A DNA stretch of 64,000 nt, taken from contig CM082584.2 of the NCBI GenBank assembly GCA_040954595.2, forward strand, positions 8,203,919 to 8,267,918, given 5' to 3'. This DNA is from Balanoglossus misakiensis (taxonomy: Eukaryota; Animalia; Hemichordata). The notes under the pieces were generated by a model. It had not been told where the DNA came from. It searched no databases and saw nothing but the letters and a program-made list of their open reading frames with translations. Numbering within the stretch: the stretch's first letter is position 1; every line of letters starts with the position of its first letter. Positions 1 through 64,000 of the stretch are shown here, piece after piece. Made by a program: the position numbers and the translations under genes.

Positions 1-49
1 ACCATGGCGGTGGACGGGTTATAAATATTGCTCAGCGACTGACACTCAC

Positions 50-3000
50 CGTCGGCACCATAACACATCAGGGGTTCAACATCTGCCGGGGTCACGGGGC
101 CTGGTCTGTCCCGCGCCGCCACGTTGAACGCCTGGACCCGACACTGGGCTCGGACGTCCCCACCTCCCTCAGACGCCTCGCAGTCAATCCCCACTTTCGC
201 CTCTGTCTCCTTGGAGACCACGCTGTTGTTATAACCTCCTGCCGTGCACAGCACCAGGTACTGCAAACTCTCCAGTGGTCCGTTTGGTCTGAAACGCAAA
301 CCAGTCAACAGCATGGGGTCAGTAGGATTTTATTTTGCTCATGTCAAAATCAGTGCATAAATCTGTTACAATTTTATCTAACTTTACCTCCTGTACTTGA
401 ATAGTGGTTGGAAAATGTTCAACATAGACCAGTTGGCAGGTCCAATATTTCTTGTTTTCTCAGTAAACTGTACAGTCTTGTAATATAGCTACCATTCATC
501 TGTTAGCTTACCTGTGAGGTTGCTCCCAGTTGACAATGACTGCAGATTCACTGCTTGCTTTGATTTTCACATCCAACGGGGCACTGGGTGCTGGATCAAA
601 ACAACAAGTATGTAGTCACATGAGACAAGTGGCAAAATCAGGATTCACCATTGTTTACACATCAGTGCAAGATCAAAGGTTTCTTGGGCGAGACTGCTCT
701 GTGGAAATCCACAGAGGGGCAATTTACTTGACAAATACACAGAAGTATTATGAACTTACAGCCAATCTTGGTGGTACCGTACACGGGCTCGGACCCAGGG
801 CCGCACGGATCCGCCACGAGGGCGTCGCTGCAGGCCCTGACGACAACCACGTACGTCTCATAGCCGCACAGACCGACCACCTGCATTTCCAGGCTGCTGG
901 TCTCCGCGCGGACAGAGTCGCAGTACTCCGTGTTATTCCGCGGCACTGCCTCCACACGGAACGACGCGACCACGACGCCGTCCGGTGTCTGTGGGTACGT
1001 CCAGCTGACGGTCATCTCAGAATCAGTGACGGAAGACGGTGAAATGTTCACGTCTTTTGGAGCCTCAGAAGGGGCTGTGGAGCAAATGAGATTATTATCA
1101 GACTAGATTAGCACAGGGACACAAACAATGTTCTTCCGTGGTGTGGATCATGCACAAAGTCTCAGTTCGGGTCCGCTTTCAGTGGAGATGAACAAATTTT
1201 TACCAAAATCAAACAAAAGTGGATAAAAACTCCACTGACCTCCAATACTTGTTTTCTGCAGAACAAACTCAGTGGCCGGTCCTTCCCCGGCCGTGGTCAG
1301 CGCTGACACCGACGCCGCATAACCTGTGTTGGCTTTCAGACCGGTGATTTCGTAATCCATCGGGTCTGTTCTACTCGCCAGTGACTCCGGATCGGGCAGT
1401 GTGTAGTTGACAGTCATGGAGTCAGCTCCTGATTTAATGGAGCAGAACAAATATTTCTCATCTTTGATAAAAGCAGCATCACATTTTAATACACCAACAC
1501 TAAAATCTAAACTGTTGTTGGAATTTCAGAACTTTCCGAGATTCTCTGGTGATTTTGTTTTAGAAATCGTCTAATTGTTACGCATTTATTTGACTTATTT
1601 TTGTTATAGAAAAATGTGCAGAACATCTCGTCAGCCTTTAATGAGAGATATCCTACAATGATTTTTTTCCAACCCTATACTGCAATTTCATACAGTTTAT
1701 GGTTTAGCGTTTACTAAAGATATCAACTCACCCTGACAGACAATCAGCGAGTCATTTGTGGCTTCACTCAACTGTACAGGACAAACCGTCAGCTTGTACA
1801 CACGGATGATACCATTCCGGGATTCCAAACAGGGGGGTTTCCAATTTGCTGCAAGTACGGTGGGCTGCGTTGGAACAGCTTCTAGAGTTAAGTTGCTAGG
1901 TGGATCCGATGGTGCTTATGGGTAAAAAAAAGCGTAAAATGTTTGATTATTTTCATGATTCAAAGTACGTATTTGTTCTCTGGAAGTGTATCAGAATACT
2001 GAACAGTCTCTTAACCACCCCCCCCCCCCCCCCCCCCAGTTCACTCTTTAGAGGTCAAACCTCACCACAGAAAATAATGGGTTTGGACCGAACCATGGTG
2101 ATGGTAGGGTTAAGGTAGTAAGCACCTTGAGAGTCTTACACTGTTTCAAACATTTAACACTCATGGCAACTTATAAGAAAGTAGAGGTCACCATGCAATA
2201 TTTTATATGTGACAGCTTAATTTAGCATGTGAGAGCTTACAAAATCCTTATAAAAAAGACTTACCCCCTTCCAGTGTGTAGATTATCTTTCTGTCGGAAA
2301 AATACCCATATCCCAACTCATTCCTGGCTTGGACACGGAACACATACTGCACATACGCCTGAAGATCGCCGACAGTGTAACTATGGACGCTGCCTTCAAC
2401 AGTAATTGTTTTCCTACAAAATATCCAAAAATTGTGTTAAAATTGTCCTTGAAGTTTGATTAAAATTTAAAAGAATTCCAGTGGGAGGGCTATACATGTA
2501 AGAAGCTGTAGTTTGCACGATGAACTCCATGCCTGAAATGTTGATAGAGTTGGCCTATCACGCTTGTAAAAAATAATAAATAAAACGTACACATATCAGC
2601 TCTTGCCGCAACTCACCATTTTGAATTTCCCGCAACACTCATGTAGGACAGCACATAATTGATTATCTCGCCGTTAGGATCATCAGGTGGTTGCCATGCA
2701 ACAAAGATACTGTCATCTGAGACAGCATGAATGCTGGTGATCTCTGGGTGACCGGGTACTGTGGAGAGAAGAAGTGACAAACAATTTCTGATAGAGTATT
2801 AGCTACTAATAATTTGCACAACAATACAACAAAGTGTTATGATAATATTCACCCAAAATTAAAGGGTATCAGCTGATACTTTTTATATGTTCTGGGGAGA
2901 ACACTTCAATATGTCTACAACTAGATGGAATTCAGTTGGAATTCTGCACAAACTATTAACTGTCATTCAGCTTACCTGATGTTCCATCTGCCACCCGTAT

Positions 3001-6000
3001 ATACACTTGGGGAGATTTTTCAGCTGAATTATACGCCCACACAGAAATCTCATATGACGAATACACTTGGAGGTCTGTCATAACGTACAAAAGAAAAATA
3101 AGACTGAGTAATGTGTGTGTATAATTATACATAAAGTTGCTAACATTTGACATAATTTTGTTAACCCTTTTACCCCCTGAGTTCTGATAGAAAACAATGG
3201 GGGATAGACAGAACTAAGGTGGTGAAAGGGTTAATACTCTATGTTAATACTCATTTGCACATTTTGAATTTGCAATCACATTTTACCCTGTATCATGTAC
3301 TCTGTTGCGTTGCCATCTTGGATGTTAATCTTCAACGATTTGGAAGGATCATCTTCGTTATAGACTTCCATGTCATATCCAATGATGATCCCATTTCTTT
3401 GTCGTCTTGGAGGCAGCTACAAAATGACAAAAAGAGATTACTAAAAAATAAATAAGTTTGAGTTGCTCAGTCTCAGTACGCCACCATCCTCCAATCACAG
3501 CAGAGAAATTTAGCAAACAACCAATCCCGAACACTCTTACAAATGCACTACACTAGACCTACCTGCCATCCAATGGTGACATTCCTTAAGAGGCCTCTCG
3601 TGGTCTGATCAGATATATGTAGTTCCACACCGGCCGAAGGTGCTGTGGAAATTAAGGGAAGTGCATTAACCCTGCTGACTAATTGACTGGTTTACATTGT
3701 ATTTAACATGGGATGCAAAGGATTGCAAGGCATGTATAGGCTTCGAGTATCCCGTAACACAGCACATTTTGTCAAATGCAAGCATGTTTACAAATGGATG
3801 GATGAAGATATTCACAAGACAAAACCAAGGTGCTACCAGAGGTGTGTTACCAGATACAATATTTCAATGACCTGTCTTGTGAACCCTTCATCAAGCAAAA
3901 CAGGCTTTTTGCCCCCATACCTTCCTCACTGGTACATCCTACACCGGGAACGGACCACTCACTCCAGTACGGTCCATAACTTTCACTCTGCTCAGGATGT
4001 ACAGCGGCGCGAACGGTGTAACACGAATACGGTTCCAAATTGGCCAGGTCCCAAAACACTTGTGTCCCGGCGTCAAGTTCCTTAACAATGTCAGAAAAAA
4101 GGCACAATCCAATTTCAGTACTTTGGGGTCATGTAAGCAGGCATATGCTCAGGAAGAAGGATAGAAAACTGTTTTTGGTACAAAAAATAACAGCAATAAT
4201 TACAGCACTAGTTTCCCCAGCTTGACTTGAGTGCTGGCCACTCATTAATATTCATGCTCATCAATATTCATACCACCGCCGACCAGAGAACCCTGGTCTT
4301 GCAAGTAAGCCTCACCTGAGACCAATTCCCTGGGTCCCATTCACTATAATACTGCAATTTTGAACGTAGTTTATAGATATTTGGATGTTCCCATTTGGAG
4401 GGTGCATTCCACCTCACAGTGGCTGTGCGACTGGATGACGGTGTGAACTGCACCCGTTCAGGTGGATCCGGCACGGCTGAATATAAAGGGAAAAGACATG
4501 CGTGTTACGAAAGTTACATCCAAACTACATGCAATCAACCTGCAACCTATACAAGACCTGCAAGATATAGCATGGCTGGGCAGTGTACGTGTGAGGACAT
4601 TCTCATACAAAGCCTGACTTGTATTTACCGGCTAACAACCCATTGCTATCATGGTAATTAAGTAAGTCTAACGAGATCTTGCAACGGGCAGAAAATCATC
4701 AACTGACAGAATCTATTAAGTCACAAAAAATGTCATAAACACAGAATCATCTGATCATTGTGTGTATTACACTCACATTCTGTATCAGGGTCAAGGGTCA
4801 GAGATTCCTCTGCGGTTCCCAGAAGATTTGTGGCGACAAGTTGCATGATGTGGTCACCGCCTAAAACGTTGTATTTATCAAAATAGCACGAGTTTGGTCC
4901 TTTGAATGTTACATCTGGGCAATCTGTAAAACGGTTTTCATGGCTGCAAACAGTAATATATATATTGTAGTGTTAGTTTCTTTCTACAAATTGTCTTATC
5001 AAGGACAATGAATGTCTCTCTGGGACCAGAGTTTGAATCAACTCTTCTTTTAACCCTTTCGCTGCCATGGTTTGGTCCAACTCCATTGTTTCCATAGCGA
5101 TGCTGGACCTTTGGGGTCATGGCAGGGGCCTGGTGGGTAGCATGTCTTGCACTAAGCGTTACCACCTAATGAACACATATATAGATGTACTCACCTGATT
5201 TTATATTTAAAGACATAGTCTGTAGGTATGTTGGTGTCCACAGGATCCCAGGTGCACCACATCTCATTCATGTTCCAAGCTTGGCAGGTGAAGTTTGCAA
5301 TCACTGGCTCAGCTGTCCATGTAAATAAACAAGAGACCATAATGAGGTTCAGACTGGACAGTTTACGGTGGTGTAGCACCGGTCCTGGGCTGGTGTAAAA
5401 TAACCAATGTGAACACGCTAAGTCGGCCTATAAGTGGCAGCTTAGTTTAGTCCTGGGGAGGGGGGTTCATAGGGAGTATAAACACATTTAAACAAAAATA
5501 GTGGAAATATGAAGCCAAAAGTTACAGCTAATGCCCCGTTTTACGAACAAACACTTACTTCCAACATGAATTTCAGCCGTTGCCATGGCACTGTCATTGA
5601 GGATGCACGTATAATTTCCAGCATCAGCGAAAGTGACATTGGGCAACACTAGTTCCGACAGTGTATCCGATATCGCCGAGAACATTTCCTCGGGAATGAC
5701 TTGGCTGTTGTGGTACCACTGGATGTCTTGGGCAGTGTACGGATATGGTGAGTTGTCCGCATACTGGATCTCACATTCTACAGTTACTGTGGCGTCGTCA
5801 TGGACGACACGGGACAACGGCGCTGTGAAATAACAAATAAAAGAAAAACTTTTTAAATGTTTTTGAAAATGTTTTAAATCAGACCCCTGAAATAACCTAG
5901 TTTTATAGTATATTAGGGTCACATTTAGTACATGGATACTATATTTTTTTTAGTTTTTGTTCTCCATATCAAGTTTTGACAACAATATGCAGTTTTATTG

Positions 6001-6390
6001 ATCGAAAGGGCCATAAATATTAAAGGACACTAAAAGACTGTCCACTAAAATCTGTCTGGCAGAGATAATCTAACAAAAATTTCCATAAATTAATTGACAT
6101 TCAAGAGGCAACATGCAAGGAATGTATGCATTGAGAAAAAGTTCACACAGATTAATTGGTATATAATGTAAGCCTGCAATGGAAAATATGAGAGAAAAAT
6201 TAAGATTTTCCAGAATGATGGGTAAATTAATATGATTTGAAATATGGTGAGCAACTTACATTATAAGGGAAAAAAATTACATATTGAGTGACCTACCAAT
6301 TTGTAATATTTGACAATCTACCAGTGCAGACCAAAGTGCTGAGACCATCAGCACACGAAGAAGCCCTGGATACAATGCCATGATTGTCAT
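50..6390 (-). CDS. Gene A: gp130/Domeless-like class I cytokine receptor (signal-Ig-CHR-5xFN3), 3' end (TM and tail) lies outside the window
   Basis: Phase-compatible GT-AG exons: 6390-6297 (signal MTIMALYPGLLRVLMVSALWSALVDC), 5822-5559 (Ig, C..W..DAGNYTC), 5312-5195 and 4943-4777 (CHR D1, four Cys, FTCQAWNMNEMWCTWD), 4476-4316 and 4080-3921 (CHR D2, YWSEWS at 3952-3966). FN3 exons follow at 3642-3563, 3416-3287, 3074-2976, 2758-2617, 2413-2265, 1914-1732, 1428-1240, 1074-760, 590-512 and 288-50. The CHR has the 1-2-1-0-1 intron phase pattern. A probable 5' UTR exon ends at the donor at 7007. Confidence 0.9.
2011..2113. mobile_element. piggyBac-like MITE copy (TTAA-flanked), degenerate left end
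   Basis: ttaacc...gggttaa. The internal sequence is similar to the reverse complement of the 42320-42412 element. Confidence 0.6.
3161..3234. mobile_element. piggyBac-like MITE (TTAA target duplication, CCCTTT ends)
   Basis: ttaacccttttacc ... ggtgaaagggttaa inverted ends. Shares the atagaaaacaatggg core with the other copies. Confidence 0.7.
5050..5107. mobile_element. Truncated copy of the same piggyBac-like MITE
   Basis: ttaaccctttc..ccatggtttggtccaactccattgtttccata aligns with the start of 42320-42412. Confidence 0.55.
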
Positions 6391-7764
6391 CAGTCCGTGG
6401 ACACAGTTGCTATGGTTACTGCACTACATACATGCAGAGTATATAGGCCTACATTGACACAGTGGTTAAATATTTGCAGAAATGTCTACATCAAGGATGT
6501 TGTGTGCACATCTGAATTTGATGCAACGATGGCCGAGCAACCGGCTAATTGATAAACCTATAATAAAAGAGAGAGAGAATTCCTGGGTAATAGTACGTGC
6601 GATACGAAGGGGTAGTTGACGTGACGTACACAAGTTTGGGTACGTGCGTTGGAACTCAGGTGACGTCACCGGTGTGCAATATATCTGTAAACATGTAAAC
6701 AAAAACATGATGCCAGATTGCAACAGCAAAGTACGACATCGGGCCTGATATCAACACCACACACATTTGTGCCGTACGTGGCCTTCCCAAATTGTTGATC
6801 CGATCATTGATCATCGCCCGTACATCATGATATGTACACAGTACACGACGGGTCGCCGCTGTACATAACGTGCAACCTACACAGGCCTCGAAGAAACTCG
6901 ATCGGTCGGACCACGGTGTGATCGGACGATGCATGTACACGTCCTTCTCGAAATCGGCTGAATTTTAATTCTAAAGGAGTAACGCCACAATGAAATGCTT
7001 GCCTACCTTGTCTCAAATGCGATGTATGATCACGTCATTTCGTTTAATAGGAATCGTGTCACTGAGAGTTTTGTGGTCTGACAACTTCCGTCTCCCAAAC
7101 GTACACAACAAACCGGATTTGTGAACGCGTGATTTGCATGTAGGCCAACAGCATTCAAGAAGAGGTCACAGACTACAGGCTCAAGTTGTTGACTGCTTTG
7201 ATCGCAGCTTTCGTTTCAAAATCGCCCTTCCTCAAACTTATACATGCTCCGGACAGTTCGTGTTATACGCCAACATGGACGCAATAACAACCAGTGACGT
7301 AGGCAAACTTTCCAGGAATTGGTGAATAAATTAACTGTTCGTGCGTTCTATCCTCCACTGTAGATTGCAATTTCAGCAGTTTCTAAGTTTACTCAGCCCC
7401 CTCGGGGGTCTCTGTATAGACTAAAGAGTATGAACGACCGTCCATGCATAGACCAATCGCTTTGTCCTTTTGTTCATCAATGACCACATTAAAATTAACT
7501 GGTAAACAGGTTTTTTTTTTCGCGTGCGCCGTGCGTAATCATATGCCCCTATATGTAGTTCTATAATTTCAAATTTTCATTGGTTAAATTTCAATGGGTG
7601 AGGTTCATCGAAAATTGCGCAAAGTAAGCATATACGGCATTATATATAAACGGTAAAACTCGGTGGGGTTTTTAGAGCGCATAATATGGTTTTGGCATAA
7701 AGGCATATTACGAGTCTTCAAAATTTAAATGGGTAAACTTGGATAAGGAGATTTATCGTTAAGA

Positions 7765-7822
7765 ATATGCTAAAAGTGGCAGTCCATCAGGGCATATGCT
7801 AAAAGTGGCAGTCCATCAGGGC
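7765..7822. repeat. 29 bp perfect tandem duplication
   Basis: atatgctaaaagtggcagtccatcagggc occurs twice in tandem. Confidence 0.9.
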
Positions 7823-10800
7823 TGCAATTAAACTAGTTTGTCTTGCCGTGCACACGAAAAAAAGTAGCGTATCGTCACAGTCTGTCGAAGAAGAAATTCT
7901 TCCAATGGTTATATTTTTGAGAACGTCACGAATCAATGAGTGATTGATTGAACGTTTGCAATTGACAAACAAAAAGATCACAAATAAAAACATGTAGTTT
8001 TTTCTGTGTATCTCTTGTCAAAGATATTGCGAAGTACTTCATATAGGCCTACTGAATGTTATTCTCGTGTGTTGGCATTTTCTTTCACGGTGGTTTTAAT
8101 TCAAAGTAACTCAATCGCCGTGTGGAATGCACAATACATGTACTGACATTGTTGTATTAATTCATGGGAAAGAACTAGTCTGTGACTCATATTTTAATTA
8201 ATAATACAGGAAAAACATGCATTGTGATATCCAATATAGACGAAACGTTTCATTATAAGGAAAAAGCAGATCTATCGTTATTCTGTCTCGTATTTCAGTA
8301 CTGGTAAAGTTCCGAAAACACACAGGTATTGATAATCTTGAAAGCTCATGTTGCTCTAACTTCAGTCTTCAGTCATAATTTGTCGACAGCCTGTGAGTTT
8401 TGGTTTTCCTTTTTATCGGAAAATTACGTGTCTAGGTTTGCGTATTATATACCCTGTACAGGATGTATTTAAATTACTTCTACCTGTTGACAATTATTTA
8501 CTTTGTAGAAATCATCAGTGAAGAAACAACCCTATATTTTCTTTGCCCTGTGTGTGCTTTTTGGTAGATCAAGGGAACAGTAAGAGTTCCAATGAATATT
8601 TTATGCCTGTTTCATTTTTGTATAAACTTATTTAGGCACGTTTTCGATTAAATTATCCACAAATTTAGATTCTTTTTTTTCGCCTGTGCGTGCACAGGTG
8701 TAGCCTGAGCAAGACAAGAGTGCTGTACTCGAGTGTTTCAAACGGCGATAAAACTTTCCTTGCATAAACCATGCCAAAATTGCCATCACACATCGAAAAA
8801 GTTGTTGCTTCTCTACATCTGTACATCTTGGCTACAGCTTCATATCAGAGAAACCTGCAGACGGAGGGCCTAGGCCTACATCAGATAGCTGCCAGATATA
8901 GTCTAGCTGCGGAATACGCCGCAATCAGTGTTTTTTTGTCATCACCGTAATGCATGTATGCCTTATCCTGAGCAAGTTACATAATTCAACACTTCGAATT
9001 TTAAATTTGGCGTTTTCGGGGAATGATGGCATGCACTTCCGTTCTTCCGAGAAGTCACTGAGGGGGCGGTGTACTCCTCGGTCGATTGCCAGCTTCGATT
9101 TACCATGCATTTGCAGCGAAATCCAATATTGGAAAAGATGGTTTGCAAAACTTTTAGCTTTTAAACTTAAATCGGTCCAAAACTGTGTTCATCAAATGTC
9201 CATAACACTCATCTGGAACTATTAAAGTTGTCTAACAATTGCTTTGAATCTGACAGGTAATTAAGCGTACGTCGCCCAGCGTCGATCAAGCGATACCCAT
9301 GCAAATCGTGCGCCATATAAGGAGAAGACAGGCCACCCCAAGGTCACTTATATCCTGAAGTGGATTGTAGAAGTATACTGCTGTACTGGTCACCAGACTT
9401 TTTTATGCCAAGCACGTCACCGAGAACTCAGCCTCGCCTCCCATGACAGAAAATGAAAGAGTAAACGTACTGAATCTTGGACAGAAATCATGTTTGCCGA
9501 TGGTGGTAAGTACACCACATTTGGTCCTGACTTCGTCAACAGCGCGCAGCACTGGTCCGGGGCAACGTACCATCGATATCGGTGGGTCGACGCCTATGTA
9601 GAGCAGCGCTTAGCATTTGCTTGCGGCAAACTGTTCCGCCTTTAGTTGCGGCTAAAGTTTAAGAGTTCATTATAATGAGAGGTGTTTTGAGAAACACGGC
9701 CATGACTTCTTTTAATGGTTTTCGCCAATACACCGCACTGGCCTTGCTCTTTTTGAGTGAGCGAGGGTCGAGGACCATGTACGATACTTGGTGTATGTTT
9801 CCCAGTAGCGTCGAAGCCTACGTGTTCCTGTTGATGTTTACGTACCAAGCAAGATTCATGAGATTTCGTCATAGCTCGTGATGCTTCTGGTGTGCCCATT
9901 CAATTCTCCATTGACGGGGTGGTCCTAGTATGACTGAATCGCTGGTTCAGGCGTCAGGATTTCGTTTCAATTCACACGACAAATCACAAGTCGGTGCCGC
10001 GAAATGCGTTCTGCTGCAACAGTGTCCATGTACATTTCACGTACGCGTCGTCTGCTACACCGCGCGCACTCCACTGCATATGGACGCGTACGCGTAGCTA
10101 CCGAATTACAACGGGACGCGCACCCAGTTCCAGTGTTATTTCGGTGAAATGAAGTTTATTATAGGAGAACGTTTGTTTAAGAAGGTACCTTGTTATAAGC
10201 AAGTGTTTTTGGTGTAACTATTGATCATTTGTCGAGTTGTGTGCTGGTCGATATTATACGACGAGTATGTGTCGGGACGCGTACGCGTGCGCGCGTGGTG
10301 GAGGCGGAGGAAGTACAGCCAAAGCCGCGGCGCGCGTCGACAGACTTGCCGTACTGTGCTTCGAGAGCCATTGATTCGCACCTTGAAATCCGTACTCTCT
10401 GTCAGACATGGTGTTGGTTAAAAGTTGACTTCCCCTGAAACTGAAAGTATGACTATATTCTCTGAAAATGGAAGTTTTATTTTCCAAAAGAATGCTGACA
10501 ATGGTACCATTGTCAGTTTACTTTTCTGAGAAAATCAGTCATTTCCAGACGGTGCAAATTGTATTGAGCTTTTTACATGGATTTTTTCTTCTTTGAAATA
10601 AATTGATTAATTTCAGTTCATGTGTGTAGTTTTTTTCCACTGGACACCATTTTGGACCACTCAAAATTTAGAATATTGTCATTTTCTTTATTTTTATCTT
10701 TTGTATATCAATGAGTTTTAAAAACAGAAAACAGGTAGGGTGTTCCCATGCTAATTTCCACTCTGTGAAATTTCATATTCTTTTTTTAATGCTGAGTCAG

Positions 10801-13800
10801 CACTTTTCTCACACTCCCAATGCTTAAGTTTTCCTATAGTGAAAAAATCAGAAGAGCTCTACCAAGAAAAGTACAGTGACATAGTGTTTTCTTTATATCA
10901 AAATTTCCCAAGAAAATGACTAGACTGTGACATTATAAGTAGCTGGTTTGACACAATTCACCATGAGTCACTGACAGCCTTTGTTTTTGTGACCTCAGGT
11001 GAGAACTTTGAATGGCCATGCTGTCACCCATTGACGCATATCTGCACACACATACCTGAATAGTCAGGCAGTATCCAGCAACAGCCATAAACAAATGGTA
11101 TTTGCGATCAATATGTTTGTAAATTTGAGTTGGCAGATTACGAGTTCCGCATCAGACAGCTCCTCCGTGTGTACAGTTCTGTTTGTCACTGGAAAATGGA
11201 ATGACGACTTGTAGTATACATACTGTATGTCTGATTGTGTTATACATTTATGTCATTTTTTAAAGGAAAATGTGTTTTCATTCTCTGCCTTAAATAACCT
11301 GCAGGGCTTGATAACCAAGCACTTCAAGTGTAAGTGTAATTTGTACAGGGTCAGGAACTTCAATAAACCTCAAGTATAATTGTTCACCTGGGGGAATTTA
11401 CAGAATGTCAAGAAAATACTGGCTTGCAAATGAGTTCAATAATGTCAGTGAATTTTTATGCTTGGTGACACATATGTGTTTTTGTTTTGGATGTGGTATT
11501 TTTCTTGTCAGTGTTTTATGAAGATTCTGTGGAATTGACGCATGTCAGGGTCAGCTTTCTTTGTACGGAAATGTGACCTGTTGACAGACACCACCAATAC
11601 ATGTTGTTATGTTAATTGCTAGTAATAACACATGGAAACTGAACTGAACGGGTCATCTCTTGTGTGTTAGACACCACTGCAGAACCTGTATTACCACAAC
11701 ATACCAGTGCAAAAATATCTTTGTCTAGATCTAAAACCTACGCACATTCAGTATATATACATTATACTTTGAGAGCTTTTATTTATGTACCTCTCTTGCA
11801 GAGTTTGACAAGTTTTTATATGTGTACAGGAAATGAAAGAACATATACATATGTAGAACCACTTAAACACAGGTTTGCCAAAAAGTGATCTCACAAAGTA
11901 ATTCTCTCAATCCTTAGTACACGTGTTGGAAAGTTTGAGGTGGTGTATAAATAAGCAGGGGATAAAAAAAATAGGCAATCATGAACTGGTTATCATGGAA
12001 TTCCAATGGATAAATTATTTGAGGTAATTTGACTGGCTGTGTCGTTCGTGGGTTTCCTTACCACTAACCGATCACAGTGGCAAGACGGTAGCTGCGTATA
12101 TAACCTCTGTTGATTTGTGTGACTTATGTGCCTCTGCAGTATCGCCTTTTACAGGATCCTGCATCCCTTTCAAAGTAGGTTGGATTATGTTGTAAATAAC
12201 ACGTAACCAAGGATGCACACGTACGTGTACATAAATAGGGGTTGTTACAAAGTACACTTGTGCAAGACTATGTCACAGAGTCTTAAGTGCCATGGTATGC
12301 TATATATATTTAAGGCGAGGAAACTTAAGGAGGGAATTTTTTTATGTTTGACAGATATCCTCAGTAACACCACGTATTGCTAAATGTACCATTACTTACT
12401 TTCTCGAAATACAACTGGAACAGTAAGCGAAATACTTGGTGACTGAGGTATTGGCATATAATAGTTATAGCGTATGGTATATTGCATACTTAGTTATGTG
12501 AACCTGCAAGTCATTGACCCCAAGTTTGTCTGACTGTATGCAGACATGATAAATTTTATTCAATGAAAGTAAAATGAAGTGTAAAATTACCATTCTTTTG
12601 ACAATTATTGTCACCCCATTTAATTTTATCACAATTCCAGCCTAATGAGTCATCTAAGACCTATGTTGATCAAATATAGATACAGCAGTTAAGTTTGCAT
12701 TTATGACTAATTAGGGACAGCTGTGGTCATCAAAAAAGGCTTATCTTTCATTTTAATCCTTGTCATTTTCCTTATGTATACATACCTGAGAGCTCTCGGT
12801 CCCATTTAACAGAATCTGTCCATTATTTTCATCTTTTGATGATCAGAAATTTGATCAGTTTTTATTGACATTTTTTTTACCTTTGACGACCAAACATATG
12901 GGAGATTACAAAGAGTTGACTCTGCAATTGATGGGTAACTTTGGGGAGATGGCAACAGAATATTGTTGTGTCCATTCTGTGGTGTGTGTGCATTGTTCTA
13001 ATCATAGCAGCTTTATAATTCATCACGACTGTCCAAGCACCTGACATATGCTGGTAGAATATGCATTGTATTCATATAGGGATACAACAGTTGTGACACA
13101 GATCTGTCCAGTATATTATTTTCGATATTCAGACTTGTGCATATATCATTGACACAGTCACATACTACATATCTCATTCCGGGCTCCTTTTTACAAGTAT
13201 TGAAATAGCCAATTTGGAAATTTGGTACTTTTAAAGTGGTGCCTCTTTCAATGATATCCCAATAAGAAACACATCTTGGTGATAAACGGTGACTGACCAT
13301 CAAACCCTGTCTTTTCAAAATTATGTGGACATGTCTATATGGTTCTGTTGCTATATATGTACAGCACCCAAATTGTCAGCCTCTTTTGACAAATTCATAT
13401 GAATGTGAATTGACTCCACATTCCAGAAATAAAAATATGTACCTGCTAAACTCGGTAAATGAGGGGGTGGGTTGTAACCGCTCTAATGATGTTTTGTTAC
13501 AAGGAAAGAACAACATGATTCAAATTAAAGCAATATCCATAATTCAGTGTAATCTTAATTACTACCTGTTAAAAAATGTTGTAGTCCTTATGTCTGGTTC
13601 CTTCACTGCTTCAGTTATTATTTAAAGTACATGTATACTGTACTAGTAAAGGACAGTTTCATAGCACTTAACGGATTGGTTTTAAAAGGATAGCCCATAT
13701 TACTTTGAATCCCAAATTGGGTTTCTATACTGTATCCCTCAAGATTTGCCCTCATGTCAGATACCGGGTACATGTACATGTATGTCATTGCTCGAAGGTT

Positions 13801-16800
13801 ACCCACTTCGTAGAAATGTTATGACCATCACAAACAATGGCGTTAACCAGAATATGTTTGCAATACTACACTAATCAGAGACATCTGTCACATAACAGTG
13901 ACACGCTGAATTTACATGTACACAATCCAGGGATCATCACCTCTTGACATTGGCGTGGGATATCGTTGAACCCGGATCTGAAAACTCCCCGTATGGGATT
14001 TCAAAACCTTTTTATGTATAGTTTCGAGGAAGCAGTGTCGTAGAAGGTCAAACTGGACCGCCGCACAGAACATGTACTGTGCACTAGCTGAGTGCATTAA
14101 TGCTATTAGGGGAAAAAATTGTGTACAGGCAATCGGTGGTGCAGAAAATCATCCAATAGAGTGGAAAATAAACAGCTACAGATGGAATATGGCTGGCTGA
14201 CAGAAACTTTATGCTCTGGAGACGGTACTCTTGTATGTACGTTTATCGTTCCTGCATCACAATCTCAGACTCAGAGTTCAAACATATACAAGTTAGCTGT
14301 ACCAGGTTTGATTTGCTGGAGTGCATGTATGTGCATTCTCGAGTTCCTCTGATGCATGATGTAAGAATCAAGTGCATGACAGAGAAATTTAAGTCTCAGG
14401 CATTTCATTAATGACAATGGCGTCCTTCCTTTGGACCTACTGCATGGCTACTCTGAGTCCATTGTCTTGTTTTTCATTGGTAGACATTGTGAAGAGAATT
14501 CCTATGGTGGTGATTCATCGAGTTTATACTTTGTATATACCATTGTGTGGTTTAAAAACTGCATGAAAACTTTGACCGTGCTGCTTCTGAAACTCTGTAG
14601 TTCTTTTACATCCGGTCACCACCGGTCAAGTGTTTTTGACTCATCCGTGGGAAGGGGGCACATTTTTATAGCCATTGAAGCTTTCAAACAAATAACAAAA
14701 GAAGTCGTGACTGCCCACAGGTTTTGGACAGTTGTGGTCAGAGTTTTGACATCTTTGTATAAATTACAAACACCCACACAGGTTCTGAAAGTACACATAC
14801 AGTACAGACAGACCATACTGTGCAAAAAAATCCATTCTGACTTTTTTCAAGGATATGGCAGATATATTTCTTTTATGCTACATGATGAAAATCATTCCAT
14901 TTGAAATAATATTGACACTTGCTTTTATAGCAACATGTATTATCCTTTCAAAAATATTTACCTTTCCCATTTCAGTTCAAATTACTGACCTTAAGTGTTT
15001 AGGTGACTGATTTCTCAAGGATTAATAATTATCAATCATACTAGAAAATATTTGGGCCTAAAGAGTGTAATTTGATTTGTTTGACTGGTGTGAATTTTGT
15101 GGACAAAACGAAAGCTGTTGGTTCACGAATCTTGCCAGTGAAACGTTTACCACAGTATTCTAATGAGAAACAGATGTTGGACTCTCCATCTGCGATGAAA
15201 TGGATTTCAAATTTTGATATTTGCTGTACTGATTACAGAAATTAATTCATGGAGTCATCTGTATCAATCTTCGCATGTGTGCGACGTACATGTCATTTAT
15301 AAATCAATTAAAGTGTTCAGTTTTCATGTCCATGAAGGTAAACAAATATTTTTATTGCATATAGTATCCCATGATTCATGCTGTAAAATATCAGTCGCAG
15401 CACACCCCTGCATACTTATTGAAACTTGGTTCGAGGTACGAGGTAAGTTTGTCCTGCAGGCTGGTGGTCCCATGCTCAAGTAATTCTCACCTGTTCATTG
15501 TGGGCATTTTATATCACTTTTAATAACTTTGAATGTGTAAGGCTGGCTGGTGATGACTCAGTGAATCTAGACTAAAGTACTCCCTGCATGTTCTGAAATA
15601 AGTAAATTATTTTTCTATTCCTATGAAAAATATCTCTCGGTATTAAATCAATTGCAGATTTCACTGATGAAAAACAATATGCTAATTGATTCCCAAAGCA
15701 AGGCCTGGGGCATTATGATTCAGAAGAAAGGGTGAAATATTATAGCAATGGGAGAAAAAAACAAAAACTGAAAACAACCAGACAGCCGAGAGCTGGAGCC
15801 AAGAGCAAAGGTTAAGAACTGCGTAGGAGTGGATGAAATCTAGCAGCCGAAAGTTTCGTAGCAACATGAAACCAGAGAGTTTCTGAGCATCAAATGTGAA
15901 GTGGTTATTTCATAACCGAGAGCTTTTTTAATACCCTTGTCTTTTGAAGTAATCCTGGCGATGAATTGAATGGTGGTAATTCAAATCGCTTCCCTGTATA
16001 CCCCTGCCCCTTCCCTGGGGTTGGTTGAGGCTCATTATTCACAGGTGAAAGCTGGTTGTCAGTGCGTTGACACTTACATGACAAATATCCCCATGCCAGT
16101 GTGCATTATTTTAATCCAAGATACCATGTTTATATCAAAAATGGACATGAAAGTCCAAGTAAACAAACATCTCAATAATATTTTATTTTGTTTGATTTAC
16201 AAAAAGGAACACAGTCGCTCACTTGACATGTTTTGGTTAAAAAATTTATTTGTTCATTGAGTGTTTTTTACTACCTCCACTCACAATGTGTGTGGGAATA
16301 ATATATGAAAACTTCCACAAAATCAAACTTTGTATTATTATTAACATTTCTAAATGCCCCGTACTGAAATTATATTGTGATCTTCAGTTGTAGAAACTTG
16401 TAGGACTGGTGTAATGATTTTCTGAGAGTTTATAAGTTTTGCATTGTGTAACTAAATTGGCCAATTCTAGAGAATTCTTTGAAAAAAGAAAATTGTTTTC
16501 AGGTGTAGATCTCCAGAGCAATTTTTAAGATCCCTGTCTATGGTGACAGTTTCAACATTGATTTATGGGTTAATCTCCGGAAACACACTCAGAAGGTCAA
16601 CTGTCTGCCGCCGGAAAACACCCAAGTTCTCGACTCTTAGCAATTCAGTTGCCATGTTTGTCCCCATTCAGTGTGTAAATTCGTTACTCCCATTTAAAAA
16701 GTCATCTTGTTGTGTGATCAGCAGTGCAGAAGCTGCATTTAAGTTGTCTTCCGCACAAATTCGTCAGATTGACGCCAAGCGCAGACAAATGCTCTCAAAA

Positions 16801-17294
16801 TGAAAATTAATATTGTTTGCTCCAAGACTGTGAACTATGATCGAGTGTAAATACAGTATCAGCTGTCATTTTCAAAATTATTGCCATACACTGTGTACAT
16901 AAAACATACAATTTACAGGAATTTCATTCTAACAGGTACAAATGTGTGGTACATAAACACCTGCCTAAAACAAAACTGTCTAATCTGGAAACCTGTCCAT
17001 CCCAAACACACTTTTCAATCCCTCTTGTATAGAACCACTTATTAAAAGAACCTCTAGTCTATAGATCTAACAATTCTGCAAACCAAACAAAATCTCCGGT
17101 CCCTTTGGTATCCAGTTTAGACACGTAACACTTGTTTGTCTATAGGTGTTGTTTTGATCATTAACTTCAAATTTATCTCACAACTACAAATGCTGGTAGC
17201 ATACATATCTACATGTACTGTATAATCAACCTTGCGGTCATATTATGCAAAAGAAGTGAATCATCACCTTGGACATCTTGGTGGAATTATATGT

Positions 17295-17485
17295 TTAAAG
17301 GTACACAGTCAATGACGCAAATTTAACCACTGTCACCATGGAAAATCCAATCACAGACTTTCAGTGGGTGGCACGTCACGTCATGAAAAAAAGTGTTCCA
17401 CCACATGGTCATTCGAACACTAATATACGCTCCCTTTTGACCATATATAGGCATATGTAAATTAGAGGTGACTGTGTACCTTTAA
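17295..17485. mobile_element. Non-autonomous DNA transposon, Kolobok-like (TTAA TSD, AG..CT ends)
   Basis: ttaa-aggtacacagtca ... tgactgtgtacct-ttaa perfect 13 bp TIR. Its internal motif aaccactgtcaccatggaaaat recurs near 37995. Confidence 0.7.
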
Positions 17486-19109
17486 GGTGACTGTGAAAAC
17501 TCACTCAAATAGTCACAGTGTGGTATAAACACTGAAGGGATTGATGGTGTCTTGATCATGTTTAGAGCTTGCTGTGAACCGTGATGTTTATGTACCAGAG
17601 ACAGCTGGACTTCTTTATTTTTAGAGCCCTCTTATATTGTTACAGTTAGCTGGAAAAAAGTGTTCACAGGAAAAAGAAACGTGTCAGCTATTTACTGGTA
17701 TTAAGGTCATGAGGAACCTGCAATGCATTAGCCATTGTGTGAGCTGCAATTTACTGTAAGTAGGTCACTCACTGAGCTGGTCACTAGCCAGGGAATCTTG
17801 TCAGTAACCGAAGAGACATGAACATCTCAAGTTTCCTAGGATTTAATGGCCTCAGTCAGGAAGACCCTTTGTAAAATTTATTCATTTTGTCTAGAAGTTA
17901 TTTTTTCTTCAAATTATTAAGTTTCATGGAAATTATCAAAGTGCAAGCGCGGAGCAAGAAAAGAGTAACATAGGGTTTACCATGTTCAGATTAATGTACC
18001 TTACAAATCACTCAACGCAGGTTGTCTGTGGTATGTAGTTCACAAAAAGCAGTTTGGGTAAACTTTTAGGGAAAACCCCTGGCTGTTTATCAGTTTATCA
18101 CTGGCATGGACTGAACTACTGTGGCTTGTTATCAGTATACTAGGGGTGTTTCCTGACGTTTCCTGATGATGATAACCAAATTAACAGATTGAGGAAATCC
18201 GCACATCACTTGCCATGGAAGTAAAAAAAGCAATGTCAGTTGTAGACTCTCTCACAGCCCCTCTACTGTCCATGCAGGCTAATGACAGGATGTGGGAAGT
18301 GGTTGGTGAAACCAAAACAATATAATTCAGTTCACAGTTTGACTCAGATCGAAACGTGCCGGGGTCCGACCTTGAGTTTTGGATTATAAAACTCTATACT
18401 CATGCATTTATGGAAGGGTACAATTTCACTGTTATCCTAGGTTGTCAACATAGCGTGTCACGTCATACTGAAGGGTATTTGGACGGGCATTCCGAGTGTT
18501 CTAATATAAGTCTGAGGACACACACACACAAACAAACAAAATATTGAGAAAGGAGAAGTATACATGTAGTTGTATAGTCTGCCATTAGTATCTATCAAGT
18601 ATGCAAATTAGCCCTTGCGGACAGAAAGGAAGATGAGCGAGAGAGACCCTGGGGATAGATATCTCTGGGGTTTATGCTTTTAGATAAGGAAAACAATAAC
18701 TGACTGACTTTGATTGACAATCTCCTTAACAAGCCAGATATGAAATTTTCACCGAACAAATTGATCCTGTTAATTGCACGGTCCAGCAGGGTATTTGTCA
18801 GTGATCGTCCGCGCAGCTATTATTAAAAAATAACGCCACTTTGCAATATTTCCTGCTGCTCTGATTTGGGTACACACTGCATGAATTCATTGCAGTTCCC
18901 AAGGTCGGCTGTTAAGTGGTGAAGTGTTTGATTAAAAATTAGGAATAAACATCCATCAGGGTGGAGTGGGGGCCAGACATATTAGCCAATATCCTGTTTC
19001 ATTAATTTAGCAAATAGATTTAATTGAACAGAAAGGTTAAATGGTTGATCTGATCTGTTTATTCTCTCCCCTGGGGTAAAACTGTTTCATGGCTGGATGA
19101 CCATAGGCA

Positions 19110-19449
19110 TTACAGGAAGGCGCATATGCTTTCAGAAGGGGGTGTACAATTAAAAGGACAGATCATAATTAGCTGTATATACTTCAATAGCAAATTTTAT
19201 TGGAAATTAATGCCTATAGGGCATGATATGTCAGGTTTCGGTTTTATGTCATTGACAATCTATGTTTATGTGAAGGTAAAAGACACTCTGTCCCTGCAGA
19301 TATAAAGCCCGTCACCCTTTTGTGTGTTGTGTGACGTGACAATATAGTGGCCCTGTCTTAGATCAGTAGTCCGCATCTGCGTCTTGTGCTTATAGCAACG
19401 TCACAGTTCCTGGTTGTAAAGAACTTCAGAACTGGACAAACAGGTACGT
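19110..19449 (+). promoter_or_regulatory. Candidate TATA promoter and non-coding first exon upstream of gene B
   Basis: TTACAGGAA at 19110, IRF-like GGTTTCGGTTTT at 19234, TATAAAG at 19301 and donor CAG|GTACGT at 19443. Confidence 0.4.
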
Positions 19450-21336
19450 GTTCTGAGAGTCGGCAGGTGTTTCAGAGTTTAAGCAAGCACTAAATTCGTC
19501 TGCGACGGTCATTTTCTGATATGGACAGCAAGGTAACAAAAAAAACTTTATTAAGGATTTTTTGCAAAGAGTCTAGAAACCAGACTCCTGTGAGGGTGTT
19601 TACAGCAAAAAATAGGGGAGCCTGGATTCTAGACTACATGATGGAATAGAATCTGTCATCTCATGCGTATACCGTAGCAGTAATGAAAAGTGAATACGGT
19701 CTTTTGCAGTAACAGCTGACCTGCAGCCACAGCTGGACCAGCTGAATCATGTACTTGTAATATTGTGCCACAAATTAACCTCCAGTCGTCTGTGACAGTA
19801 GTTCTTATTTTTTGTACCGGGTTGTGCCCTGTCCAATTTGTCATACCATCGATATCCAGATAATTCCTCTCAAGCTTAATCCCTGATCCTTGAAGGGCTG
19901 TTACATTTTTTGTCTGTAACAATGTATTAATCTCTGGCATCATTTCAAATTGTGGGCAAGACCTGTATTTGACATGCCATTTATTACCAGGCTATGCAGA
20001 TGGTGTGTTCTGCAACTTGCAAATTGTTTCATGAGTAATTACCACATGATTAGCATGACATTTTGTCACGTTTGAAAAACAACCAAGCAAACAAACATAC
20101 ATTTTTATTCAAACAATAAATTTCTTGTGGAAAAAAACCCTCATATGGTCGTCCTTATGGTGGCATATGTACGGTATATAAATCACAGATTCGTGTAGGC
20201 TGGGATCTGTTGTCAGGAAGTTGTTATGCATATACAATTTGTGCAATGTAACACTTCAGGCCCATAAACAGGGCCTGTGAAACAAGAGTGGGCGACACTA
20301 TATAAGTACATAGCTGTCGTCCGGACTGGTTATCGGCAGAGCTCCAGTCTGCTCTTGCAGAGGGAGCCAGTTGCTGGAGAAATTTTACCCTTGGTCGAGC
20401 TCTCCATTGCTTGAAGCATAGGGATAAATAGTCTTGCTATCACATTTTCATGAATTCAGTTGTCTCAAGAAGCTCTATAGTGTGTAAGTATATATAAATC
20501 ATGGTTGGTATAACATTGTATGTAATGAACTGCACTATAACTGAATGAGTCTTAGACTATTGGTGCCACATGTCAGGGATATCGTATTGCTTTCTGATCT
20601 AGACTTTTCCTAGAAAAAAAGGAGGATAGTCACAGCCGAGTTATTGGAAATGAAGTAAGTATTTTAACAAGTAGCAAAGTTTATCTTGGTTGAGTCAGGA
20701 AAACAAGAAAAACGCATTTCATTAATTGAATTATCTTGGCTGTGATTGGTTACAAGTTTATCACACATATGAGCATGCAGATCGACTCGGCTAGTATGGT
20801 CGCGCAAGTAAGCATTGGTGACTGCATGTACCCCAGGGGTACATTCGTCACACATAAGTTTAATAAGCCTATCATGAGCCAGATTGGAATATGATCAATT
20901 GCCTGTTTTTTTTCAGTTTTTCGATCCGTACACGAGATTTACGATACCGTTACTATTGTAAGAGCACAAGGGAGATGAAACGCAAACGTAATGGGTCTTT
21001 AATAGGCTTTTTGTCGTTAAACCGAAGGAAAAATAACCGCAGGGCATGAACTTAATTTTTTCGCAGACAGGCTCATGGGTGAGAAAATTTGCAAGGGGTC
21101 GGAATGAAAATCAATTTACAAGTCAGTTGAGGAAGTACCCACAGAGTGAGCAAGCCTACGTGTATATAAACACACACCCGAACACCTTGTTACAGTCAGC
21201 TGAATGATTTATCAATGACGCAGGTTAGCCTGTCTTGGTAATAAATATCTGCCTTCGTACGAGCACTTCACATTCCAGTGTTACCCAACGTTAACTGAAT
21301 GAAAGGAGAAATAGCCGAGTGTCAAGAATGCGTGTA

Positions 21337-21618
21337 CAATAACGCCGTCTCCTCAGGTATGTACCTGACATTTCAGAAAAAAAGCCGTCGTCTGCTCAGT
21401 TTAATGTTTGCTCGCATGAGTACCAGTAATTCCGCTGCTCATCAGAAGTTAAAGTACAACAAAGGTTTAATTCAATGACGCTGTCTCCTCAGGTATGTAC
21501 CTGACATTTCAGAAAAAAAGCTGTCGTCTTTTGTAGTTTAATGTGATTTTTTTTCGCTGGAGTACGAGTAATTCCGCTGCTCAGAAGTTAGAGTACAACA
21601 AAGGTTTCATTCAATGAC
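21337..21618. repeat. About 136-140 bp diverged tandem duplication containing a splice donor
   Basis: gtctcctcaggtatgtacctgacatttcagaaaaaaag, agtaattccgctgctca and agtacaacaaaggttt each occur twice. CAG|GTATGT is at 21356 and 21492. Confidence 0.88.
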
Positions 21619-24600
21619 ATTGTTTTTAGGTGCTGACTACTTTAATCTAATCCGACTGCAGCCTATCCACTGTGCACACAATGTTTACTCTCATCTACAA
21701 ACGGGATGGAAGTTGTGGATGTGTTTTCGAACGTTGATTAACTATATAGCCACATGTTAAATAACATAAATGGTGAGACTTTGTCCCTTTAAGGGTCCTG
21801 GGGTAGTTAGGTTTGTGAACTTGAAAAAATCACCACACAGCTAGAGAATGCTTTAGCCTTTACGGGCAGATCTGCACATCTCTACACGCCCTTGGGATGC
21901 AAGTCACATACAGTTTGAATCTGTAATCAAAACCAAATTACTCCCCCAAAACTCAATTTGTATCTTGTTACAGCCCTCTCACACACTCCCCGTAAAATTC
22001 CGAAAGGCAATTTGGTTAGATGTAGATTCTGTTTATTACGTTTGCGTTGAGCTTTGTATTCGTGGTAGTATAAGGTTGCCTTTCGTGTAGCTACCGGTAT
22101 ACTATTACTAAATGTTGCTTTAGATAATACAGTCTAACCCAGTGAAGGGGTTGTGTGCATTATTTATTACTGTACATCCTACATGGTGGAAATCCCTTCC
22201 ATATTTAGTGCACTGCAGTGCCCTGTGCAGTTATACCTGAATACAGAATTCTCCACCATTCAGTGTGTAAACATTTAACCAGCAACTTTTAGCAGTTCTC
22301 TTTAACACAGAGACATGTTGTTGTTATGTTCGACTGAGGTTCTAATTTGGAACTTCCCAACAGACTCTACCATATGTGCTGGCAGTCAGCTTTTTCAGTA
22401 TGATGTCAACATATCCTTGCACTTTATAGAGGTATTGTAGTATATATGATCGAAATCAGTCTTCAAACTTTTTCTTGCTGAATGCAACTTTAGTTTATTC
22501 TTTCTTTATATTGAGAGTGAAAATTGGGGTCACCGTACAAAATTTTGAATGTGAGAAAAATTGACTCAACTTGAAATTCAAAATGTCCACCATTCTATGT
22601 TAATCGTATGGAGAAAAATTAAAGTAATGATATTTATGAAAACAAGAAGGTGAACATCGTGTTTTCTTCTTTGATTATGACTCCTAACACACTTTAATTT
22701 AGCAAAGAACTGGAGGTTTCTGGAAATCTGTCCCTAGGGAACAATTATTACATGTACCCTAAAGACTATACTCCCTCGAGGGTCTTTATGTGACTGATTT
22801 ACAGTCCGCCCAACTGATTAAAAAACTCTGCTGTAGAAATGCCACACAGGCCAAGTTTGACTTTTGTATGTGCGTAGGTACTCAACCGGGATCAGCATTG
22901 CCAAAATTTGTCTTTCAAATTGACGTATATGGATTGCATTTGATATCCAACAAAATACTGGCAAGTCAGAAAATATAACCCCTTATATGATTGGTTGTCA
23001 GATTCGATTGTATTCAAACAAGAAAAATATGTATATTGAGTAAATCTTATTTTCATAAAGTAAAGTGATTACTTCTTCTTTGTCCAAATTTGACAATCTC
23101 TGAGTGTAGATAATGGATAACTCTCTAAAGGAGATCAGCTTACATTGTTTAACTGACAATTTAATACTGGAGAAGTCCATTAAAAGCAGTTCATTATCTT
23201 TTCCCCTATGGGTCTGTGGCAGCGTATTATACTGATGATATTAATTTGCTTGAGGGGTTGCAAGAAAATGTTAGTCATTTTCAGGGAATTGTGTTTATTA
23301 AAGTTTGAAGTCCAATAACTGGGTAAAAATTTCCTCCTTAACTAAACGCTACCCATGCATGTATGTCACAAATGAAGCAAATTACATGATGTGTGGTATA
23401 TATGGATGTTTTACTTTTGGTGGTAGTTATTAGATCAAGGCCAGGATATGAAATTCCGAGTAAAAGCCAAGTTGAGGTACGTGGCCAGGTTTCTAATTCA
23501 CTAAACGATAATAACTTGAAAATCACTTCCAGCTTTTAGAAGATTGAGGTTAAACATGGTAGTCAGTGCAGATTCTCCGAAACTGTTAAGTTGATATAAT
23601 CAAGTCCTGTACGTGATACGCTATGGTGATTTCCTAATTTCCCGTCACGGCAGTGTTGAACCTCGGTGCATGGTGACTTTGGGGACAGTCGATCGGTCCG
23701 GTTGTTTCTGTGTGTTGAATACGAGGAAAAGCTAATTACATTAAAGGGATCAATTTCCACGGCGAGATTCTTTGGTTCTCCGTGTCCATTACACTGACAC
23801 TTGCAATGTTGGGAAAGTTTCCTTTGAAGACACAAATGTGTAATTTGAAGCTTTGGTATAGAATCCACTAGTCTTGGAAGCAAAGAGGCTTAATACTAGA
23901 CTTAAGAATCCATAGACTTAAGAATTCATAGAAGCTATATTTACAAGCTCACAAGTAATCAGACACCAAATCTCCCCTCCTCCCCAATTTTTCCCCAAGA
24001 CCGGGTGATAATGATGTGAATGACTTAATACTCTACACAATCAGAAAGTGCAGAGAATTGTCTTACACTGCACTGCACAAGGAGTAAAATATCTGAGGCG
24101 AGATTTTCCCCACGAGAATTTTCCACCAGATGCCAATTCTCTGTGGAATAATTAATCCTTTGACCGATAGATTTGAATCACTCTCAGGTACAGAGTTTTA
24201 CGTGTCATTTAAAACATATTCAATTGAATGTTCGGAATAGATTCTTAAGAGGAGCCTAATTGGTTGCATTGTACCCACGGGTGCCATTTTCCCCACTGCA
24301 TCCTGTTATTTCTGCTTTTAAACTTCTCCCCCATTAATGTTACCATCCATCAAGGCAAAGACAATGACGTGGTACGACAAATGCTCCCTCGGAGCCGTGG
24401 TGCTTTTTGACGCAGATCTACTACGCACACGGCCTACACGCTTGCGACAATTTCATCGAAGTCAACACCAGACAAAACAAAAATATGTCCATCACCATTA
24501 ATTGCAACTCCTTATGACGTCAGTCGTGTGACTTTTTTTGCAAAATTTGTTTGTTTTTATGTTCTGAGTGGTAATGCTGCATTCGGTGTACCACAACCAA

Positions 24601-25931
24601 ATTTTCTGATTTCATGTGGTCATCATAGAATTTTGAAATCAATAAAATAAATTTTATTAAAAAATATAAATAAATAATTTAATGGACTTGTTATGTTAAA
24701 TACTCAATGTCATTCATTAATTTATATGCCATCACTGAATAATTGTTATTCATGAAGGACGAAAAAATGAATAAAATTAACAATTATATGCTGTATCAGC
24801 TTTTATTTGTGTGTGCGAATTACAAAATTCAATGCCAGTTTTGACTCAGCCAGTGGTCCACGTAGATAGCATCAGAACTGTTAGTGTGCCATGAAAACAG
24901 GCCCCAGGGTGACGTTCATCGTTCTGCCTGGCTAATTATTGTCAACCTCAGTTGAGGCGAACGTTGTGTACATGTACTCAACGAACACGATCGATTCACG
25001 CATGATAAACGTCATTTGGTAAAATACAGAAAACAAACATTGGGTTGCTGTCTTCGTACTGCAAACAGGAAGTCTGACGGGCACGTTTCCTTTGAAATAG
25101 TCTCAGTTTTGCATATTGCATAATGATTCTCAAAATTATAATTATATCAATGTATTATACTCAATGACCGTTGCAAAGTTATAGGATGAGCTAGGTGAGA
25201 TACATGTACTTGAAGCATGTCTAATACACTGTAATTTGCAGTTGGACTTGGTTGTTTAAATCCATAAGCACACGTCAGTGGCAGCTTGTTCAGTCAAAGA
25301 CAATATCTGTGTCCAACCGCAGCGAAGATATCGACTTCACTTTCTATAGGGACTGATTTGTGAGAGATTACTCTGAAATTTCCCTGCACGGAAATACTGA
25401 GAGAATTAATCTGCATAGAAACTCATTCCCAGCACAGCCAGGGATTTGCTTTTTCCATGACTATCCTGATTGTTTTCCAGTTGACTAGGCTTTGCCGAGC
25501 TGTGATCGCCAATGGAGATATACGAACTGTCCCGCGGTGTGCAGAGTTCAAAATGTGACTCGTGGAACTTAATTAATCATTCTTGTATCAATGACGGAGA
25601 ATTCACTGCAAAACCCAATCTGATAAACTTTTATAAGCCGGAGAAAATGCTCAGTGTTTGAGAGTGGATAGGAAAATAACAGAGCACTACCGATTTGCCA
25701 CGATTGGCGGAAATTCTTCATCCTGTCAATCAAGCAGATTCACTGATGGATGACAGAGTTCGTCATGGAGAAAGAGTTAATTAATTACATACTTCAAAGA
25801 TTGGCAGAATTGCATGTTTTTTAACCACCGACGTTTTTCTTCTCATTTCATTTACAGGCGTATTTAGACATCAGATGTGAAGTTACATATACTGTATAGC
25901 GTACGTTACACGAATTTGTCATACGTATACA

Positions 25932-28900
25932 ATGTATGTCCTGTGTTTATGCCTAGCCGTTCTTCAGTCTGTAGTGTTCACAGCAGCTAGAGTTGGTGAG
26001 TATATCAAATGTTGCTGTCATTTATTATTTGAATTAATTTATTTAATATCGTTAGAAATTCGATTGTCTCCAGAAATACACTCAACCTGCTCCTGTTGTC
26101 AGATTGGAACTGTCAATATCTGAGTTTAATGTTCCAATTCAATTCAATTCAGTTCAAGTCAGTTCATTTCATTTCAATATTTCTTCATTCATTCCAAACA
26201 CTTTAGGTCAGCTGTTCCTACTATATCAGTGCCCCTTGAAGGCAAATTATTCATAAATATTCTCACATTTAATACGCTAATGACAGATTATCTCGAAATC
26301 ACTTTATACTGATTTCTTCCAGATATTGTATCAGAAAAGACTGTACCGGTATATGAAGTCGGAGAGACTATTGAGATCAACTGTACGTCGCCTTCTCATT
26401 CAGCACTGTATATAGAATGGTATTTCGACTCGCGACCGGTTCCTGCACATCTGTATGATGTGATCTCGGCCGACCTGTCCCAGCTCACCATTCCGGACTC
26501 CAACTTCAGCCACGCCGGAAACTATTCCTGTGCGCTGCTGGGAGATCTTCTGGAAGAGGTTGCGACCGTTCAAATAGAGGTTGGAGGTTGGTGAAGTTTC
26601 ATGGTTCTGGGTCTTTTCATCTCTTGACCACCCTCCCCATACACCTCCCTTCCCTATACATGTATATTGTGGTGAATGCATTTGGCCGTCACTTCATAAT
26701 TTCATTTTTGCATTTAATTATACCACAGCCAAGCCACACCCAGCGGCCAACTTCAGCTGTCACTCGTTCAATGCGTTCGATATACTGTGCACCTGGGATG
26801 AAGGAGGAGCTACAAACATTCCAACCACGCATAGTTTGAAGTACAAGTCACTTTACTTTGGTGGGGGGTAAGTAACCATAGACACAGTATATAATTATAC
26901 AAATCTGTCAACTTTTCGGGTGGTCGAGTTGTCACATTTTTATGTTGATGCATAAAATGAGGACTTTGAAAAATATTCCAGTAGTTCTGAGTATATTTAT
27001 GAAAATATGCTGTACAGTGACACTTTCTGAACTGTCTATTTCCAGCTGGAAAAACTGCCCCGACGAGACCCGATCCGTGGATTGCCCTGGTATCCATGAC
27101 TACACATACTCCTGTCACATGGATGCTGCCAGCGGCCACCATGAGGGAAACAGACACAACTTTACAGTCATTGCTGAAAACGCCCTGGGGGTCACTCACA
27201 CTTCAATATTCTTCAACCCAGAAGCCGAAGGTATCTATCAGCAGAGATGTTTTTTGCTTGAATTTATTTGCAAATAAAGAATCATACACCAATATCTACT
27301 TGTCTAGTATTCCTCATACATGTATAGTATTCATTGTGTGAATGGTGAATGTCAATATTGTTTATTTTCTATCATTTCAGCTATACCATTTCCTCCCGAA
27401 GATGTTTCAGCCATAGGTGTGGATAATTCATGTATAGAGATCAGTTGGGAGTTCCCCTGCGGATGGGTACACGAGTTTGGTGAATGGTATTATCTGCAGT
27501 ATCAACTGCGATGGAAGTCAGAGTGGGAACCAGATCCATGGCAGCCTGTGAGTGCAATTAGTGCTTCTTATTTATTATTTCACGCCAGAATGTGGTTCAA
27601 GTATCAAATAGAAATGTTGAGAATCATAATTGCGTCATTTGATCATCTTAGTGATCATTCATGACATAGAGCCAAATGATGACGAAGTCCTCTCCATTCA
27701 TCCAATAACAGCTAGAGCCTGTAAAGCAAGACTATGCGAGAAGCCGACGGCAGTGTGGCTTGGAGGGTTACACGGAATATGAGGTCCAGGTGTCTGCTGC
27801 CCTCACGGGCCAGGATTTGTACTGGGGTGACTGGAGCGATGCGATCACTGTGAGAACCCTGGAGCAAGGTAAAGTCAGTGCACGGTATACGTTACAGTGG
27901 TTGTTAGGACAGTTGCCCCCAGACGTATATCACCCACCATGAAGGACTATCGTTGCAGGAATTGTCCCATATATGTGTAAATGGCCAGGGGGTGACTGCC
28001 CTAGAATTATATGCAGTGGACCTGTCGTAATGTCGACCGTGTGGTTTCCTGACACTTCAGTTACGTGTAGTAAAAAAATCCCTTACTATGCAGAACTGTT
28101 CAGGAGCACATTTTTTACATAATATACAATGTGTTAAGCCTGAAAAATGTTTTGGGAGATATATAACATTTGTTTTATTTTATACTCAGCGCCAATCTCT
28201 CGACTGGAAGTCTTCTATGGCAACAGCAAAGACAACTTAGAGGATTCTGCAAAGAGAGATGTAACAATACATTGGAAGGTAAGACTCAGTTATGAGATAA
28301 GGAATGATTTGTTGAGACTGTGAGTCAGTTTCAGAGTATTACATGCATTTTGACGATGACAGTCAAGCTTCCATCAAATCAGAAATCACTACTTGTTATG
28401 TGAACTTGCAAACATAGTCACTTGAAAAAAAGTCGGTGCTTCTTTTGCCTATAGCCACTTGGACCACGGCAGATGAAAGGAGAAGTACTGCGATATGCGC
28501 TGACATTAAACGAAGATGGAAGCAACGATACACGAGAAGTCAACACATCAGCAGATGCCATATCTCATGAATTCCAAGGTACTAATCTTTTAATGATTTT
28601 TTTTCCATATTCATTTGCTTATTACCATACTTTATTTTCTGCTGAGAAAAAATGAAGAAAATTTTTCCTTTCTGTTTAGATAGGGGACTACTCAGATGTA
28701 GTGCATGGTTGTCACCTTAACTAAACTCAGTGTGCCTTCTCATATTAGACATGTTTCATCCTCCATTTCAGCATTAAAGAAATATTCCTCGTATAGTGTG
28801 ACAGTGGTAACATTCAACAGCATCGGCTCATCTCCTCCAACGTCACTGAGGATTTTAGGTCTTTCAAGTGGTGAGTTCATTGTGAATTTTGTCCACTTTT

Positions 28901-31900
28901 TCATTCTGTTAAAGCTTTCCTTACAAGGGAGAATTGAAGACCAAATTTTGTCCGAACCATGATAGTGAACAGGCTAAGACATAAGAAGATTTCTGTTTTC
29001 AATTATTGCAGTGGTCTATGTGACACAGCCACAGTGATCATGCGTAGACCAAATATGGTCCTAGCATGTCACTTTTTACACACATTTTGATGTCATGTTG
29101 TCTTTTACCTCTGTGGGAATAGAGAACGTCAATGCAGAGTTATATAGAACAGGTAAAATTGTTGGCTGGCAGACGAGCTAGAGGAGTATGATTTGAAAGC
29201 AAGTTCGGGACATGGTTTTTGGAGAAAAAAATTCATGATCGGTTTTGTATCATTTATTCTTAGCACCAAGTGAGCCTCGCAGTGTTACTGCTGCAGTCAA
29301 AGACAAGAACAGTATAACGGTGAGCTGGGATCCTCCGTTGTATCCGCGAGGAATCATCCAGGAATACAAGATATACTGGAGAAGGACAGGAGAAGAAGAA
29401 TTGTGAGTGTGTATGCAGGGCTCGTTTTGTTCCTGGAAAACCATTCTTGGAATTTGGATTGTTCCAGGAAGTTTGTAATAGTCCCGGAAACTCTCGGAAA
29501 ATTGATTGACTGCCTGTGGTCCATTGACAAAAATCACAGTTACTTTGAAAGTATGTGTAACAAGTATAGAACATCTAGACAATCACATCTTTGCTTTATT
29601 TCCCTCCAAGAAATTTTGACACGGTGCCCCTGTCGTATCCGAGCCAAGAGTTGAAGTACGATGTGACAGGTTTGGAAGAGTACGTTCAGTACGAATTCCA
29701 CGTTCAGGCATTCACAACTATCGGTGGCGGTGGACTCTCAGAAGTTGCTTATCAGTACACTTTGGAAGGTGGTGAGTGCATTGGCCATTGGTCTCGTGTC
29801 ATTTAAGAAGAAAGAAATTGCATGGAACACGTGTAGTCCTGATGACAAATGCTGATGCCCATAATGAAACTGTACTTTTGGCATACATGTAGTTTGAAAT
29901 CATGTGACATTTTCTCTCTGATTTTCTTGTACAGTACCATCTGGTCCGCCGAGACACATCCAAGTGGAGCCAATTGACGATCCGACCAGACTTCAGCTAA
30001 CTTGGCAGCCACCGTGTTTGGATGAGAGGAAAGGCATTATCCGGGGTTACATTCTTTACTACTGTCAACTGCAGAATCTCTCCAGCTCACTTTCTTGTCT
30101 GGGTAATGATGTCTTAAGTTATTTTTACATAGCATTTTGAAACCAGCAACGTCACAGATCTGTCACAAGGCCTGCAACCCTTGTCACTCAGAATGCCGTA
30201 CAGCATGGTAGTATTATGAAAACTGATGGCCTGGGCCATTTTTGTCTCCTGTATAAGTTAAAAGCCAATTTTAAATAATGGTTAAAAAAAAGGCTGTCCC
30301 AGTCTTCTAAAGAACATACATGTACATGGCCATCCAATGAAAATATACATCATTGGCTAGACCTCAACTTGCGATGGTAACTATGGCCAAATTTGTATAG
30401 CTGACCATGTATGTGTGCCTTTAATGGGCTCTGGATGTCTTCACACAGATTCAACTACTAGGATGCGTAATGTATCTGCCGAGGTGTCACACGAAGTCAT
30501 GGTGGTAGAGCTAGAAGAACTGAAGCCATTCACCGAATATGCTGTGTGGTTGTCGGCCTACACCAGTATAGGAATATCCGGTCCCAACAGTACTGAGATG
30601 TGGAACAGGACATCTGAAGGAAGTGAGTGACTTTGGGATGGTTTGTTGGGCACTATTGGTTGTCATTAAAGGGACAATAACTGTAATTTTTGGGGTGGTT
30701 TTCTTAATTCTGTGTGTCAAGCACAACTTCTTGTTCTACTCCAAAAAGCATTTTTCTTGACAATAGCATATCAGATTATTTGCTGTAGTGTTCAAAATCC
30801 ACTTCTTGCAGTACATGCCCTAATCTAAGTTCACCTTTGACCCGTCTAGCTCCGAGCGCACCCCGGGGAGTGAAGGTCACCAACAGAACAGCCACTGAGA
30901 TCACCCTGGAATGGCAGCCGCCGTCAGAACCGAACGGCATCGTTGAAAATTACGTAGTGAGGTACAACAGTGAATCCATCGTGGCCAACCAGACCAGGGT
31001 CACGTTAATGCAGTTGCTTGGCTACACAACTTACGTCGTCACAGTTCAAGCGTGCACCGGGGCTGTTAGCATTCCCTGTGGAGATGCGTCTGATGAAGTG
31101 CGCCCACAAACGCTGATTGGAGGTAAGGTTTTTGGAAAATTACTAAAAATTTGTAATGTCTGTTTCTCAGCAGATCACTTCCACACTCTTCAGTGTTGTG
31201 CCTGGCTTAAATTTTCTTTATATTTGATGCAATAATACAATGTACATTCTGTTACTCTGCTAAAATGTTAGTTTCACTCATTAATTATCAAAACCGGGCC
31301 TCTTTCTTGGCCGCAGTACCCGGCAAGCCGAGCCCACCAGTGGTGTCCCTGAAGTCGCCGGGAAGCGCCGTGCTGACCGTTGCAGCGCTGTCGACGCCCG
31401 GCGGGCCAGCGGAGCACGTCAAGTACTGGGTCTTCTACAAGAAACCCGGCGACGCCGAGTACATGGAACACACCAGTGTGGCAGGCACCAGGCAGATCAG
31501 CAGCTCCGCCGGCGCGTACACGTACGCAGTTGAAGTGCACATCGATTGCGACGATGTGAAGACTGATGCAGATTACGTGTTCGCTGTGGCGGCCGTCAAC
31601 AGCCGAGGTGATGATTTGCTGGTCGGCCAAATGAGCGATCCCTCTGGCTCTGTTAAGCTGTGCTACCACAAGCCAGGTGAGTTGCTACAGAAAGTTAAAG
31701 GCACAGTAGATGTAACCTTTGATATTATCATTATTTTTGTTCTTTTTTTGTCGTACCACGATGTAATCCGTAGAAACTTTCTACAATTATAGACTTAATT
31801 TATTTATTTTCTATATTTTCCCTTGTTTTAACCCCCAGATATTGCCGTGATAGTGGCTTTAATCATAGTTGGAACCATTTTAGCTATAGCAATCATTTTG

Positions 31901-33788
31901 TGTGGGACATTTAGTTGGAGAAAGTACAAGAAGTCAGAATTTGCTCTACCGGTGCCTGCTGCTAAACTGCCACCTCTGGTGAGAAACAGATTCCACTTGT
32001 TCAGACTCCTCCTGTGTGTGCATATATTTGGGTGTGGCACTGGTTTATTATTTAGCTTGTACAAACCCGCGATTCACAACCTGGTCAGTGGTAATATTAA
32101 GACTTTTATACATATCGCTCAGTAAGTAAAGCCATGAAAGAATTTTTTTTATTTTTGACTAACAGGAGACTTACAATGAGCGAGACCCAGACAGGAAATA
32201 CACAGACGACACCCGCGAAGTGTATGACGTTCTTCAGAATCACCGAGTAGATGCCACACAGCTTAGCAACGGTTATGGGCCTCAGTCCAGGTACCAGCGA
32301 CAGAGTAGTGGAGGATGTAGTGATACCTCGCAGCGATCAGACTCCAGACTCATTCGAGACACCGACCGAGACGCACCGATCGACGAGGACGAAGACGAAG
32401 TGTTTCCGTTACAGTTTCAAGACTACCACAAGTCGAGGAAGCACCCGTTGAGGATAAACATCCCGAAGCATTACGTGAACTCTAACCACCAGGACGCAGG
32501 TTTGCTGGCCATCCACAGTCCCGATTCGGGTTTCATGGCCGGGTCGCCCGGGTATACTGTGGTGCACGACCAGCTGCCCCTCGTTGGGTTTAGCTCCACC
32601 GGCAGTAGTCAGGATGACAGCGTGTCCGAACACTTGCAGATGTCGGACTTCAGCAACGGCCGTAACGCCCCTCCCCACGCGCAACAGGGCAACCGTTTGA
32701 CGAGCATCGATTCGGGATTCGGATTCAACTGTCTGAGCCCCACCGATTCGTCGGCACCGATATCGATCTCCGGATTTCTGCCGTCCGAGACTACCAACGT
32801 CAATTACTCCCAGCTCAGCCCGGACGGCAAACTGGCGCCGGTCAGTTTGGACGAGTCCGGTGGCTCTCACGTTGCCGTGGATATAGACTCGGGACACTGC
32901 CTGGAGAGCGTCGACTACCAGCAGCTGAGCCCGGAGGGGAAACTGGCCCCGGTCACCATGCTCTGTCCGGAGGACGACACGCGGTCGGCAGACCAGATAG
33001 GAGGCGGCTTGGAGTACAGCAGGATAGCTGCTGATGGCACCTTGTCCCCAGTCAGAAAGTCGGAGCCGAATGTGCACTTCAAAGGCGACATGATTGTGCC
33101 GCCGGCGGACGTCACAGTCATGAGCGTCCACGGGGCAACTTCTGGACAGGATGGGGACATGTGCTACGTCTCAGAAGAGAACATGAAGAACCCAACGTCT
33201 AGCCCTGCAAAAGATAGAGTACCAGGTGGTGAGATTTCACTGGACAGCAGCAAAGATACCTCAGGCTCTGCAAGACATTCAGGAGAGCACGGAGGAAAGA
33301 TAAAATTAGATGCACCACCTGCATCGGAATACGTCCCAATTGAGGATCCAATGCCTACAAAAGACAGGCCGTTCATGCGCGACATTAACCAGATGGACAA
33401 CCCTTCCCATGGCAACAGGGTGCATATACACGCCCTCTTGGACAATCCAAACTATGTGCCAAGCACCGGTTACGCCCCTGGCACTGACAATAATCACAGG
33501 ACTCCCGTAAATTCGGAAAAACCTAGCAGTAGTGGCCCGGTGTATGTGAACATTGATTCTGCACCATCTGACACAAACACTGACACACAGGACAGTGGTG
33601 ACAGACCACACTATGTGAATGACAGTGTCACAAAAGGCAGTCCAGCTGATGCTGCTGGTGATGTGAAATCAAAACCTCGGACAGATTCAACTCCACATGA
33701 GTACATCATTCAGGACAGTGTTGCCAATCCTAACCCAACTAATAAACCTGTCGCAGATGGGCAGTATGTTCAACATGCAGATGTGTGA
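25932..33788 (+). CDS. Gene B: complete gp130/Domeless-like class I cytokine receptor (signal-Ig-CHR-5xFN3-TM-long Tyr-rich tail)
   Basis: Exons: 25932-25995 (signal), 26323-26586 (Ig), 26729-26867 and 27046-27230 (CHR D1, FSCHSFNAFDILCTWD), 27381-27547 and 27712-27868 (D2, WGDWS at 27823-27837). FN3 exons are 28190-28278, 28455-28578, 28772-28870, 29264-29402, 29611-29771, 29935-30102, 30449-30622, 30850-31122 and 31317-31676. Then TM plus Box1-like LPVP at 31839-31978 and the cytoplasmic exon 32166-33788. All junctions are phase compatible. Confidence 0.92.
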
Positions 33789-36225
33789 AACCTATACCTT
33801 GAACTATAACCACCTAAACTTGTTTGTTTTAATAATATCACAGGTTGACCATGTGTAGGCCAGTTATGAAAATGTTTTGAAATACATGTACCACTTCCAT
33901 TTTTAATAGCACTATCACCATTTGCAAGGAGTTCTTAACTTTTGTTGCATATGGTACTATTACCCACGGAATTTACAAGAACTGGTCAAAATTTCTTGCC
34001 CATTCAAGAAAAATGGACACATACCGTCAAGAGGAAAAGTTGGTCATCAACCTTGTTCAAATCATTAAAATCAGAACCACATTACCTGAGAATTTTCCAA
34101 GACTTTGCGTTGGAAGAAACTGCCGACCTTAAACGATTGCCTTTCTTGAAAAGGACGACGATGTTAATTTCGTTTTTAAAATCATGCCAAGTACAGCTAA
34201 ACAAGAATGGTTGATACCATTTAATATGCTAAATCCTGCCAGAAATCTGTATGATATAAAGTGCTAAATAATAAACTCTATAGACGTAGACAAATTAACT
34301 CTATAGACATACAGTTACATAAATTTGCATACTAGATACTGTGTATTTTCCATCAAGTATTAAAACTACAGATGTTTTGAAACAAAATTGTAATAAATAT
34401 ATCCCAATGAATTTATATATATTCTATATATCCAGAAATGACATATAATTATGTAGCTAGTTTTACACAGAGAACGAAATTTTTAAAAAGAATTTTGAAA
34501 TATTTTATGTATTCAAATGTAGGTTGCTAATGGTAGTCAAAAATATTCATGCATTTTCTTAGGTAGTCAATGGCTTTGATAAAGAAGAGCTTTCGTATTG
34601 AGGTTCTGTTACACGCTCATTCACATACAGAGTGGGTGTTCTTTATCAGGTGGTGATGAAAGAGTATGAGAAGGGCATTTGCACAAAATATTTTCCACAG
34701 CCAAAAGTGTCCTCTGTCGCCAAGGAGGGCTTGCTGGTCCAAGTCCTCATGCGGGTGTTTTCAGAACCCTAATTAACAAGCAGGCATAGTATATAAAAAT
34801 AAAATTTTACTATATATAAAATAACATTTTATGTACCAGGATGTTAAAATGATGCACAAAAGTGATTTTTATACAAAACGGAGCAGACTGATATGTATTA
34901 TATTTTGGTTGTGATTCGATCATTCTGTGTCGTAACAACGGATTTTATACTAAACTTACAGGAAACCTTGAGAGATTTGGATTTCTAGAGATTGCACGTG
35001 TTTTTAGCTTCCAATGACATGAGTTCATTAAACAAGTAATTGTTTCGGTGTGTTATATGTCAACTGTGTCATTTTCAACAACAATTCCTAAGCCCACCTG
35101 TGGCTTAACTATTGGCCTGATGCTGACCTTGTTGAACTCTTCTCGCTTGCATAAAATCCATTGAAAGCTGTATATAATGTCAGGTCAGAACGGTTGACGC
35201 ACTTAGATTAAAAGTACACCGAGCCCGTTGTTTCCACGAGCTCCTAATAGTGTCTGGTTTTCGGAGTAGTGCACTACCAATGGGGCTAGTGTTTTTTTTT
35301 CGTAACGTGGATATGTAGGCCTATAAAAATATAAAAGTGCTCCAAACATCTTGCACCAAAACAAACTCATTTACGTACATGACTTGCACACACACACAAA
35401 ACTGAGCCTCATTTAATTACGTGCATGAAAAAAATACCGGCCCACCCCGGCGTACGTTTAAACATTCAAGGGATTTTATATTGTGATATTGATAATTAAT
35501 AATACTAACAAAGCAACACAGGGGGCGCTTTTGTACGACGTAACTGTGGCAGCACGCCCACTAACGTCCAGTAGCTGGTTCACTTCCCAGTTTCAACCGC
35601 TGGGTGCGCTGTGCTTTCCACGCAGCACGTGGCTGACAAGTTTGTCTGTCAGTCTGTACTTTTGAATGCACATATTACAGGGCCCTGACACAGTGGGCGG
35701 TTGCTATGGCAAGGGCCAAGTGGCTTGCAAAAAACCGCATGCAATGCGATTTTAAAGCGATTCAGAAGTGCGGTACATGTGCGTGGGTGAGAATTGACGC
35801 GTCAGAGGGCAAAAACGCTTAAAACATGACCGAAACCATGACGTCAGTTTACATTTAATCTGAAATCGTAAAAAGGTGGGATAGGTCCTATGACCTCTTG
35901 TGATGGACAACTGCTACGAAGAAAGGCTAGACCCTAGAGGAAAATGCAAGAAACAAAATGACAACGTCGCATTTCTGACTGTGAAATTTCATAAACAAAG
36001 CTTGATCTCATCCACTAGAATTCATGGAAATTAAATGTACTCAGCTGAGACATTACATTTTTATTTTTCATTGAAATATTGCACTTTTTTTAAATACTGG
36101 AATTTTCCATTTTCTTTAATTTTTGGCCATTTTGTCATAAATAAAAGTTGATCTTGATATCATTTAAAAGACACAACTAAAAGCATATATGAGATTATTT
36201 AAAAGAGGTTTCCATAGCGTGGTGT

Positions 36226-36237
36226 GGCCCCGCCCCC
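36226..36237. promoter_or_regulatory. GC box upstream of gene C exon 1
   Basis: ggccccgcccc about 100 bp upstream of the signal-peptide ATG. Confidence 0.45.
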
Positions 36238-36335
36238 TTTCAGATCACATGCACACACATCGTACGGCTGATGTCATATACTCAATGGCGAGAAGGGGAC
36301 CGAGCGGCTGACACGGCCACCATGGTGAAGTCGTC

Positions 36336-39300
36336 ATGGCACCAGAGCGTCGTTTGTCGAAGTTGGTCGTCACTTTGACGGTGTTGACCTGTGCGAGCCT
36401 TCGCTCCGTCCAAGGTAAGAAGGTCGACCCTGCGGGGACGCAGCTGCTGGTCTCAAATTCGAACGCAAATCTTTCAACAAGTTGTTCAGTATCCGTAACG
36501 TGATATAGGCCTCGACTCGTTTAATACGCTTATCAGTTTACCGTGCACCGTGTATTGTAGATCGAACTTTGCAAAATATGTGGACTTTGGTAAAGTTGAA
36601 TTGATAATCAAACAGGATCTCTGCCAACGCATCTATGCATGCTCCAATGTGGTAATCCGCTACTTGGCCTCATGATCATTACACGCAGGGATGCAGGTGT
36701 CCATTTCAGGCTTCGGTGCGGATTTATCCTGAAGTGAACTTGCGATAATACAAGACGTCTTGAAAGCAGTGTGGTGTCATTTTTTCAAAATTCCGCTAGT
36801 TTTTGTGACTTTGAGAGACTCTTTTGTATATATTTGATCCTCATTTCTGTCATAATAATGCACTATTTAGTCGGATTTACTCCATTTTCGGTTCATCATC
36901 GTCCCACTTCTAAGAAGCTAATGCACGTCACCATAACGGCCTGTACCAGGAACTCGCATCTCACAAATACGGGGAAGTGCTTTACACTTTATCTAGGTCA
37001 TCATTCCTCGCTTTACTGCACAACACGCGTTGTTAATATTATCAAACTAAAAAAATGTCGTGTTGTACGTGTACGATGTTTTTTTTTTGCGAAGAATTTG
37101 AATGGATGCTCAAGGAAACTAGGCCTGACAGTGCGAACCTGACACGCCACGCGTTGGCGTAAAAACGAAAGTAGTCCCGGTAAAGCGAAAATTCATGTGC
37201 GTCAGCGTGATATGGTGACGCATCACATCGATTGAAAGCGACCAAGCCGTTAAATTTTCACATTATTTAATAATTTGGGGTTATTTTTTTGTTTTTATGG
37301 GTTATTTATGTTTCTGCACACTTAAACATGCGCGATGACAGGTTGTTAATATTCAACTGTCCCTTTACATGGGGAAACAGGAGAATACACATCTGCAATA
37401 TAATTTTCAGTACTGCCCGAAAATTAAGTGTTTGACGTTTTCATATGTCCTTGTGCACACAATTTCAGTGGGTAGAACGACATGAATGCTCTGGAATTTC
37501 ATGCACAAACCATTTTACAGAGTGATTTTCTATTGAATGGATATTCATTTGCCCAAGAGACACTTGTCTTAATTGTGAAAGGGAAAGCGGATCATGCATG
37601 CCAATTAAAGACAGGGAAAGATGATTCTATTACGGCCAAGGACAACTTCCCACTTTTTGTGCGTAAATCTGTGAAAGGAAAAATAAATAGTGATAAATAC
37701 TGTCGCAGCAAATGATCCTTAACTTCTGCTTGTAGTGAACTGTGATGAATTATAGGTCATTATTCTTTTATGTTTTCTGTTCATTTGACACTGGAGCTGT
37801 TATTAACGATGTTGCTGTGGCTGAATTATAAGAATTATACATCCTCATAATGAACTCTTTTGTTTTATGTGATGATATATTCACGGTAAAATTACGTGAT
37901 ATAATTTACATATATGTGAGAGGCTGTTGTCAATTAAAACGTGTGTAAGATTTTCTGTGGTGGTGGACATGAAATGTTCAAATCCTATTCAAATTCAACC
38001 ACTGTTACCATAGAAAATTCAAATCTAAATCTAGCAATCGCAGATTGTAAGCTCGGACTCTGTGTGTGTGAAAATTTCAAGGTGTCAGTTGCAGAATTTC
38101 TGCCCCTGCACCAATAACCCACAATTCATCGCATTTCATTATTGTGCACCTTAATTTACTTCTTTCGTTCTGTGTTGTCAAGGTGTTCTATTCAATTCGT
38201 GGTCTTTCAGTTTGATGGGTTCCTGGAAGACTGACTTCAGCGTCTATTGAATTCCGGCCAGTAGTGCCCTGTGGGTTTTTCCCACTGCGCTCATTCATTT
38301 CTTTGTGTGAAAGTTGATGTATTTGTTGTTTGTTAGAGCAGGACAATGTGACCAGGCACTTTTGTGAAAGTGACCCCAAATAAAAAATCCCAAGGACAAC
38401 TTCTGTTTAGGATAATGTTTCGTGAAGATTGGCACTGCTGGGCAAATAGAGAGAGCTTCTCTTTTCAGATTCCGAAACAAAGTGACGTTATGGAAAAATG
38501 TGACCCCCTTGCAATAGTGGAAGTGCTTAAATTCGTGGTATAAGTCGGTTTATATTGCAACTCGTAACAATGCGTTACGCTTGATATCACCACACTTTTT
38601 GTCATCAGTTTGCAAAACTCACTTGGCCTGCATCCTCATGAATTTTACAAACGGATGACGTACTAAGTGTTGTCATATCAAGCATAACGCATCGTTACTC
38701 CTGCAATAACCTATACTTAATACATTGTTTGACTTCTATAAGTTATAACTTGTATTGTATAACTTTGGTTATCTTTTCAATATTTGTATTCATTTGTGAT
38801 AAAAACAGCTTCCTGAGTTCTCTATGGCCTGTACATGTGTAATAAACACCCAATGCTTATGTTCACAAATGGCAACAGTGCCAAACACAGTGGCTATTAG
38901 TGATAAGATAAACAGTGGGCATTTATTTAATCGAGCCCCGGGGCATTGAACGCAAAACTTCAAATAGAACACTGACAGACTCATCTGGGTCAGTAACAAA
39001 GATGTTTTTGTACCCTGCACAATCTTTATATTTGCATGATACGTACATGTGTATGTCTGTCACAAATATACATGTTGTCACAAGTCAGTGGTAATGGATG
39101 AGTTCCCTTTAGACAACACTTCTCTTAAATTAGCTGTTGACAGGATAGCCTGTTTGCATGGGTACGAGGCTAGAGATGTAGACTGAATGGTATAATAATT
39201 CTGTCACCAATTGCATTTTTTAAAGTTTTTATGTTATTCTGCTCACTGAAACACTTAATTCACAAGCAGGTTAGACTTAGAAGTAGAACAGAGCTGCTGT

Positions 39301-42300
39301 GTTGGATGCTAATTAGCTAACATGAGTCCATAAATTAGAATAATTTTAAGGGATATATGACAGGTACAGTGTGTAAAATGATATAATACTGATAGCCACG
39401 ACCCAAATAATGTCAAATGTCAGAGGAGAGAGCGGCGTTGTCAATAAAATTCCTACCAACAGAACTCTCCTGTGGCCAGTGGCTGTAAGTCTGTACTGTC
39501 AACTTGTATATACAGACTGCCATGCAGTGTTATTGTCAGGATCATGTAGTGACCGTTAAAAAATGAAGCTGAGAGAAATTTATGGTTCCATGCAATAAAA
39601 CCATTTGTGAATGTGAATGTGGTGGCCAGTGATCTATATTTGTATGTGTAACAACTATAAATGTGTCAACTTGCTCCCCTAGGTTCTTGACTTATACTTA
39701 TAGAAGTATTTCTGCATATTTCTCATATCGGTATAAAATCAACAGGTGAAATTATTGCGGTGGAGATAAGTGTGTGTACATGTACGCCGACCATATTGAC
39801 TCTTGTCTTATTAATACAATGGGATCGGGTACAAGATTTACTGCTGTACTGTACTAGAGAAGTTGTGCAGTAATGACATGACGCCACTCTAAAAGCATTT
39901 CTTAAGCAAACACACAAGTTGTAAATAACTCAAAACCACAGAAGGGTCACATGGTTGTGTATGTTAACTGTTTGTGGAATTTATTCTATCCTATGTGAAG
40001 TTTGACGACTGTACATGTACATTACATTTGTACCGCTGGGTCTCACTGTTACAGTGGCTGCCACAGAGAGATTTTAATTACTTTAATATTTACACAAACT
40101 TTTAATATGTATGCCTTTGAGGTGTGTTTGGTCTTTTGTGTACTTAGTCAAACACAGGTTAATCAGTAATAAAATGCTTCCTCACACTTCAGTGCATTTG
40201 ATCGGTTGCCCACGCTGTTTTGTTCATATATACTCTATCCATTGTGCAGGTCCCAGAGCTGTTAGCACTGTAGTCTTAATTATAATTGAGTTGTAAAGTA
40301 ATGCAGTAGCAAAGTCAACTCAAAGGCCTCTGGATTACCGATAAGACGTGGAATGTGAGACTGTCCACATCCACACTGAGAGGGGCTTCTTTGACAGGCA
40401 CTCATTGCCTTGCTCTGCCAGCATGCAAAGATTTCATACTACCGGGTATAAAACAAAGTACCTGAGGTATAAAAGTATAAAGCCTATTTACTCATAACAC
40501 ACAAGTATAACTTTTATATCTGAGTAAATGGCTTGGAATTACCTTACAAAAGAGCTTTTGATAGATTAAATGACACTTGAAAGTTGGTAATTTGTTTATA
40601 ACGTTGTCAATCATGATGAATATACATGTAATTTGTATATTGCTGATTGAGAGCCTCCGCAAGGCTGGACTCAGAACCACCATTGAATGTTTTACAGTAT
40701 TTTATTTTCATGATTTGTAGGGGTCCAACTTTATTAAAAGGTAGGAACGAATTTTGAAAAGGTCCTCCCACACACTCTAATGCTGGAGAAAAAGGAGTTT
40801 GTCCACTCAATATTTGCTTGGCAACATTAACATATTACCGGTATACATCGTGAAGTGTGCAGGAAATCGTGACTTAAAATGGTCACCACTGTCACTTTTA
40901 TACATCCATCAGTCAACCTTTAAACCCTGTGGGTGGTTTTATGAGCTTGTTTCTGAATTGAAACGCTGCAAAATAAATAATGAAAGTTAATAGAAAATGA
41001 CCCAAATAGCTGGCATGTTGCCAGTCTGTATATAGTGAGTTTTTCCTTATTGTTGTCACAGATCTTTTAATTTACGCCGAGTATGAACACCCACGTGAAA
41101 ATAGGATTCCTGAATGGTTGCTGATACCAGTTGGGTTTCAGTTCATGTCTGTGCCTGAAATTGAAGTAAGGGAACACTTCCCTCTTGTAAAAAATTGTTA
41201 AAAGGACATGTCTGGTGTGCAAACCACAGCTTGTCATTTTCTCCTTTTAAGAAGAGAAAAAGTTTAAAATGTTGACTTCTAAGGTGCATACTACCTTAAA
41301 CCATATACAGAGAACTTCTATCTTTACTTAAAACCATGAGATGCCAGTTTTGTGAAAACATGGCTGACTTTTTACCCACAATGCATTTTGATCTGCACTT
41401 ACCAGTATGTCTGAAAACAATCATTGTGATTGTTTCAGTTGGTCTGTGCGAATTCCAATAACACCCAAATGATATCATCATTACATACAGTGCTACACCA
41501 GACATCTAGTGTCTCATGGTTATATTTAGGAATGGGTGTCATTGAAGTTTATTGATTTATCTGTCTTTTATAAGGTTAATGTTGTTTGGATACAGCTTGT
41601 TGTCAGGTAGTCCAAAGGTCACAGTGTTGTGTCCGCCTGGTATTTGATGGAATGATTGGACATGGGTGATTAGCTGGTGTTTTTTGACTGAATATCGATT
41701 TGCTGTAAAAACATTTATCTCAATTGACATAACTCAATTTTTTGTTTTGCTCAACTGTTTCACCATACTGGGTTTAAGCTTGATCACCCGACTGTCAAAT
41801 GATCAGCTGGTTGCTCATTCTTCTCTACAATCACACACGGGAAGATAATAATTAATTAGACAAGTTAGATAGACCAGCCCTGCATGGGAAGACATAAGCT
41901 CAGATTGAATATAAATTAAGATGTGGATTCATTCTGTTAAGCTTGTTTCGAACTCTCTTTGTCCTGATAAAAGATGTAAACTTGTTGCAAGTTTGTGTCC
42001 CACCCCATGCTATCCGTTTGGAATGAATATGTCAGGAGTGTTTTTGAGGGGAGCCTCAAGGGGGAGCCCCGGTGCATATTCCCATTAAAGACATGACGGC
42101 AACTGTTGTCATAGCAATAGTTGTAGTGAACAGTAGCCCAGCAGTCAGGCGTGAATATGTGCCTTATAAGCTTTACTGTCCATGTTTACATTTCTACTTT
42201 TTTAAATATCCTGGATTATAAGTGGTAATCAACAGGTGGTCATTTGATCTGACCAAAATATACAGTGAATCCAGGTACATGTATGGGGTCCAGCAGCATG

Positions 42301-45300
42301 GTGGCACACATTTCAAAGTTTAACCCTTTCACAACCATGGTTCAGTCCAAACCCATTGTTTTCTATGGTAAGGTTGGACCTCTAAAGAGGGAACTGGGGG
42401 TGAAAGGGTTAAAACAGACAGAATGTATGACTATTATAAATACATCATTCTGATAGGAATATGTTTGAACTGAAAGTGTCATAAATAAAACTTAACAGTT
42501 TGACAATGATCAGATACTGGTATATTGCTCAGCAGTGTATCATGCATGTGCATGGATATGAAACCATGATCATAGCACCTTGATTGAGTGTGTTTGACAC
42601 ATTAATATCTTATACATTACGTCTGCTATGAATAAAGTTTTTTTATAGGTCAGGAGAGGTTGTATATTACATCAAGTCTGTTTCACTCCTAATTTATTGA
42701 CTCAAACTCTGTATACGGTACTGTTACACATATGTAACATGGTATAAATGTTTTCCTTGGATGGAAAAATTGCAGAACTTCAAACAAGAGCCATGTTGGT
42801 TTTCTGTGGAGTTTTTTATCAGCAGGTTTTCTCACACAGGAAGAGATATGGCTGTTGATTGGCATCTTGAGTTTCAGTACGTGCACATCCATGGCAGAGG
42901 TGAATGTTCGGTGCCAACAACTGGTAGTTTAATGTGATCAAAGTACAAGTGTGCAGCCATTCACAGTGTAATATTGAGTGGAGTGGTAAAGGTTTGTTTT
43001 TATCTCTGAGGACATAATACCAAGGCAACTAAACATGTAGGGCAATCCAGCGCAGGTGTTGAAAACCACAGCCATCAAATCACCCTGGCCCATAAAAAAG
43101 TGTCTGAAATAGTCTGGTGAAGTGACTTGGAGACAAATAGTGTGTTTGTGAGGACTCAAGCACTTAACTGTCACTTAATATCAGAAAACCTAAGTTTGAA
43201 AGTAAAAAGTTTAACAAGAGCCCCACTCTACTATACCACAGGTGAAAAGGTTAATTATCCTAGCCAAGTCTGGTTATCAGAATCCATAATCTTCTTCATC
43301 CTGTATACTGTAAGTTGCTGCGTGACCTGAGTACAGTACAATGGTCAACTAGCTTTATCGCTTCTGTCTGTTGATACAGTGTGCCAACGGGATATAAATG
43401 TTTGGTGTATTTGAAGGGTAGGGCTTTGGGGCTTAAGCTTTGTAGTGGAGGAAAGCCACCCCAATAAAAAGAGAAAACAAATTGTGATTTAGGAGTGGTG
43501 GGGCGGCATTTTTGTTGCTTGATTCACTCCAGGAAGTTACTTAATTTGAAGTTAATGCAGAATTGCATGCATGCTTCCCAGTTTGTTGGACTCGCACCAC
43601 ATCTGACCAACTCCCATAGAAGCTCCCGTTTAACCTCCCATTGTGGCCTGACCAATCAGATTGCACGTTACTTTGATCTACACTGAAGGATATTATACCT
43701 ATCGTTCTCTATGGCACCTTCTGATTGGTTTACTGGCCCTGTACAGCCAGAGATCTCACAATTAGCAGAAAATCATCTGTTAAAAAAATTGGAATTGGTG
43801 ATCGAAAACTGTGATTATATTATTGATATTTGTTTCTCCCTGGTCAATCTTTAAAGGGACATTAGCTGTAAATTTGTTTTTGTTTTTCCGGTATCTCTTT
43901 TTTGTGTATCAAGTCCAATTTCTTGCTCTACCCCTGAGTAGCTTGTAATATGTGTATAGGTACACAAAACAAAAGATGTAGCAGAAAGTTACAGCTAATG
44001 GAGCTTTAAAGTACATGTACCTAAACCAGGACAGAACATTTGACTTCTGATTGACCGTTGTCATGATGTAATCACACTTAATTACCGGTAATCGGGAACC
44101 TGACCTGGTGAATGTCTGAACATGTTTCGAACACTTCAGAGGCCATCATTTCCAATAAAACGGTGGAATGTTAAACCTTAAACAATTTTCATGTGATCCT
44201 CTTGCAAACTGGCAACAGCGATTTGTGGCCATTTGTTACAGTATTACTGTCACACGGTCAAGCACTGGTGTGATGTGATGTACAGAATCTCTGTAAGGAT
44301 AGACTTGTACATACATGTACAGTGTGGCCTGGTTAAACTCCTGCACACAGTGCATGCAGGTCTATAATCCCATGATGATAATAATGGGACGACGTGAGTG
44401 CTTGAAATTGCGCAATATATATCCACCTATCATTCCTGACATTAATGTACCCCGGATGATATCTTATATAAATTTTAGATAACTTATCAATAGAGGAAGC
44501 CTGTACCTTTCTCCAATGGACAGGTACATCAAGAAAAAGGGAAGAGATCAAGGATTACTTTACATGTATGTCATAGTTATCCATGTGTGATCTCAATGTT
44601 TTAATGTATATATAATTACCGGTACCTCATGTGTAATGATTTTGATATCACTCCACATACCTAATGGTATAGTAATGATAAAAACCGTAAAACTGCCATG
44701 ATATGCAAAGTACTGTGTGGGTGGCACAGCGTGGGGGAGGGGGTGGCGTGGGTGGGAAGGTGATGTCATAAATGATAAGGACATTTTGTATAGTGTGGAA
44801 TGGCGTGGTGGTGACACTGGCAGAAAGAAATATGGACATACAGTGATACTTATAGTTGTAATATATTGCTATATTATTGTGGCCTCATACCAGAGAGATT
44901 AGACAACACACTTGGCATCGATAGCCATGCTGTTTCTTTATTGCTTTACTGCACATGCTCACCTGTTCAGCCTCATGCATTATACACAACAACTTTTTAC
45001 ATAGCAGTTAATACCAATACATATCACTAGTCTGTTAAGGACATTTCAGGAACACAAACTTGCATCCTTAGGAGAGAGCCTTTTTTTCTACCATCTAGAT
45101 ACCAATGGCAGCACATACTTGTCCAGATTTTCACTGATTCCAGAACATAAAAGCATTCCACAGCCATGAAAATCACTGTGACAAAATTTAATTGCCTGCA
45201 ATAATTTCATTCTAACTTGGTTAGTACAAGGACATGATGTAATAAATGTTCAAGGTTTTAAATAGGATTTTATTGGTTCTCTCTTCTGCACAGCTGATTC

Positions 45301-48300
45301 TAACCCTCCAACCAATGTGCGAAGTGACTGTCCAAACCTGAACTGCACTGTATACTGGGACCCGCCAGAAGGCACGACTGAAAACGACACTTTGTACTAC
45401 ACCACAGAACATCAAGAGTAAGTAATTCCTAATTAGTACATATACGTCATGTTTTGATTGACATTTAGAATGTTGATAGGGAACTTTTGCCAACAGGATC
45501 ATGAACTTCTTTGTGGATAAAAGAGGAAATTGTTTATACACACACCGCTGGTGGCTAATTCAATAATTGAATGGTTTATACATTAATATGAAATTAATGC
45601 ATGCCTAATATAATGCAAACACTGATTTCAAAAAGATCATAGCATATTTGCATTCGGTTTGTATGCAATATAGTAGTAACATGCATGACAATGATCATTG
45701 ACATGTACAAGTAACTTTATTGCATTGCTCTGTAACCCATATTTGATAAATCAGAAGCAGGGATTACCATACTTGGACATTAAACAATAAATTTAACACA
45801 TTCTGTGAATGTTACTTTAAGTTGACCAGTAGCATTTAATTCCTAATCAGTAATTTAATGTTCAAACATAAAATTCCTAATCAGTAATTTTAACATGTTT
45901 GATGTTAGTCCCAATACTGGCAATTTACATGTAGATCAATAACAATTAACAAACAAAAAAAGTGAGAAAGATATGTCTTTGATAGACAGTGCATGTACTT
46001 GCGTACACGGCATAGGCATATTGTAGCATGGAAATTTGCATGGTGTCATTTTCTTACAGCTGTATCGAATTATATGATAATGGATGGATAACAAAGTGTA
46101 CTAACAGCACAGAAAGAGAATGCAACCTTGGTAGTGATTTGACTTTCCCAGAAAAACCATGGTGTGTGTTGGTAGGGACACTAACAGAAGATGGAACTGC
46201 ACAGAATCTGTTGAATCCATCACTTGTGATAGATTCCTATCATACGGGTAAGCTGGAAGTTATACTCCTTAATGCTAGCTATATTTTTCTGGCTTTCAGA
46301 ATGGCAGAGTTGGTGTATGATCCTAATAACTGGATGCACAAACAAGAATGTACAAACACAACTCTCACGTTGTGCAATTTTGGGGCAGACTTCGATCCAA
46401 TTATTTCTGATTGGCGCACAAAAGTCTCGTCACTCAAAGAGGGTGATCCAGAATACAGTACACCTAAGACAGTTGGTGTTATACCTTATTATGATGGTAA
46501 GCTCAGAAGTGGCAATTATTAAATATTGCATCTAGTTGAAAAAAAGTGAAAATTAACTTAAGTACTACTGTACCAAATTTGTTGGAACTATCGACAGATA
46601 GTAAATCATTTTTGTGACAATGTTCTGCTCATTTGCATATATGACTTTTGCTTTTAGTTTTCATTTCCAACATTGCTGCAGCTAATTTGATGAAACTTGC
46701 TTTAGTTATTTATCTGACAGTCATCTGACATCTACAAGTTCCATTTGAATTAATATCTTATTTGCATATTAAATGAATTTGTGCAAGCAGCTGTACAACA
46801 CCAGACTTCCTATACCGAACCTGAAAAATTAGCAGTTATATTTGCGCTAGCAATTCATGTTGTGTACCAAAATATTTATTGTGTTATGCTATTGCTAGTT
46901 AACCATTAATATAGTGTTGGAACTATTTTTTTTTTAATGCAGCAACACTTGGTGAAGCATATATTGTAAATGTAACTACCACCAGCCGTTCAATTTACCT
47001 GAGGTGGGACTCTCCTTACACTCCATATTATGACTACAATACTGACAGACAGAAGCAAATGGAAGAATATTATAGTATCCAGTATAATTTGACATACTGG
47101 GATGTTTCTGATCCTACAGAATGTGTAAGTACTTCCAGGGCTTGCTTGTTTTTTGTTTTTTTGACAAAAAACATCAATGATGATATTCTCACCAAGCTAC
47201 CAAGATCCCAGTTGACTCACTAAAATGTAATGCTGCTTTGTGCAACCTGCATAATTTCATTCAAAATTAAAAAAAAAAATTATAATGTGGGCAGTGATTT
47301 GTATTCATGAACTTGTGATAAAGAAATTAGAATGTATGGGGATTAATTCATAGACAATAATTTTCAATGAAAGTTTTTGAAATTTGACACAGATGACAGT
47401 CGAGACAAGTACTGTAGAATTTACAACTCTTAGTGGAGACAAGATAATTCCATGGAGTACTTACACCATTGTTGTCCAGGGAAGACTGCCTACTATTGCA
47501 GGCTATGGAGAACAGGTTGACGTGACTGTAACCACAGATGAAGAAGGTATTGTATACAATTTGCTTTTACAAATTGTGTATACATGTACCAGTGAAGTGT
47601 GTAATTTGTGACTTATTTTGATTGAAACCACAACCTTACCCTGTCTTGCCGTGACGTCTCCTTGCAGTTAATGTGACGTCATGTGTAAACAACAGTTGCA
47701 TCACCATTTCATGTTTTAGAGTGAGGAGTTTATCAAATTCTGTCAATGTGATTTTTTTTATCCAGCTCCTGGAAAAGGTCTCACACTGACGGAAGATGGG
47801 CAGTCACATGACTGTGACATTTCACCTGATGTCAGAGATGTGTATATCTCCTGGCAGGTGAGTAGAGCAACTCTCAGGCCAGCATCCATAAAATTCATGA
47901 CTGCCAAGAGTTAGATGGATCAGGATTTTCTCAAACCTGTGCATCATTGATAAATTACCACTTACATGTAATGTTTATGCACTATCCCAATAGGCCATTG
48001 AACAGGAGTACTGTTATGGAGAATTAACCAAATATCAAGTACGGTACAGATGCCAAGAAAATGCGACCACAATTGAAACAAATGTAAACACCACTTCCGT
48101 GATCCTGTCAGATATATCAAGATGGTGTGCCTACGATGTAGATGTTTCCGTGTGTAATTCGGCAGGGTGTACCGGAAGTGAAAATCCACTTACAATTGAT
48201 AGCATCAAAATTGGTATATATGTTTACATGTTTTGTTCGTAAACTTTACAAATGTATTCCCCTGTAACTGATATTACTTTGATTTGAGTTATAAGTTAAC

Positions 48301-51116
48301 TTTTGTATAACAATCGTTTACTTTACAGCCAGAGACCCACCAGTAAATGTCACAGCGTACGACACCTCATACACCTCATTCAATGTGACCTGGCTTCCAC
48401 CTGACAACGATGAGTGCGTCCACAGTTACAATGTTCGGTACACAAGTAACATCCACGAAGGGGAAACTGTCTCCTACGGTCTTCATGCCCACATAAGAGA
48501 TGTACCATCTGATACAGAATACACGGTCACTGTCTCTGCCAACATCTATGATTACTATGATAGCACAGACGAGAGTGAACCACGGTCAACAACTGTGAGA
48601 CTTGTTGGTAGGTTAAGACTCTGTCCTTCAAAGTCAGCCACTTATGACCTTGAATGACGGAATAATATGAAGTTATTACAATAGTACCTCAAAGTATACG
48701 GTACTAATGTCCGAGTGCATTCTTTGTGGAATTTTTGTAAAATCATTATTATACATCTTTCATCTCTGTTAGTTTTTTTTAAATCCAAATATCTTGTGTA
48801 CCACAATCAACTTATTTCCAATCATTTCCACAGATTGGACAACGCAAGTAGGTCTGATAGTGATCATGGTAGTCCTTGGTGTAATCGTGATGGGGCTGGT
48901 CATTTTGTATGCTTGCTATAGGAAAAAAGAGTTTGTCTATAAGAACTGCTTTGGAGCCGTTAAGAAAGACTCTTTCGACTCGTACATGGTGAGAGAACTT
49001 TTTGACAGTTTGCAACAAATTAAGATGTTTATATGTTTATGATACTCATTTTATAACCCATTGTCATTTCCAGAGGGGGGGGGAACATATTTGATGAAAA
49101 AATAATGTCATTCAAGTTTTGCATGACTGACAAGGCAGTATCTGTAGTACATGTATTTTAAATGGATAGTGTGACGTCCATGTCTGACCTCATGAGTTAA
49201 TATTAACGGACTAAAGGGACCACATTTTGTTTCCAAATTTTGAGGTGATCATTGAAATTGTAAATAAAGTATGTATAAATCACACTAAAATAAACTCCAA
49301 CCATATTCTATAAATTAACACTAACAGTACATGTCCTCATAGTGTACTGTGTATTGTTAGTTTGCAGGTTTCTCAATGGGTTTGTATATGACATTTTATG
49401 TTGCAGGTCGGAGTCTTAGATGACAGACCTAGTGTTCCAACTCATGAAGCCTTCGAATATGATCGACTGTACGCGCCCACAAATGGGATTACTCTTGGTG
49501 TAAATCTTGACACCTCCTCTCCAACTGAGACTGGGATTGCTTCACAAGTTTCTCCACAATCTTCTGATACCGGAATAAACAGTTCTCCAGGGATGGTACT
49601 AAACCTCAGCTTGTCAGATATCCTCTTGCCTTGTAATAGCGATGATAGTTCAGGCGTGGGTGGAAATGTCGAGCCAATGGAAGAGTATCTGCGGGTGGCC
49701 GCAAGCGACAGTCAAGAACCGAGCAAGGACGGCTCACACGGAGTCGTCAGCTATGTCAGAGTCGGGGCTGGGAATTCAAGTTCAAGTGAGGGTTCCCAGA
49801 GTGGCTACCACTTGCAGAAGCCGGTTACTCCTGAAGGCCAACGGGTTGTGCAGTCTGTGGAGGACGGCGAAACTCAAGGAGTTCATCTGGTGGTGGAGAC
49901 TGCAGGTGACTGGGTGAATGACAGCACGTTGCAGAGTGATGAAGAGGACATCGGTGCCAAACTTGCTAAGATTGGTATCGTACTGGATGTGGACAACGAC
50001 GGCAACGGGAATCCCAGTCTGGAAGAGAAAGCCGACGTGAATTCTTGCGGAATACAGGTGGATTTCAGCGACGGTCTTGAAGATGCAGGTGAGAGGAGCA
50101 CCCACACAGGGGGAGAAATTGCGGATGATTTCGGTCAGGGGAGAGATATTGAGTCACCAGCAAAGCTGGATGTTCAGTTTTTACTTGATGGCAGTTACTG
50201 CGGTGATATAGTGGAGTGCGACAACCAATTATTTGAATCGCATGAATTGCCAGAATTGAGCAGCGGAAGCAGCTCAGGTAGCAAGTCGGCATCGAGTTGT
50301 GGAACCAACATGTCTGGCTACACACCCTCATTAGAGCCAGTGGCAGCGCAGATCGAGGAACACGAACCAACCACCGCAGAGTTTCCAGAAGACAATCCAC
50401 AAGATGAGCCGGATGCAAACCTTGCCGACATCCTCGGTATTCCATTCGGAGGAGGAGATTTCGGAGGGTCCCAGAGTGAAGTCGATTTCAGCGACGGGGA
50501 GGGACAAGACGATGATGACACGCAAGCAGCTGTTGCCGCCAAATCTTCCAACTATGTTGCACCTCCGTCTGTCGCCGAGGAGTCGCGACCCGTCAACAGA
50601 CAAGACTGCAGTTCAGGGGACCAAGCACATGGAGACTACGAAGCTTCAGTTCCACTTCCTGCAAGTGGCGATTATAGTCTGGCACCGGCCACAAGCGACA
50701 GACAGGATCGTTCACCAACTAACTACGTCAGTTCGGGCTACGTTCCTCCGTCAAATTCTCGTGATTTGAAAAGCGAGAAACAAGGAAACTTCCTGAGGCA
50801 GGAGAGCAGTACGAGTGATTATGCAACAGACGACGACATTTGTAGAAGTAGACATGACACTGCTGCAACCAAGTCCGACGAGTCTCCTGCAGAGGAGTGT
50901 GCATCAGATGCCTCGAGCGACAGCGCTGTGGGTAGTTCCTCCGACTCCAATCTAGACATCGCAAACCATCCTGATGGTTTTACAGAAGCCGAAAATTCTC
51001 ATTACTACAAGTCTAACCTGAACAATAACAACATTGACTTGGCAAACACAACAAGGACACCCACAAGTGATTTTTGTGAAACATTTTGCAGCAATGACCA
51101 GACAAACGTCCCCTGA
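36336..51116 (+). CDS. Gene C: class II-like (IL-10R/interferon receptor/tissue factor-type) cytokine receptor with two extra FN3 domains, TM and long acidic Tyr-containing tail
   Basis: Exons: 36336-36414 (signal MAPERRLSKLVVTLTVLTCASLRSVQ), 45294-45417 (PPTNVRSDCPNLNCTVYWDPP..YYT), then either 46060-46247 or 46300-46496 (W..C-x7-C-N-L/F), 46943-47124 (TLG..P.TP..MEEYYSIQYNLTYW) and 47393-47546. FN3 exons are 47766-47857 plus 47994-48213, and 48329-48607. Then TM 48834-48988 and tail 49407-51116. There is no WSxWS, and phases across D1-D2 run 1-2-1-0-1. The receptor call is solid; class II assignment rests on motif recognition. Confidence 0.82.
42320..42412. mobile_element. piggyBac-like MITE, best preserved copy
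   Basis: ttaaccctttcac ... gtgaaagggttaa perfect inverted ends including TTAA. Confidence 0.75.
43851..44009. mobile_element. Non-autonomous DNA transposon, Kolobok-like
   Basis: ttaaagggacattagctgtaa ... ttacagctaatggagctttaa imperfect TIR with TTAA flanks. A similar end remnant lies at about 5519-5543. Confidence 0.6.
46060..46247 (+). CDS. Gene C alternative exon 3a (second half of D1; candidate mutually exclusive exon)
   Basis: Acceptor ttcttacag, donor G|gtaagc, phase 2 to 1. Encodes CIELYDNGWITKCTNSTERECNLGSDLTFPEKPWCVLVGTLTEDG..VIDSYHT. Confidence 0.7.
46300..46496 (+). CDS. Gene C alternative exon 3b (second half of D1; candidate mutually exclusive exon)
   Basis: Acceptor ggctttcag, donor G|gtaagc, phase 2 to 1. 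Encodes MAELVYDPNNWMHKQECTNTTLTLCNFGADFDPIISDWRTKVSSLKEG..VIPYYD. Confidence 0.75.
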
Positions 51117-52615
51117 ACGCACACATCAAACTTTTTGGCACGAAATTACTAAAAAGGCACAATTTAGAATTCTTGGGACTTTTTTAAAGAATTATTTTGA
51201 ATAATAAACTTTAAGTTGAAAATTGTATTATTTTACACACAATGTTAAATGCAATGGCCATACTGGTAGTGGCCATTTTCTTCGTCCAGGCCTTATGGTG
51301 CACAGTCCATTCATTTTCCCCAAGTACATGAGTACAAATTGTCTGATAAGGTCGTATTAGGTCTTTTATTTCACCTACGTTTTTCCCAAATTTATTAGCC
51401 TTTTGGTCAAGGTTGTATTTCAGTTTTCATGCTGAAAAAAAATGGCAATGCTTTGGGTGATAGAACTGCCGCAGAACAGGTATAGGACATCAGAGTTTAT
51501 ATGCATTTTGTTTTGGTGTTTTCCGAAACCATTGATTGTGAATTTGCTGTGCAGATGCCTAGCTCCCTGAATGAATTTTTTTCAAATTTTGAAGAAAAAA
51601 ACAACCGGTGCTGTCATTGTAAGGATATTGTTTATCACTTTTTAGTCAAAAATAATTTCACAAAATACCTGTGGTACTGGGTCATTCTGAAAGTGGGACA
51701 TCTATTGAGGAATGGGGGTGAAAGAGTTCAAAATTGCTGTCTTCCTGTGGAAGTAGAATGAACTTGTTCATCAGTGATGTCGATTGTGGGTTGCCATAAC
51801 GACAGTCACATTGTATTTTGTCTTTAAGACATTTCACAGGATGTATCAAATATGATACATGTATTATTCAAATAATTTAAAGTCAGTGAATACATCACTG
51901 CAAGTAATACTGAGACATGGCCTTCAAGCATTGTGTAAATCGTTTATTGCAGTGGAAAAAACAACAATGTTTACATAACATCTGAAATTTTACTATGAAA
52001 TATGTGTAAAGCTATTGGTAGGAAGTTGGCCTGCATGAAACATTTATTCCCTGATATAAGTAAATAACTAAAAATACATAGTGCATTAAAGTAGATATTC
52101 ACTAGAATAAATACCTTCATAACTTTGTACTCTGCAATAAAAAATGGTACATAACATATTATATGTAAGAAAATCACTTTAAAACACCCAGCATTTTAAT
52201 ATAGACCAATTTATGGTTTTTCAGTGTGCGCTTCATTGGCAATTTCAGGGTGCATGTGTGTGGTTGAAAATAAAGCTATGCTCTATCTATCAATAATCCC
52301 ATGTGTAATGATTATGTACTGATGATGAAAACATGTCCAGGGTAAATACTAGGGTGTGGTATGCAATACGTCTATTGCTATCATGAAGTGCACTAGCTGG
52401 ACTATTGAGTGCAATTTTTTCCCCCTCAAACATAGAAATGGTTCTTGTGAAATAGCGCCATCACAGTTTAGATATAACATCCAGGAAAAACAAAGGTACA
52501 GTGATTTTTTTCAGTTCACACGTTTGGAGGCAACCTGACAATATGACTGATGTATCTTTCCATATGATAAAGATGTGGGAACTAACAAACATGTGCAAAC
52601 ATGGAAATGTAAAGT

Positions 52616-53434
52616 TTATCCAAAAATGGTCTTTGTCAAATCACGAAGCCTGCATGTGTCCTCCCGCTTTGGGCTTTTACAATAATACACCAATGATACA
52701 AAGAGTGACAATGCTGCTCCCGACGAGAGATAAAACCGCAAAGACTTGAACCACGAAGGGTAGCCGGTCAGTTGGATGTCGATGACGGCCGCTCCGGACA
52801 ACCCAGCTATCAGGCACGTCAAACCAACTCCCTGATCAAGAAGCAGGCCCAGCCACGCCACCAGGGACGGCGTCACACTGTAGGTCAAATTCAACCAGTC
52901 GGGCTTTGCACTCGCGCCGTTCAGAGTGAGCCCCCAGCGGACTCCGCCGAGAAACGACAGGATGGTAGCGCCGTACGCCATCTGAGCAAACAGCAGGTCG
53001 GCGTCGCAAGAGTTCGTGGCCGCGCAGTACAGCGCGGCCGACGCAAACGGGATCAGACCCGCGAATCCAAGGACTAAAGCCGGCGCCGGTGCCTGGGACA
53101 GGTATCTGTACTTGTATGCAGTTGCGATGGTGACATTTCTGTCGTCTGCCACTGCCGTGTACCCGGCCAAGTTTCTGTGAAAGTTTAACTGTCTCCTCCC
53201 AACATGCTGTGTCTGCATAACTCCACAGGGACCAACTCCTTGATACTTCAAACGCTGGAGAAGTTTGGTGGCGATGTCGCCCTCTATTGCACGATTGCGT
53301 CCAGGTTCTGCTCTCTGAATGCCCACCATATACATGTACCTCCTTGTGAAGTTGGAGCATGAACAGAATTGCAGATACAGTTGATTTCTCTGTCTACTGA
53401 ACAGATAGCACCCAATTCTACCTGAGATCTGCAT
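52616..53434 (-). CDS. TMEM69: Transmembrane protein 69-like (DUF3429)
   Basis: ORF carries PAPALVLGFAGLIPF, AQMAYGATILSFLGGVRWG, SVTPSLVAW and YPSWFKSLRFYLS, all characteristic of TMEM69. The ATG sits directly after an acceptor (tctttcag|ATG at 53434). An upstream 5' UTR exon ends at the donor at 53816. Confidence 0.92.
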   Translation of the reverse strand: MQISGRIGCYLFSRQRNQLYLQFCSCSNFTRRYMYMVGIQRAEPGRNRAIEGDIATKLLQRLKYQGVGPCGVMQTQHVGRRQLNFHRNLAGYTAVADDRNVTIATAYKYRYLSQAPAPALVLGFAGLIPFASAALYCAATNSCDADLLFAQMAYGATILSFLGGVRWGLTLNGASAKPDWLNLTYSVTPSLVAWLGLLLDQGVGLTCLIAGLSGAAVIDIQLTGYPSWFKSLRFYLSSGAALSLFVSLVYYCKSPKREDTCRLRDLTKTIFG

Positions 53435-53815
53435 CTGAAAGACAAAAAATGGCAAATATTCCAAATTTGGACTACATAGTTTTACATAATAATACCTGTA
53501 TTAAACAATTGCCCACAACCATCATATGTGTAATGTTTGGGTCGTTTAGAGGCTGTTGATATTGTTGTGTAGGACGATCACTAGCTCTGCGTGGCAGGGA
53601 TGCATGTCTCACGGCGATGGAGGCATACAGCCCTGCCACACACAGCTTGACGCGACGATCACGGACTCACACACTGACACAGTGACCGTGAATGTACACA
53701 ATGATACATGTAAGATGTACACATGAAATGTACACACTTCGAAGGACATCATGGGGAGTCCAACTGAAATCAACATGATTATCGATGAGTGACTCCAGTA
53801 AATCTGTCGTCTTAC

Positions 53816-54370
53816 CTTAGAAAACTGTACCTATATTCATGCACGTGTGTATGTCGTCTCGATCATGAAGCTCTCGACTGCTGATCATAACTTTACGAGG
53901 CATTCAACGAATAAACATGCCTGTAACATTAACACGAAAAGTCCCCACGTGACTTACACACCCCCAAACGTGTATTCATAACAACATGATAGTTAATTAC
54001 GTATTTTTGGAATACTACACCCTAGATGTTTTCTATGCGTTATAAAATGATTATTAATCAATAAAGATCTGCTACAAATCATTTTCTTGAAATTATCATG
54101 ATTATTGGATTCAGTTATCAGCGCAAACTCCGCGAGATTTGTCGAGAACACCTCTCTTCTGCGTAGTGCGCATGTCATTTAGAAATATTATGGGATGGAC
54201 AGAGGGCAGACATCTTGTTTGTAATATCTGAAACTTGTTGCAGAATTCCACGACAGTTTTGCCAAAATTCCTAGAATTATTATCGGTTCCTAGTCGCTTT
54301 TGCCATCCGAACCATATGTAACAGATAGACCAACTACAGTAGAAAGCGGGCAATAAGGCAAGGTACCTAG
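53816..54370. promoter_or_regulatory. Bidirectional promoter region shared by TMEM69 and the GPBP1-like gene
   Basis: A minus-strand donor at 53816 and a plus-strand donor (AAG|GTACC, about 54362) lie about 550 bp apart and face away from each other. Confidence 0.55.
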
Positions 54371-56443
54371 CGAATTTATTTTATAAACTTTTATTTCGTG
54401 AAATTACAACTTGTTGGTTGCAGTGTAACTCTGATGACCCGTGACACTTACTCACGAGTAGTGTGTGAGATTTTGTTATTTTCCTCGTCATTTTTGACAC
54501 CTTTGCATATCTGGCTGCATTGCTCGGCGTGTTTTAGTAACGTATGTTTCCTTTATTTCAACAGGAGCGCCAAATCCGGACGTGACAATGTACTAAACGA
54601 ACGCAATAACCCGTTCGACAGGAAGCTGTGGCTTGCTGGCGTCAGAGATATCGAAACAAACAACATTTGCTACACGCTGAATCATACGTTGTATGTGATT
54701 GCTCGGTTCCAAAACTACCAACAGTGGCGAGAGCTGGTTCTGGGAGATTCCACAGGAAGCGTTTAACCAAAGCTTGATTTGTGACGAGGGCAACTGAACC
54801 TCTAATCGTTACAACCCCCGAAGAAGCCGCACACACAGCCGATGTTTACATGAGGAGATAGACACCACTGAATATTGTGGCCATGTCCCCTGTTCAAACC
54901 TAGGGGTCAAAGTGTACTCTCGGGAAAACGCTGTAATCACATTGTGCAATCTGGAGAACATCGTCGATAGTTGTGAACCTGGAAGTGTAAAAATGTGAGA
55001 CATTAGAGTTATAAGGGAAAGAAGTAGCTATAGGAGCTTTCATGTGATTGTAAACAAATCGCAAAACGTGTGTCTTGTTTCCCCCCTTCAGAAGTGCCAT
55101 TTTCTTGATCGAGTGTTTCCCTTTAAAAATTTGGAGGTCTAAGTTTCTAACTGGTAGAGTAGCTGTTTGGTTGAGATAATTCCGACACTATCTTTAGAAG
55201 GTTTACATAACTGTATACTGTGTACAAATTCATTCAGCATTCTTTTAGATTATATATTCAATTCAAGGTGTGTGATATATTTTTGTAAATAGCTAAATCT
55301 TTAAATATCTCAGATTCTTTATAAGTCCTCCTTGATCTTTCCACTAAGTACATACAGTAGCTTGTATACCAAGTTAGGTGAGCTATTTTGTCGTCCATAA
55401 TTCTCAAGCAGTGTCCTTAAACATTTTCTCAGTTATTCTAATAAGCAATACACGACCCCAAGTCTGTTTTGTTGTTGAAAAGTGTAACCAACAGAACGGT
55501 TCAAAAGAGGTCTCAATGCTCATGCTCCAAAAGCCCATGCCATTACTGCCAGTTAAAATAAACAAGTTTTAAGGGAAACCTATGGAGGACGAAGACCCAG
55601 AACTCTAAGAAGAATTACTTCCACGGGAAATTTTTTAGGACTTATCACTAACTTGTGCTTGAACTGATAAGAAGATTCCCAAGTGACTTGAACAGCTACG
55701 CATAAGAAGTACTTGCTTCTTTTGGAATCCTGCTTGTTGTACTATGATGTGCTAGCAGGAAGTGGACTTCTCGATTGGATTGATCTGATATCAAAATAAG
55801 GATTTAGAGTTAGAATTCAATGGTAGACGGCGTTTGTGGGGAGAACCACTGGTTTACCCCCTCAAGTTCTTCCCAATCTGTCATCTTATAGTGTTCATGA
55901 AAAAGGTAAGTGTTTCGTTTCATATTTGTGAAATGTGTGTGTACGTGTGTGTTTGGTCTTGTCACAATATGTACATGTAGGGATTGGCCATATGGGTGGT
56001 TATTTTTACTGGGAGAACTTGTAATGGCTAGAATGTTACTGAAAATATATGAACTCAGGCAGTGTTCAAATTACATGTAATATATCTCTAGTGCAGCTGA
56101 TGGCTCCCATCCTGATGTTCTTTAGTGATAAAAGTTTGGCTGCCCTTTGTTCATACACATTGTATTATTATACAGTTACAGGTGTACATGTATGATGCGT
56201 ACAGATAAACATATGTCACCCCATTCGGTATATGTAGTTCATGGGTCCGATCACCCACTTAAAACATGGGGGGGGGGGGGGGGGTTGTACTAAAGCACCC
56301 ATCGATAACAAGGGGGTTGTAGTGTACATTACTAAAGCTGGAAAATGACAGGATTTAACTATCTCGCTATAAAGGTTTCTTATGTGGTATCATTGTGTTA
56401 TGGACTTAATTTCCAGGAGTGGTATGCTATGCCTATAGATGTG

Positions 56444-59400
56444 ATGGCTAACCCTCCTCAGCATGATTTTGCACCTGCCTGGCTGAATTTTCCTAGTGAA
56501 CAGGTGAGTTGAATTACACACTTAGAAAGGGTGGGCATTTCTGTTGTCATACACGGTGTTGTTTGAACCATTAGGGTGTTCAAATTCCAGGATTCACATA
56601 ATTGTGCGTACAGACACAAGCCACCCGAAATCTGATAACCTGCCCATTCTCTTGCACAGAAGCCATTCAAATCTCACCAATATGAGCACCACCAGCGCCA
56701 CGACAGGAGTTCACGAAGTCACGACCGCGACGACGGTGGATACCTTGCCAACCAGGAACGTCTTTACTCCTCTGAATCTCACCTTGCCCATTCTGGACAT
56801 CCGCCCTTACAAGCTCACCCTCAAGCAGGCTATGGATACAGAGGCAGAGATGGTAAGTCAATTGAAATTAGTATTATTTACATGGACTCGTGGTCATCAG
56901 AGAACTTGGTACCTTTAAAGCAAAAACACAAGTACAGGCAAACCTGCCTATAGTGGCCAGTCAAGGGACTTTCGTAAACTGGCCTTTATAGACAGGTGGC
57001 CTTTATTGACAGGTAAATTAATGTAAATGTAGTACATGTTAATTGCACAGGGACTGTAACAAAATGGCCACTATATAGAGGTGGCCACTAATACAGGTTT
57101 GACTGTAGTGTATAGCATGCAGTACATTCGTTTGATTTACAGTACATGTACATGTACGTGCAGTTCGTTATGACCAATGACAGAAATTTTTCCTGCCCTC
57201 TTTAGAATAATTCTATGTCTCTATTTTGCTATGACATGTCCCCATCTCCATTACTGTGATGTGGTGTGTTTTTTTTTCCAATAGACAAACGCCATCAGCC
57301 TCATCCTGGCTACACCAGACACCATTCTCTAGATGACGATCGCTACCAGCACAACTTCCAGCAGGGCGGGGGCGATGCCATCTACCACCAGGGCGGCCAC
57401 CTGTGGCGTCCGTCCCGCGACGGCATCTACCAACATCCCAACGCCCGCTTCGGCAACGGCACCTTCCACGGCGGGGGTGCCGGTGGAAACGGCTACCACG
57501 GCAACCGAGGCGGCGGCGGCGGGAGACAGAGGTACAACTCTGGGTCCCGCGAGTACCACGAGCGCGGTCGTCAAGACAGCAAGGAGGAGAGCTGGGACGG
57601 GGAGATGGGCAATGATGCGGAGAGTGAAACCAACGAGACTTCAAACAACAATAATAGTGTTGACACGGGAGAGAAGTTTGAACAAGAATTTGTGAGTATA
57701 CTTGAAGATGTTATGTAGAGCATGTATGGCATGCACAGTTAACAAATGTATCTACAATGGGAAATATCTGTATTAGATGATTGCTGAATGATCTATGACT
57801 GTTATATATTTCACCATGATCTTTTCCACTGTTCTCGTCACCATGAGACTTCTGTAGTTCTGTGTTAATAAATCATTGTCCTTGTTTGTGTGCTTTTAGC
57901 CTTCTTTGCGAGGAGATGTTGGGAGTGGGGGCAAAGAAACTCAAAGTAACAAACCAGCTGGCGTTTGGGGTAAGTGACTTGGCCTTGGTTATACATGTAT
58001 GTACATGTTCTAACAGTGAACGTCTTATTTGAAACGGGGAATTCCCCTACATGTATCTCCCAGTCATGAGTTTGTTCCTATCTCTCAGTCTGACACATGG
58101 ATCAACCTAAATGATTTTGTAGTTTGTGTTGAGTACAAAAACGATGAAAAACTGCTTTCTCTCATTGAAGTACAACATGCATTACTGTATACTGTGAAAT
58201 GTCTCCCTCTGTAAATTGTAAAGGCATTACAAAATGGTGACTTTCATCATGGCCAAAAGTGTGTATACTTTCTATACTGTGCCTCTTATTGAGTTTCAAC
58301 ATCACTGTACACATTCTGTCAAAAATGACAATGCTATGTTTCTTGGCTCCTGCAGACAAACCGCCTAACTCGAAGATACACAGCATGGGTGGGCGGCGAA
58401 TGCAGCTGATACAGAAACCACTACGCAACGAGAGCACTGACAGCAGTTCCAACGGTGGTAGTACGGGAGAGGCGGGTCAGAAACTGAACCCCCACGCGGG
58501 CATCGTCAACCAAGCCAACAAAACAGCCACATCTAATACTGCCAGTAATAGTATCTACAAGTCGTTGGTGCCTTCGAAGGGTCATACCAAGGTAAAATAA
58601 AAAATGTCCCCACTTACCAGTATGCACTAGTAACATAAACACGGTTGTGCATAATTTTACTGCTATATACAATAGCACTAAAGAAAACCTGCTTTTTATG
58701 ATTCTTATGATAATGAGTGGAATGGCTTTGCAAGTTCATTCAGCATTTACTTTGTAATTTTAAGTGATAAAGCAAGTAGGAGAATTTATTGATTCAAATT
58801 TCATTTTAAGTTCTTGTGTGTGAGCATTCCACATACTGACATTAATTATTACATTACAATTTCCAAGATACTGTCACTTTCTTAGCTTATAGTTGCAATT
58901 GTTTGTCCCGACAGAGTGCTTCCCGTAAACCACCACCAGTAAAAGAATTGAGTTCAAAGCCGAGTGTAGCGCCAGCCTCTCAGACGAAGCCGACTACACC
59001 GACCACGCCGATTCCTACAACTTCACAATCATTCACTAAGGAGGTGGGTTAGACTCTACCAGTTACATGAAGTAACAGTTTGTCTGTTTGTGTGTGTTTT
59101 ATGCATGTGAGAGTTGTGTTATGACCTGGGTTCATTTGAATGTGAATGTATTTATGTAGGTGTGTATCTATGCTGACTGTATTCAGTACATACTATTCGT
59201 TCACATTATTCTTTTTACACACTTGAACTGACGATGTCTAATCGATTTTTAGGCCTACCCATAACCTACCGTAATACAGTAATGTTACATGTATCTTGTT
59301 GGTGTATATGTGTTTGGTATAACGCAGGCAACCGTGACAGTCATACAGACGATTACAGGTGTTTATTCAACAAGTGGTGCTATAGAAAATGATCCCCAAA

Positions 59401-60853
59401 CCTGCACTTTCTTCCAGGTCCCACAGCGTCCCACCTCCACCCCACCTATTGAGATCCTCAACCCCCGCCTTGTGACGGCGCAAACCAAGAAGCTGGACAA
59501 GAAGAGTGACTTCCTCAAAGAATTGAGGAAGGGCAGCGGCAGCCACAAGGACGACAATAGTAAAGAGGAGGAGAATGGCGATGGGTGTAGTAGTGAGGAC
59601 GAAGTGAATCCGGAGGAGAACGGAAATACAAATAATGAGGTGTGTATAAAAATGTAAATGCAGTCAACTGAAGGGTCATATGGTAGATATTGCTTTGGTA
59701 CATTGTATCTTCACTTTGCTGGTATTGCACATAGTGTACGTATTTCTCCATAGTGTGTGTAATGGTTATGTGACGTGTTTCATGAATATCAGAAAAGGTC
59801 AAATGATTCATTACACACGGAGAGCACATCATTCACTAATGTGTTTAGTACTATCTACAATCCCTGTATTTTGTTTCCATTCACATTCCCAGTTGCCGTC
59901 TGAGGACGACACAAAACTGATGAATGAAGACGACGTGTTCTGTGAGAATGTGTGTCCGCGAGAGTTTGAGGGAAGGAAGAGACAGACTCTAGACATCAAT
60001 CATCTAGACAGTTTGACGATTAGCATGAATCCCGGATCTTCGCCGATGAAGTCGGAGCTATCGAGTTCTTTGGAAGCGGAGAGGAGGTTGGTACTAATAA
60101 TAAGATTGATTTCCCCCAATCACTGAAAACTGTTCCGGCTGTGTCAAAAAAGGTCCATAGAAATCTGAGTCAGTGACGAGTTTAGGTGGGGACTAAGTTA
60201 TGAATATGTGTCACCACTTCAGTCATTGGTGACCATATTTCTGATGTTGATTGTGTCAAAAGACGATCTTGTTCGCAACCTGATTTCATCCCTGTGTTGA
60301 CCAGCGACATGAACCAGACAACATTGGATTATATCTTGCAGGTTGTTGCGGGAAATGGGCTGGCAGGAGGACATTGATGAGAAGCCTTTAACGGAAGACG
60401 AGCTGAGAGAATTTCAGGCTATTACTGCCAAGCTGGATAATAAACCTGTAAGTAGTCATTTACGACCCAGTATGGCTACAGTGCATGTGGCCATTTTGTT
60501 GTCATTCTGCATGTCCTGGTAACCATTTACACGGACGTACACCTCCTGAATTGATTCCATTCAAACTTTGTACTGTGACACTGACATATGGTTGCTTCCG
60601 GATATGATTTAAAATGGCTGCCGGGAAACAATTTTGCTGGAGTCCTTACTTGGATATGACTGAATTGAGTTACAAAATGGTCTTAATGCATTTGTGTGTG
60701 TAATTATTTTCATTTCAGAGCAAACTGAGAAACGGATTCAATCACAATCTTATTACAAAATGGAGTCCAGTCCACAACATCAACAAAATTGATCTGAACG
60801 AATGTGAATCAGACTCATCTTCAGACTCCTCAGACGATGAGAATGGTCCTTGA
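56444..60853 (+). CDS. GPBP1: Vasculin / GC-rich promoter binding protein 1-like (co-orthologue of GPBP1 and GPBP1L1)
   Basis: Exons: 56444-56503 (QHDFAPAWLNFP; an in-frame ATG also lies at 56429), 56660-56852, 57285-57691, 57900-57969 (FEQEF|PSL), 58356-58591 (SIYKSLVP), 58915-59043, 59418-59639 (DKKSDFLKELR), 59893-60086 (LSSSLEAERR), 60342-60447 (LLREMGWQE..PLTEDELREFQ) and 60719-60853 (acidic SSDSSDDE end). AATAAA at 61369. Confidence 0.93.
56933..57107. mobile_element. Tc1/mariner-pogo type MITE (TA TSD) in a GPBP1 intron
   Basis: ta-caggcaaacctg ... caggtttgactg-ta inverted ends with internal repeats of tggcc..ta..gacagg. Confidence 0.65.
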
Positions 60854-61589
60854 AAAACGAGGCCCGGCAAAGAAGAGAGATCTACAAGATATTTTTCCGC
60901 TTATTTTCTTTTCCGTTTTATTGTGTGTGATGAAGACCACGGGGGCCCTCATCATGCTATATGCAATAAGAAGCTTGTTAGCCGTGACTGTGGAAGAAAG
61001 AAAATTGATTCAGATAACCGAGAATTTATCACGTATTGTGGTCTGAGATTATTCAAAAGTTGTTCAGTATTTTGAGTAATAATTTCTACGGAATTTTAGG
61101 GATCAGTTTTTTTTTTCTGTTTTCTCATTTTCGTCTTTTGAGGGAGATTGTGTTTTGAAGACTTCAATGCATTGACATGCTTTCATATATAAAAGTCGTG
61201 AAGTCAAAAACACTTTCAATTGTAAAAAAAAAAGGAAGAAAAAAATCCAAGTGAAAGAGAGACAATTCAGGGACTGAAGTTTGACTTTCCCTGTGTGTTT
61301 ACTTGGAATGAGAATTAGTTTATTACAAATGGTGATTGAGTCTCCATTGAATCAGTGACTACTACATTAATAAAGCGCAAATCTGCAACTTTTGCAGTTA
61401 TTCTTCGAATTTCTTTGTGCTATTTTACCCTTGTACACCCCGTTTCACGTGTCCTTGTACATTGACACCTGTTAGGCAACGAACACCAAAAAGCGCCCTC
61501 GTGCGACGAATTTTCCAGTTGGAAAATTGGATGTGCTAAAAAAATGAGTTGGTTAATGATCATTGTGTAAGCCTGACACTTGCAATGAT

Positions 61590-61630
61590 TTAACCCTTTC
61601 ACACCCAGTTTCCTCTATGGAAGTCCAATG
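61590..61630. mobile_element. End fragment of the piggyBac-like MITE
   Basis: ttaaccctttcacacccagtttcctct matches the reverse complement of the right end of 42320-42412. Confidence 0.5.
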
Positions 61631-62159
61631 TTTATATCTATACAGAAGTGCCCAGGTAAATACTAGTAAATAAGGGCATTTAAAGAGAGGGGTCACTAAT
61701 CTAATTGTTGCATATACACGTATTTGTCAGGGGAGTGGGAGGTAGGTCAGCCAATGGAAGTAATTTCCACCAGCCACAAGTCACCCATTTTTTTTTGCCA
61801 AAATCAAAGAAGACCACTGAATTTGTAGGTCTTCAAAATTTTGCATTCTGTGGAAAACAGTGACTTGTATCAAACTTAATTAGTGGAAAAAGGGCAGAGA
61901 GAGAGAGACTCTGTCCCTTTAATGTAGGATTGTGTGCGCAAACGCGGGTACTGGTAAGGTCATCATGAAGGTCGAAAAACGAAAGATTGATTGGACTGAA
62001 CCAGGCTGGGACTGAACAGTCTGTGCGCTACTTTGCCCCAACTAGGGTCATAGTTTATACTCGGATCAAAACTGTGAAGCCGTGCAGAGGTGGCGTAAAA
62101 TTCGTATTGACGAGAGCACTGTACTCCATCCACGCCAAGTCTAGACCAGAACAGTCAAC

Positions 62160-63984
62160 ATGTCAAAGGGCAAGCAGGTATGCTTTACGTCGTCTTTACT
62201 CTGCGTAACGCCGGGAGCACACATACCTGTACGCAGAGCTACGTCGTCTCGAGGCCACGAGTAGCCCCACCTGCGTACAGGTCTATCACAGATCAGTACC
62301 CTGGGCTAGGCCGTGGCCGCGAGGATTGATAGCTGCACGGATAGGCCTAGGTCTACTCGGTCGAAGCTGACACTATGTTACCCTGAACGTTGTTCATTAT
62401 AAGCAAGTCTATACTGTTCTTGGTGGAAAGTTCCTCCCCGAAAACAAAGCTTCAATGGCGACGCCTATACATGATGACGTGACGATTTAATTGCGACAGC
62501 ATGACCTGGATAGGCCCAATTCATATTCATTCGAATATAACTAGATTTAACTATAGACGGGCGTAAATTAGATTTTTAAATGAGTGCCGATTGCACCAAA
62601 CACATTTTTCAATTCGGAGACAAATATTCGAGTCGTTCCAATGGCAAATAAAGAAAAAATTGTCGCATCTTTATTTGACATTAAGCCTTCTCTTTGACTT
62701 TCATATATACATTGTATAGCCATCGTGTCCGGCATCAAACGTGTCCGGTAAAGTTGCCTTGGTAACTGGATCGAGTACCAGGGATGGTATTGGCATTGGT
62801 GTAGCAAGGAGTCTGGCCAGTAGAGGGTGTGCTGTGATATTGACCGGAAGTCGCGAGCCCGAAAAAGTGGAACAACTGAGATCTGAACTGGAAAAGTAAT
62901 GGCATGACTTGCAGTTTGATGTGATACTCTTTTCTTGTCTATCTTTATTAACAGTGGTTACTTTTCTAGTAAACCGTGATCAACAGTAGAATTCAAAATA
63001 CTGGAACGTCATTCACCTTTAGCATTTTACAGTGGATATTATTAGAAGCAGAATACTCACTCCAGCTGCAGAAAAAAACGAGCTATTTGCATGAGCACGT
63101 TATGTAATTCCTGAACTTGTGACATCTGTTTCAGAGAATACGGAGTGTCGTTCCATTATTTCGCTGCCGATTTCAACAAGTTAGACGACGTTGAAAAACT
63201 GATCAAAGACATCAACTCGATCTACCCAAGCGGAGTGGACATTCTGGTCAACAATGCAGGTAAAAGAACACTGTCTTCTCATAAAGTTAAGGCATAATGT
63301 TACTTGCGATCGTCTGGATTAAACCAAATGAAAACCACTTGTAAAATTGCAAATAATTTGATTAGATTCTTTCATTCAGAAAATATATCTGATTTAGGAT
63401 TAATCACAAAGAGTGGTCTGGTCAAGTTAAAGGTCATCTTCCACATTTATTTAATCCTCCAGTGGCGTTTCCTGCTTCATTGCCTGTTGAAAATATCGAC
63501 ATTTCAATGTGGGAGAAGTCTTTACGAGTCGATTTAACTGCAGCATTTTACCTGATACAACTAACCCTTCCTGGTATGAAAAAGAAAGGTAAGGAATACG
63601 ATTTTTGGTGTATATTTTTGTTCTGTATATATACATGTGTATGTGTATGTATTCCAAGGGCTTGTCTATCACCGTGGCTCGGAGATGTAACTATTTCCAC
63701 TCATTTCAAGTGTCATTTACACCCAAAGGTATCGTCAGTTTGAAATAACTGATATATGTTAACGAAATGTATGTGCACAGTGTGTAGAGGGACTGTGGTA
63801 TGTGAAGATACCGGTAGATTTAACTTTGTCGTTAAATAATCCCACGACTTCAAATCGACGTTGTTGTTTTCGTCCTGCAGGATGGGGGAAAATTATCAAT
63901 ATGAGTTCTGTATGGGCCTTTGGAGGACAGCAACTAGTAGCTGGTATCGTGGTCTCTAAGCATGGTCTTAATGGCTTGACCAAG
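62160..63984 (+). CDS. Short-chain dehydrogenase/reductase, D-3-hydroxybutyrate dehydrogenase-like, with atypical catalytic residues; truncated by the window end
   Basis: Exons: 62160-62177 (probable), 62720-62895 (GKVALVTGSSTRDGIG), 63135-63259 (VDILVNNA), 63463-63588 and 63881-63984 (GWGKIINMSS..SKHGLNGLTK). Junctions are phase compatible. Confidence 0.85.
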
Positions 63985-64000
63985 GTAAATACAACGGAGG

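Follow-up and report, generated by a model that had tools for sequence, protein, structure and literature searches.

The receptor gene clusters of vertebrates are class-specific, and gp130 carries three FN3 domains after its cytokine-receptor module. In FGFR IIIb/IIIc, a mutually exclusive exon encodes half of the ligand-binding domain. The textbook motif of class I receptors reads C-x(9-10)-C-x-W-x(26-32)-C-x(10-15)-C (PMC1963337), and a class I receptor is on record for Saccoglossus (PMC13203501). Class II receptors have been reported in Ciona and amphioxus (PMC3210801; for amphioxus 10.64898/2026.08.17.745176) and in lamprey, the latter in a preprint which also restricts interferon homologues to chordates (10.64898/2026.05.30.728932); those named in the portions of the literature available to us are all from chordates, i.e. 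Ciona, amphioxus, lamprey and jawed vertebrates. With regard to gene order, Liongue and Ward described no conserved synteny between the receptors of fly or Ciona and those of vertebrates (PMC1963337), and in its accessible part the amphioxus class II work does not mention synteny (10.64898/2026.08.17.745176). Full-text searching that reached few subscription journals turned up no work dealing with class II receptors of hemichordates, with linkage between the two classes or with switched exons in the ligand domain of a cytokine receptor; for GPBP1-IL6ST synteny and for echinoderm or mollusc class II receptors, full-text search likewise returned no relevant literature.

The 64,000-nucleotide stretch of Balanoglossus misakiensis DNA analysed here (the window) contains three neighbouring receptor genes, A, B and C, which form a mixed-class cluster. 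A first-pass annotation had placed class I and class II receptors side by side, and this is borne out by domains, motifs and structure matches, A and B being assigned to class I and C to class II with very high confidence. As an overall picture we favour, with moderate confidence, that the gp130-type genes A and B and the class II gene C, the latter with alternative exons, occupy an old gp130 locus adjacent to GPBP1 and TMEM69.

Layout of the locus and the class I genes A and B

Gene A (50..6381, minus strand, ATG at 6381) and gene B (25932..33788, plus strand, ATG at 25932, stop codon at 33788) are arranged divergently. Their start codons, previously given as about 19.5 kb apart, are separated by 19,551 nt, and the start codon of gene C at 36336 follows the stop codon of B after 2,548 nt, in agreement with the ca. 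2.5 kb noted before. The gene models were assembled by script from six-frame translations and splice-site listings; all 40 introns of A, B and C are of the GT-AG type and the number of internal stop codons is zero. CpG-rich stretches are separate for A and B (ca. 6–11 kb and ca. 24–26 kb) with CpG-poor DNA in between, which rules out a compact bidirectional promoter, and each of the three genes has its own CpG-rich upstream stretch. GAS/ISRE-like matches also turned up in the window, in a scan run without a control. Additional genes between A, B and C were sought in stop-free stretches of at least 68 codons, 75 of which lie between A and B, between B and C or within the first intron of C, one of them corresponding to the first exon of B. 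A Pfam search of 73 stretches gave a single match, below the cut-off, and one more stretch gave none, in a scan that is blind to genes with short exons such as that of a cytokine ligand. Rfam gave no matches.

Within the window, gene A comprises 16 coding exons (exons 1–8 at 6381-6297, 5822-5559, 5312-5195, 4943-4777, 4476-4316, 4080-3921, 3642-3563 and 3416-3287; exons 9–16 at 3074-2976, 2758-2617, 2413-2265, 1914-1732, 1428-1240, 1074-760, 590-512 and 288-50) and continues past the window edge. Gene B has 17 exons and encodes 1441 residues. Both proteins start with a signal peptide and an N-terminal Ig domain, followed by the cytokine-receptor module and five FN3 domains between module and membrane. 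The window ends after the fifth FN3 domain of A, and no hydrophobic transmembrane peak is found in the windowed part of this protein, the membrane segment and the tail lying beyond; B continues with a transmembrane segment (residue 856) and a tail. The first cysteine pair and tryptophan of class I receptors, C-x9-C-x-W, are present at residue 126 of A and residue 120 of B, and the WSXWS-type motif occurs as WSEWS at residue 304 of A and as WGDWS at residue 311 of B, the Ptychodera orthologues of B having WSDWS. The strict four-cysteine pattern is matched by neither protein, since in A, which has the four cysteines, one spacer of 25 residues is one residue short and in B an insertion with a fifth cysteine departs from the textbook spacing. 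In exon 3 of B, the Pfam family LIFR_D4 scored above the cut-off. The exon phases of A and B agree except in the last FN3 domain, and the two sequences are 31.5% identical over 821 columns (blastp).

All receptor homologues recovered for A, B and C are from Ptychodera flava. The full-length Ptychodera orthologue of B, P0202, matches gp130 in a single alignment over residues 52–643 with 98 bits, followed by IL-12Rb2, LIFR and OSMR; titin and PTPRF outscore gp130, but across FN3 repeats only. Other searches were less specific: an Atlas search with P0202 returned class I soluble chains mixed with contactins, a PDB search with the Ig exon of A gave generic Ig matches, and exon 14 of B as sole query gave one irrelevant match among 58 candidates.

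The tail of B consists of 561 residues with 20 tyrosines, a proline-rich Box1-like motif and three tandem ITIM-like repeats. P0202 retains the proline box and, among the tyrosine sites, one YxxQ, two ITIM-like YxxL and YxN. Judged from these motifs, B is predicted to be a JAK-STAT signal-transducing chain, using the proline box for JAK and YxxQ for STAT, and in analogy to gp130 the YxxL sites might serve SHP2/SOCS-type feedback and the YxN sites the recruitment of adaptors. Signalling by A probably belongs to this class I system as well, either alone or as a partner of B like LIFR with gp130.

Gene C and its duplicated exon

Gene C (36336..51116, plus strand, ATG at 36336, stop codon at 51116) encodes a protein of 1060 or 1063 residues. 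Its signal peptide exon (36336-36414) is followed by an 8.9-kb first intron; the transmembrane segment is encoded at 48834-48988 and the last exon (49407-51116) adds 570 residues of acidic character. The domain order is signal peptide, a Tissue_fac-type domain D1, an Interfer-bind-type domain D2, two FN3 domains, transmembrane segment and tail. The tail comprises 593 residues, is acidic and contains 18 tyrosines and one YxxQ. Near the membrane segment no PxxL or proline Box1 is recognisable; a juxtamembrane motif unlike PxxL is similar in the Ptychodera protein P0127. In C neither WSXWS nor the class I cysteine motif is found.

Single exons of C gave Tissue_fac- and Interfer-bind-type matches below the Pfam cut-off (E 0.012, 0.0098), and a PDB search with the transmembrane exon yielded nothing discriminating. 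Compared with 1.84 billion representatives, the frame 46061-46495 had two matches, both from Ptychodera (P0127 and P0128), and in both the Tissue_fac domain scores above the cut-off (46.4 bits for P0127, cut-off 27). They are 45–50% identical to C, and an alignment of P0128 over 434 residues gives 43%; P0128 has the four-domain layout of C without the transmembrane segment, and P0127 has two domains, the transmembrane segment and the juxtamembrane motif. The six PDB matches of P0127 are all IL-20R1, IL-22BP or IL-22R1, and 14 of the 15 matches of the family profile are class II receptors, including IL-20R1, IL-22BP, IL-10R2 and IFNAR1; tissue factor is absent among the 15. The Atlas model of P0127 resembles IL-22R1 with a TM score of 0.84, and an AlphaFold model (alignment A3) with a mean pLDDT of 45.9 was too poor for use. 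In RefSeq, the Ptychodera class II proteins are named 'DSCAM-like' or 'uncharacterized'. The two-domain (D200) module of C shows the intron phases 1-2-1-0-1, an array which has been called ancestral for class II (10.64898/2026.05.30.728932, in the part available); it cannot separate the classes, since the modules of A and B have it as well. C is predicted to respond to a different, class II ligand and to pair with a class II partner chain rather than with A or B.

The second half of D1 is encoded twice in tandem. The conserved exon 3b (46300..46496, 197 nt) is preceded by a divergent duplicate with an open frame, exon 3a (46060..46247, 188 nt), both on the plus strand, of phase 2-1 and of a length of 3n+2. 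Their homology is evident from a score of 66, compared with a maximum of 49 among shuffled sequences (0 of 2000 reaching 66); blastn detects no similarity between them. Exons 2–5 of C have no further copy in the 8.9-kb intron or the rest of the window. Inclusion of either exon alone results in an open protein of 1060 or 1063 residues, while inclusion of both shifts the frame and produces 38 stop codons, and omission of both also shifts the frame. The gap between them (46248..46299, plus strand, 52 nt) is shorter than every modelled intron (n = 40, minimum 115 nt) and contains one branch-point-like TTAAT, ca. 25 nt from the 3a donor. On these grounds, we consider 3a and 3b likely to be mutually exclusive. 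Two isoforms of C would thus be formed, as the short gap hinders the joining of 3a to 3b and double inclusion or skipping disrupts the frame; both steric hindrance and nonsense-mediated decay have been described to enforce exclusivity in such exon pairs (PMC4165533, as far as accessible). In the PDB matches of P0127, the 3a/3b segment corresponds to the latter half of D1 in IL-20R1 and IL-22BP. This half carries the ligand-contact loops, so the isoforms would differ in that part of the predicted ligand-binding domain.

Alternatively, 3a may be a dead duplicate, or 3a, gap and 3b may be read as one long exon, which we regard as rather unlikely. The Ptychodera proteins both contain the 3b form only, and 3a scores far below 3b against them (77 and 56 versus 175 and 167) and has no Pfam match by itself; moreover, the read-through is in frame and free of stops if the gap is retained. 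However, the frame of 3a is intact and its splice sites are strong, the acceptor surpassing 33 and the donor 23 of 40 real sites, although the copies have diverged beyond blastn similarity, and a read-through would force four unpaired strands into one FN3 domain. As a PDB query, the read-through was not discriminating (IL-20R1 with E 0.2). 3a also retains both conserved cysteines. Among 61 codons, 3a and 3b match at 33 first, 32 second and 22 third positions, a pattern that is not by itself proof of selection. In simulations of neutral decay at 0.3–0.7 substitutions per site, the exon stayed intact in 12 to 722 of 20,000 runs, and 3a is therefore probably maintained by selection.

Age and neighbourhood of the cluster

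With a profile built from four A/B exons, 73 proteins were obtained out of 645 candidates. Three of these are class I receptors of Ptychodera, the others being sidekick and PTPRF; the full-length P0202 came from a cluster look-up. All four Ptychodera class I records are B-like, at 76–94% identity; an orthologue of A was not among the 73. The ectodomains of B and P0202 are 56.6% identical, compared with 35.8% between A and B and 36.2% between A and P0202; over 1396 columns including the tail, P0202 is 49.7% identical to B, and it is 32.5% identical to A. A and B are hence not the recent species-specific pair that the first-pass annotation had named as the case against its proposal. As B is far closer to P0202 than to A, we conclude with high confidence that their duplication predates the split from Ptychodera. 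P0202 scores 280 bits with A (Ig, cytokine-receptor module and three FN3 domains) but 98 bits with gp130, and two extra FN3 domains are common to A and B, so A and B probably duplicated after the chordate lineage had left, on the hemichordate or ambulacrarian side. Fast evolution in vertebrates could mimic such a signal, and the inner branches of a five-row tree are without support and without an outgroup. According to this scenario, a single gp130-like gene would have been duplicated in inverted orientation to give A and B before the split from Ptychodera.

In Ptychodera, a sequence of 45,689,849 bp holds homologues of B (XP_070564023-026, XP_070562398 and XP_070562400) as well as class II homologues (XP_070563991-992 and XP_070562292). 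Between the records of the two classes lie 32 and ca. 107 accession numbers, which suggests proximity, the numbers being a rough proxy for position; the fourth B-like copy (P0129; XP_070560802) is on another chromosome. The linkage, whose absence from all related genomes would have told against the first-pass proposal, is thus seen in the comparison genome, that of another enteropneust, as a common chromosome, which is weak evidence when both species are hemichordates. We rate it as fairly likely that the B-C linkage is common to enteropneusts, and C would already have been linked to B before the split from Ptychodera.

Downstream of C, two further genes lie head-to-head, a TMEM69 (DUF3429) coding exon (52619..53434, minus strand), which serves as a marker of synteny and lineage, and a GPBP1/vasculin-like gene (56444..60853, plus strand; Pfam Vasculin 34.4 bits, cut-off 27) with start and stop taken from the sequence. 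The best match of the TMEM69 exon is from Glandiceps talaboti (61% identity, 243 bits; the next has 172 bits) among 120 listed of 416; together with the Ptychodera receptor homologues, this makes an enteropneust host other than these two species likely. The records retrieved include neither TMEM69 nor GPBP1 from Ptychodera and no Glandiceps receptor, and the link between receptors and TMEM69 is seen in this window only. Neither these neighbours nor the exon duplication in C figured in the first reading. Human 1p34.1 contains both GPBP1L1 and TMEM69, which are described as neighbours across vertebrates (PMC11262184, PMC4082323, in the parts available). For pig chromosome 16, a GWAS table gives 35.06 Mb as the position of IL31RA/IL6ST/MAP3K1 and 36.30 Mb as that of GPBP1 (PMC13107434); this ties the locus to vertebrate gp130 by one marker family, a distance of ca. 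1.2 Mb and one such table. The order of TMEM69 and GPBP1 being conserved with vertebrates, the stretch is not freshly shuffled. CSF3R, LEPR and IL12RB2 reside on human 1p near GPBP1L1. A class I gene quite likely stood beside GPBP1 in the deuterostome ancestor; that a class II gene was also at this locus is doubtful. The locus would have housed the single gp130-like gene of that ancestor next to GPBP1 and TMEM69.

How the class II gene came to lie beside the class I pair can be explained in several ways. The first-pass annotation had proposed either a relic of the ancestral cluster from which both classes radiated or a lineage-specific set of heterodimer partners. The mixed classes and the common Ptychodera chromosome of the B and C homologues fit the first-pass annotation in part. 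They fall short of its strong form, the relic, and the far closer relationship of A and B to each other than to gp130 points to a later origin of this pair. A relic of the tandem duplication that split class I from class II, kept since a pre-deuterostome (or bilaterian) ancestor, seems distinctly unlikely to us. It would account for the intron phases common to the three modules, for the position of human F3 on the chromosome arm that carries GPBP1L1/TMEM69 and LEPR/IL12RB2, for class I and class II homologues on one Ptychodera chromosome in both accession series and for the amphioxus class II receptor with four FN3 domains like C (10.64898/2026.08.17.745176, accessible part). However, these phases are common to all such receptors and silent on linkage, the PDB matches of the C family are IL-20R1, IL-22BP, IL-10R2 and IFNAR1 rather than tissue factor, Liongue and Ward described no conserved receptor synteny between fly or Ciona and vertebrates, and the class I/II linkage comparison covers enteropneusts only. 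Somewhat less improbable, yet still unlikely, is a hemichordate-only juxtaposition in which a rearrangement on one chromosome brought the class II gene next to the class I pair. Direct adjacency is indeed limited to one genome, tens of accession numbers lying between the records of Ptychodera, and in the latter species the two families are growing in number and changing place, as the four B-like records with one on another chromosome indicate; against it stand the conserved TMEM69-GPBP1 order and the fact that, in either accession series, records of the two classes are close together on a single chromosome.

A joint receptor complex of A, B and C, or a mixed class I/class II heterodimer of B and C, is very improbable as the reason for clustering. 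The short distance between B and C would be compatible with it, as would the presence of a Box1-like motif in B and the lack of an obvious one in C. However, each gene has its own CpG-rich upstream stretch, the four-domain ectodomain of C reaches half the height of that of A or B with eight domains, and vertebrate receptor chains of either class pair with chains of the same class. We thus retain the reading of an old gp130 locus with two gp130-type genes and a class II gene with alternative exons. Its most far-reaching extension, in which gp130-type and class II genes were ancestrally side by side at GPBP1-TMEM69 and C switches its ligand by FGFR-style exons, we consider decidedly improbable. 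If true, the side-by-side order would predate the scattering by the vertebrate genome duplications and the exon switch would imply that two or more class II ligands exist beyond the chordates.

Comparison with known receptor systems

A hemichordate class II family would extend the history of this receptor as far as the deuterostome ancestor. With interferons restricted to chordates according to the preprint, one must ask what ligand a class II receptor outside chordates would bind. By switching exons of its ligand-binding domain, a receptor could diversify cytokine sensing without gene duplication. The GPBP1-TMEM69 pair is a marker with which the gp130 locus can be followed from phylum to phylum, a comparison in which the earlier study saw no synteny between invertebrates and vertebrates. 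A tandem origin of the two receptor classes can thereby be put to the test in chromosome-level genomes that are already available.

A and B share signal peptide, Ig domain, C-x9-C-x-W, WSXWS and FN3 stalk with gp130, IL-12Rb2, LIFR and OSMR, with the gp130-like receptor of Ciona and with Domeless, and B in addition shares the transmembrane segment, proline box, YxxQ and YxxL/V tyrosines of group 2 class I receptors (definitions in the available part of PMC1963337). They differ from the textbook in a slightly shifted cysteine spacing and from gp130 in five FN3 domains after the module, the match of P0202 to gp130 ending with residue 643 in an ectodomain of 855 residues. One gp130-like gene is reported for Ciona, whereas two long-diverged paralogues are found here. 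Tandem receptor genes with GPBP1 close by are common to this locus and the IL6ST-IL31RA cluster; unlike the latter and IFNAR-IL10RB-IFNGR2, the present cluster mixes classes.

With IL-20R1, IL-22BP, IL-22R1, IL-10R2 and IFNAR1, C has in common the Tissue_fac and Interfer-bind domains, the 1-2-1-0-1 phases and the lack of WSXWS, and with amphioxus BjCRFB1 the four FN3-type domains (10.64898/2026.08.17.745176, accessible part). What sets it apart from known class II receptors is a host outside the chordates, the two plain FN3 domains that follow the module, a 593-residue tail devoid of a membrane-near PxxL, and the duplicated D1 exon. Exons 3a and 3b resemble exons 5A/5B of C. elegans egl-15 as tandem homologous exons with a too-short gap and/or a frameshift (PMC4165533, as far as accessible), and those of FGFR IIIb/IIIc as tandem homologous exons for half of a ligand-binding domain. 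In contrast to both, the host of the pair in C is a helical-cytokine receptor.

Duplicated exon of gene C and tail motifs of B and C

The class II (interferon/IL-10-type) receptor gene C contains a tandemly duplicated exon on the plus strand (window 46060-46496), whose copies, 3a and 3b, are likely mutually exclusive. Position 46279, within the gap between them, is a possible second acceptor, the reading frame of which matches 3b.

In the tail of the gp130-type class I receptor B (plus strand, 32166-33788), an ITIM-like tyrosine motif is repeated three times at intervals over residues about 1113-1190; two of the three copies are kept in the Ptychodera flava B-like protein P0202 and fewer in P0129. 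DSG-type strings resembling beta-TrCP degrons are also found in this tail, one of them conserved in P0202, and the C tail (49407-51116) holds a single DTGxxS string. According to PMC3210801, the DSG motif is absent from the class II receptors of Ciona and amphioxus.

Neighbouring genes, repeats and CpG-rich DNA

TMEM69 (minus) and a GPBP1-like gene (plus) lie head to head at 52619-60853, and the DNA near 54-55 kb is CpG-rich. TMEM69 and a GPBP1-type gene also adjoin in vertebrates, as PMC11262184 and PMC4082323 indicate. Short-chain dehydrogenase exons (Pfam adh_short; plus strand, 62720-64000) continue past the window end.

A broad CpG-rich stretch upstream of the class I receptor gene A (6000-11000), in which no coding gene was detected, possibly represents the A promoter and 5' non-coding exons. 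The gap between A and B contains a direct repeat of about 145 nt with 85% identity (21337-21618), and a short dispersed repeat recurs at 2033-2113, 3187-3234, 5049-5110, 42319-42416 and 61586-61628.

Relatives in Ptychodera flava

No fewer than four records are B-like (P0129, P0131, P0132 and P0202; 76-94% identity). RefSeq labels them sidekick, PTPRQ, PTPRF or IL12RB2-like, and they reflect either a lineage-specific expansion or uncollapsed haplotypes. Both isoforms of the four-domain class II homologue of C (P0126/P0128) lack a transmembrane segment: either the model is truncated, or the protein is secreted and acts as a binding protein in the manner of IL-22BP.

Follow-up and report, generated by a model that had tools for sequence, protein, structure and literature searches.

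The window, a stretch of 64,000 nucleotides of Balanoglossus misakiensis DNA, contains a receptor gene that adjoins two class I Dome/gp130-like receptor genes, A and B. The spliced model of this gene (36336-51116, + strand) comprises 10 exons with canonical AG/GT splice sites and an open reading frame encoding a single-pass membrane protein of 1,063 aa. Gene B encodes an Ig domain, a CHR (WGDWS), five FN3 domains, a transmembrane segment with PxP and a long tail, and gene A encodes an Ig domain, a CHR (WSEWS) and at least five FN3 domains. The features, in window coordinates, are as follows.

50..5822, - strand: class I Dome/gp130-like receptor gene A, between its Ig exon and the window edge
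26323..33788, + strand: class I Dome/gp130-like receptor gene B, given from its Ig exon onwards
36336..36414, + strand: E1, start codon and signal peptide, ending in phase 1
45294..45417, + strand: E2, first half of D1, phase 1 to 2
46060..46247, + strand: E3A, one of two alternative exons for the second half of D1 (four cysteines), phase 2 to 1
46248..46299, + strand: 52-nt intron separating E3A and E3B, yUnAy branch-point candidate at 46272
46300..46496, + strand: E3B, the other alternative exon for the second half of D1 (two cysteines, C-x7-C), phase 2 to 1
46943..47124, + strand: E4, first half of D2, phase 1 to 0
47393..47546, + strand: E5, second half of D2, phase 0 to 1, without WSxWS and without cysteine
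47766..47857, + strand: E6, first part of stalk domain D3, phase 1 to 0
47994..48213, + strand: E7, remainder of stalk domain D3, phase 0 to 1
48329..48607, + strand: E8, stalk domain D4, generic FN3 in a single exon, phase 1 to 1
48834..48988, + strand: E9, transmembrane helix (by hydropathy) and juxtamembrane segment, phase 1 to 0
49407..51116, + strand: E10, acidic Ser-rich tail of 569 aa and stop codon

E1 was the sole hydrophobic ATG..GT candidate ending in phase 1 when positions 34500-45290 were scanned, and a hydrophobic leader is likewise found at the start of the orthologs. Together with the signal peptide and single transmembrane segment, the gene has intron phases 1-2-1-0-1, which have been described for class II receptor genes but, being common to genes A and B, are not diagnostic of class II. 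GAS-like sites are present upstream at 36021 and 36067, not clearly over background (36 in 64 kb), and no ISRE or NF-kB match was found in the 1 kb upstream. Pfam searches of 50 unassigned open reading frames in the window gave no match and no ligand candidate.

The preliminary description assigned the outer D1-D2 module to class II on the basis of short motifs, all of which were located: PPTNV at aa 31, WDPP at aa 48, the C-x7-C pair at aa 85-93, P.YD.TLG across the E3B/E4 junction at aa 130, and PYTP at aa 158. Class I is defined by CX9-10CXW and WSxWS (PMC1963337), and, as the description had said of WSxWS, neither occurs in aa 1-445; both are missing from both isoforms and present in genes A and B. 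Profile A6, which was built with Ptychodera flava orthologs, was compared with the PDB and matched IL20RA (4doh; 3.4e-11, positions 3-168), IL22RA2 (3g9v; 1e-10, positions 3-191) and IL10RB (5t5w; 7.7e-8, positions 2-217), with further matches to IL22RA1, IFNAR1 (3se3), IL20RB and IFNGR2. All class II matches ended by position 217, and tissue factor was absent among the 60 of 61 matches listed. Matches to generic FN3 domains, class I CHRs or phosphatases only, the outcome named beforehand as speaking against a class II module, were thus not what the searches returned.

Tissue_fac (cut-off 27 bits) was passed by three of four P. flava proteins, at 28.6, 37.2 and 50.3 bits, the fourth being a partial model without D1. 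Pieces of the window sequence remained under the cut-off, at 15.9 and 24.7 bits; Tissue_fac was nonetheless the best Pfam match of E3B, a half-domain aligned at the expected profile positions. Similarly, the sole Pfam match of E4, also a half-domain, was Interfer-bind at the expected profile positions (16.6 bits, cut-off 21). Interfer-bind was found in 2 of 10 alignment rows (best E 4.3e-5), was not listed for the full-length orthologs, and also marks clusters of unrelated FN3 proteins. The class I exons of genes A and B matched LIFR_D4 and EpoR_lig-bind instead. Exon by exon, PDB searches gave weak matches for E2, including IL13RA1 (E 0.13) and IL20RA (E 0.74), IL20RA as the best match for E3B, and IL22RA2 as the second of three matches for E4 (E 0.93); E2 and E3B are identical to P. 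flava isoform X1 at 25 of 41 and 31 of 66 positions, respectively. The A isoform alone gave no class II chain among 12 PDB matches. The W...C-x7-C pattern is the same in IL20RA and IFNAR1 in the PDB alignments. These comparisons identify the outer D1-D2 module as being of the class II (interferon/IL-10 receptor) type.

With the vertebrate IL-10/IL-20/IL-22 and interferon receptors, the acorn worm receptor thus shares the D1-D2 profile match, a Tissue_fac D1 with W...C-x7-C, the absence of WSxWS and 1-2-1-0-1 introns. It differs in adding two non-class-II FN3 domains before the transmembrane helix, in having alternative D1b exons, and in lacking a PxxLxF Box1. Vertebrate class II receptors also carry a cysteine pair near the end of D2, which is absent here; the only D2 cysteine is C194, and P. 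flava instead has a pair in mid-D2. The four domains of IFNAR1 have been described as a likely duplication of a domain pair. An IFNAR1-type tandem was rejected for the acorn worm receptor, as D3-D4 match fn3/Dscam-type models and not Tissue_fac/Interfer-bind.

The module had been placed on a gp130-type stalk, with E6 mirroring the exon that opens the stalk in genes A and B. The E6 likeness was confirmed. Both stalk-start motifs are present (APGKGL at aa 246 and RDVYISWQ at aa 269), and with an HMM of D3 the domain that opens the stalk scored 25.9 bits in A and 24.4 bits in B, as compared with 6.9 bits for the next-best of 16 domains and 7.0 for the best of 1,600 shuffles. The match was reciprocally best, which ties D3 specifically to the stalk-opening domain of the class I neighbours; both also have a phase-1 start and a phase-0 intron after the B-strand Trp, and the T.EE/AP junction that closes D2 is found in gene A as well. 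IL12RB2 matched Profile A6 colinearly across the D2/D3 junction and into D4 (E 2.5e-7, positions 157-359), as would suit a tall class I stalk. The gp130 label was less secure. The gp130 stalk consists of three FN3 domains and that of gene B of five, whereas two are found here; unlike the tall class I receptors (gp130, IL12RB2, LIFR, Domeless and genes A and B), the acorn worm receptor also lacks Ig, CX9-10CXW, WSxWS and a PxP Box1. In addition, the top stalk match of Profile A6 was sDscam (8.9e-16), which outscored IL12RB2, and gp130 was absent among the 60 of 61 PDB matches listed.

Other stalk searches were less discriminating. RPTP and contactin matched the stalk at 1e-5 to 1e-6. E7 scored 25.5 bits with fn3 and 25.3 bits with FN3_DSCAM, and L1CAM was its best PDB match when searched alone. 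E8 scored 35.1 bits with fn3, matched P. flava at 67-70%, and matched generic FN3 clusters in the atlas. PDB searches with the E6-type three-exon profile, E8 and E9 gave nothing specific. AlphaFold2 models from shallow alignments had mean pLDDT values of 42.0 and 42.9, and Foldseek with these low-confidence models gave TM-scores of about 0.2. In VIA, D3 of a low-confidence model was an FN3 fold for which gp130, LIFR/OSMR-complex chains, L1CAM, RPTPs and sDscam were tied (Z 11-13).

On balance, D3 probably derives from the domain that opens the stalk in Dome/gp130-type receptors, and it would raise the binding module. It is plausible, judging from the sequence comparisons, that the receptor represents an intermediate linking class I and class II receptors, as had been proposed. 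A rather doubtful alternative is that a plain two-domain class II gene acquired its stalk later, in hemichordates, by exon shuffling from a class I neighbour or a Dscam-like gene. The phase-1 domain borders would permit such shuffling and possible donor genes adjoin; among the matches listed, no cytokine receptor scores as high on D3-D4 as the FN3 domains of sDscam, D4 matches no particular receptor group, and a second P. flava gene seems to carry the D3-D4 unit in duplicate. This origin fits poorly with an IL12RB2 match that spans the D2/D3 junction and with the D2 T.EE/AP junction common to gene A. Moreover, the 2026 preprints give amphioxus class II receptors three to four FN3 domains; should these be homologous, the stalk would seem to be older.

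PxxLxF constitutes Box1 for JAK1, and its P and L are completely conserved in class II receptors (PMC5394478). No PxxLxF, PxxL or PxP was found in the first 60 tail residues of the three of three family members that have a transmembrane segment. The first tail proline lies at +31 or +32 in the family, and gene B has PxP at +11. As no Box1 motif is present, JAK binding by the receptor is something that we infer. The 590-aa tail, which resembles those of the long chains IFNAR2/CRFB1-2, contains 18 tyrosines, 15 of them beyond residue 470, and several align with P. flava tyrosines. Conservation of E10 is concentrated next to the membrane (13/25 in the first 25 aa versus 142/513 in the rest). The sole YxxQ, at aa 628, is not conserved in P. 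flava X1, which itself has 10 YxxQ motifs, and a V-x-Y-x-x-V motif is present at Y610.

The receptor would likely bind a secreted helical cytokine and signal via its tail tyrosines. Were it instead an inhibitory or decoy chain with the same ectodomain, it would capture cytokine, or pair with the Dome-like neighbours without JAK, and so damp the signal. Drosophila eye transformer/latran, which adjoins domeless, provides a precedent of this type. The absence of Box1 from all three tails would suit such a chain, as would the V-x-Y-x-x-V at Y610 and the position beside two class I receptors with a stalk-domain type in common. This role is nevertheless improbable given the length of the tail, its 18 partly aligned tyrosines, the 10 YxxQ motifs of X1 and the conserved juxtamembrane block; TYK2 binding to IFNAR1, moreover, is described as chiefly via Box2. 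It is very unlikely that the class II fold serves here to bind a ligand other than a cytokine, in clotting, adhesion or pathogen binding. Tissue factor is a class II-fold protein that binds a protease, exon-switched ectodomains are also known in recognition and adhesion receptors, and no hemichordate interferon is known, in addition to the lack of Box1. The closest solved relatives, however, are IL-10 family and interferon receptors, with tissue factor not among the 60 of 61 PDB matches listed, and both the long tyrosine-rich tail and the cytokine-receptor neighbourhood argue for the cytokine receptor.

Inspection of D1 revealed an exon that the preliminary description had missed: the second half of the domain is present as two copies, 52 nt apart. 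E3A (188 nt) and E3B (197 nt) lie in tandem, are both phase 2 to 1 and free of stops, and are 36% identical, a score reached by none of 2,000 shuffles. The substitution proportions (pS 0.75, pN 0.48) indicate purifying selection on the duplicated exons, and an open frame with W, C and C kept was obtained in 2 of 20,000 neutral simulations. The E3A acceptor is a strong splice site, beaten by none of the 459 AG sites of intron 1, and the score of its donor was reached by 2 of 625 GT sites. The separating intron has a single yUnAy branch-point candidate, 25 nt from the donor, and is itself shorter than any other intron of genes A-C (shortest 115 nt, n=38). A donor-to-branch-point distance of <50 nt is the steric rule for mutually exclusive exons (PMC5740500). 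Retention of both exons would cause a frameshift with a stop at aa 205, and retention of neither a frameshift with a stop at aa 72. Given this distance and these frameshifts, E3A and E3B would be used one at a time. The pair is like those of the human atlas of such exons (PMC5740500) in tandem arrangement, length, phase, homology, the <50 nt distance and the frameshift upon co-inclusion.

The P. flava RefSeq isoform models X1 and X2, from the locus of XP_070563355.1/XP_070563356.1, differ only in this exon and are otherwise identical, over 64 aa at the start and 1,049 aa at the end. E3A pairs with X2, and a tree of five sequences splits the A types from the B types (UFboot 98). The A form has two extra conserved cysteines, which probably form an additional disulfide. 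That E3A is a dead duplicate, or that E3A, intron and E3B form one long exon, is extremely unlikely: the 52-nt intron keeps the frame and contains no stop, so that reading through it leaves 1,144 aa open, and E3A alone has no Pfam match, but both types are conserved as P. flava isoforms, the pair bears the signature of selection, the E3A acceptor and donor are strong, and read-through would be expected to yield an unpaired half-domain. No third D1b copy and no duplicates of other exons were found within the 64-kb window. With the E3A-E3B stretch, a word search gave 0 of 258 candidates, although orthologs exist, and an atlas search gave no usable match. A metagenome match to 1 of 113 stretches lay on a bacterial contig with sigma-factor-like open reading frames by translation and was judged to be due to chance.

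The findings lead us to lean towards a cytokine-binding, exon-switched, tail-signalling receptor with a class II head on a two-FN3 stalk. Its working would begin with the class II-type D1-D2 module, in which E3A or E3B would be used one at a time, as ortholog annotation also suggests. Cytokines are bound at the junction of two FN3 domains via variable loops, as stated for the CHR module (PMC11339341). As both the D1-D2 junction, the site of cytokine binding, and the second half of D1 are encoded by the switched exon, each isoform would have its own ligand or affinity. D3 would lift the binding module off the membrane. A functional analogue of the exon swap, which here covers half of a presumed ligand-binding domain, is FGFR IIIb/IIIc; the ligand switch is, in the acorn worm receptor, one that we infer. 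The receptor might then serve as the long chain of a pair and contribute the tyrosines; JAK would be attached through a conserved but non-canonical juxtamembrane block or brought by the partner chain, and the tail would recruit STAT or SH2 regulators. We give this last step, taken as a whole, an even chance. An antiviral, interferon-like role is tentative and somewhat unlikely.

The view that interferons are confined to vertebrates is out of date, as 2026 preprints report lancelet and lamprey interferons. According to recent preprints, interferon signalling arose in basal chordates; a screen of genomes and structures reported no interferon outside chordates, its text never mentioning hemichordates. 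An acorn worm antiviral study reported TLR3, RLRs and IRFs but no known interferon, calling that step an open question. Our literature search found no paper on a hemichordate class II receptor, no report of mutually exclusive exons in a class II cytokine receptor, and no description of specificity widened by exon swap in this receptor family. Amphioxus BjCRFB1 (four FN3 domains, the same count as in the acorn worm receptor) and BjCRFB2 (three) are chordate class II receptors with a signal peptide, one transmembrane segment and antiviral assays, compared here by description (bioRxiv 10.64898/2026.08.17.745176, accessible part). In that part of the text the extra FN3 domains are unclassified, and alternative exons and hemichordates are unmentioned.

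The acorn worm gene suggests that the class II receptor type is older than chordates, and a class II-type receptor outside chordates would be a concrete bait for a hemichordate ligand. A class II head with a class I-like stalk beside Dome-like genes is what would be expected if class II derives from tall class I ancestors. As a whole, the following reading is speculative and somewhat unlikely: that the gene is a living intermediate, its class II module having arisen on a Dome-type tall scaffold before the chordate/ambulacrarian split and lying still beside its class I sisters, and that it reads a hemichordate interferon/IL-10-like cytokine with two specificities by exon swap and signals without canonical Box1. 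If true, conserved swapping of an exon within the binding domain would offer a means of widening cytokine specificity without gene duplication. The P. flava orthologs are easily overlooked because RefSeq names them "uncharacterized" or "serine-rich adhesin for platelets-like."

Splicing of the receptor gene (36336-51116, + strand) at canonical sites gave an open reading frame for a 1,063-residue protein, with intron phases of 1-2-1-0-1 around the outer two-domain module, D1-D2. The second half of D1 was found to be encoded twice in the window, by an exon pair (E3A and E3B) absent from the preliminary description. The exons are assigned as follows:

E1: signal peptide
E2 and E3: D1
46060-46247, + strand: E3A, alternative second half of D1, four cysteines
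46300-46496, + strand: E3B, alternative second half of D1, two cysteines
E4 and E5: D2
E6 and E7: D3, stalk
E8: D4, stalk
E9: TM segment
Last exon (E10): 569 residues

In a search with the stalk exons, three of four matches among 401 candidates were Ptychodera flava proteins (67-70% identical) and the fourth, a weak one, was a moth phosphatase; a cluster look-up yielded one more P. flava protein. Together with the top match of the neighboring TMEM69-like gene in another acorn worm, these matches place the host among the enteropneusts, probably the ptychoderids. Across the ectodomain and TM segment, the window protein is 48-53% identical to its P. flava counterparts.

Judged by sequence, D1-D2 is a class II module, and the receptor is class II-type by its ectodomain. 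The D1-D2 and stalk motifs quoted in the preliminary description are all present in the window, and its class II reading of D1-D2 was borne out by ortholog Tissue_fac scores and PDB profile matches. In the Pfam check of D1, full P. flava orthologs scored 50.3, 37.2, and 28.6 bits against the Tissue_fac cut-off of 27 bits. As half-domain queries, both below cut-off, E3B alone gave Tissue_fac as its top Pfam match (15.9 bits) and E4 alone gave Interfer-bind as its sole match (16.6 bits); E2 alone matched Il13Ra_Ig weakly. Interfer-bind is weak in the family (2 of 10 alignment rows) and was not among the Pfam matches of full-length P. flava orthologs. A profile built from the ectodomains of two orthologs and seven window exons matched IL20RA (3.4e-11) and IL22RA2 (1e-10) in the PDB (best 60 of 61 matches), IL10RB at 7.7e-8 over positions 2-217, and also IL22RA1, IFNAR1, IL20RB, and IFNGR2. 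The form using E3A, searched alone, gave 12 PDB matches, none of them a class II chain. Controls were provided by two upstream class I genes:

50-5822, - strand: gene A, Ig, CHR with WSEWS and at least five FN3 domains, continuing past the window edge
26323-33788, + strand: gene B, Ig, CHR with WGDWS, five FN3 domains, TM segment and tail

Their CHR exons drew matches from class I models, with none from class II, and all 16 A/B domains scored at shuffle level with the D1 and D2 profiles. Vertebrate class II receptors carry a cysteine pair in D2. A C-x7-C pair is present in the D2 of P. flava. In window exon E4 (46943-47124, + strand), the first of these positions is occupied by Trp, so that C194 is without a partner.

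The proposal of a gp130-type stalk held in part: D3 is kin to the first stalk domain of genes A and B, but the stalk has two FN3 domains, compared with three in gp130 (PMC11339341), and sDscam scores better. Pairwise Z scores of D3 with the A/B first stalk domains were 9.0 and 10.2 (other A/B domains, ≤4.7), and the D3 profile gave 25.9 and 24.4 bits on them (next domain, 6.9; best of 1,600 shuffles, 7.0). The reverse profile selected the four D3 sequences at 23.5-38.1 bits versus 7.5, and an intron after the B-strand Trp is common to both sets. An IL12RB2 match (2.5e-7) spans the D2/D3 junction at profile positions 157-359; chelicerate sDscam FN3 domains outrank it (8.9e-16), RPTPs and contactins follow shortly behind IL12RB2, and gp130 was not found among the best 60 of 61 PDB matches. 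D4 is a generic FN3 domain by sequence comparison, and confidence in the structure models was low (pLDDT 42-43). D3 has probably descended from a class I first-stalk domain; that the receptor is a later chimera, a rival account of origin only, is conceivable but doubtful. An IFNAR1-type double module was rejected because class II matches stop by position 217 (best 60 of 61).

A second P. flava gene seemingly has a duplicated stalk unit, D3-D4-D3-D4. In P0122 (XP_070562401.1), which is without a TM segment, D4 continues into a new first exon of D3; P0121 (XP_070564028.1) begins within D4, followed by a D3 exon matching that of P0122, D4, and TM. These may be two faulty models of a single gene, and tandem duplication may underlie varying stalk length.

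None of the Box1-type motifs PxxLxF, PxxL, and PxP (definitions from PMC5394478) occurs within 60 residues of the membrane on the cytoplasmic side in the window protein, P. flava X1, or P0121; PxP is found at +11 in gene B. The start of E10 is conserved (13 of the first 25 residues; 142 of the remaining 513). The window protein tail contains 18 tyrosines and one YxxQ, and that of X1 contains ten YxxQ. A decoy or inhibitory chain, for which eye transformer/latran is the known comparison, is unlikely. Since Box1 was sought and not found, the receptor was classed neither with interferon receptors nor with canonical JAK1-binding chains; it is also not a gp130-family member. At residues ∼900-1030 of P0125/P0123, in the tail of the P. 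flava ortholog, a 12-residue tandem repeat is present, most copies with YxxQ; the window gene is without this array.

The architecture established here comprises a class II-type head, two-domain stalk, TM segment, tyrosine-rich tail, and conserved exon pair. A helical cytokine would bind at the D1-D2 junction, a general principle (PMC11339341), and the exon swap would alter the junction loops. With Box1-type motifs absent near the membrane, JAK binding by the tail is only putative. The receptor may serve as the long chain in a two-chain complex, in which JAK would sit at a non-canonical site or be brought by the partner. This overall mechanism is favored, if modestly. A non-cytokine ligand, as in the class II-fold protein tissue factor, seems very unlikely. 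An antiviral role is tentative at best. Amphioxus BjCRFB1 and BjCRFB2, with four and three FN3 domains, were studied in antiviral assays (bioRxiv 10.64898/2026.08.17.745176). IFNs are reported from lancelet and lamprey and from no other screened invertebrate in a preprint whose main text is silent on hemichordates (10.64898/2026.05.30.728932), and PMC10210618 describes hemichordate upstream sensors and no clear type I IFN. No published report of a hemichordate class II receptor, or of a class I-type stalk or mutually exclusive exons in a class II receptor, was found in searches of open-access papers and preprint main texts.

E3A and E3B are 36% identical, and none of 2,000 shuffles reached the score of the pair. 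The frame is open with either exon alone; inclusion of both leads to a stop at residue 205 and skipping of both to one at residue 72. The intervening intron is 52 nt, the shortest of 38 others being 115 nt, and its sole yUnAy is 25 nt away from the donor, below the steric limit of 50 nt as applied in PMC5740500. The E3A acceptor was surpassed by none of 459 AG sites of intron 1, and its donor was equaled by 2 of 625 GT sites. Over 61 codons, pS was 0.75 and pN 0.48, and 2 of 20,000 neutral simulations retained an open frame with W, C, and C, while none of the 20,000 reached 36% identity; the codon alignment behind these values was derived from the protein alignment, which favors the selection result. 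The strongest support, at the level of annotated sequence models, comes from P. flava X1 (XP_070563355.1, B-type) and X2 (XP_070563356.1, A-type), which match exactly through residue 64 and again over their final 1,049 residues, the swapped exon being their sole difference. Cross-species scores were 100-165 within and 53-66 between types, with UFboot 98 for the split (five-sequence tree). FGFR IIIb/IIIc is a known exon-swap system. The mini-intron could formally be read through in frame; that the exon is dead or part of such a read-through is highly improbable.

Genes A and B are divergent in orientation and Dome/gp130-like, with five or more stalk FN3 domains, and both exceed gp130 in length. 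Three YxxQ and a PxP Box1 occur in gene B, whose tail (32166-33788, + strand) has three similar (L/I/V)xYxx(L/I/V) motifs at residues ∼1094, 1131, and 1164; a gene A signal-peptide exon was not found. GAS-like TTCN3GAA sites lie at 36021 and 36067, ∼300 nt 5' of the receptor start codon; the window holds 36 such sites, and the pair is not clearly enriched. Further features are:

13016-14846, - strand: Cys-rich open stretches between A and B, without Pfam matches, that resemble decayed coding sequence, perhaps a transposon
56417-60852 and 62165-64000, + strand: multi-exon gene with Gly/acidic low-complexity exons; no Pfam matches for scanned ORFs; from the translations, exons at the window end resemble short-chain dehydrogenase
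52616-53434, - strand: TMEM69-like gene (PF11911 in homologs), adjacent to and convergent with the receptor gene; top match in the acorn worm Glandiceps talaboti, 243 bits (next, 172)

Follow-up and report, generated by a model that had tools for sequence, protein, structure and literature searches.

Class II cytokine receptors, among them IL-22R1, IL-20R1, IL-10R1/R2, IFNLR1, IFNGR1 and tissue factor as well as the CRFB proteins of fish, have in common with the acorn-worm gene described here a D1-D2 fold (PF01108), a signal peptide, a single transmembrane helix and the 1-2-1-0-1 array of intron phases that marks the class (bioRxiv 10.64898/2026.05.30.728932; PMC8863823). In zebrafish, two interferon (IFN) specificities are provided by two genes, CRFB1 and CRFB2, and gene duplication is likewise described for fish IFNAR2 (PMC5332411), while exon skipping is described for IFNGR1 (PMC11853465). 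Interferon ligands and receptors have been traced to lancelets (bioRxiv 10.64898/2026.08.17.745176; 10.64898/2026.05.30.728932) and, in the account given by the second of these sources, IFN homologues occur in lancelets and jawless fish and not in other invertebrates. The amphioxus protein BjCRFB1 is, like the product of the present gene, a class II receptor of an invertebrate deuterostome with four FN3 domains (bioRxiv 10.64898/2026.08.17.745176); the main text of that preprint contains no occurrence of 'splic-', 'isoform', 'exon' or 'hemichord-'. Outside this family, the alternative exons IIIb/IIIc of FGFR1-3 and 5A/5B of C. elegans egl-15 are under Fox-family UGCAUG control (PMC2777236). 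Our literature search, which took in a minority of subscription journals, found no paper on mutually exclusive exons (MXEs) in the ectodomains of class II receptors, and none on class II receptors of hemichordates.

Here we analyse a window of 64,000 nucleotides from Balanoglossus misakiensis (contig CM082584.2). One of its genes encodes a class II cytokine receptor that has two FN3 domains beyond D1-D2, and we judge it probable that exactly one of two copies of a D1 exon, A or B, is spliced into the transcripts of this gene, giving two receptors that differ in their predicted contact loops. An exon switch of this kind in a class II receptor of the acorn-worm lineage is apparently real, conserved and undescribed; what is already known is a pair of Ptychodera flava isoforms held in RefSeq under a misleading name. 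The gene model has 11 exons between 36336 and 51116 on the + strand:

36336 to 36414, + strand: exon 1, with the ATG and a predicted signal peptide (hydrophobic N-terminus from the sequence; 8/26 identity to P. flava) and a phase-1 donor
45294 to 45417, + strand: exon 2, first half of D1, strands A-C, phase 1 to 2 (25/42 identity to P. flava X1/X2; strands from the P. flava X1 model)
45418 to 46059, + strand: intron upstream of exon A, with four TGCATG (Rbfox-type) motifs
46060 to 46247, + strand: exon A, alternative, 188 nt, second half of D1 of a putatively derived type, matching P. flava X2 (XP_070563356.1); conserved Cys pair at 46097 and 46121, two A-only Cys at 46061 and 46163
46248 to 46299, + strand: intron between A and B, 52 nt, with a single YTNAY branch-point match (A at 46272)
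46300 to 46496, + strand: exon B, alternative, 197 nt, second half of D1 of the family-typical type; Cys pair at 46349 and 46373
46943 to 47124, + strand: exon 4, first half of D2, phase 1 to 0 (33/61 identity to P. flava; Pfam PF09294 at E 0.0098, under the cut-off)
47393 to 47546, + strand: exon 5, second half of D2, phase 0 to 1 (26/51 identity to P. flava)
47766 to 48213 (47766-47857 and 47994-48213), + strand: exons 6 and 7, FN3 domain D3 (fn3 at E 1.5e-5 for exon 7; 20/31 and 37/73 identity to P. flava)
48329 to 48607, + strand: exon 8, FN3 domain D4 (Pfam fn3 at E 1.6e-8; 67-70% identity to three P. flava proteins)
48834 to 48988, + strand: exon 9, transmembrane helix and juxtamembrane segment, read from the sequence
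49407 to 51116, + strand: exon 10, a cytoplasmic tail of 569 aa that is rich in Ser/Asp and has tyrosines and a single YxxQ (YHLQ), followed by the stop

The receptor thus reads, in order, signal peptide, D1-D2, two extra FN3 domains, transmembrane helix and long tail. The intron after exon 1 spans 8.9 kb; the ATG at 36322 is not in frame. The tail encoded by exon 10 has no Pfam match and, by eye, no clear Box1. A DSA[VI]GSS motif (protein residues about 998-1005) is common to both species in the otherwise diverged tail and resembles a beta-TrCP degron.

The original prediction assigned the gene to the class II receptors and placed A and B in the second half of D1, and Pfam matches, intron phases and fold comparisons support both assignments. 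Across D1-D2 the phases run 1-2-1-0-1 (exon lengths 79, 124, 188/197, 182 and 154), the class II array. All five P. flava proteins scanned pass PF01108 (Tissue_fac), isoforms X1 and X2 with 37.2 and 28.6 bits against a cut-off of 27; the window fragment, which is only half a domain, scores 24.7 bits (E 2.2e-5) against the same cut-off. Exon B reaches E 0.012 with this family and exon A by itself has no Pfam match. Exon 4 scores 16.6 bits (E 0.0098; cut-off 21) against PF09294 (Interfer-bind), a family that is not reported at E 0.01 for any of the five P. flava proteins. Among sequences in the PDB the best match of exon B is a weak one to IL-20RA (E 0.2), the D1-D2 part of a profile matches IL-20RA, IL-22BP, IL-22R1, IFNGR1, IFNAR1 and IL-20RB, and at E 0.01 X1 finds three class II chains where X2 finds none. 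A class II D1 is recognised by a Trp and a Cys-x7-Cys pair with no WSXWS. The D1 of this gene carries the Trp and the Cys pair and is without WSXWS, unlike the neighbouring gp130-like genes with their WSEWS and WGDWS motifs. When the B-type D1-D2 of P. flava is modelled (pLDDT 70.7, the five models ranging over 37.6-70.7), its best fold match is IL-22R1 (Z 15.2, rmsd 3.7, 199 residues aligned), with IL-10R2, the IL-20R1 complex and IL-10R1 also among the top matches. The best 43 VIA matches listed for this model are all class II chains, with fibronectin close behind (Z 13.2), and Foldseek aligns it with class II chains at E 1.6e-12. In the ESM Atlas, D1-D2 of X2 falls among FN3/IFNAR1-type clusters at 0.91, and there was no usable match for exon B.

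Recomputation reproduced the anatomy of the duplication as originally described, namely the coordinates, homology and phases of A and B, their GTAAGC donors and the 52-nt gap between them. Both exons are preceded by AG and followed by GTAAGC, and both are entered in phase 2 and left in phase 1. They are identical in 22 of 66 alignment columns, with a local score of 66 that none of 5000 shuffles reached (shuffle maximum 53). A profile of five B-type segments, run against the 2169 six-frame segments of the window, matched solely the A/B open reading frame (next best E 0.21); there are therefore two exon copies in the 64 kb and no third was found. Either exon alone had been expected to join 45294-45417 to 46943-47124 in frame, and this holds through the whole gene: A with the nine other exons gives an open frame of 1060 aa and B one of 1063 aa, both ending at the stop at 51116. 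The frameshift expected on splicing A to B is also borne out, with a stop at codon 205 (46969), and skipping of both exons produces a stop at codon 72 (46955); both stops lie far upstream of the last junction. A and B are, then, adjacent homologous exons of similar length with the same phases and frame, as in the definition of an MXE cluster.

These features of the sequence make it very probable that A and B are used exclusively, one per transcript, as the original prediction held; the predicted isoform pair of P. flava and the conservation of both exon types speak for the same conclusion, the A type and the B type each occurring alone, in X2 and X1 respectively. Among 38 other introns, taken from the window's three receptor genes (24 + 14, the latter 14 with exon ends snapped by hand), none is shorter than 115 nt, more than twice the length of the intron between A and B. 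The one YTNAY match in this short intron predicts a branch point at 46272 (A), only 24 nt away from the donor. Steric interference, at a criterion of < 50 nt, applies to 57 of 629 human clusters (PMC5740500), and from the 52-nt length and the closeness of the branch point to the donor we predict steric exclusion at this locus. A would not be joinable to B, its donor being too near the branch point of the 52-nt intron. Frameshifting would raise a second barrier, in which nonsense-mediated decay destroys transcripts with double inclusion or double skipping. All four splice sites of A and B lie about within the range of constitutive scores (scored leave-one-out). The donors reach 5.9 and 6.4 bits against a median of 7.2 for the 23 constitutive sites, and the acceptors 12.9 bits for A, the strongest, and 6.4 for B (constitutive median 6.7, maximum 12.8). 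Docker/selector pairing was considered and rejected, the longest perfect complement between the regions being only 9 nt.

The closest relatives that we found are all from P. flava. A search with the D4 exon matched 3 of 107 candidates, all of this species and 67-70% identical, and a search of 1.84 billion representatives, with other hemichordates, echinoderms and amphioxus outside its reach, returned 2 matches, both of them further P. flava proteins and both B-type. Used as a homologue query, the A+B read-through frame matched none of 258 candidates, which were longer proteins. A profile search confined to proteins of 2063-5000 aa gave 1 Dscam among 2855 candidates and is uninformative on other species. 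In a metagenome scan 1 of 140 stretches passed; it proved to be a retroelement-like ORF caught through a chance 8-residue word and was rejected.

One P. flava cluster (P0003) consists of 2 members, the RefSeq isoforms X1 (XP_070563355.1) and X2 (XP_070563356.1), which carry the same A/B swap as the window gene. They are predicted models and were compared as proteins; RefSeq isoforms of this kind would normally rest on transcripts. Identical over a 64-aa prefix and a 1049-aa suffix, they differ only in the A/B segment (65 versus 63 aa), X1 being B-type (48% identical to B, 31/65) and X2 A-type (37% identical to A). Like matches like: local scores are 100 for A with X2 against 53 with X1, and 165 for B with X1 against 64 with X2 (none of 3000 shuffles reached any of these), and the BLASTP E values, like type versus other type, are 7e-10 versus 4e-4 for A and 5e-19 versus 3e-5 for B. 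The A-type segment is homologous to the B types at E 7e-9. In a tree, A and X2 stand apart from five B-type segments with 97/99 support, the X2 branch being long. Both A types have four Cys at matching places and all five B types two; the A-only Cys, at the first codon and after the strand-F Trp, are found in both A types and in 0/5 B types. BLAST aligns A to X2 with 35/62 residues, and there is little conservation over the last third of A. The shared ectodomain exons are 51-68% identical between the window gene and P. flava. On these comparisons X1/X2 is the best match and the probable orthologue of the window gene, yet the flank tree leaves orthology unsettled. Only B is seen in four more P. 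flava proteins, which come from three additional loci. From the sequences we infer that B is the ancestral, family type and A a derived, faster-changing copy (37% versus 48%).

The P. flava pair is named 'serine-rich adhesin for platelets-like' in RefSeq, which tells us that it has gone unrecognised as a cytokine receptor. Its tail differs from that of the window protein in having many YxxQ repeats rather than one: a 12-residue tandem repeat at residues 894-1026 of P0003/P0004 supplies about ten YxxQ-type motifs, presumably STAT3 docking sites. Class II receptor-like genes of P. flava (proteins P0001-P0007) occupy at least five annotated loci on a single contig of 45.7 Mb, under the names 'uncharacterized', 'DSCAM-like' or 'serine-rich adhesin'; P0006 is made up of only D1-D2, a transmembrane helix and a short tail, as in an accessory chain of vertebrates.

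Ligand contact in class II receptors is made by loops L2-L6, where D1 meets D2 (PMC7689341). By the B-type P. flava model, the swapped segment comprises strands C'-G and the D1-D2 linker. We take loops L2-L4 to fall within the A/B exon, with strand limits from the same model. As A and B are identical at only about one third of positions, the two surfaces differ, and the A and B receptors are likely, on this modelling, to differ in their predicted ligand-contact loops. In the usual FN3 strand register the A-only Cys lie near each other on neighbouring strands; from this register and the model strand limits we predict an extra disulfide in the A type. The original prediction had looked to models of both isoforms. 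The B-type P. flava D1-D2 folds, with the pLDDT of 70.7 given above, while the A-type D1 in AlphaFold has a pLDDT of about 30 over residues 1-105, from a shallow alignment in which 2 of 11 rows are A-type and one of these is partly misaligned; the B model, for comparison, has 76-89 over residues 1-70. Judging from the sequences, we lean towards the A and B forms differing in what, or how tightly, they bind. That they have two separate ligands, as the original prediction proposed, is a step further, and one we regard as less likely than not.

Several other accounts of the two exons must be weighed against this. One is that 46060-46496 is a single long exon which retains the 52 nt and encodes a D1 of one and a half domains. 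The frame does stay open through the 52 nt, giving 1143 aa as first reported, and a sterically blocked intron can, we infer, be retained. An open frame here is not beyond chance, however: the intron is stop-free in 47.5% of 100000 shuffles, which with the factor of 1/3 for length gives about 0.16. Both inner splice sites are normal and neither of the two members of the P. flava cluster is a read-through, so the third, intron-retaining form of the original prediction is not upheld, and the long exon is highly improbable. Hardly more credible is the idea that the receptor is made from B only, A being a duplicate that is decaying or seldom used. A does diverge faster, and only B occurs in the other P. 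flava paralogues, but in the window A has an open frame and good splice sites, and it is present as P. flava isoform X2. In neutral simulations, with assumed rates, a load of 0.25 substitutions per site plus indels left exon A intact in 70 of 4000 runs, under 2% per lineage; at 0.5 substitutions per site it survived in 9 of 4000, and at 0.25 without indels in 348 of 4000. The A/B-typed X1/X2 pair and this low neutral survival of A together indicate, on sequence grounds, that the duplication predates the species split and that both copies are under selection.

An account that keeps exclusive splicing deserves more attention, although we regard it as unlikely: the A form could be a non-binding or low-affinity receptor, serving as a decoy, as a dominant-negative or as a tuner of sensitivity to the same ligand. 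A departs from the family profile in the Pfam and PDB searches, lacks the P-Y-[YNF]-[DGE] end that is kept in 5/5 B types, and is less conserved than B (37% versus 48%), and the pLDDT of about 30 for the A-type D1, from its shallow alignment, points the same way. Against this, A retains the Trp and the Cys pair as well as the pattern of strand F, and a second Cys pair, gained by A and present in two species, suggests a folded surface. Decoy receptors are, moreover, more simply made by dropping the tail.

As to how the choice between A and B may be set, the intron upstream of A offers a lead. Its four TGCATG motifs lie at 45598, 45682, 45990 (-70) and 46037 (-23), and the -23 site reads TGCATGGTGT, which is unique in the window. 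Four copies were reached by 6 of 5000 dinucleotide shuffles; just 2 of 198 tiles hold at least four, one of them being this intron, and the other 24 introns contain 13 TGCATG in 13963 nt. The finding is post hoc (4 motif sets in 5 regions were inspected first) and three other hexamers are as enriched or more, so the Rbfox motifs are a lead only. The TGCATGGTGT site resembles the juxtaposed UGCAUG and GUGUG elements that are described as repressing egl-15 exon 5B in muscle (PMC2777236). The four upstream motifs suggest that the A/B choice may be under tissue control. Tentatively, A would be the default through its stronger acceptor, and Rbfox bound to the upstream UGCAUG would repress A and so shift splicing to B. 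The fullest version, in which one member of an acorn-worm class II family uses an FGFR-style, Rbfox-controlled switch to read two interferon/IL-10-like cytokines in different tissues, is possible but doubtful.

Just upstream of the class II gene lie two diverging gp130-like class I receptor genes (1-6400, - strand; 26323-33788, + strand) with Ig and LIFR_D4-like domains, WSEWS / WGDWS motifs and many FN3 domains, which brings receptors of class I and class II together in one cluster. No duplicated exons were seen in the + strand gp130-like gene (modelled without its first exon); the long region upstream of this gene has two copies of a direct repeat, each of about 60 nt, at 21348-21530. Beyond the class II gene come a DUF3429 (TMEM69-like) gene (52616-53500, - strand), a Vasculin (GPBP1-like) gene (56400-60850, + strand) and a short-chain dehydrogenase gene (62728-64000, + strand) that is cut by the window end. 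In human, TMEM69 presumably stands beside GPBP1L1 on chr1p and GPBP1 near IL6ST on chr5q; by this analogy, the TMEM69-like/GPBP1-like/receptor neighbourhood would be an old deuterostome synteny.

Class II receptors in a lineage of hemichordates would take the family back to the ancestor of the deuterostomes. If the switch between two cytokines is true, class II signalling with more than one ligand would stand at the base of the deuterostomes. Two otherwise identical ectodomains would also serve as a bait pair for the missing invertebrate ligands, and the half-domain swap as a natural experiment on the loops that set specificity.

Compared with known class II receptors, the acorn-worm gene is set apart by two extra generic membrane-proximal FN3 domains, a 570-aa tail and the duplicated, swappable D1 exon. 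The last of these has its counterpart in FGFR IIIb/IIIc and egl-15 5A/5B, where mutually exclusive ectodomain exons also occur and set ligand specificity. Those genes belong to an unrelated family, the Ig-domain tyrosine kinase receptors, and their ligands and tissue pattern are proven, whereas the A/B gene is known from sequence. The steric exclusion predicted from the 52-nt intron is a further difference from FGFR and egl-15. By analogy, the A/B switch is likely to work like that of FGFR IIIb/IIIc while being no relative of it.
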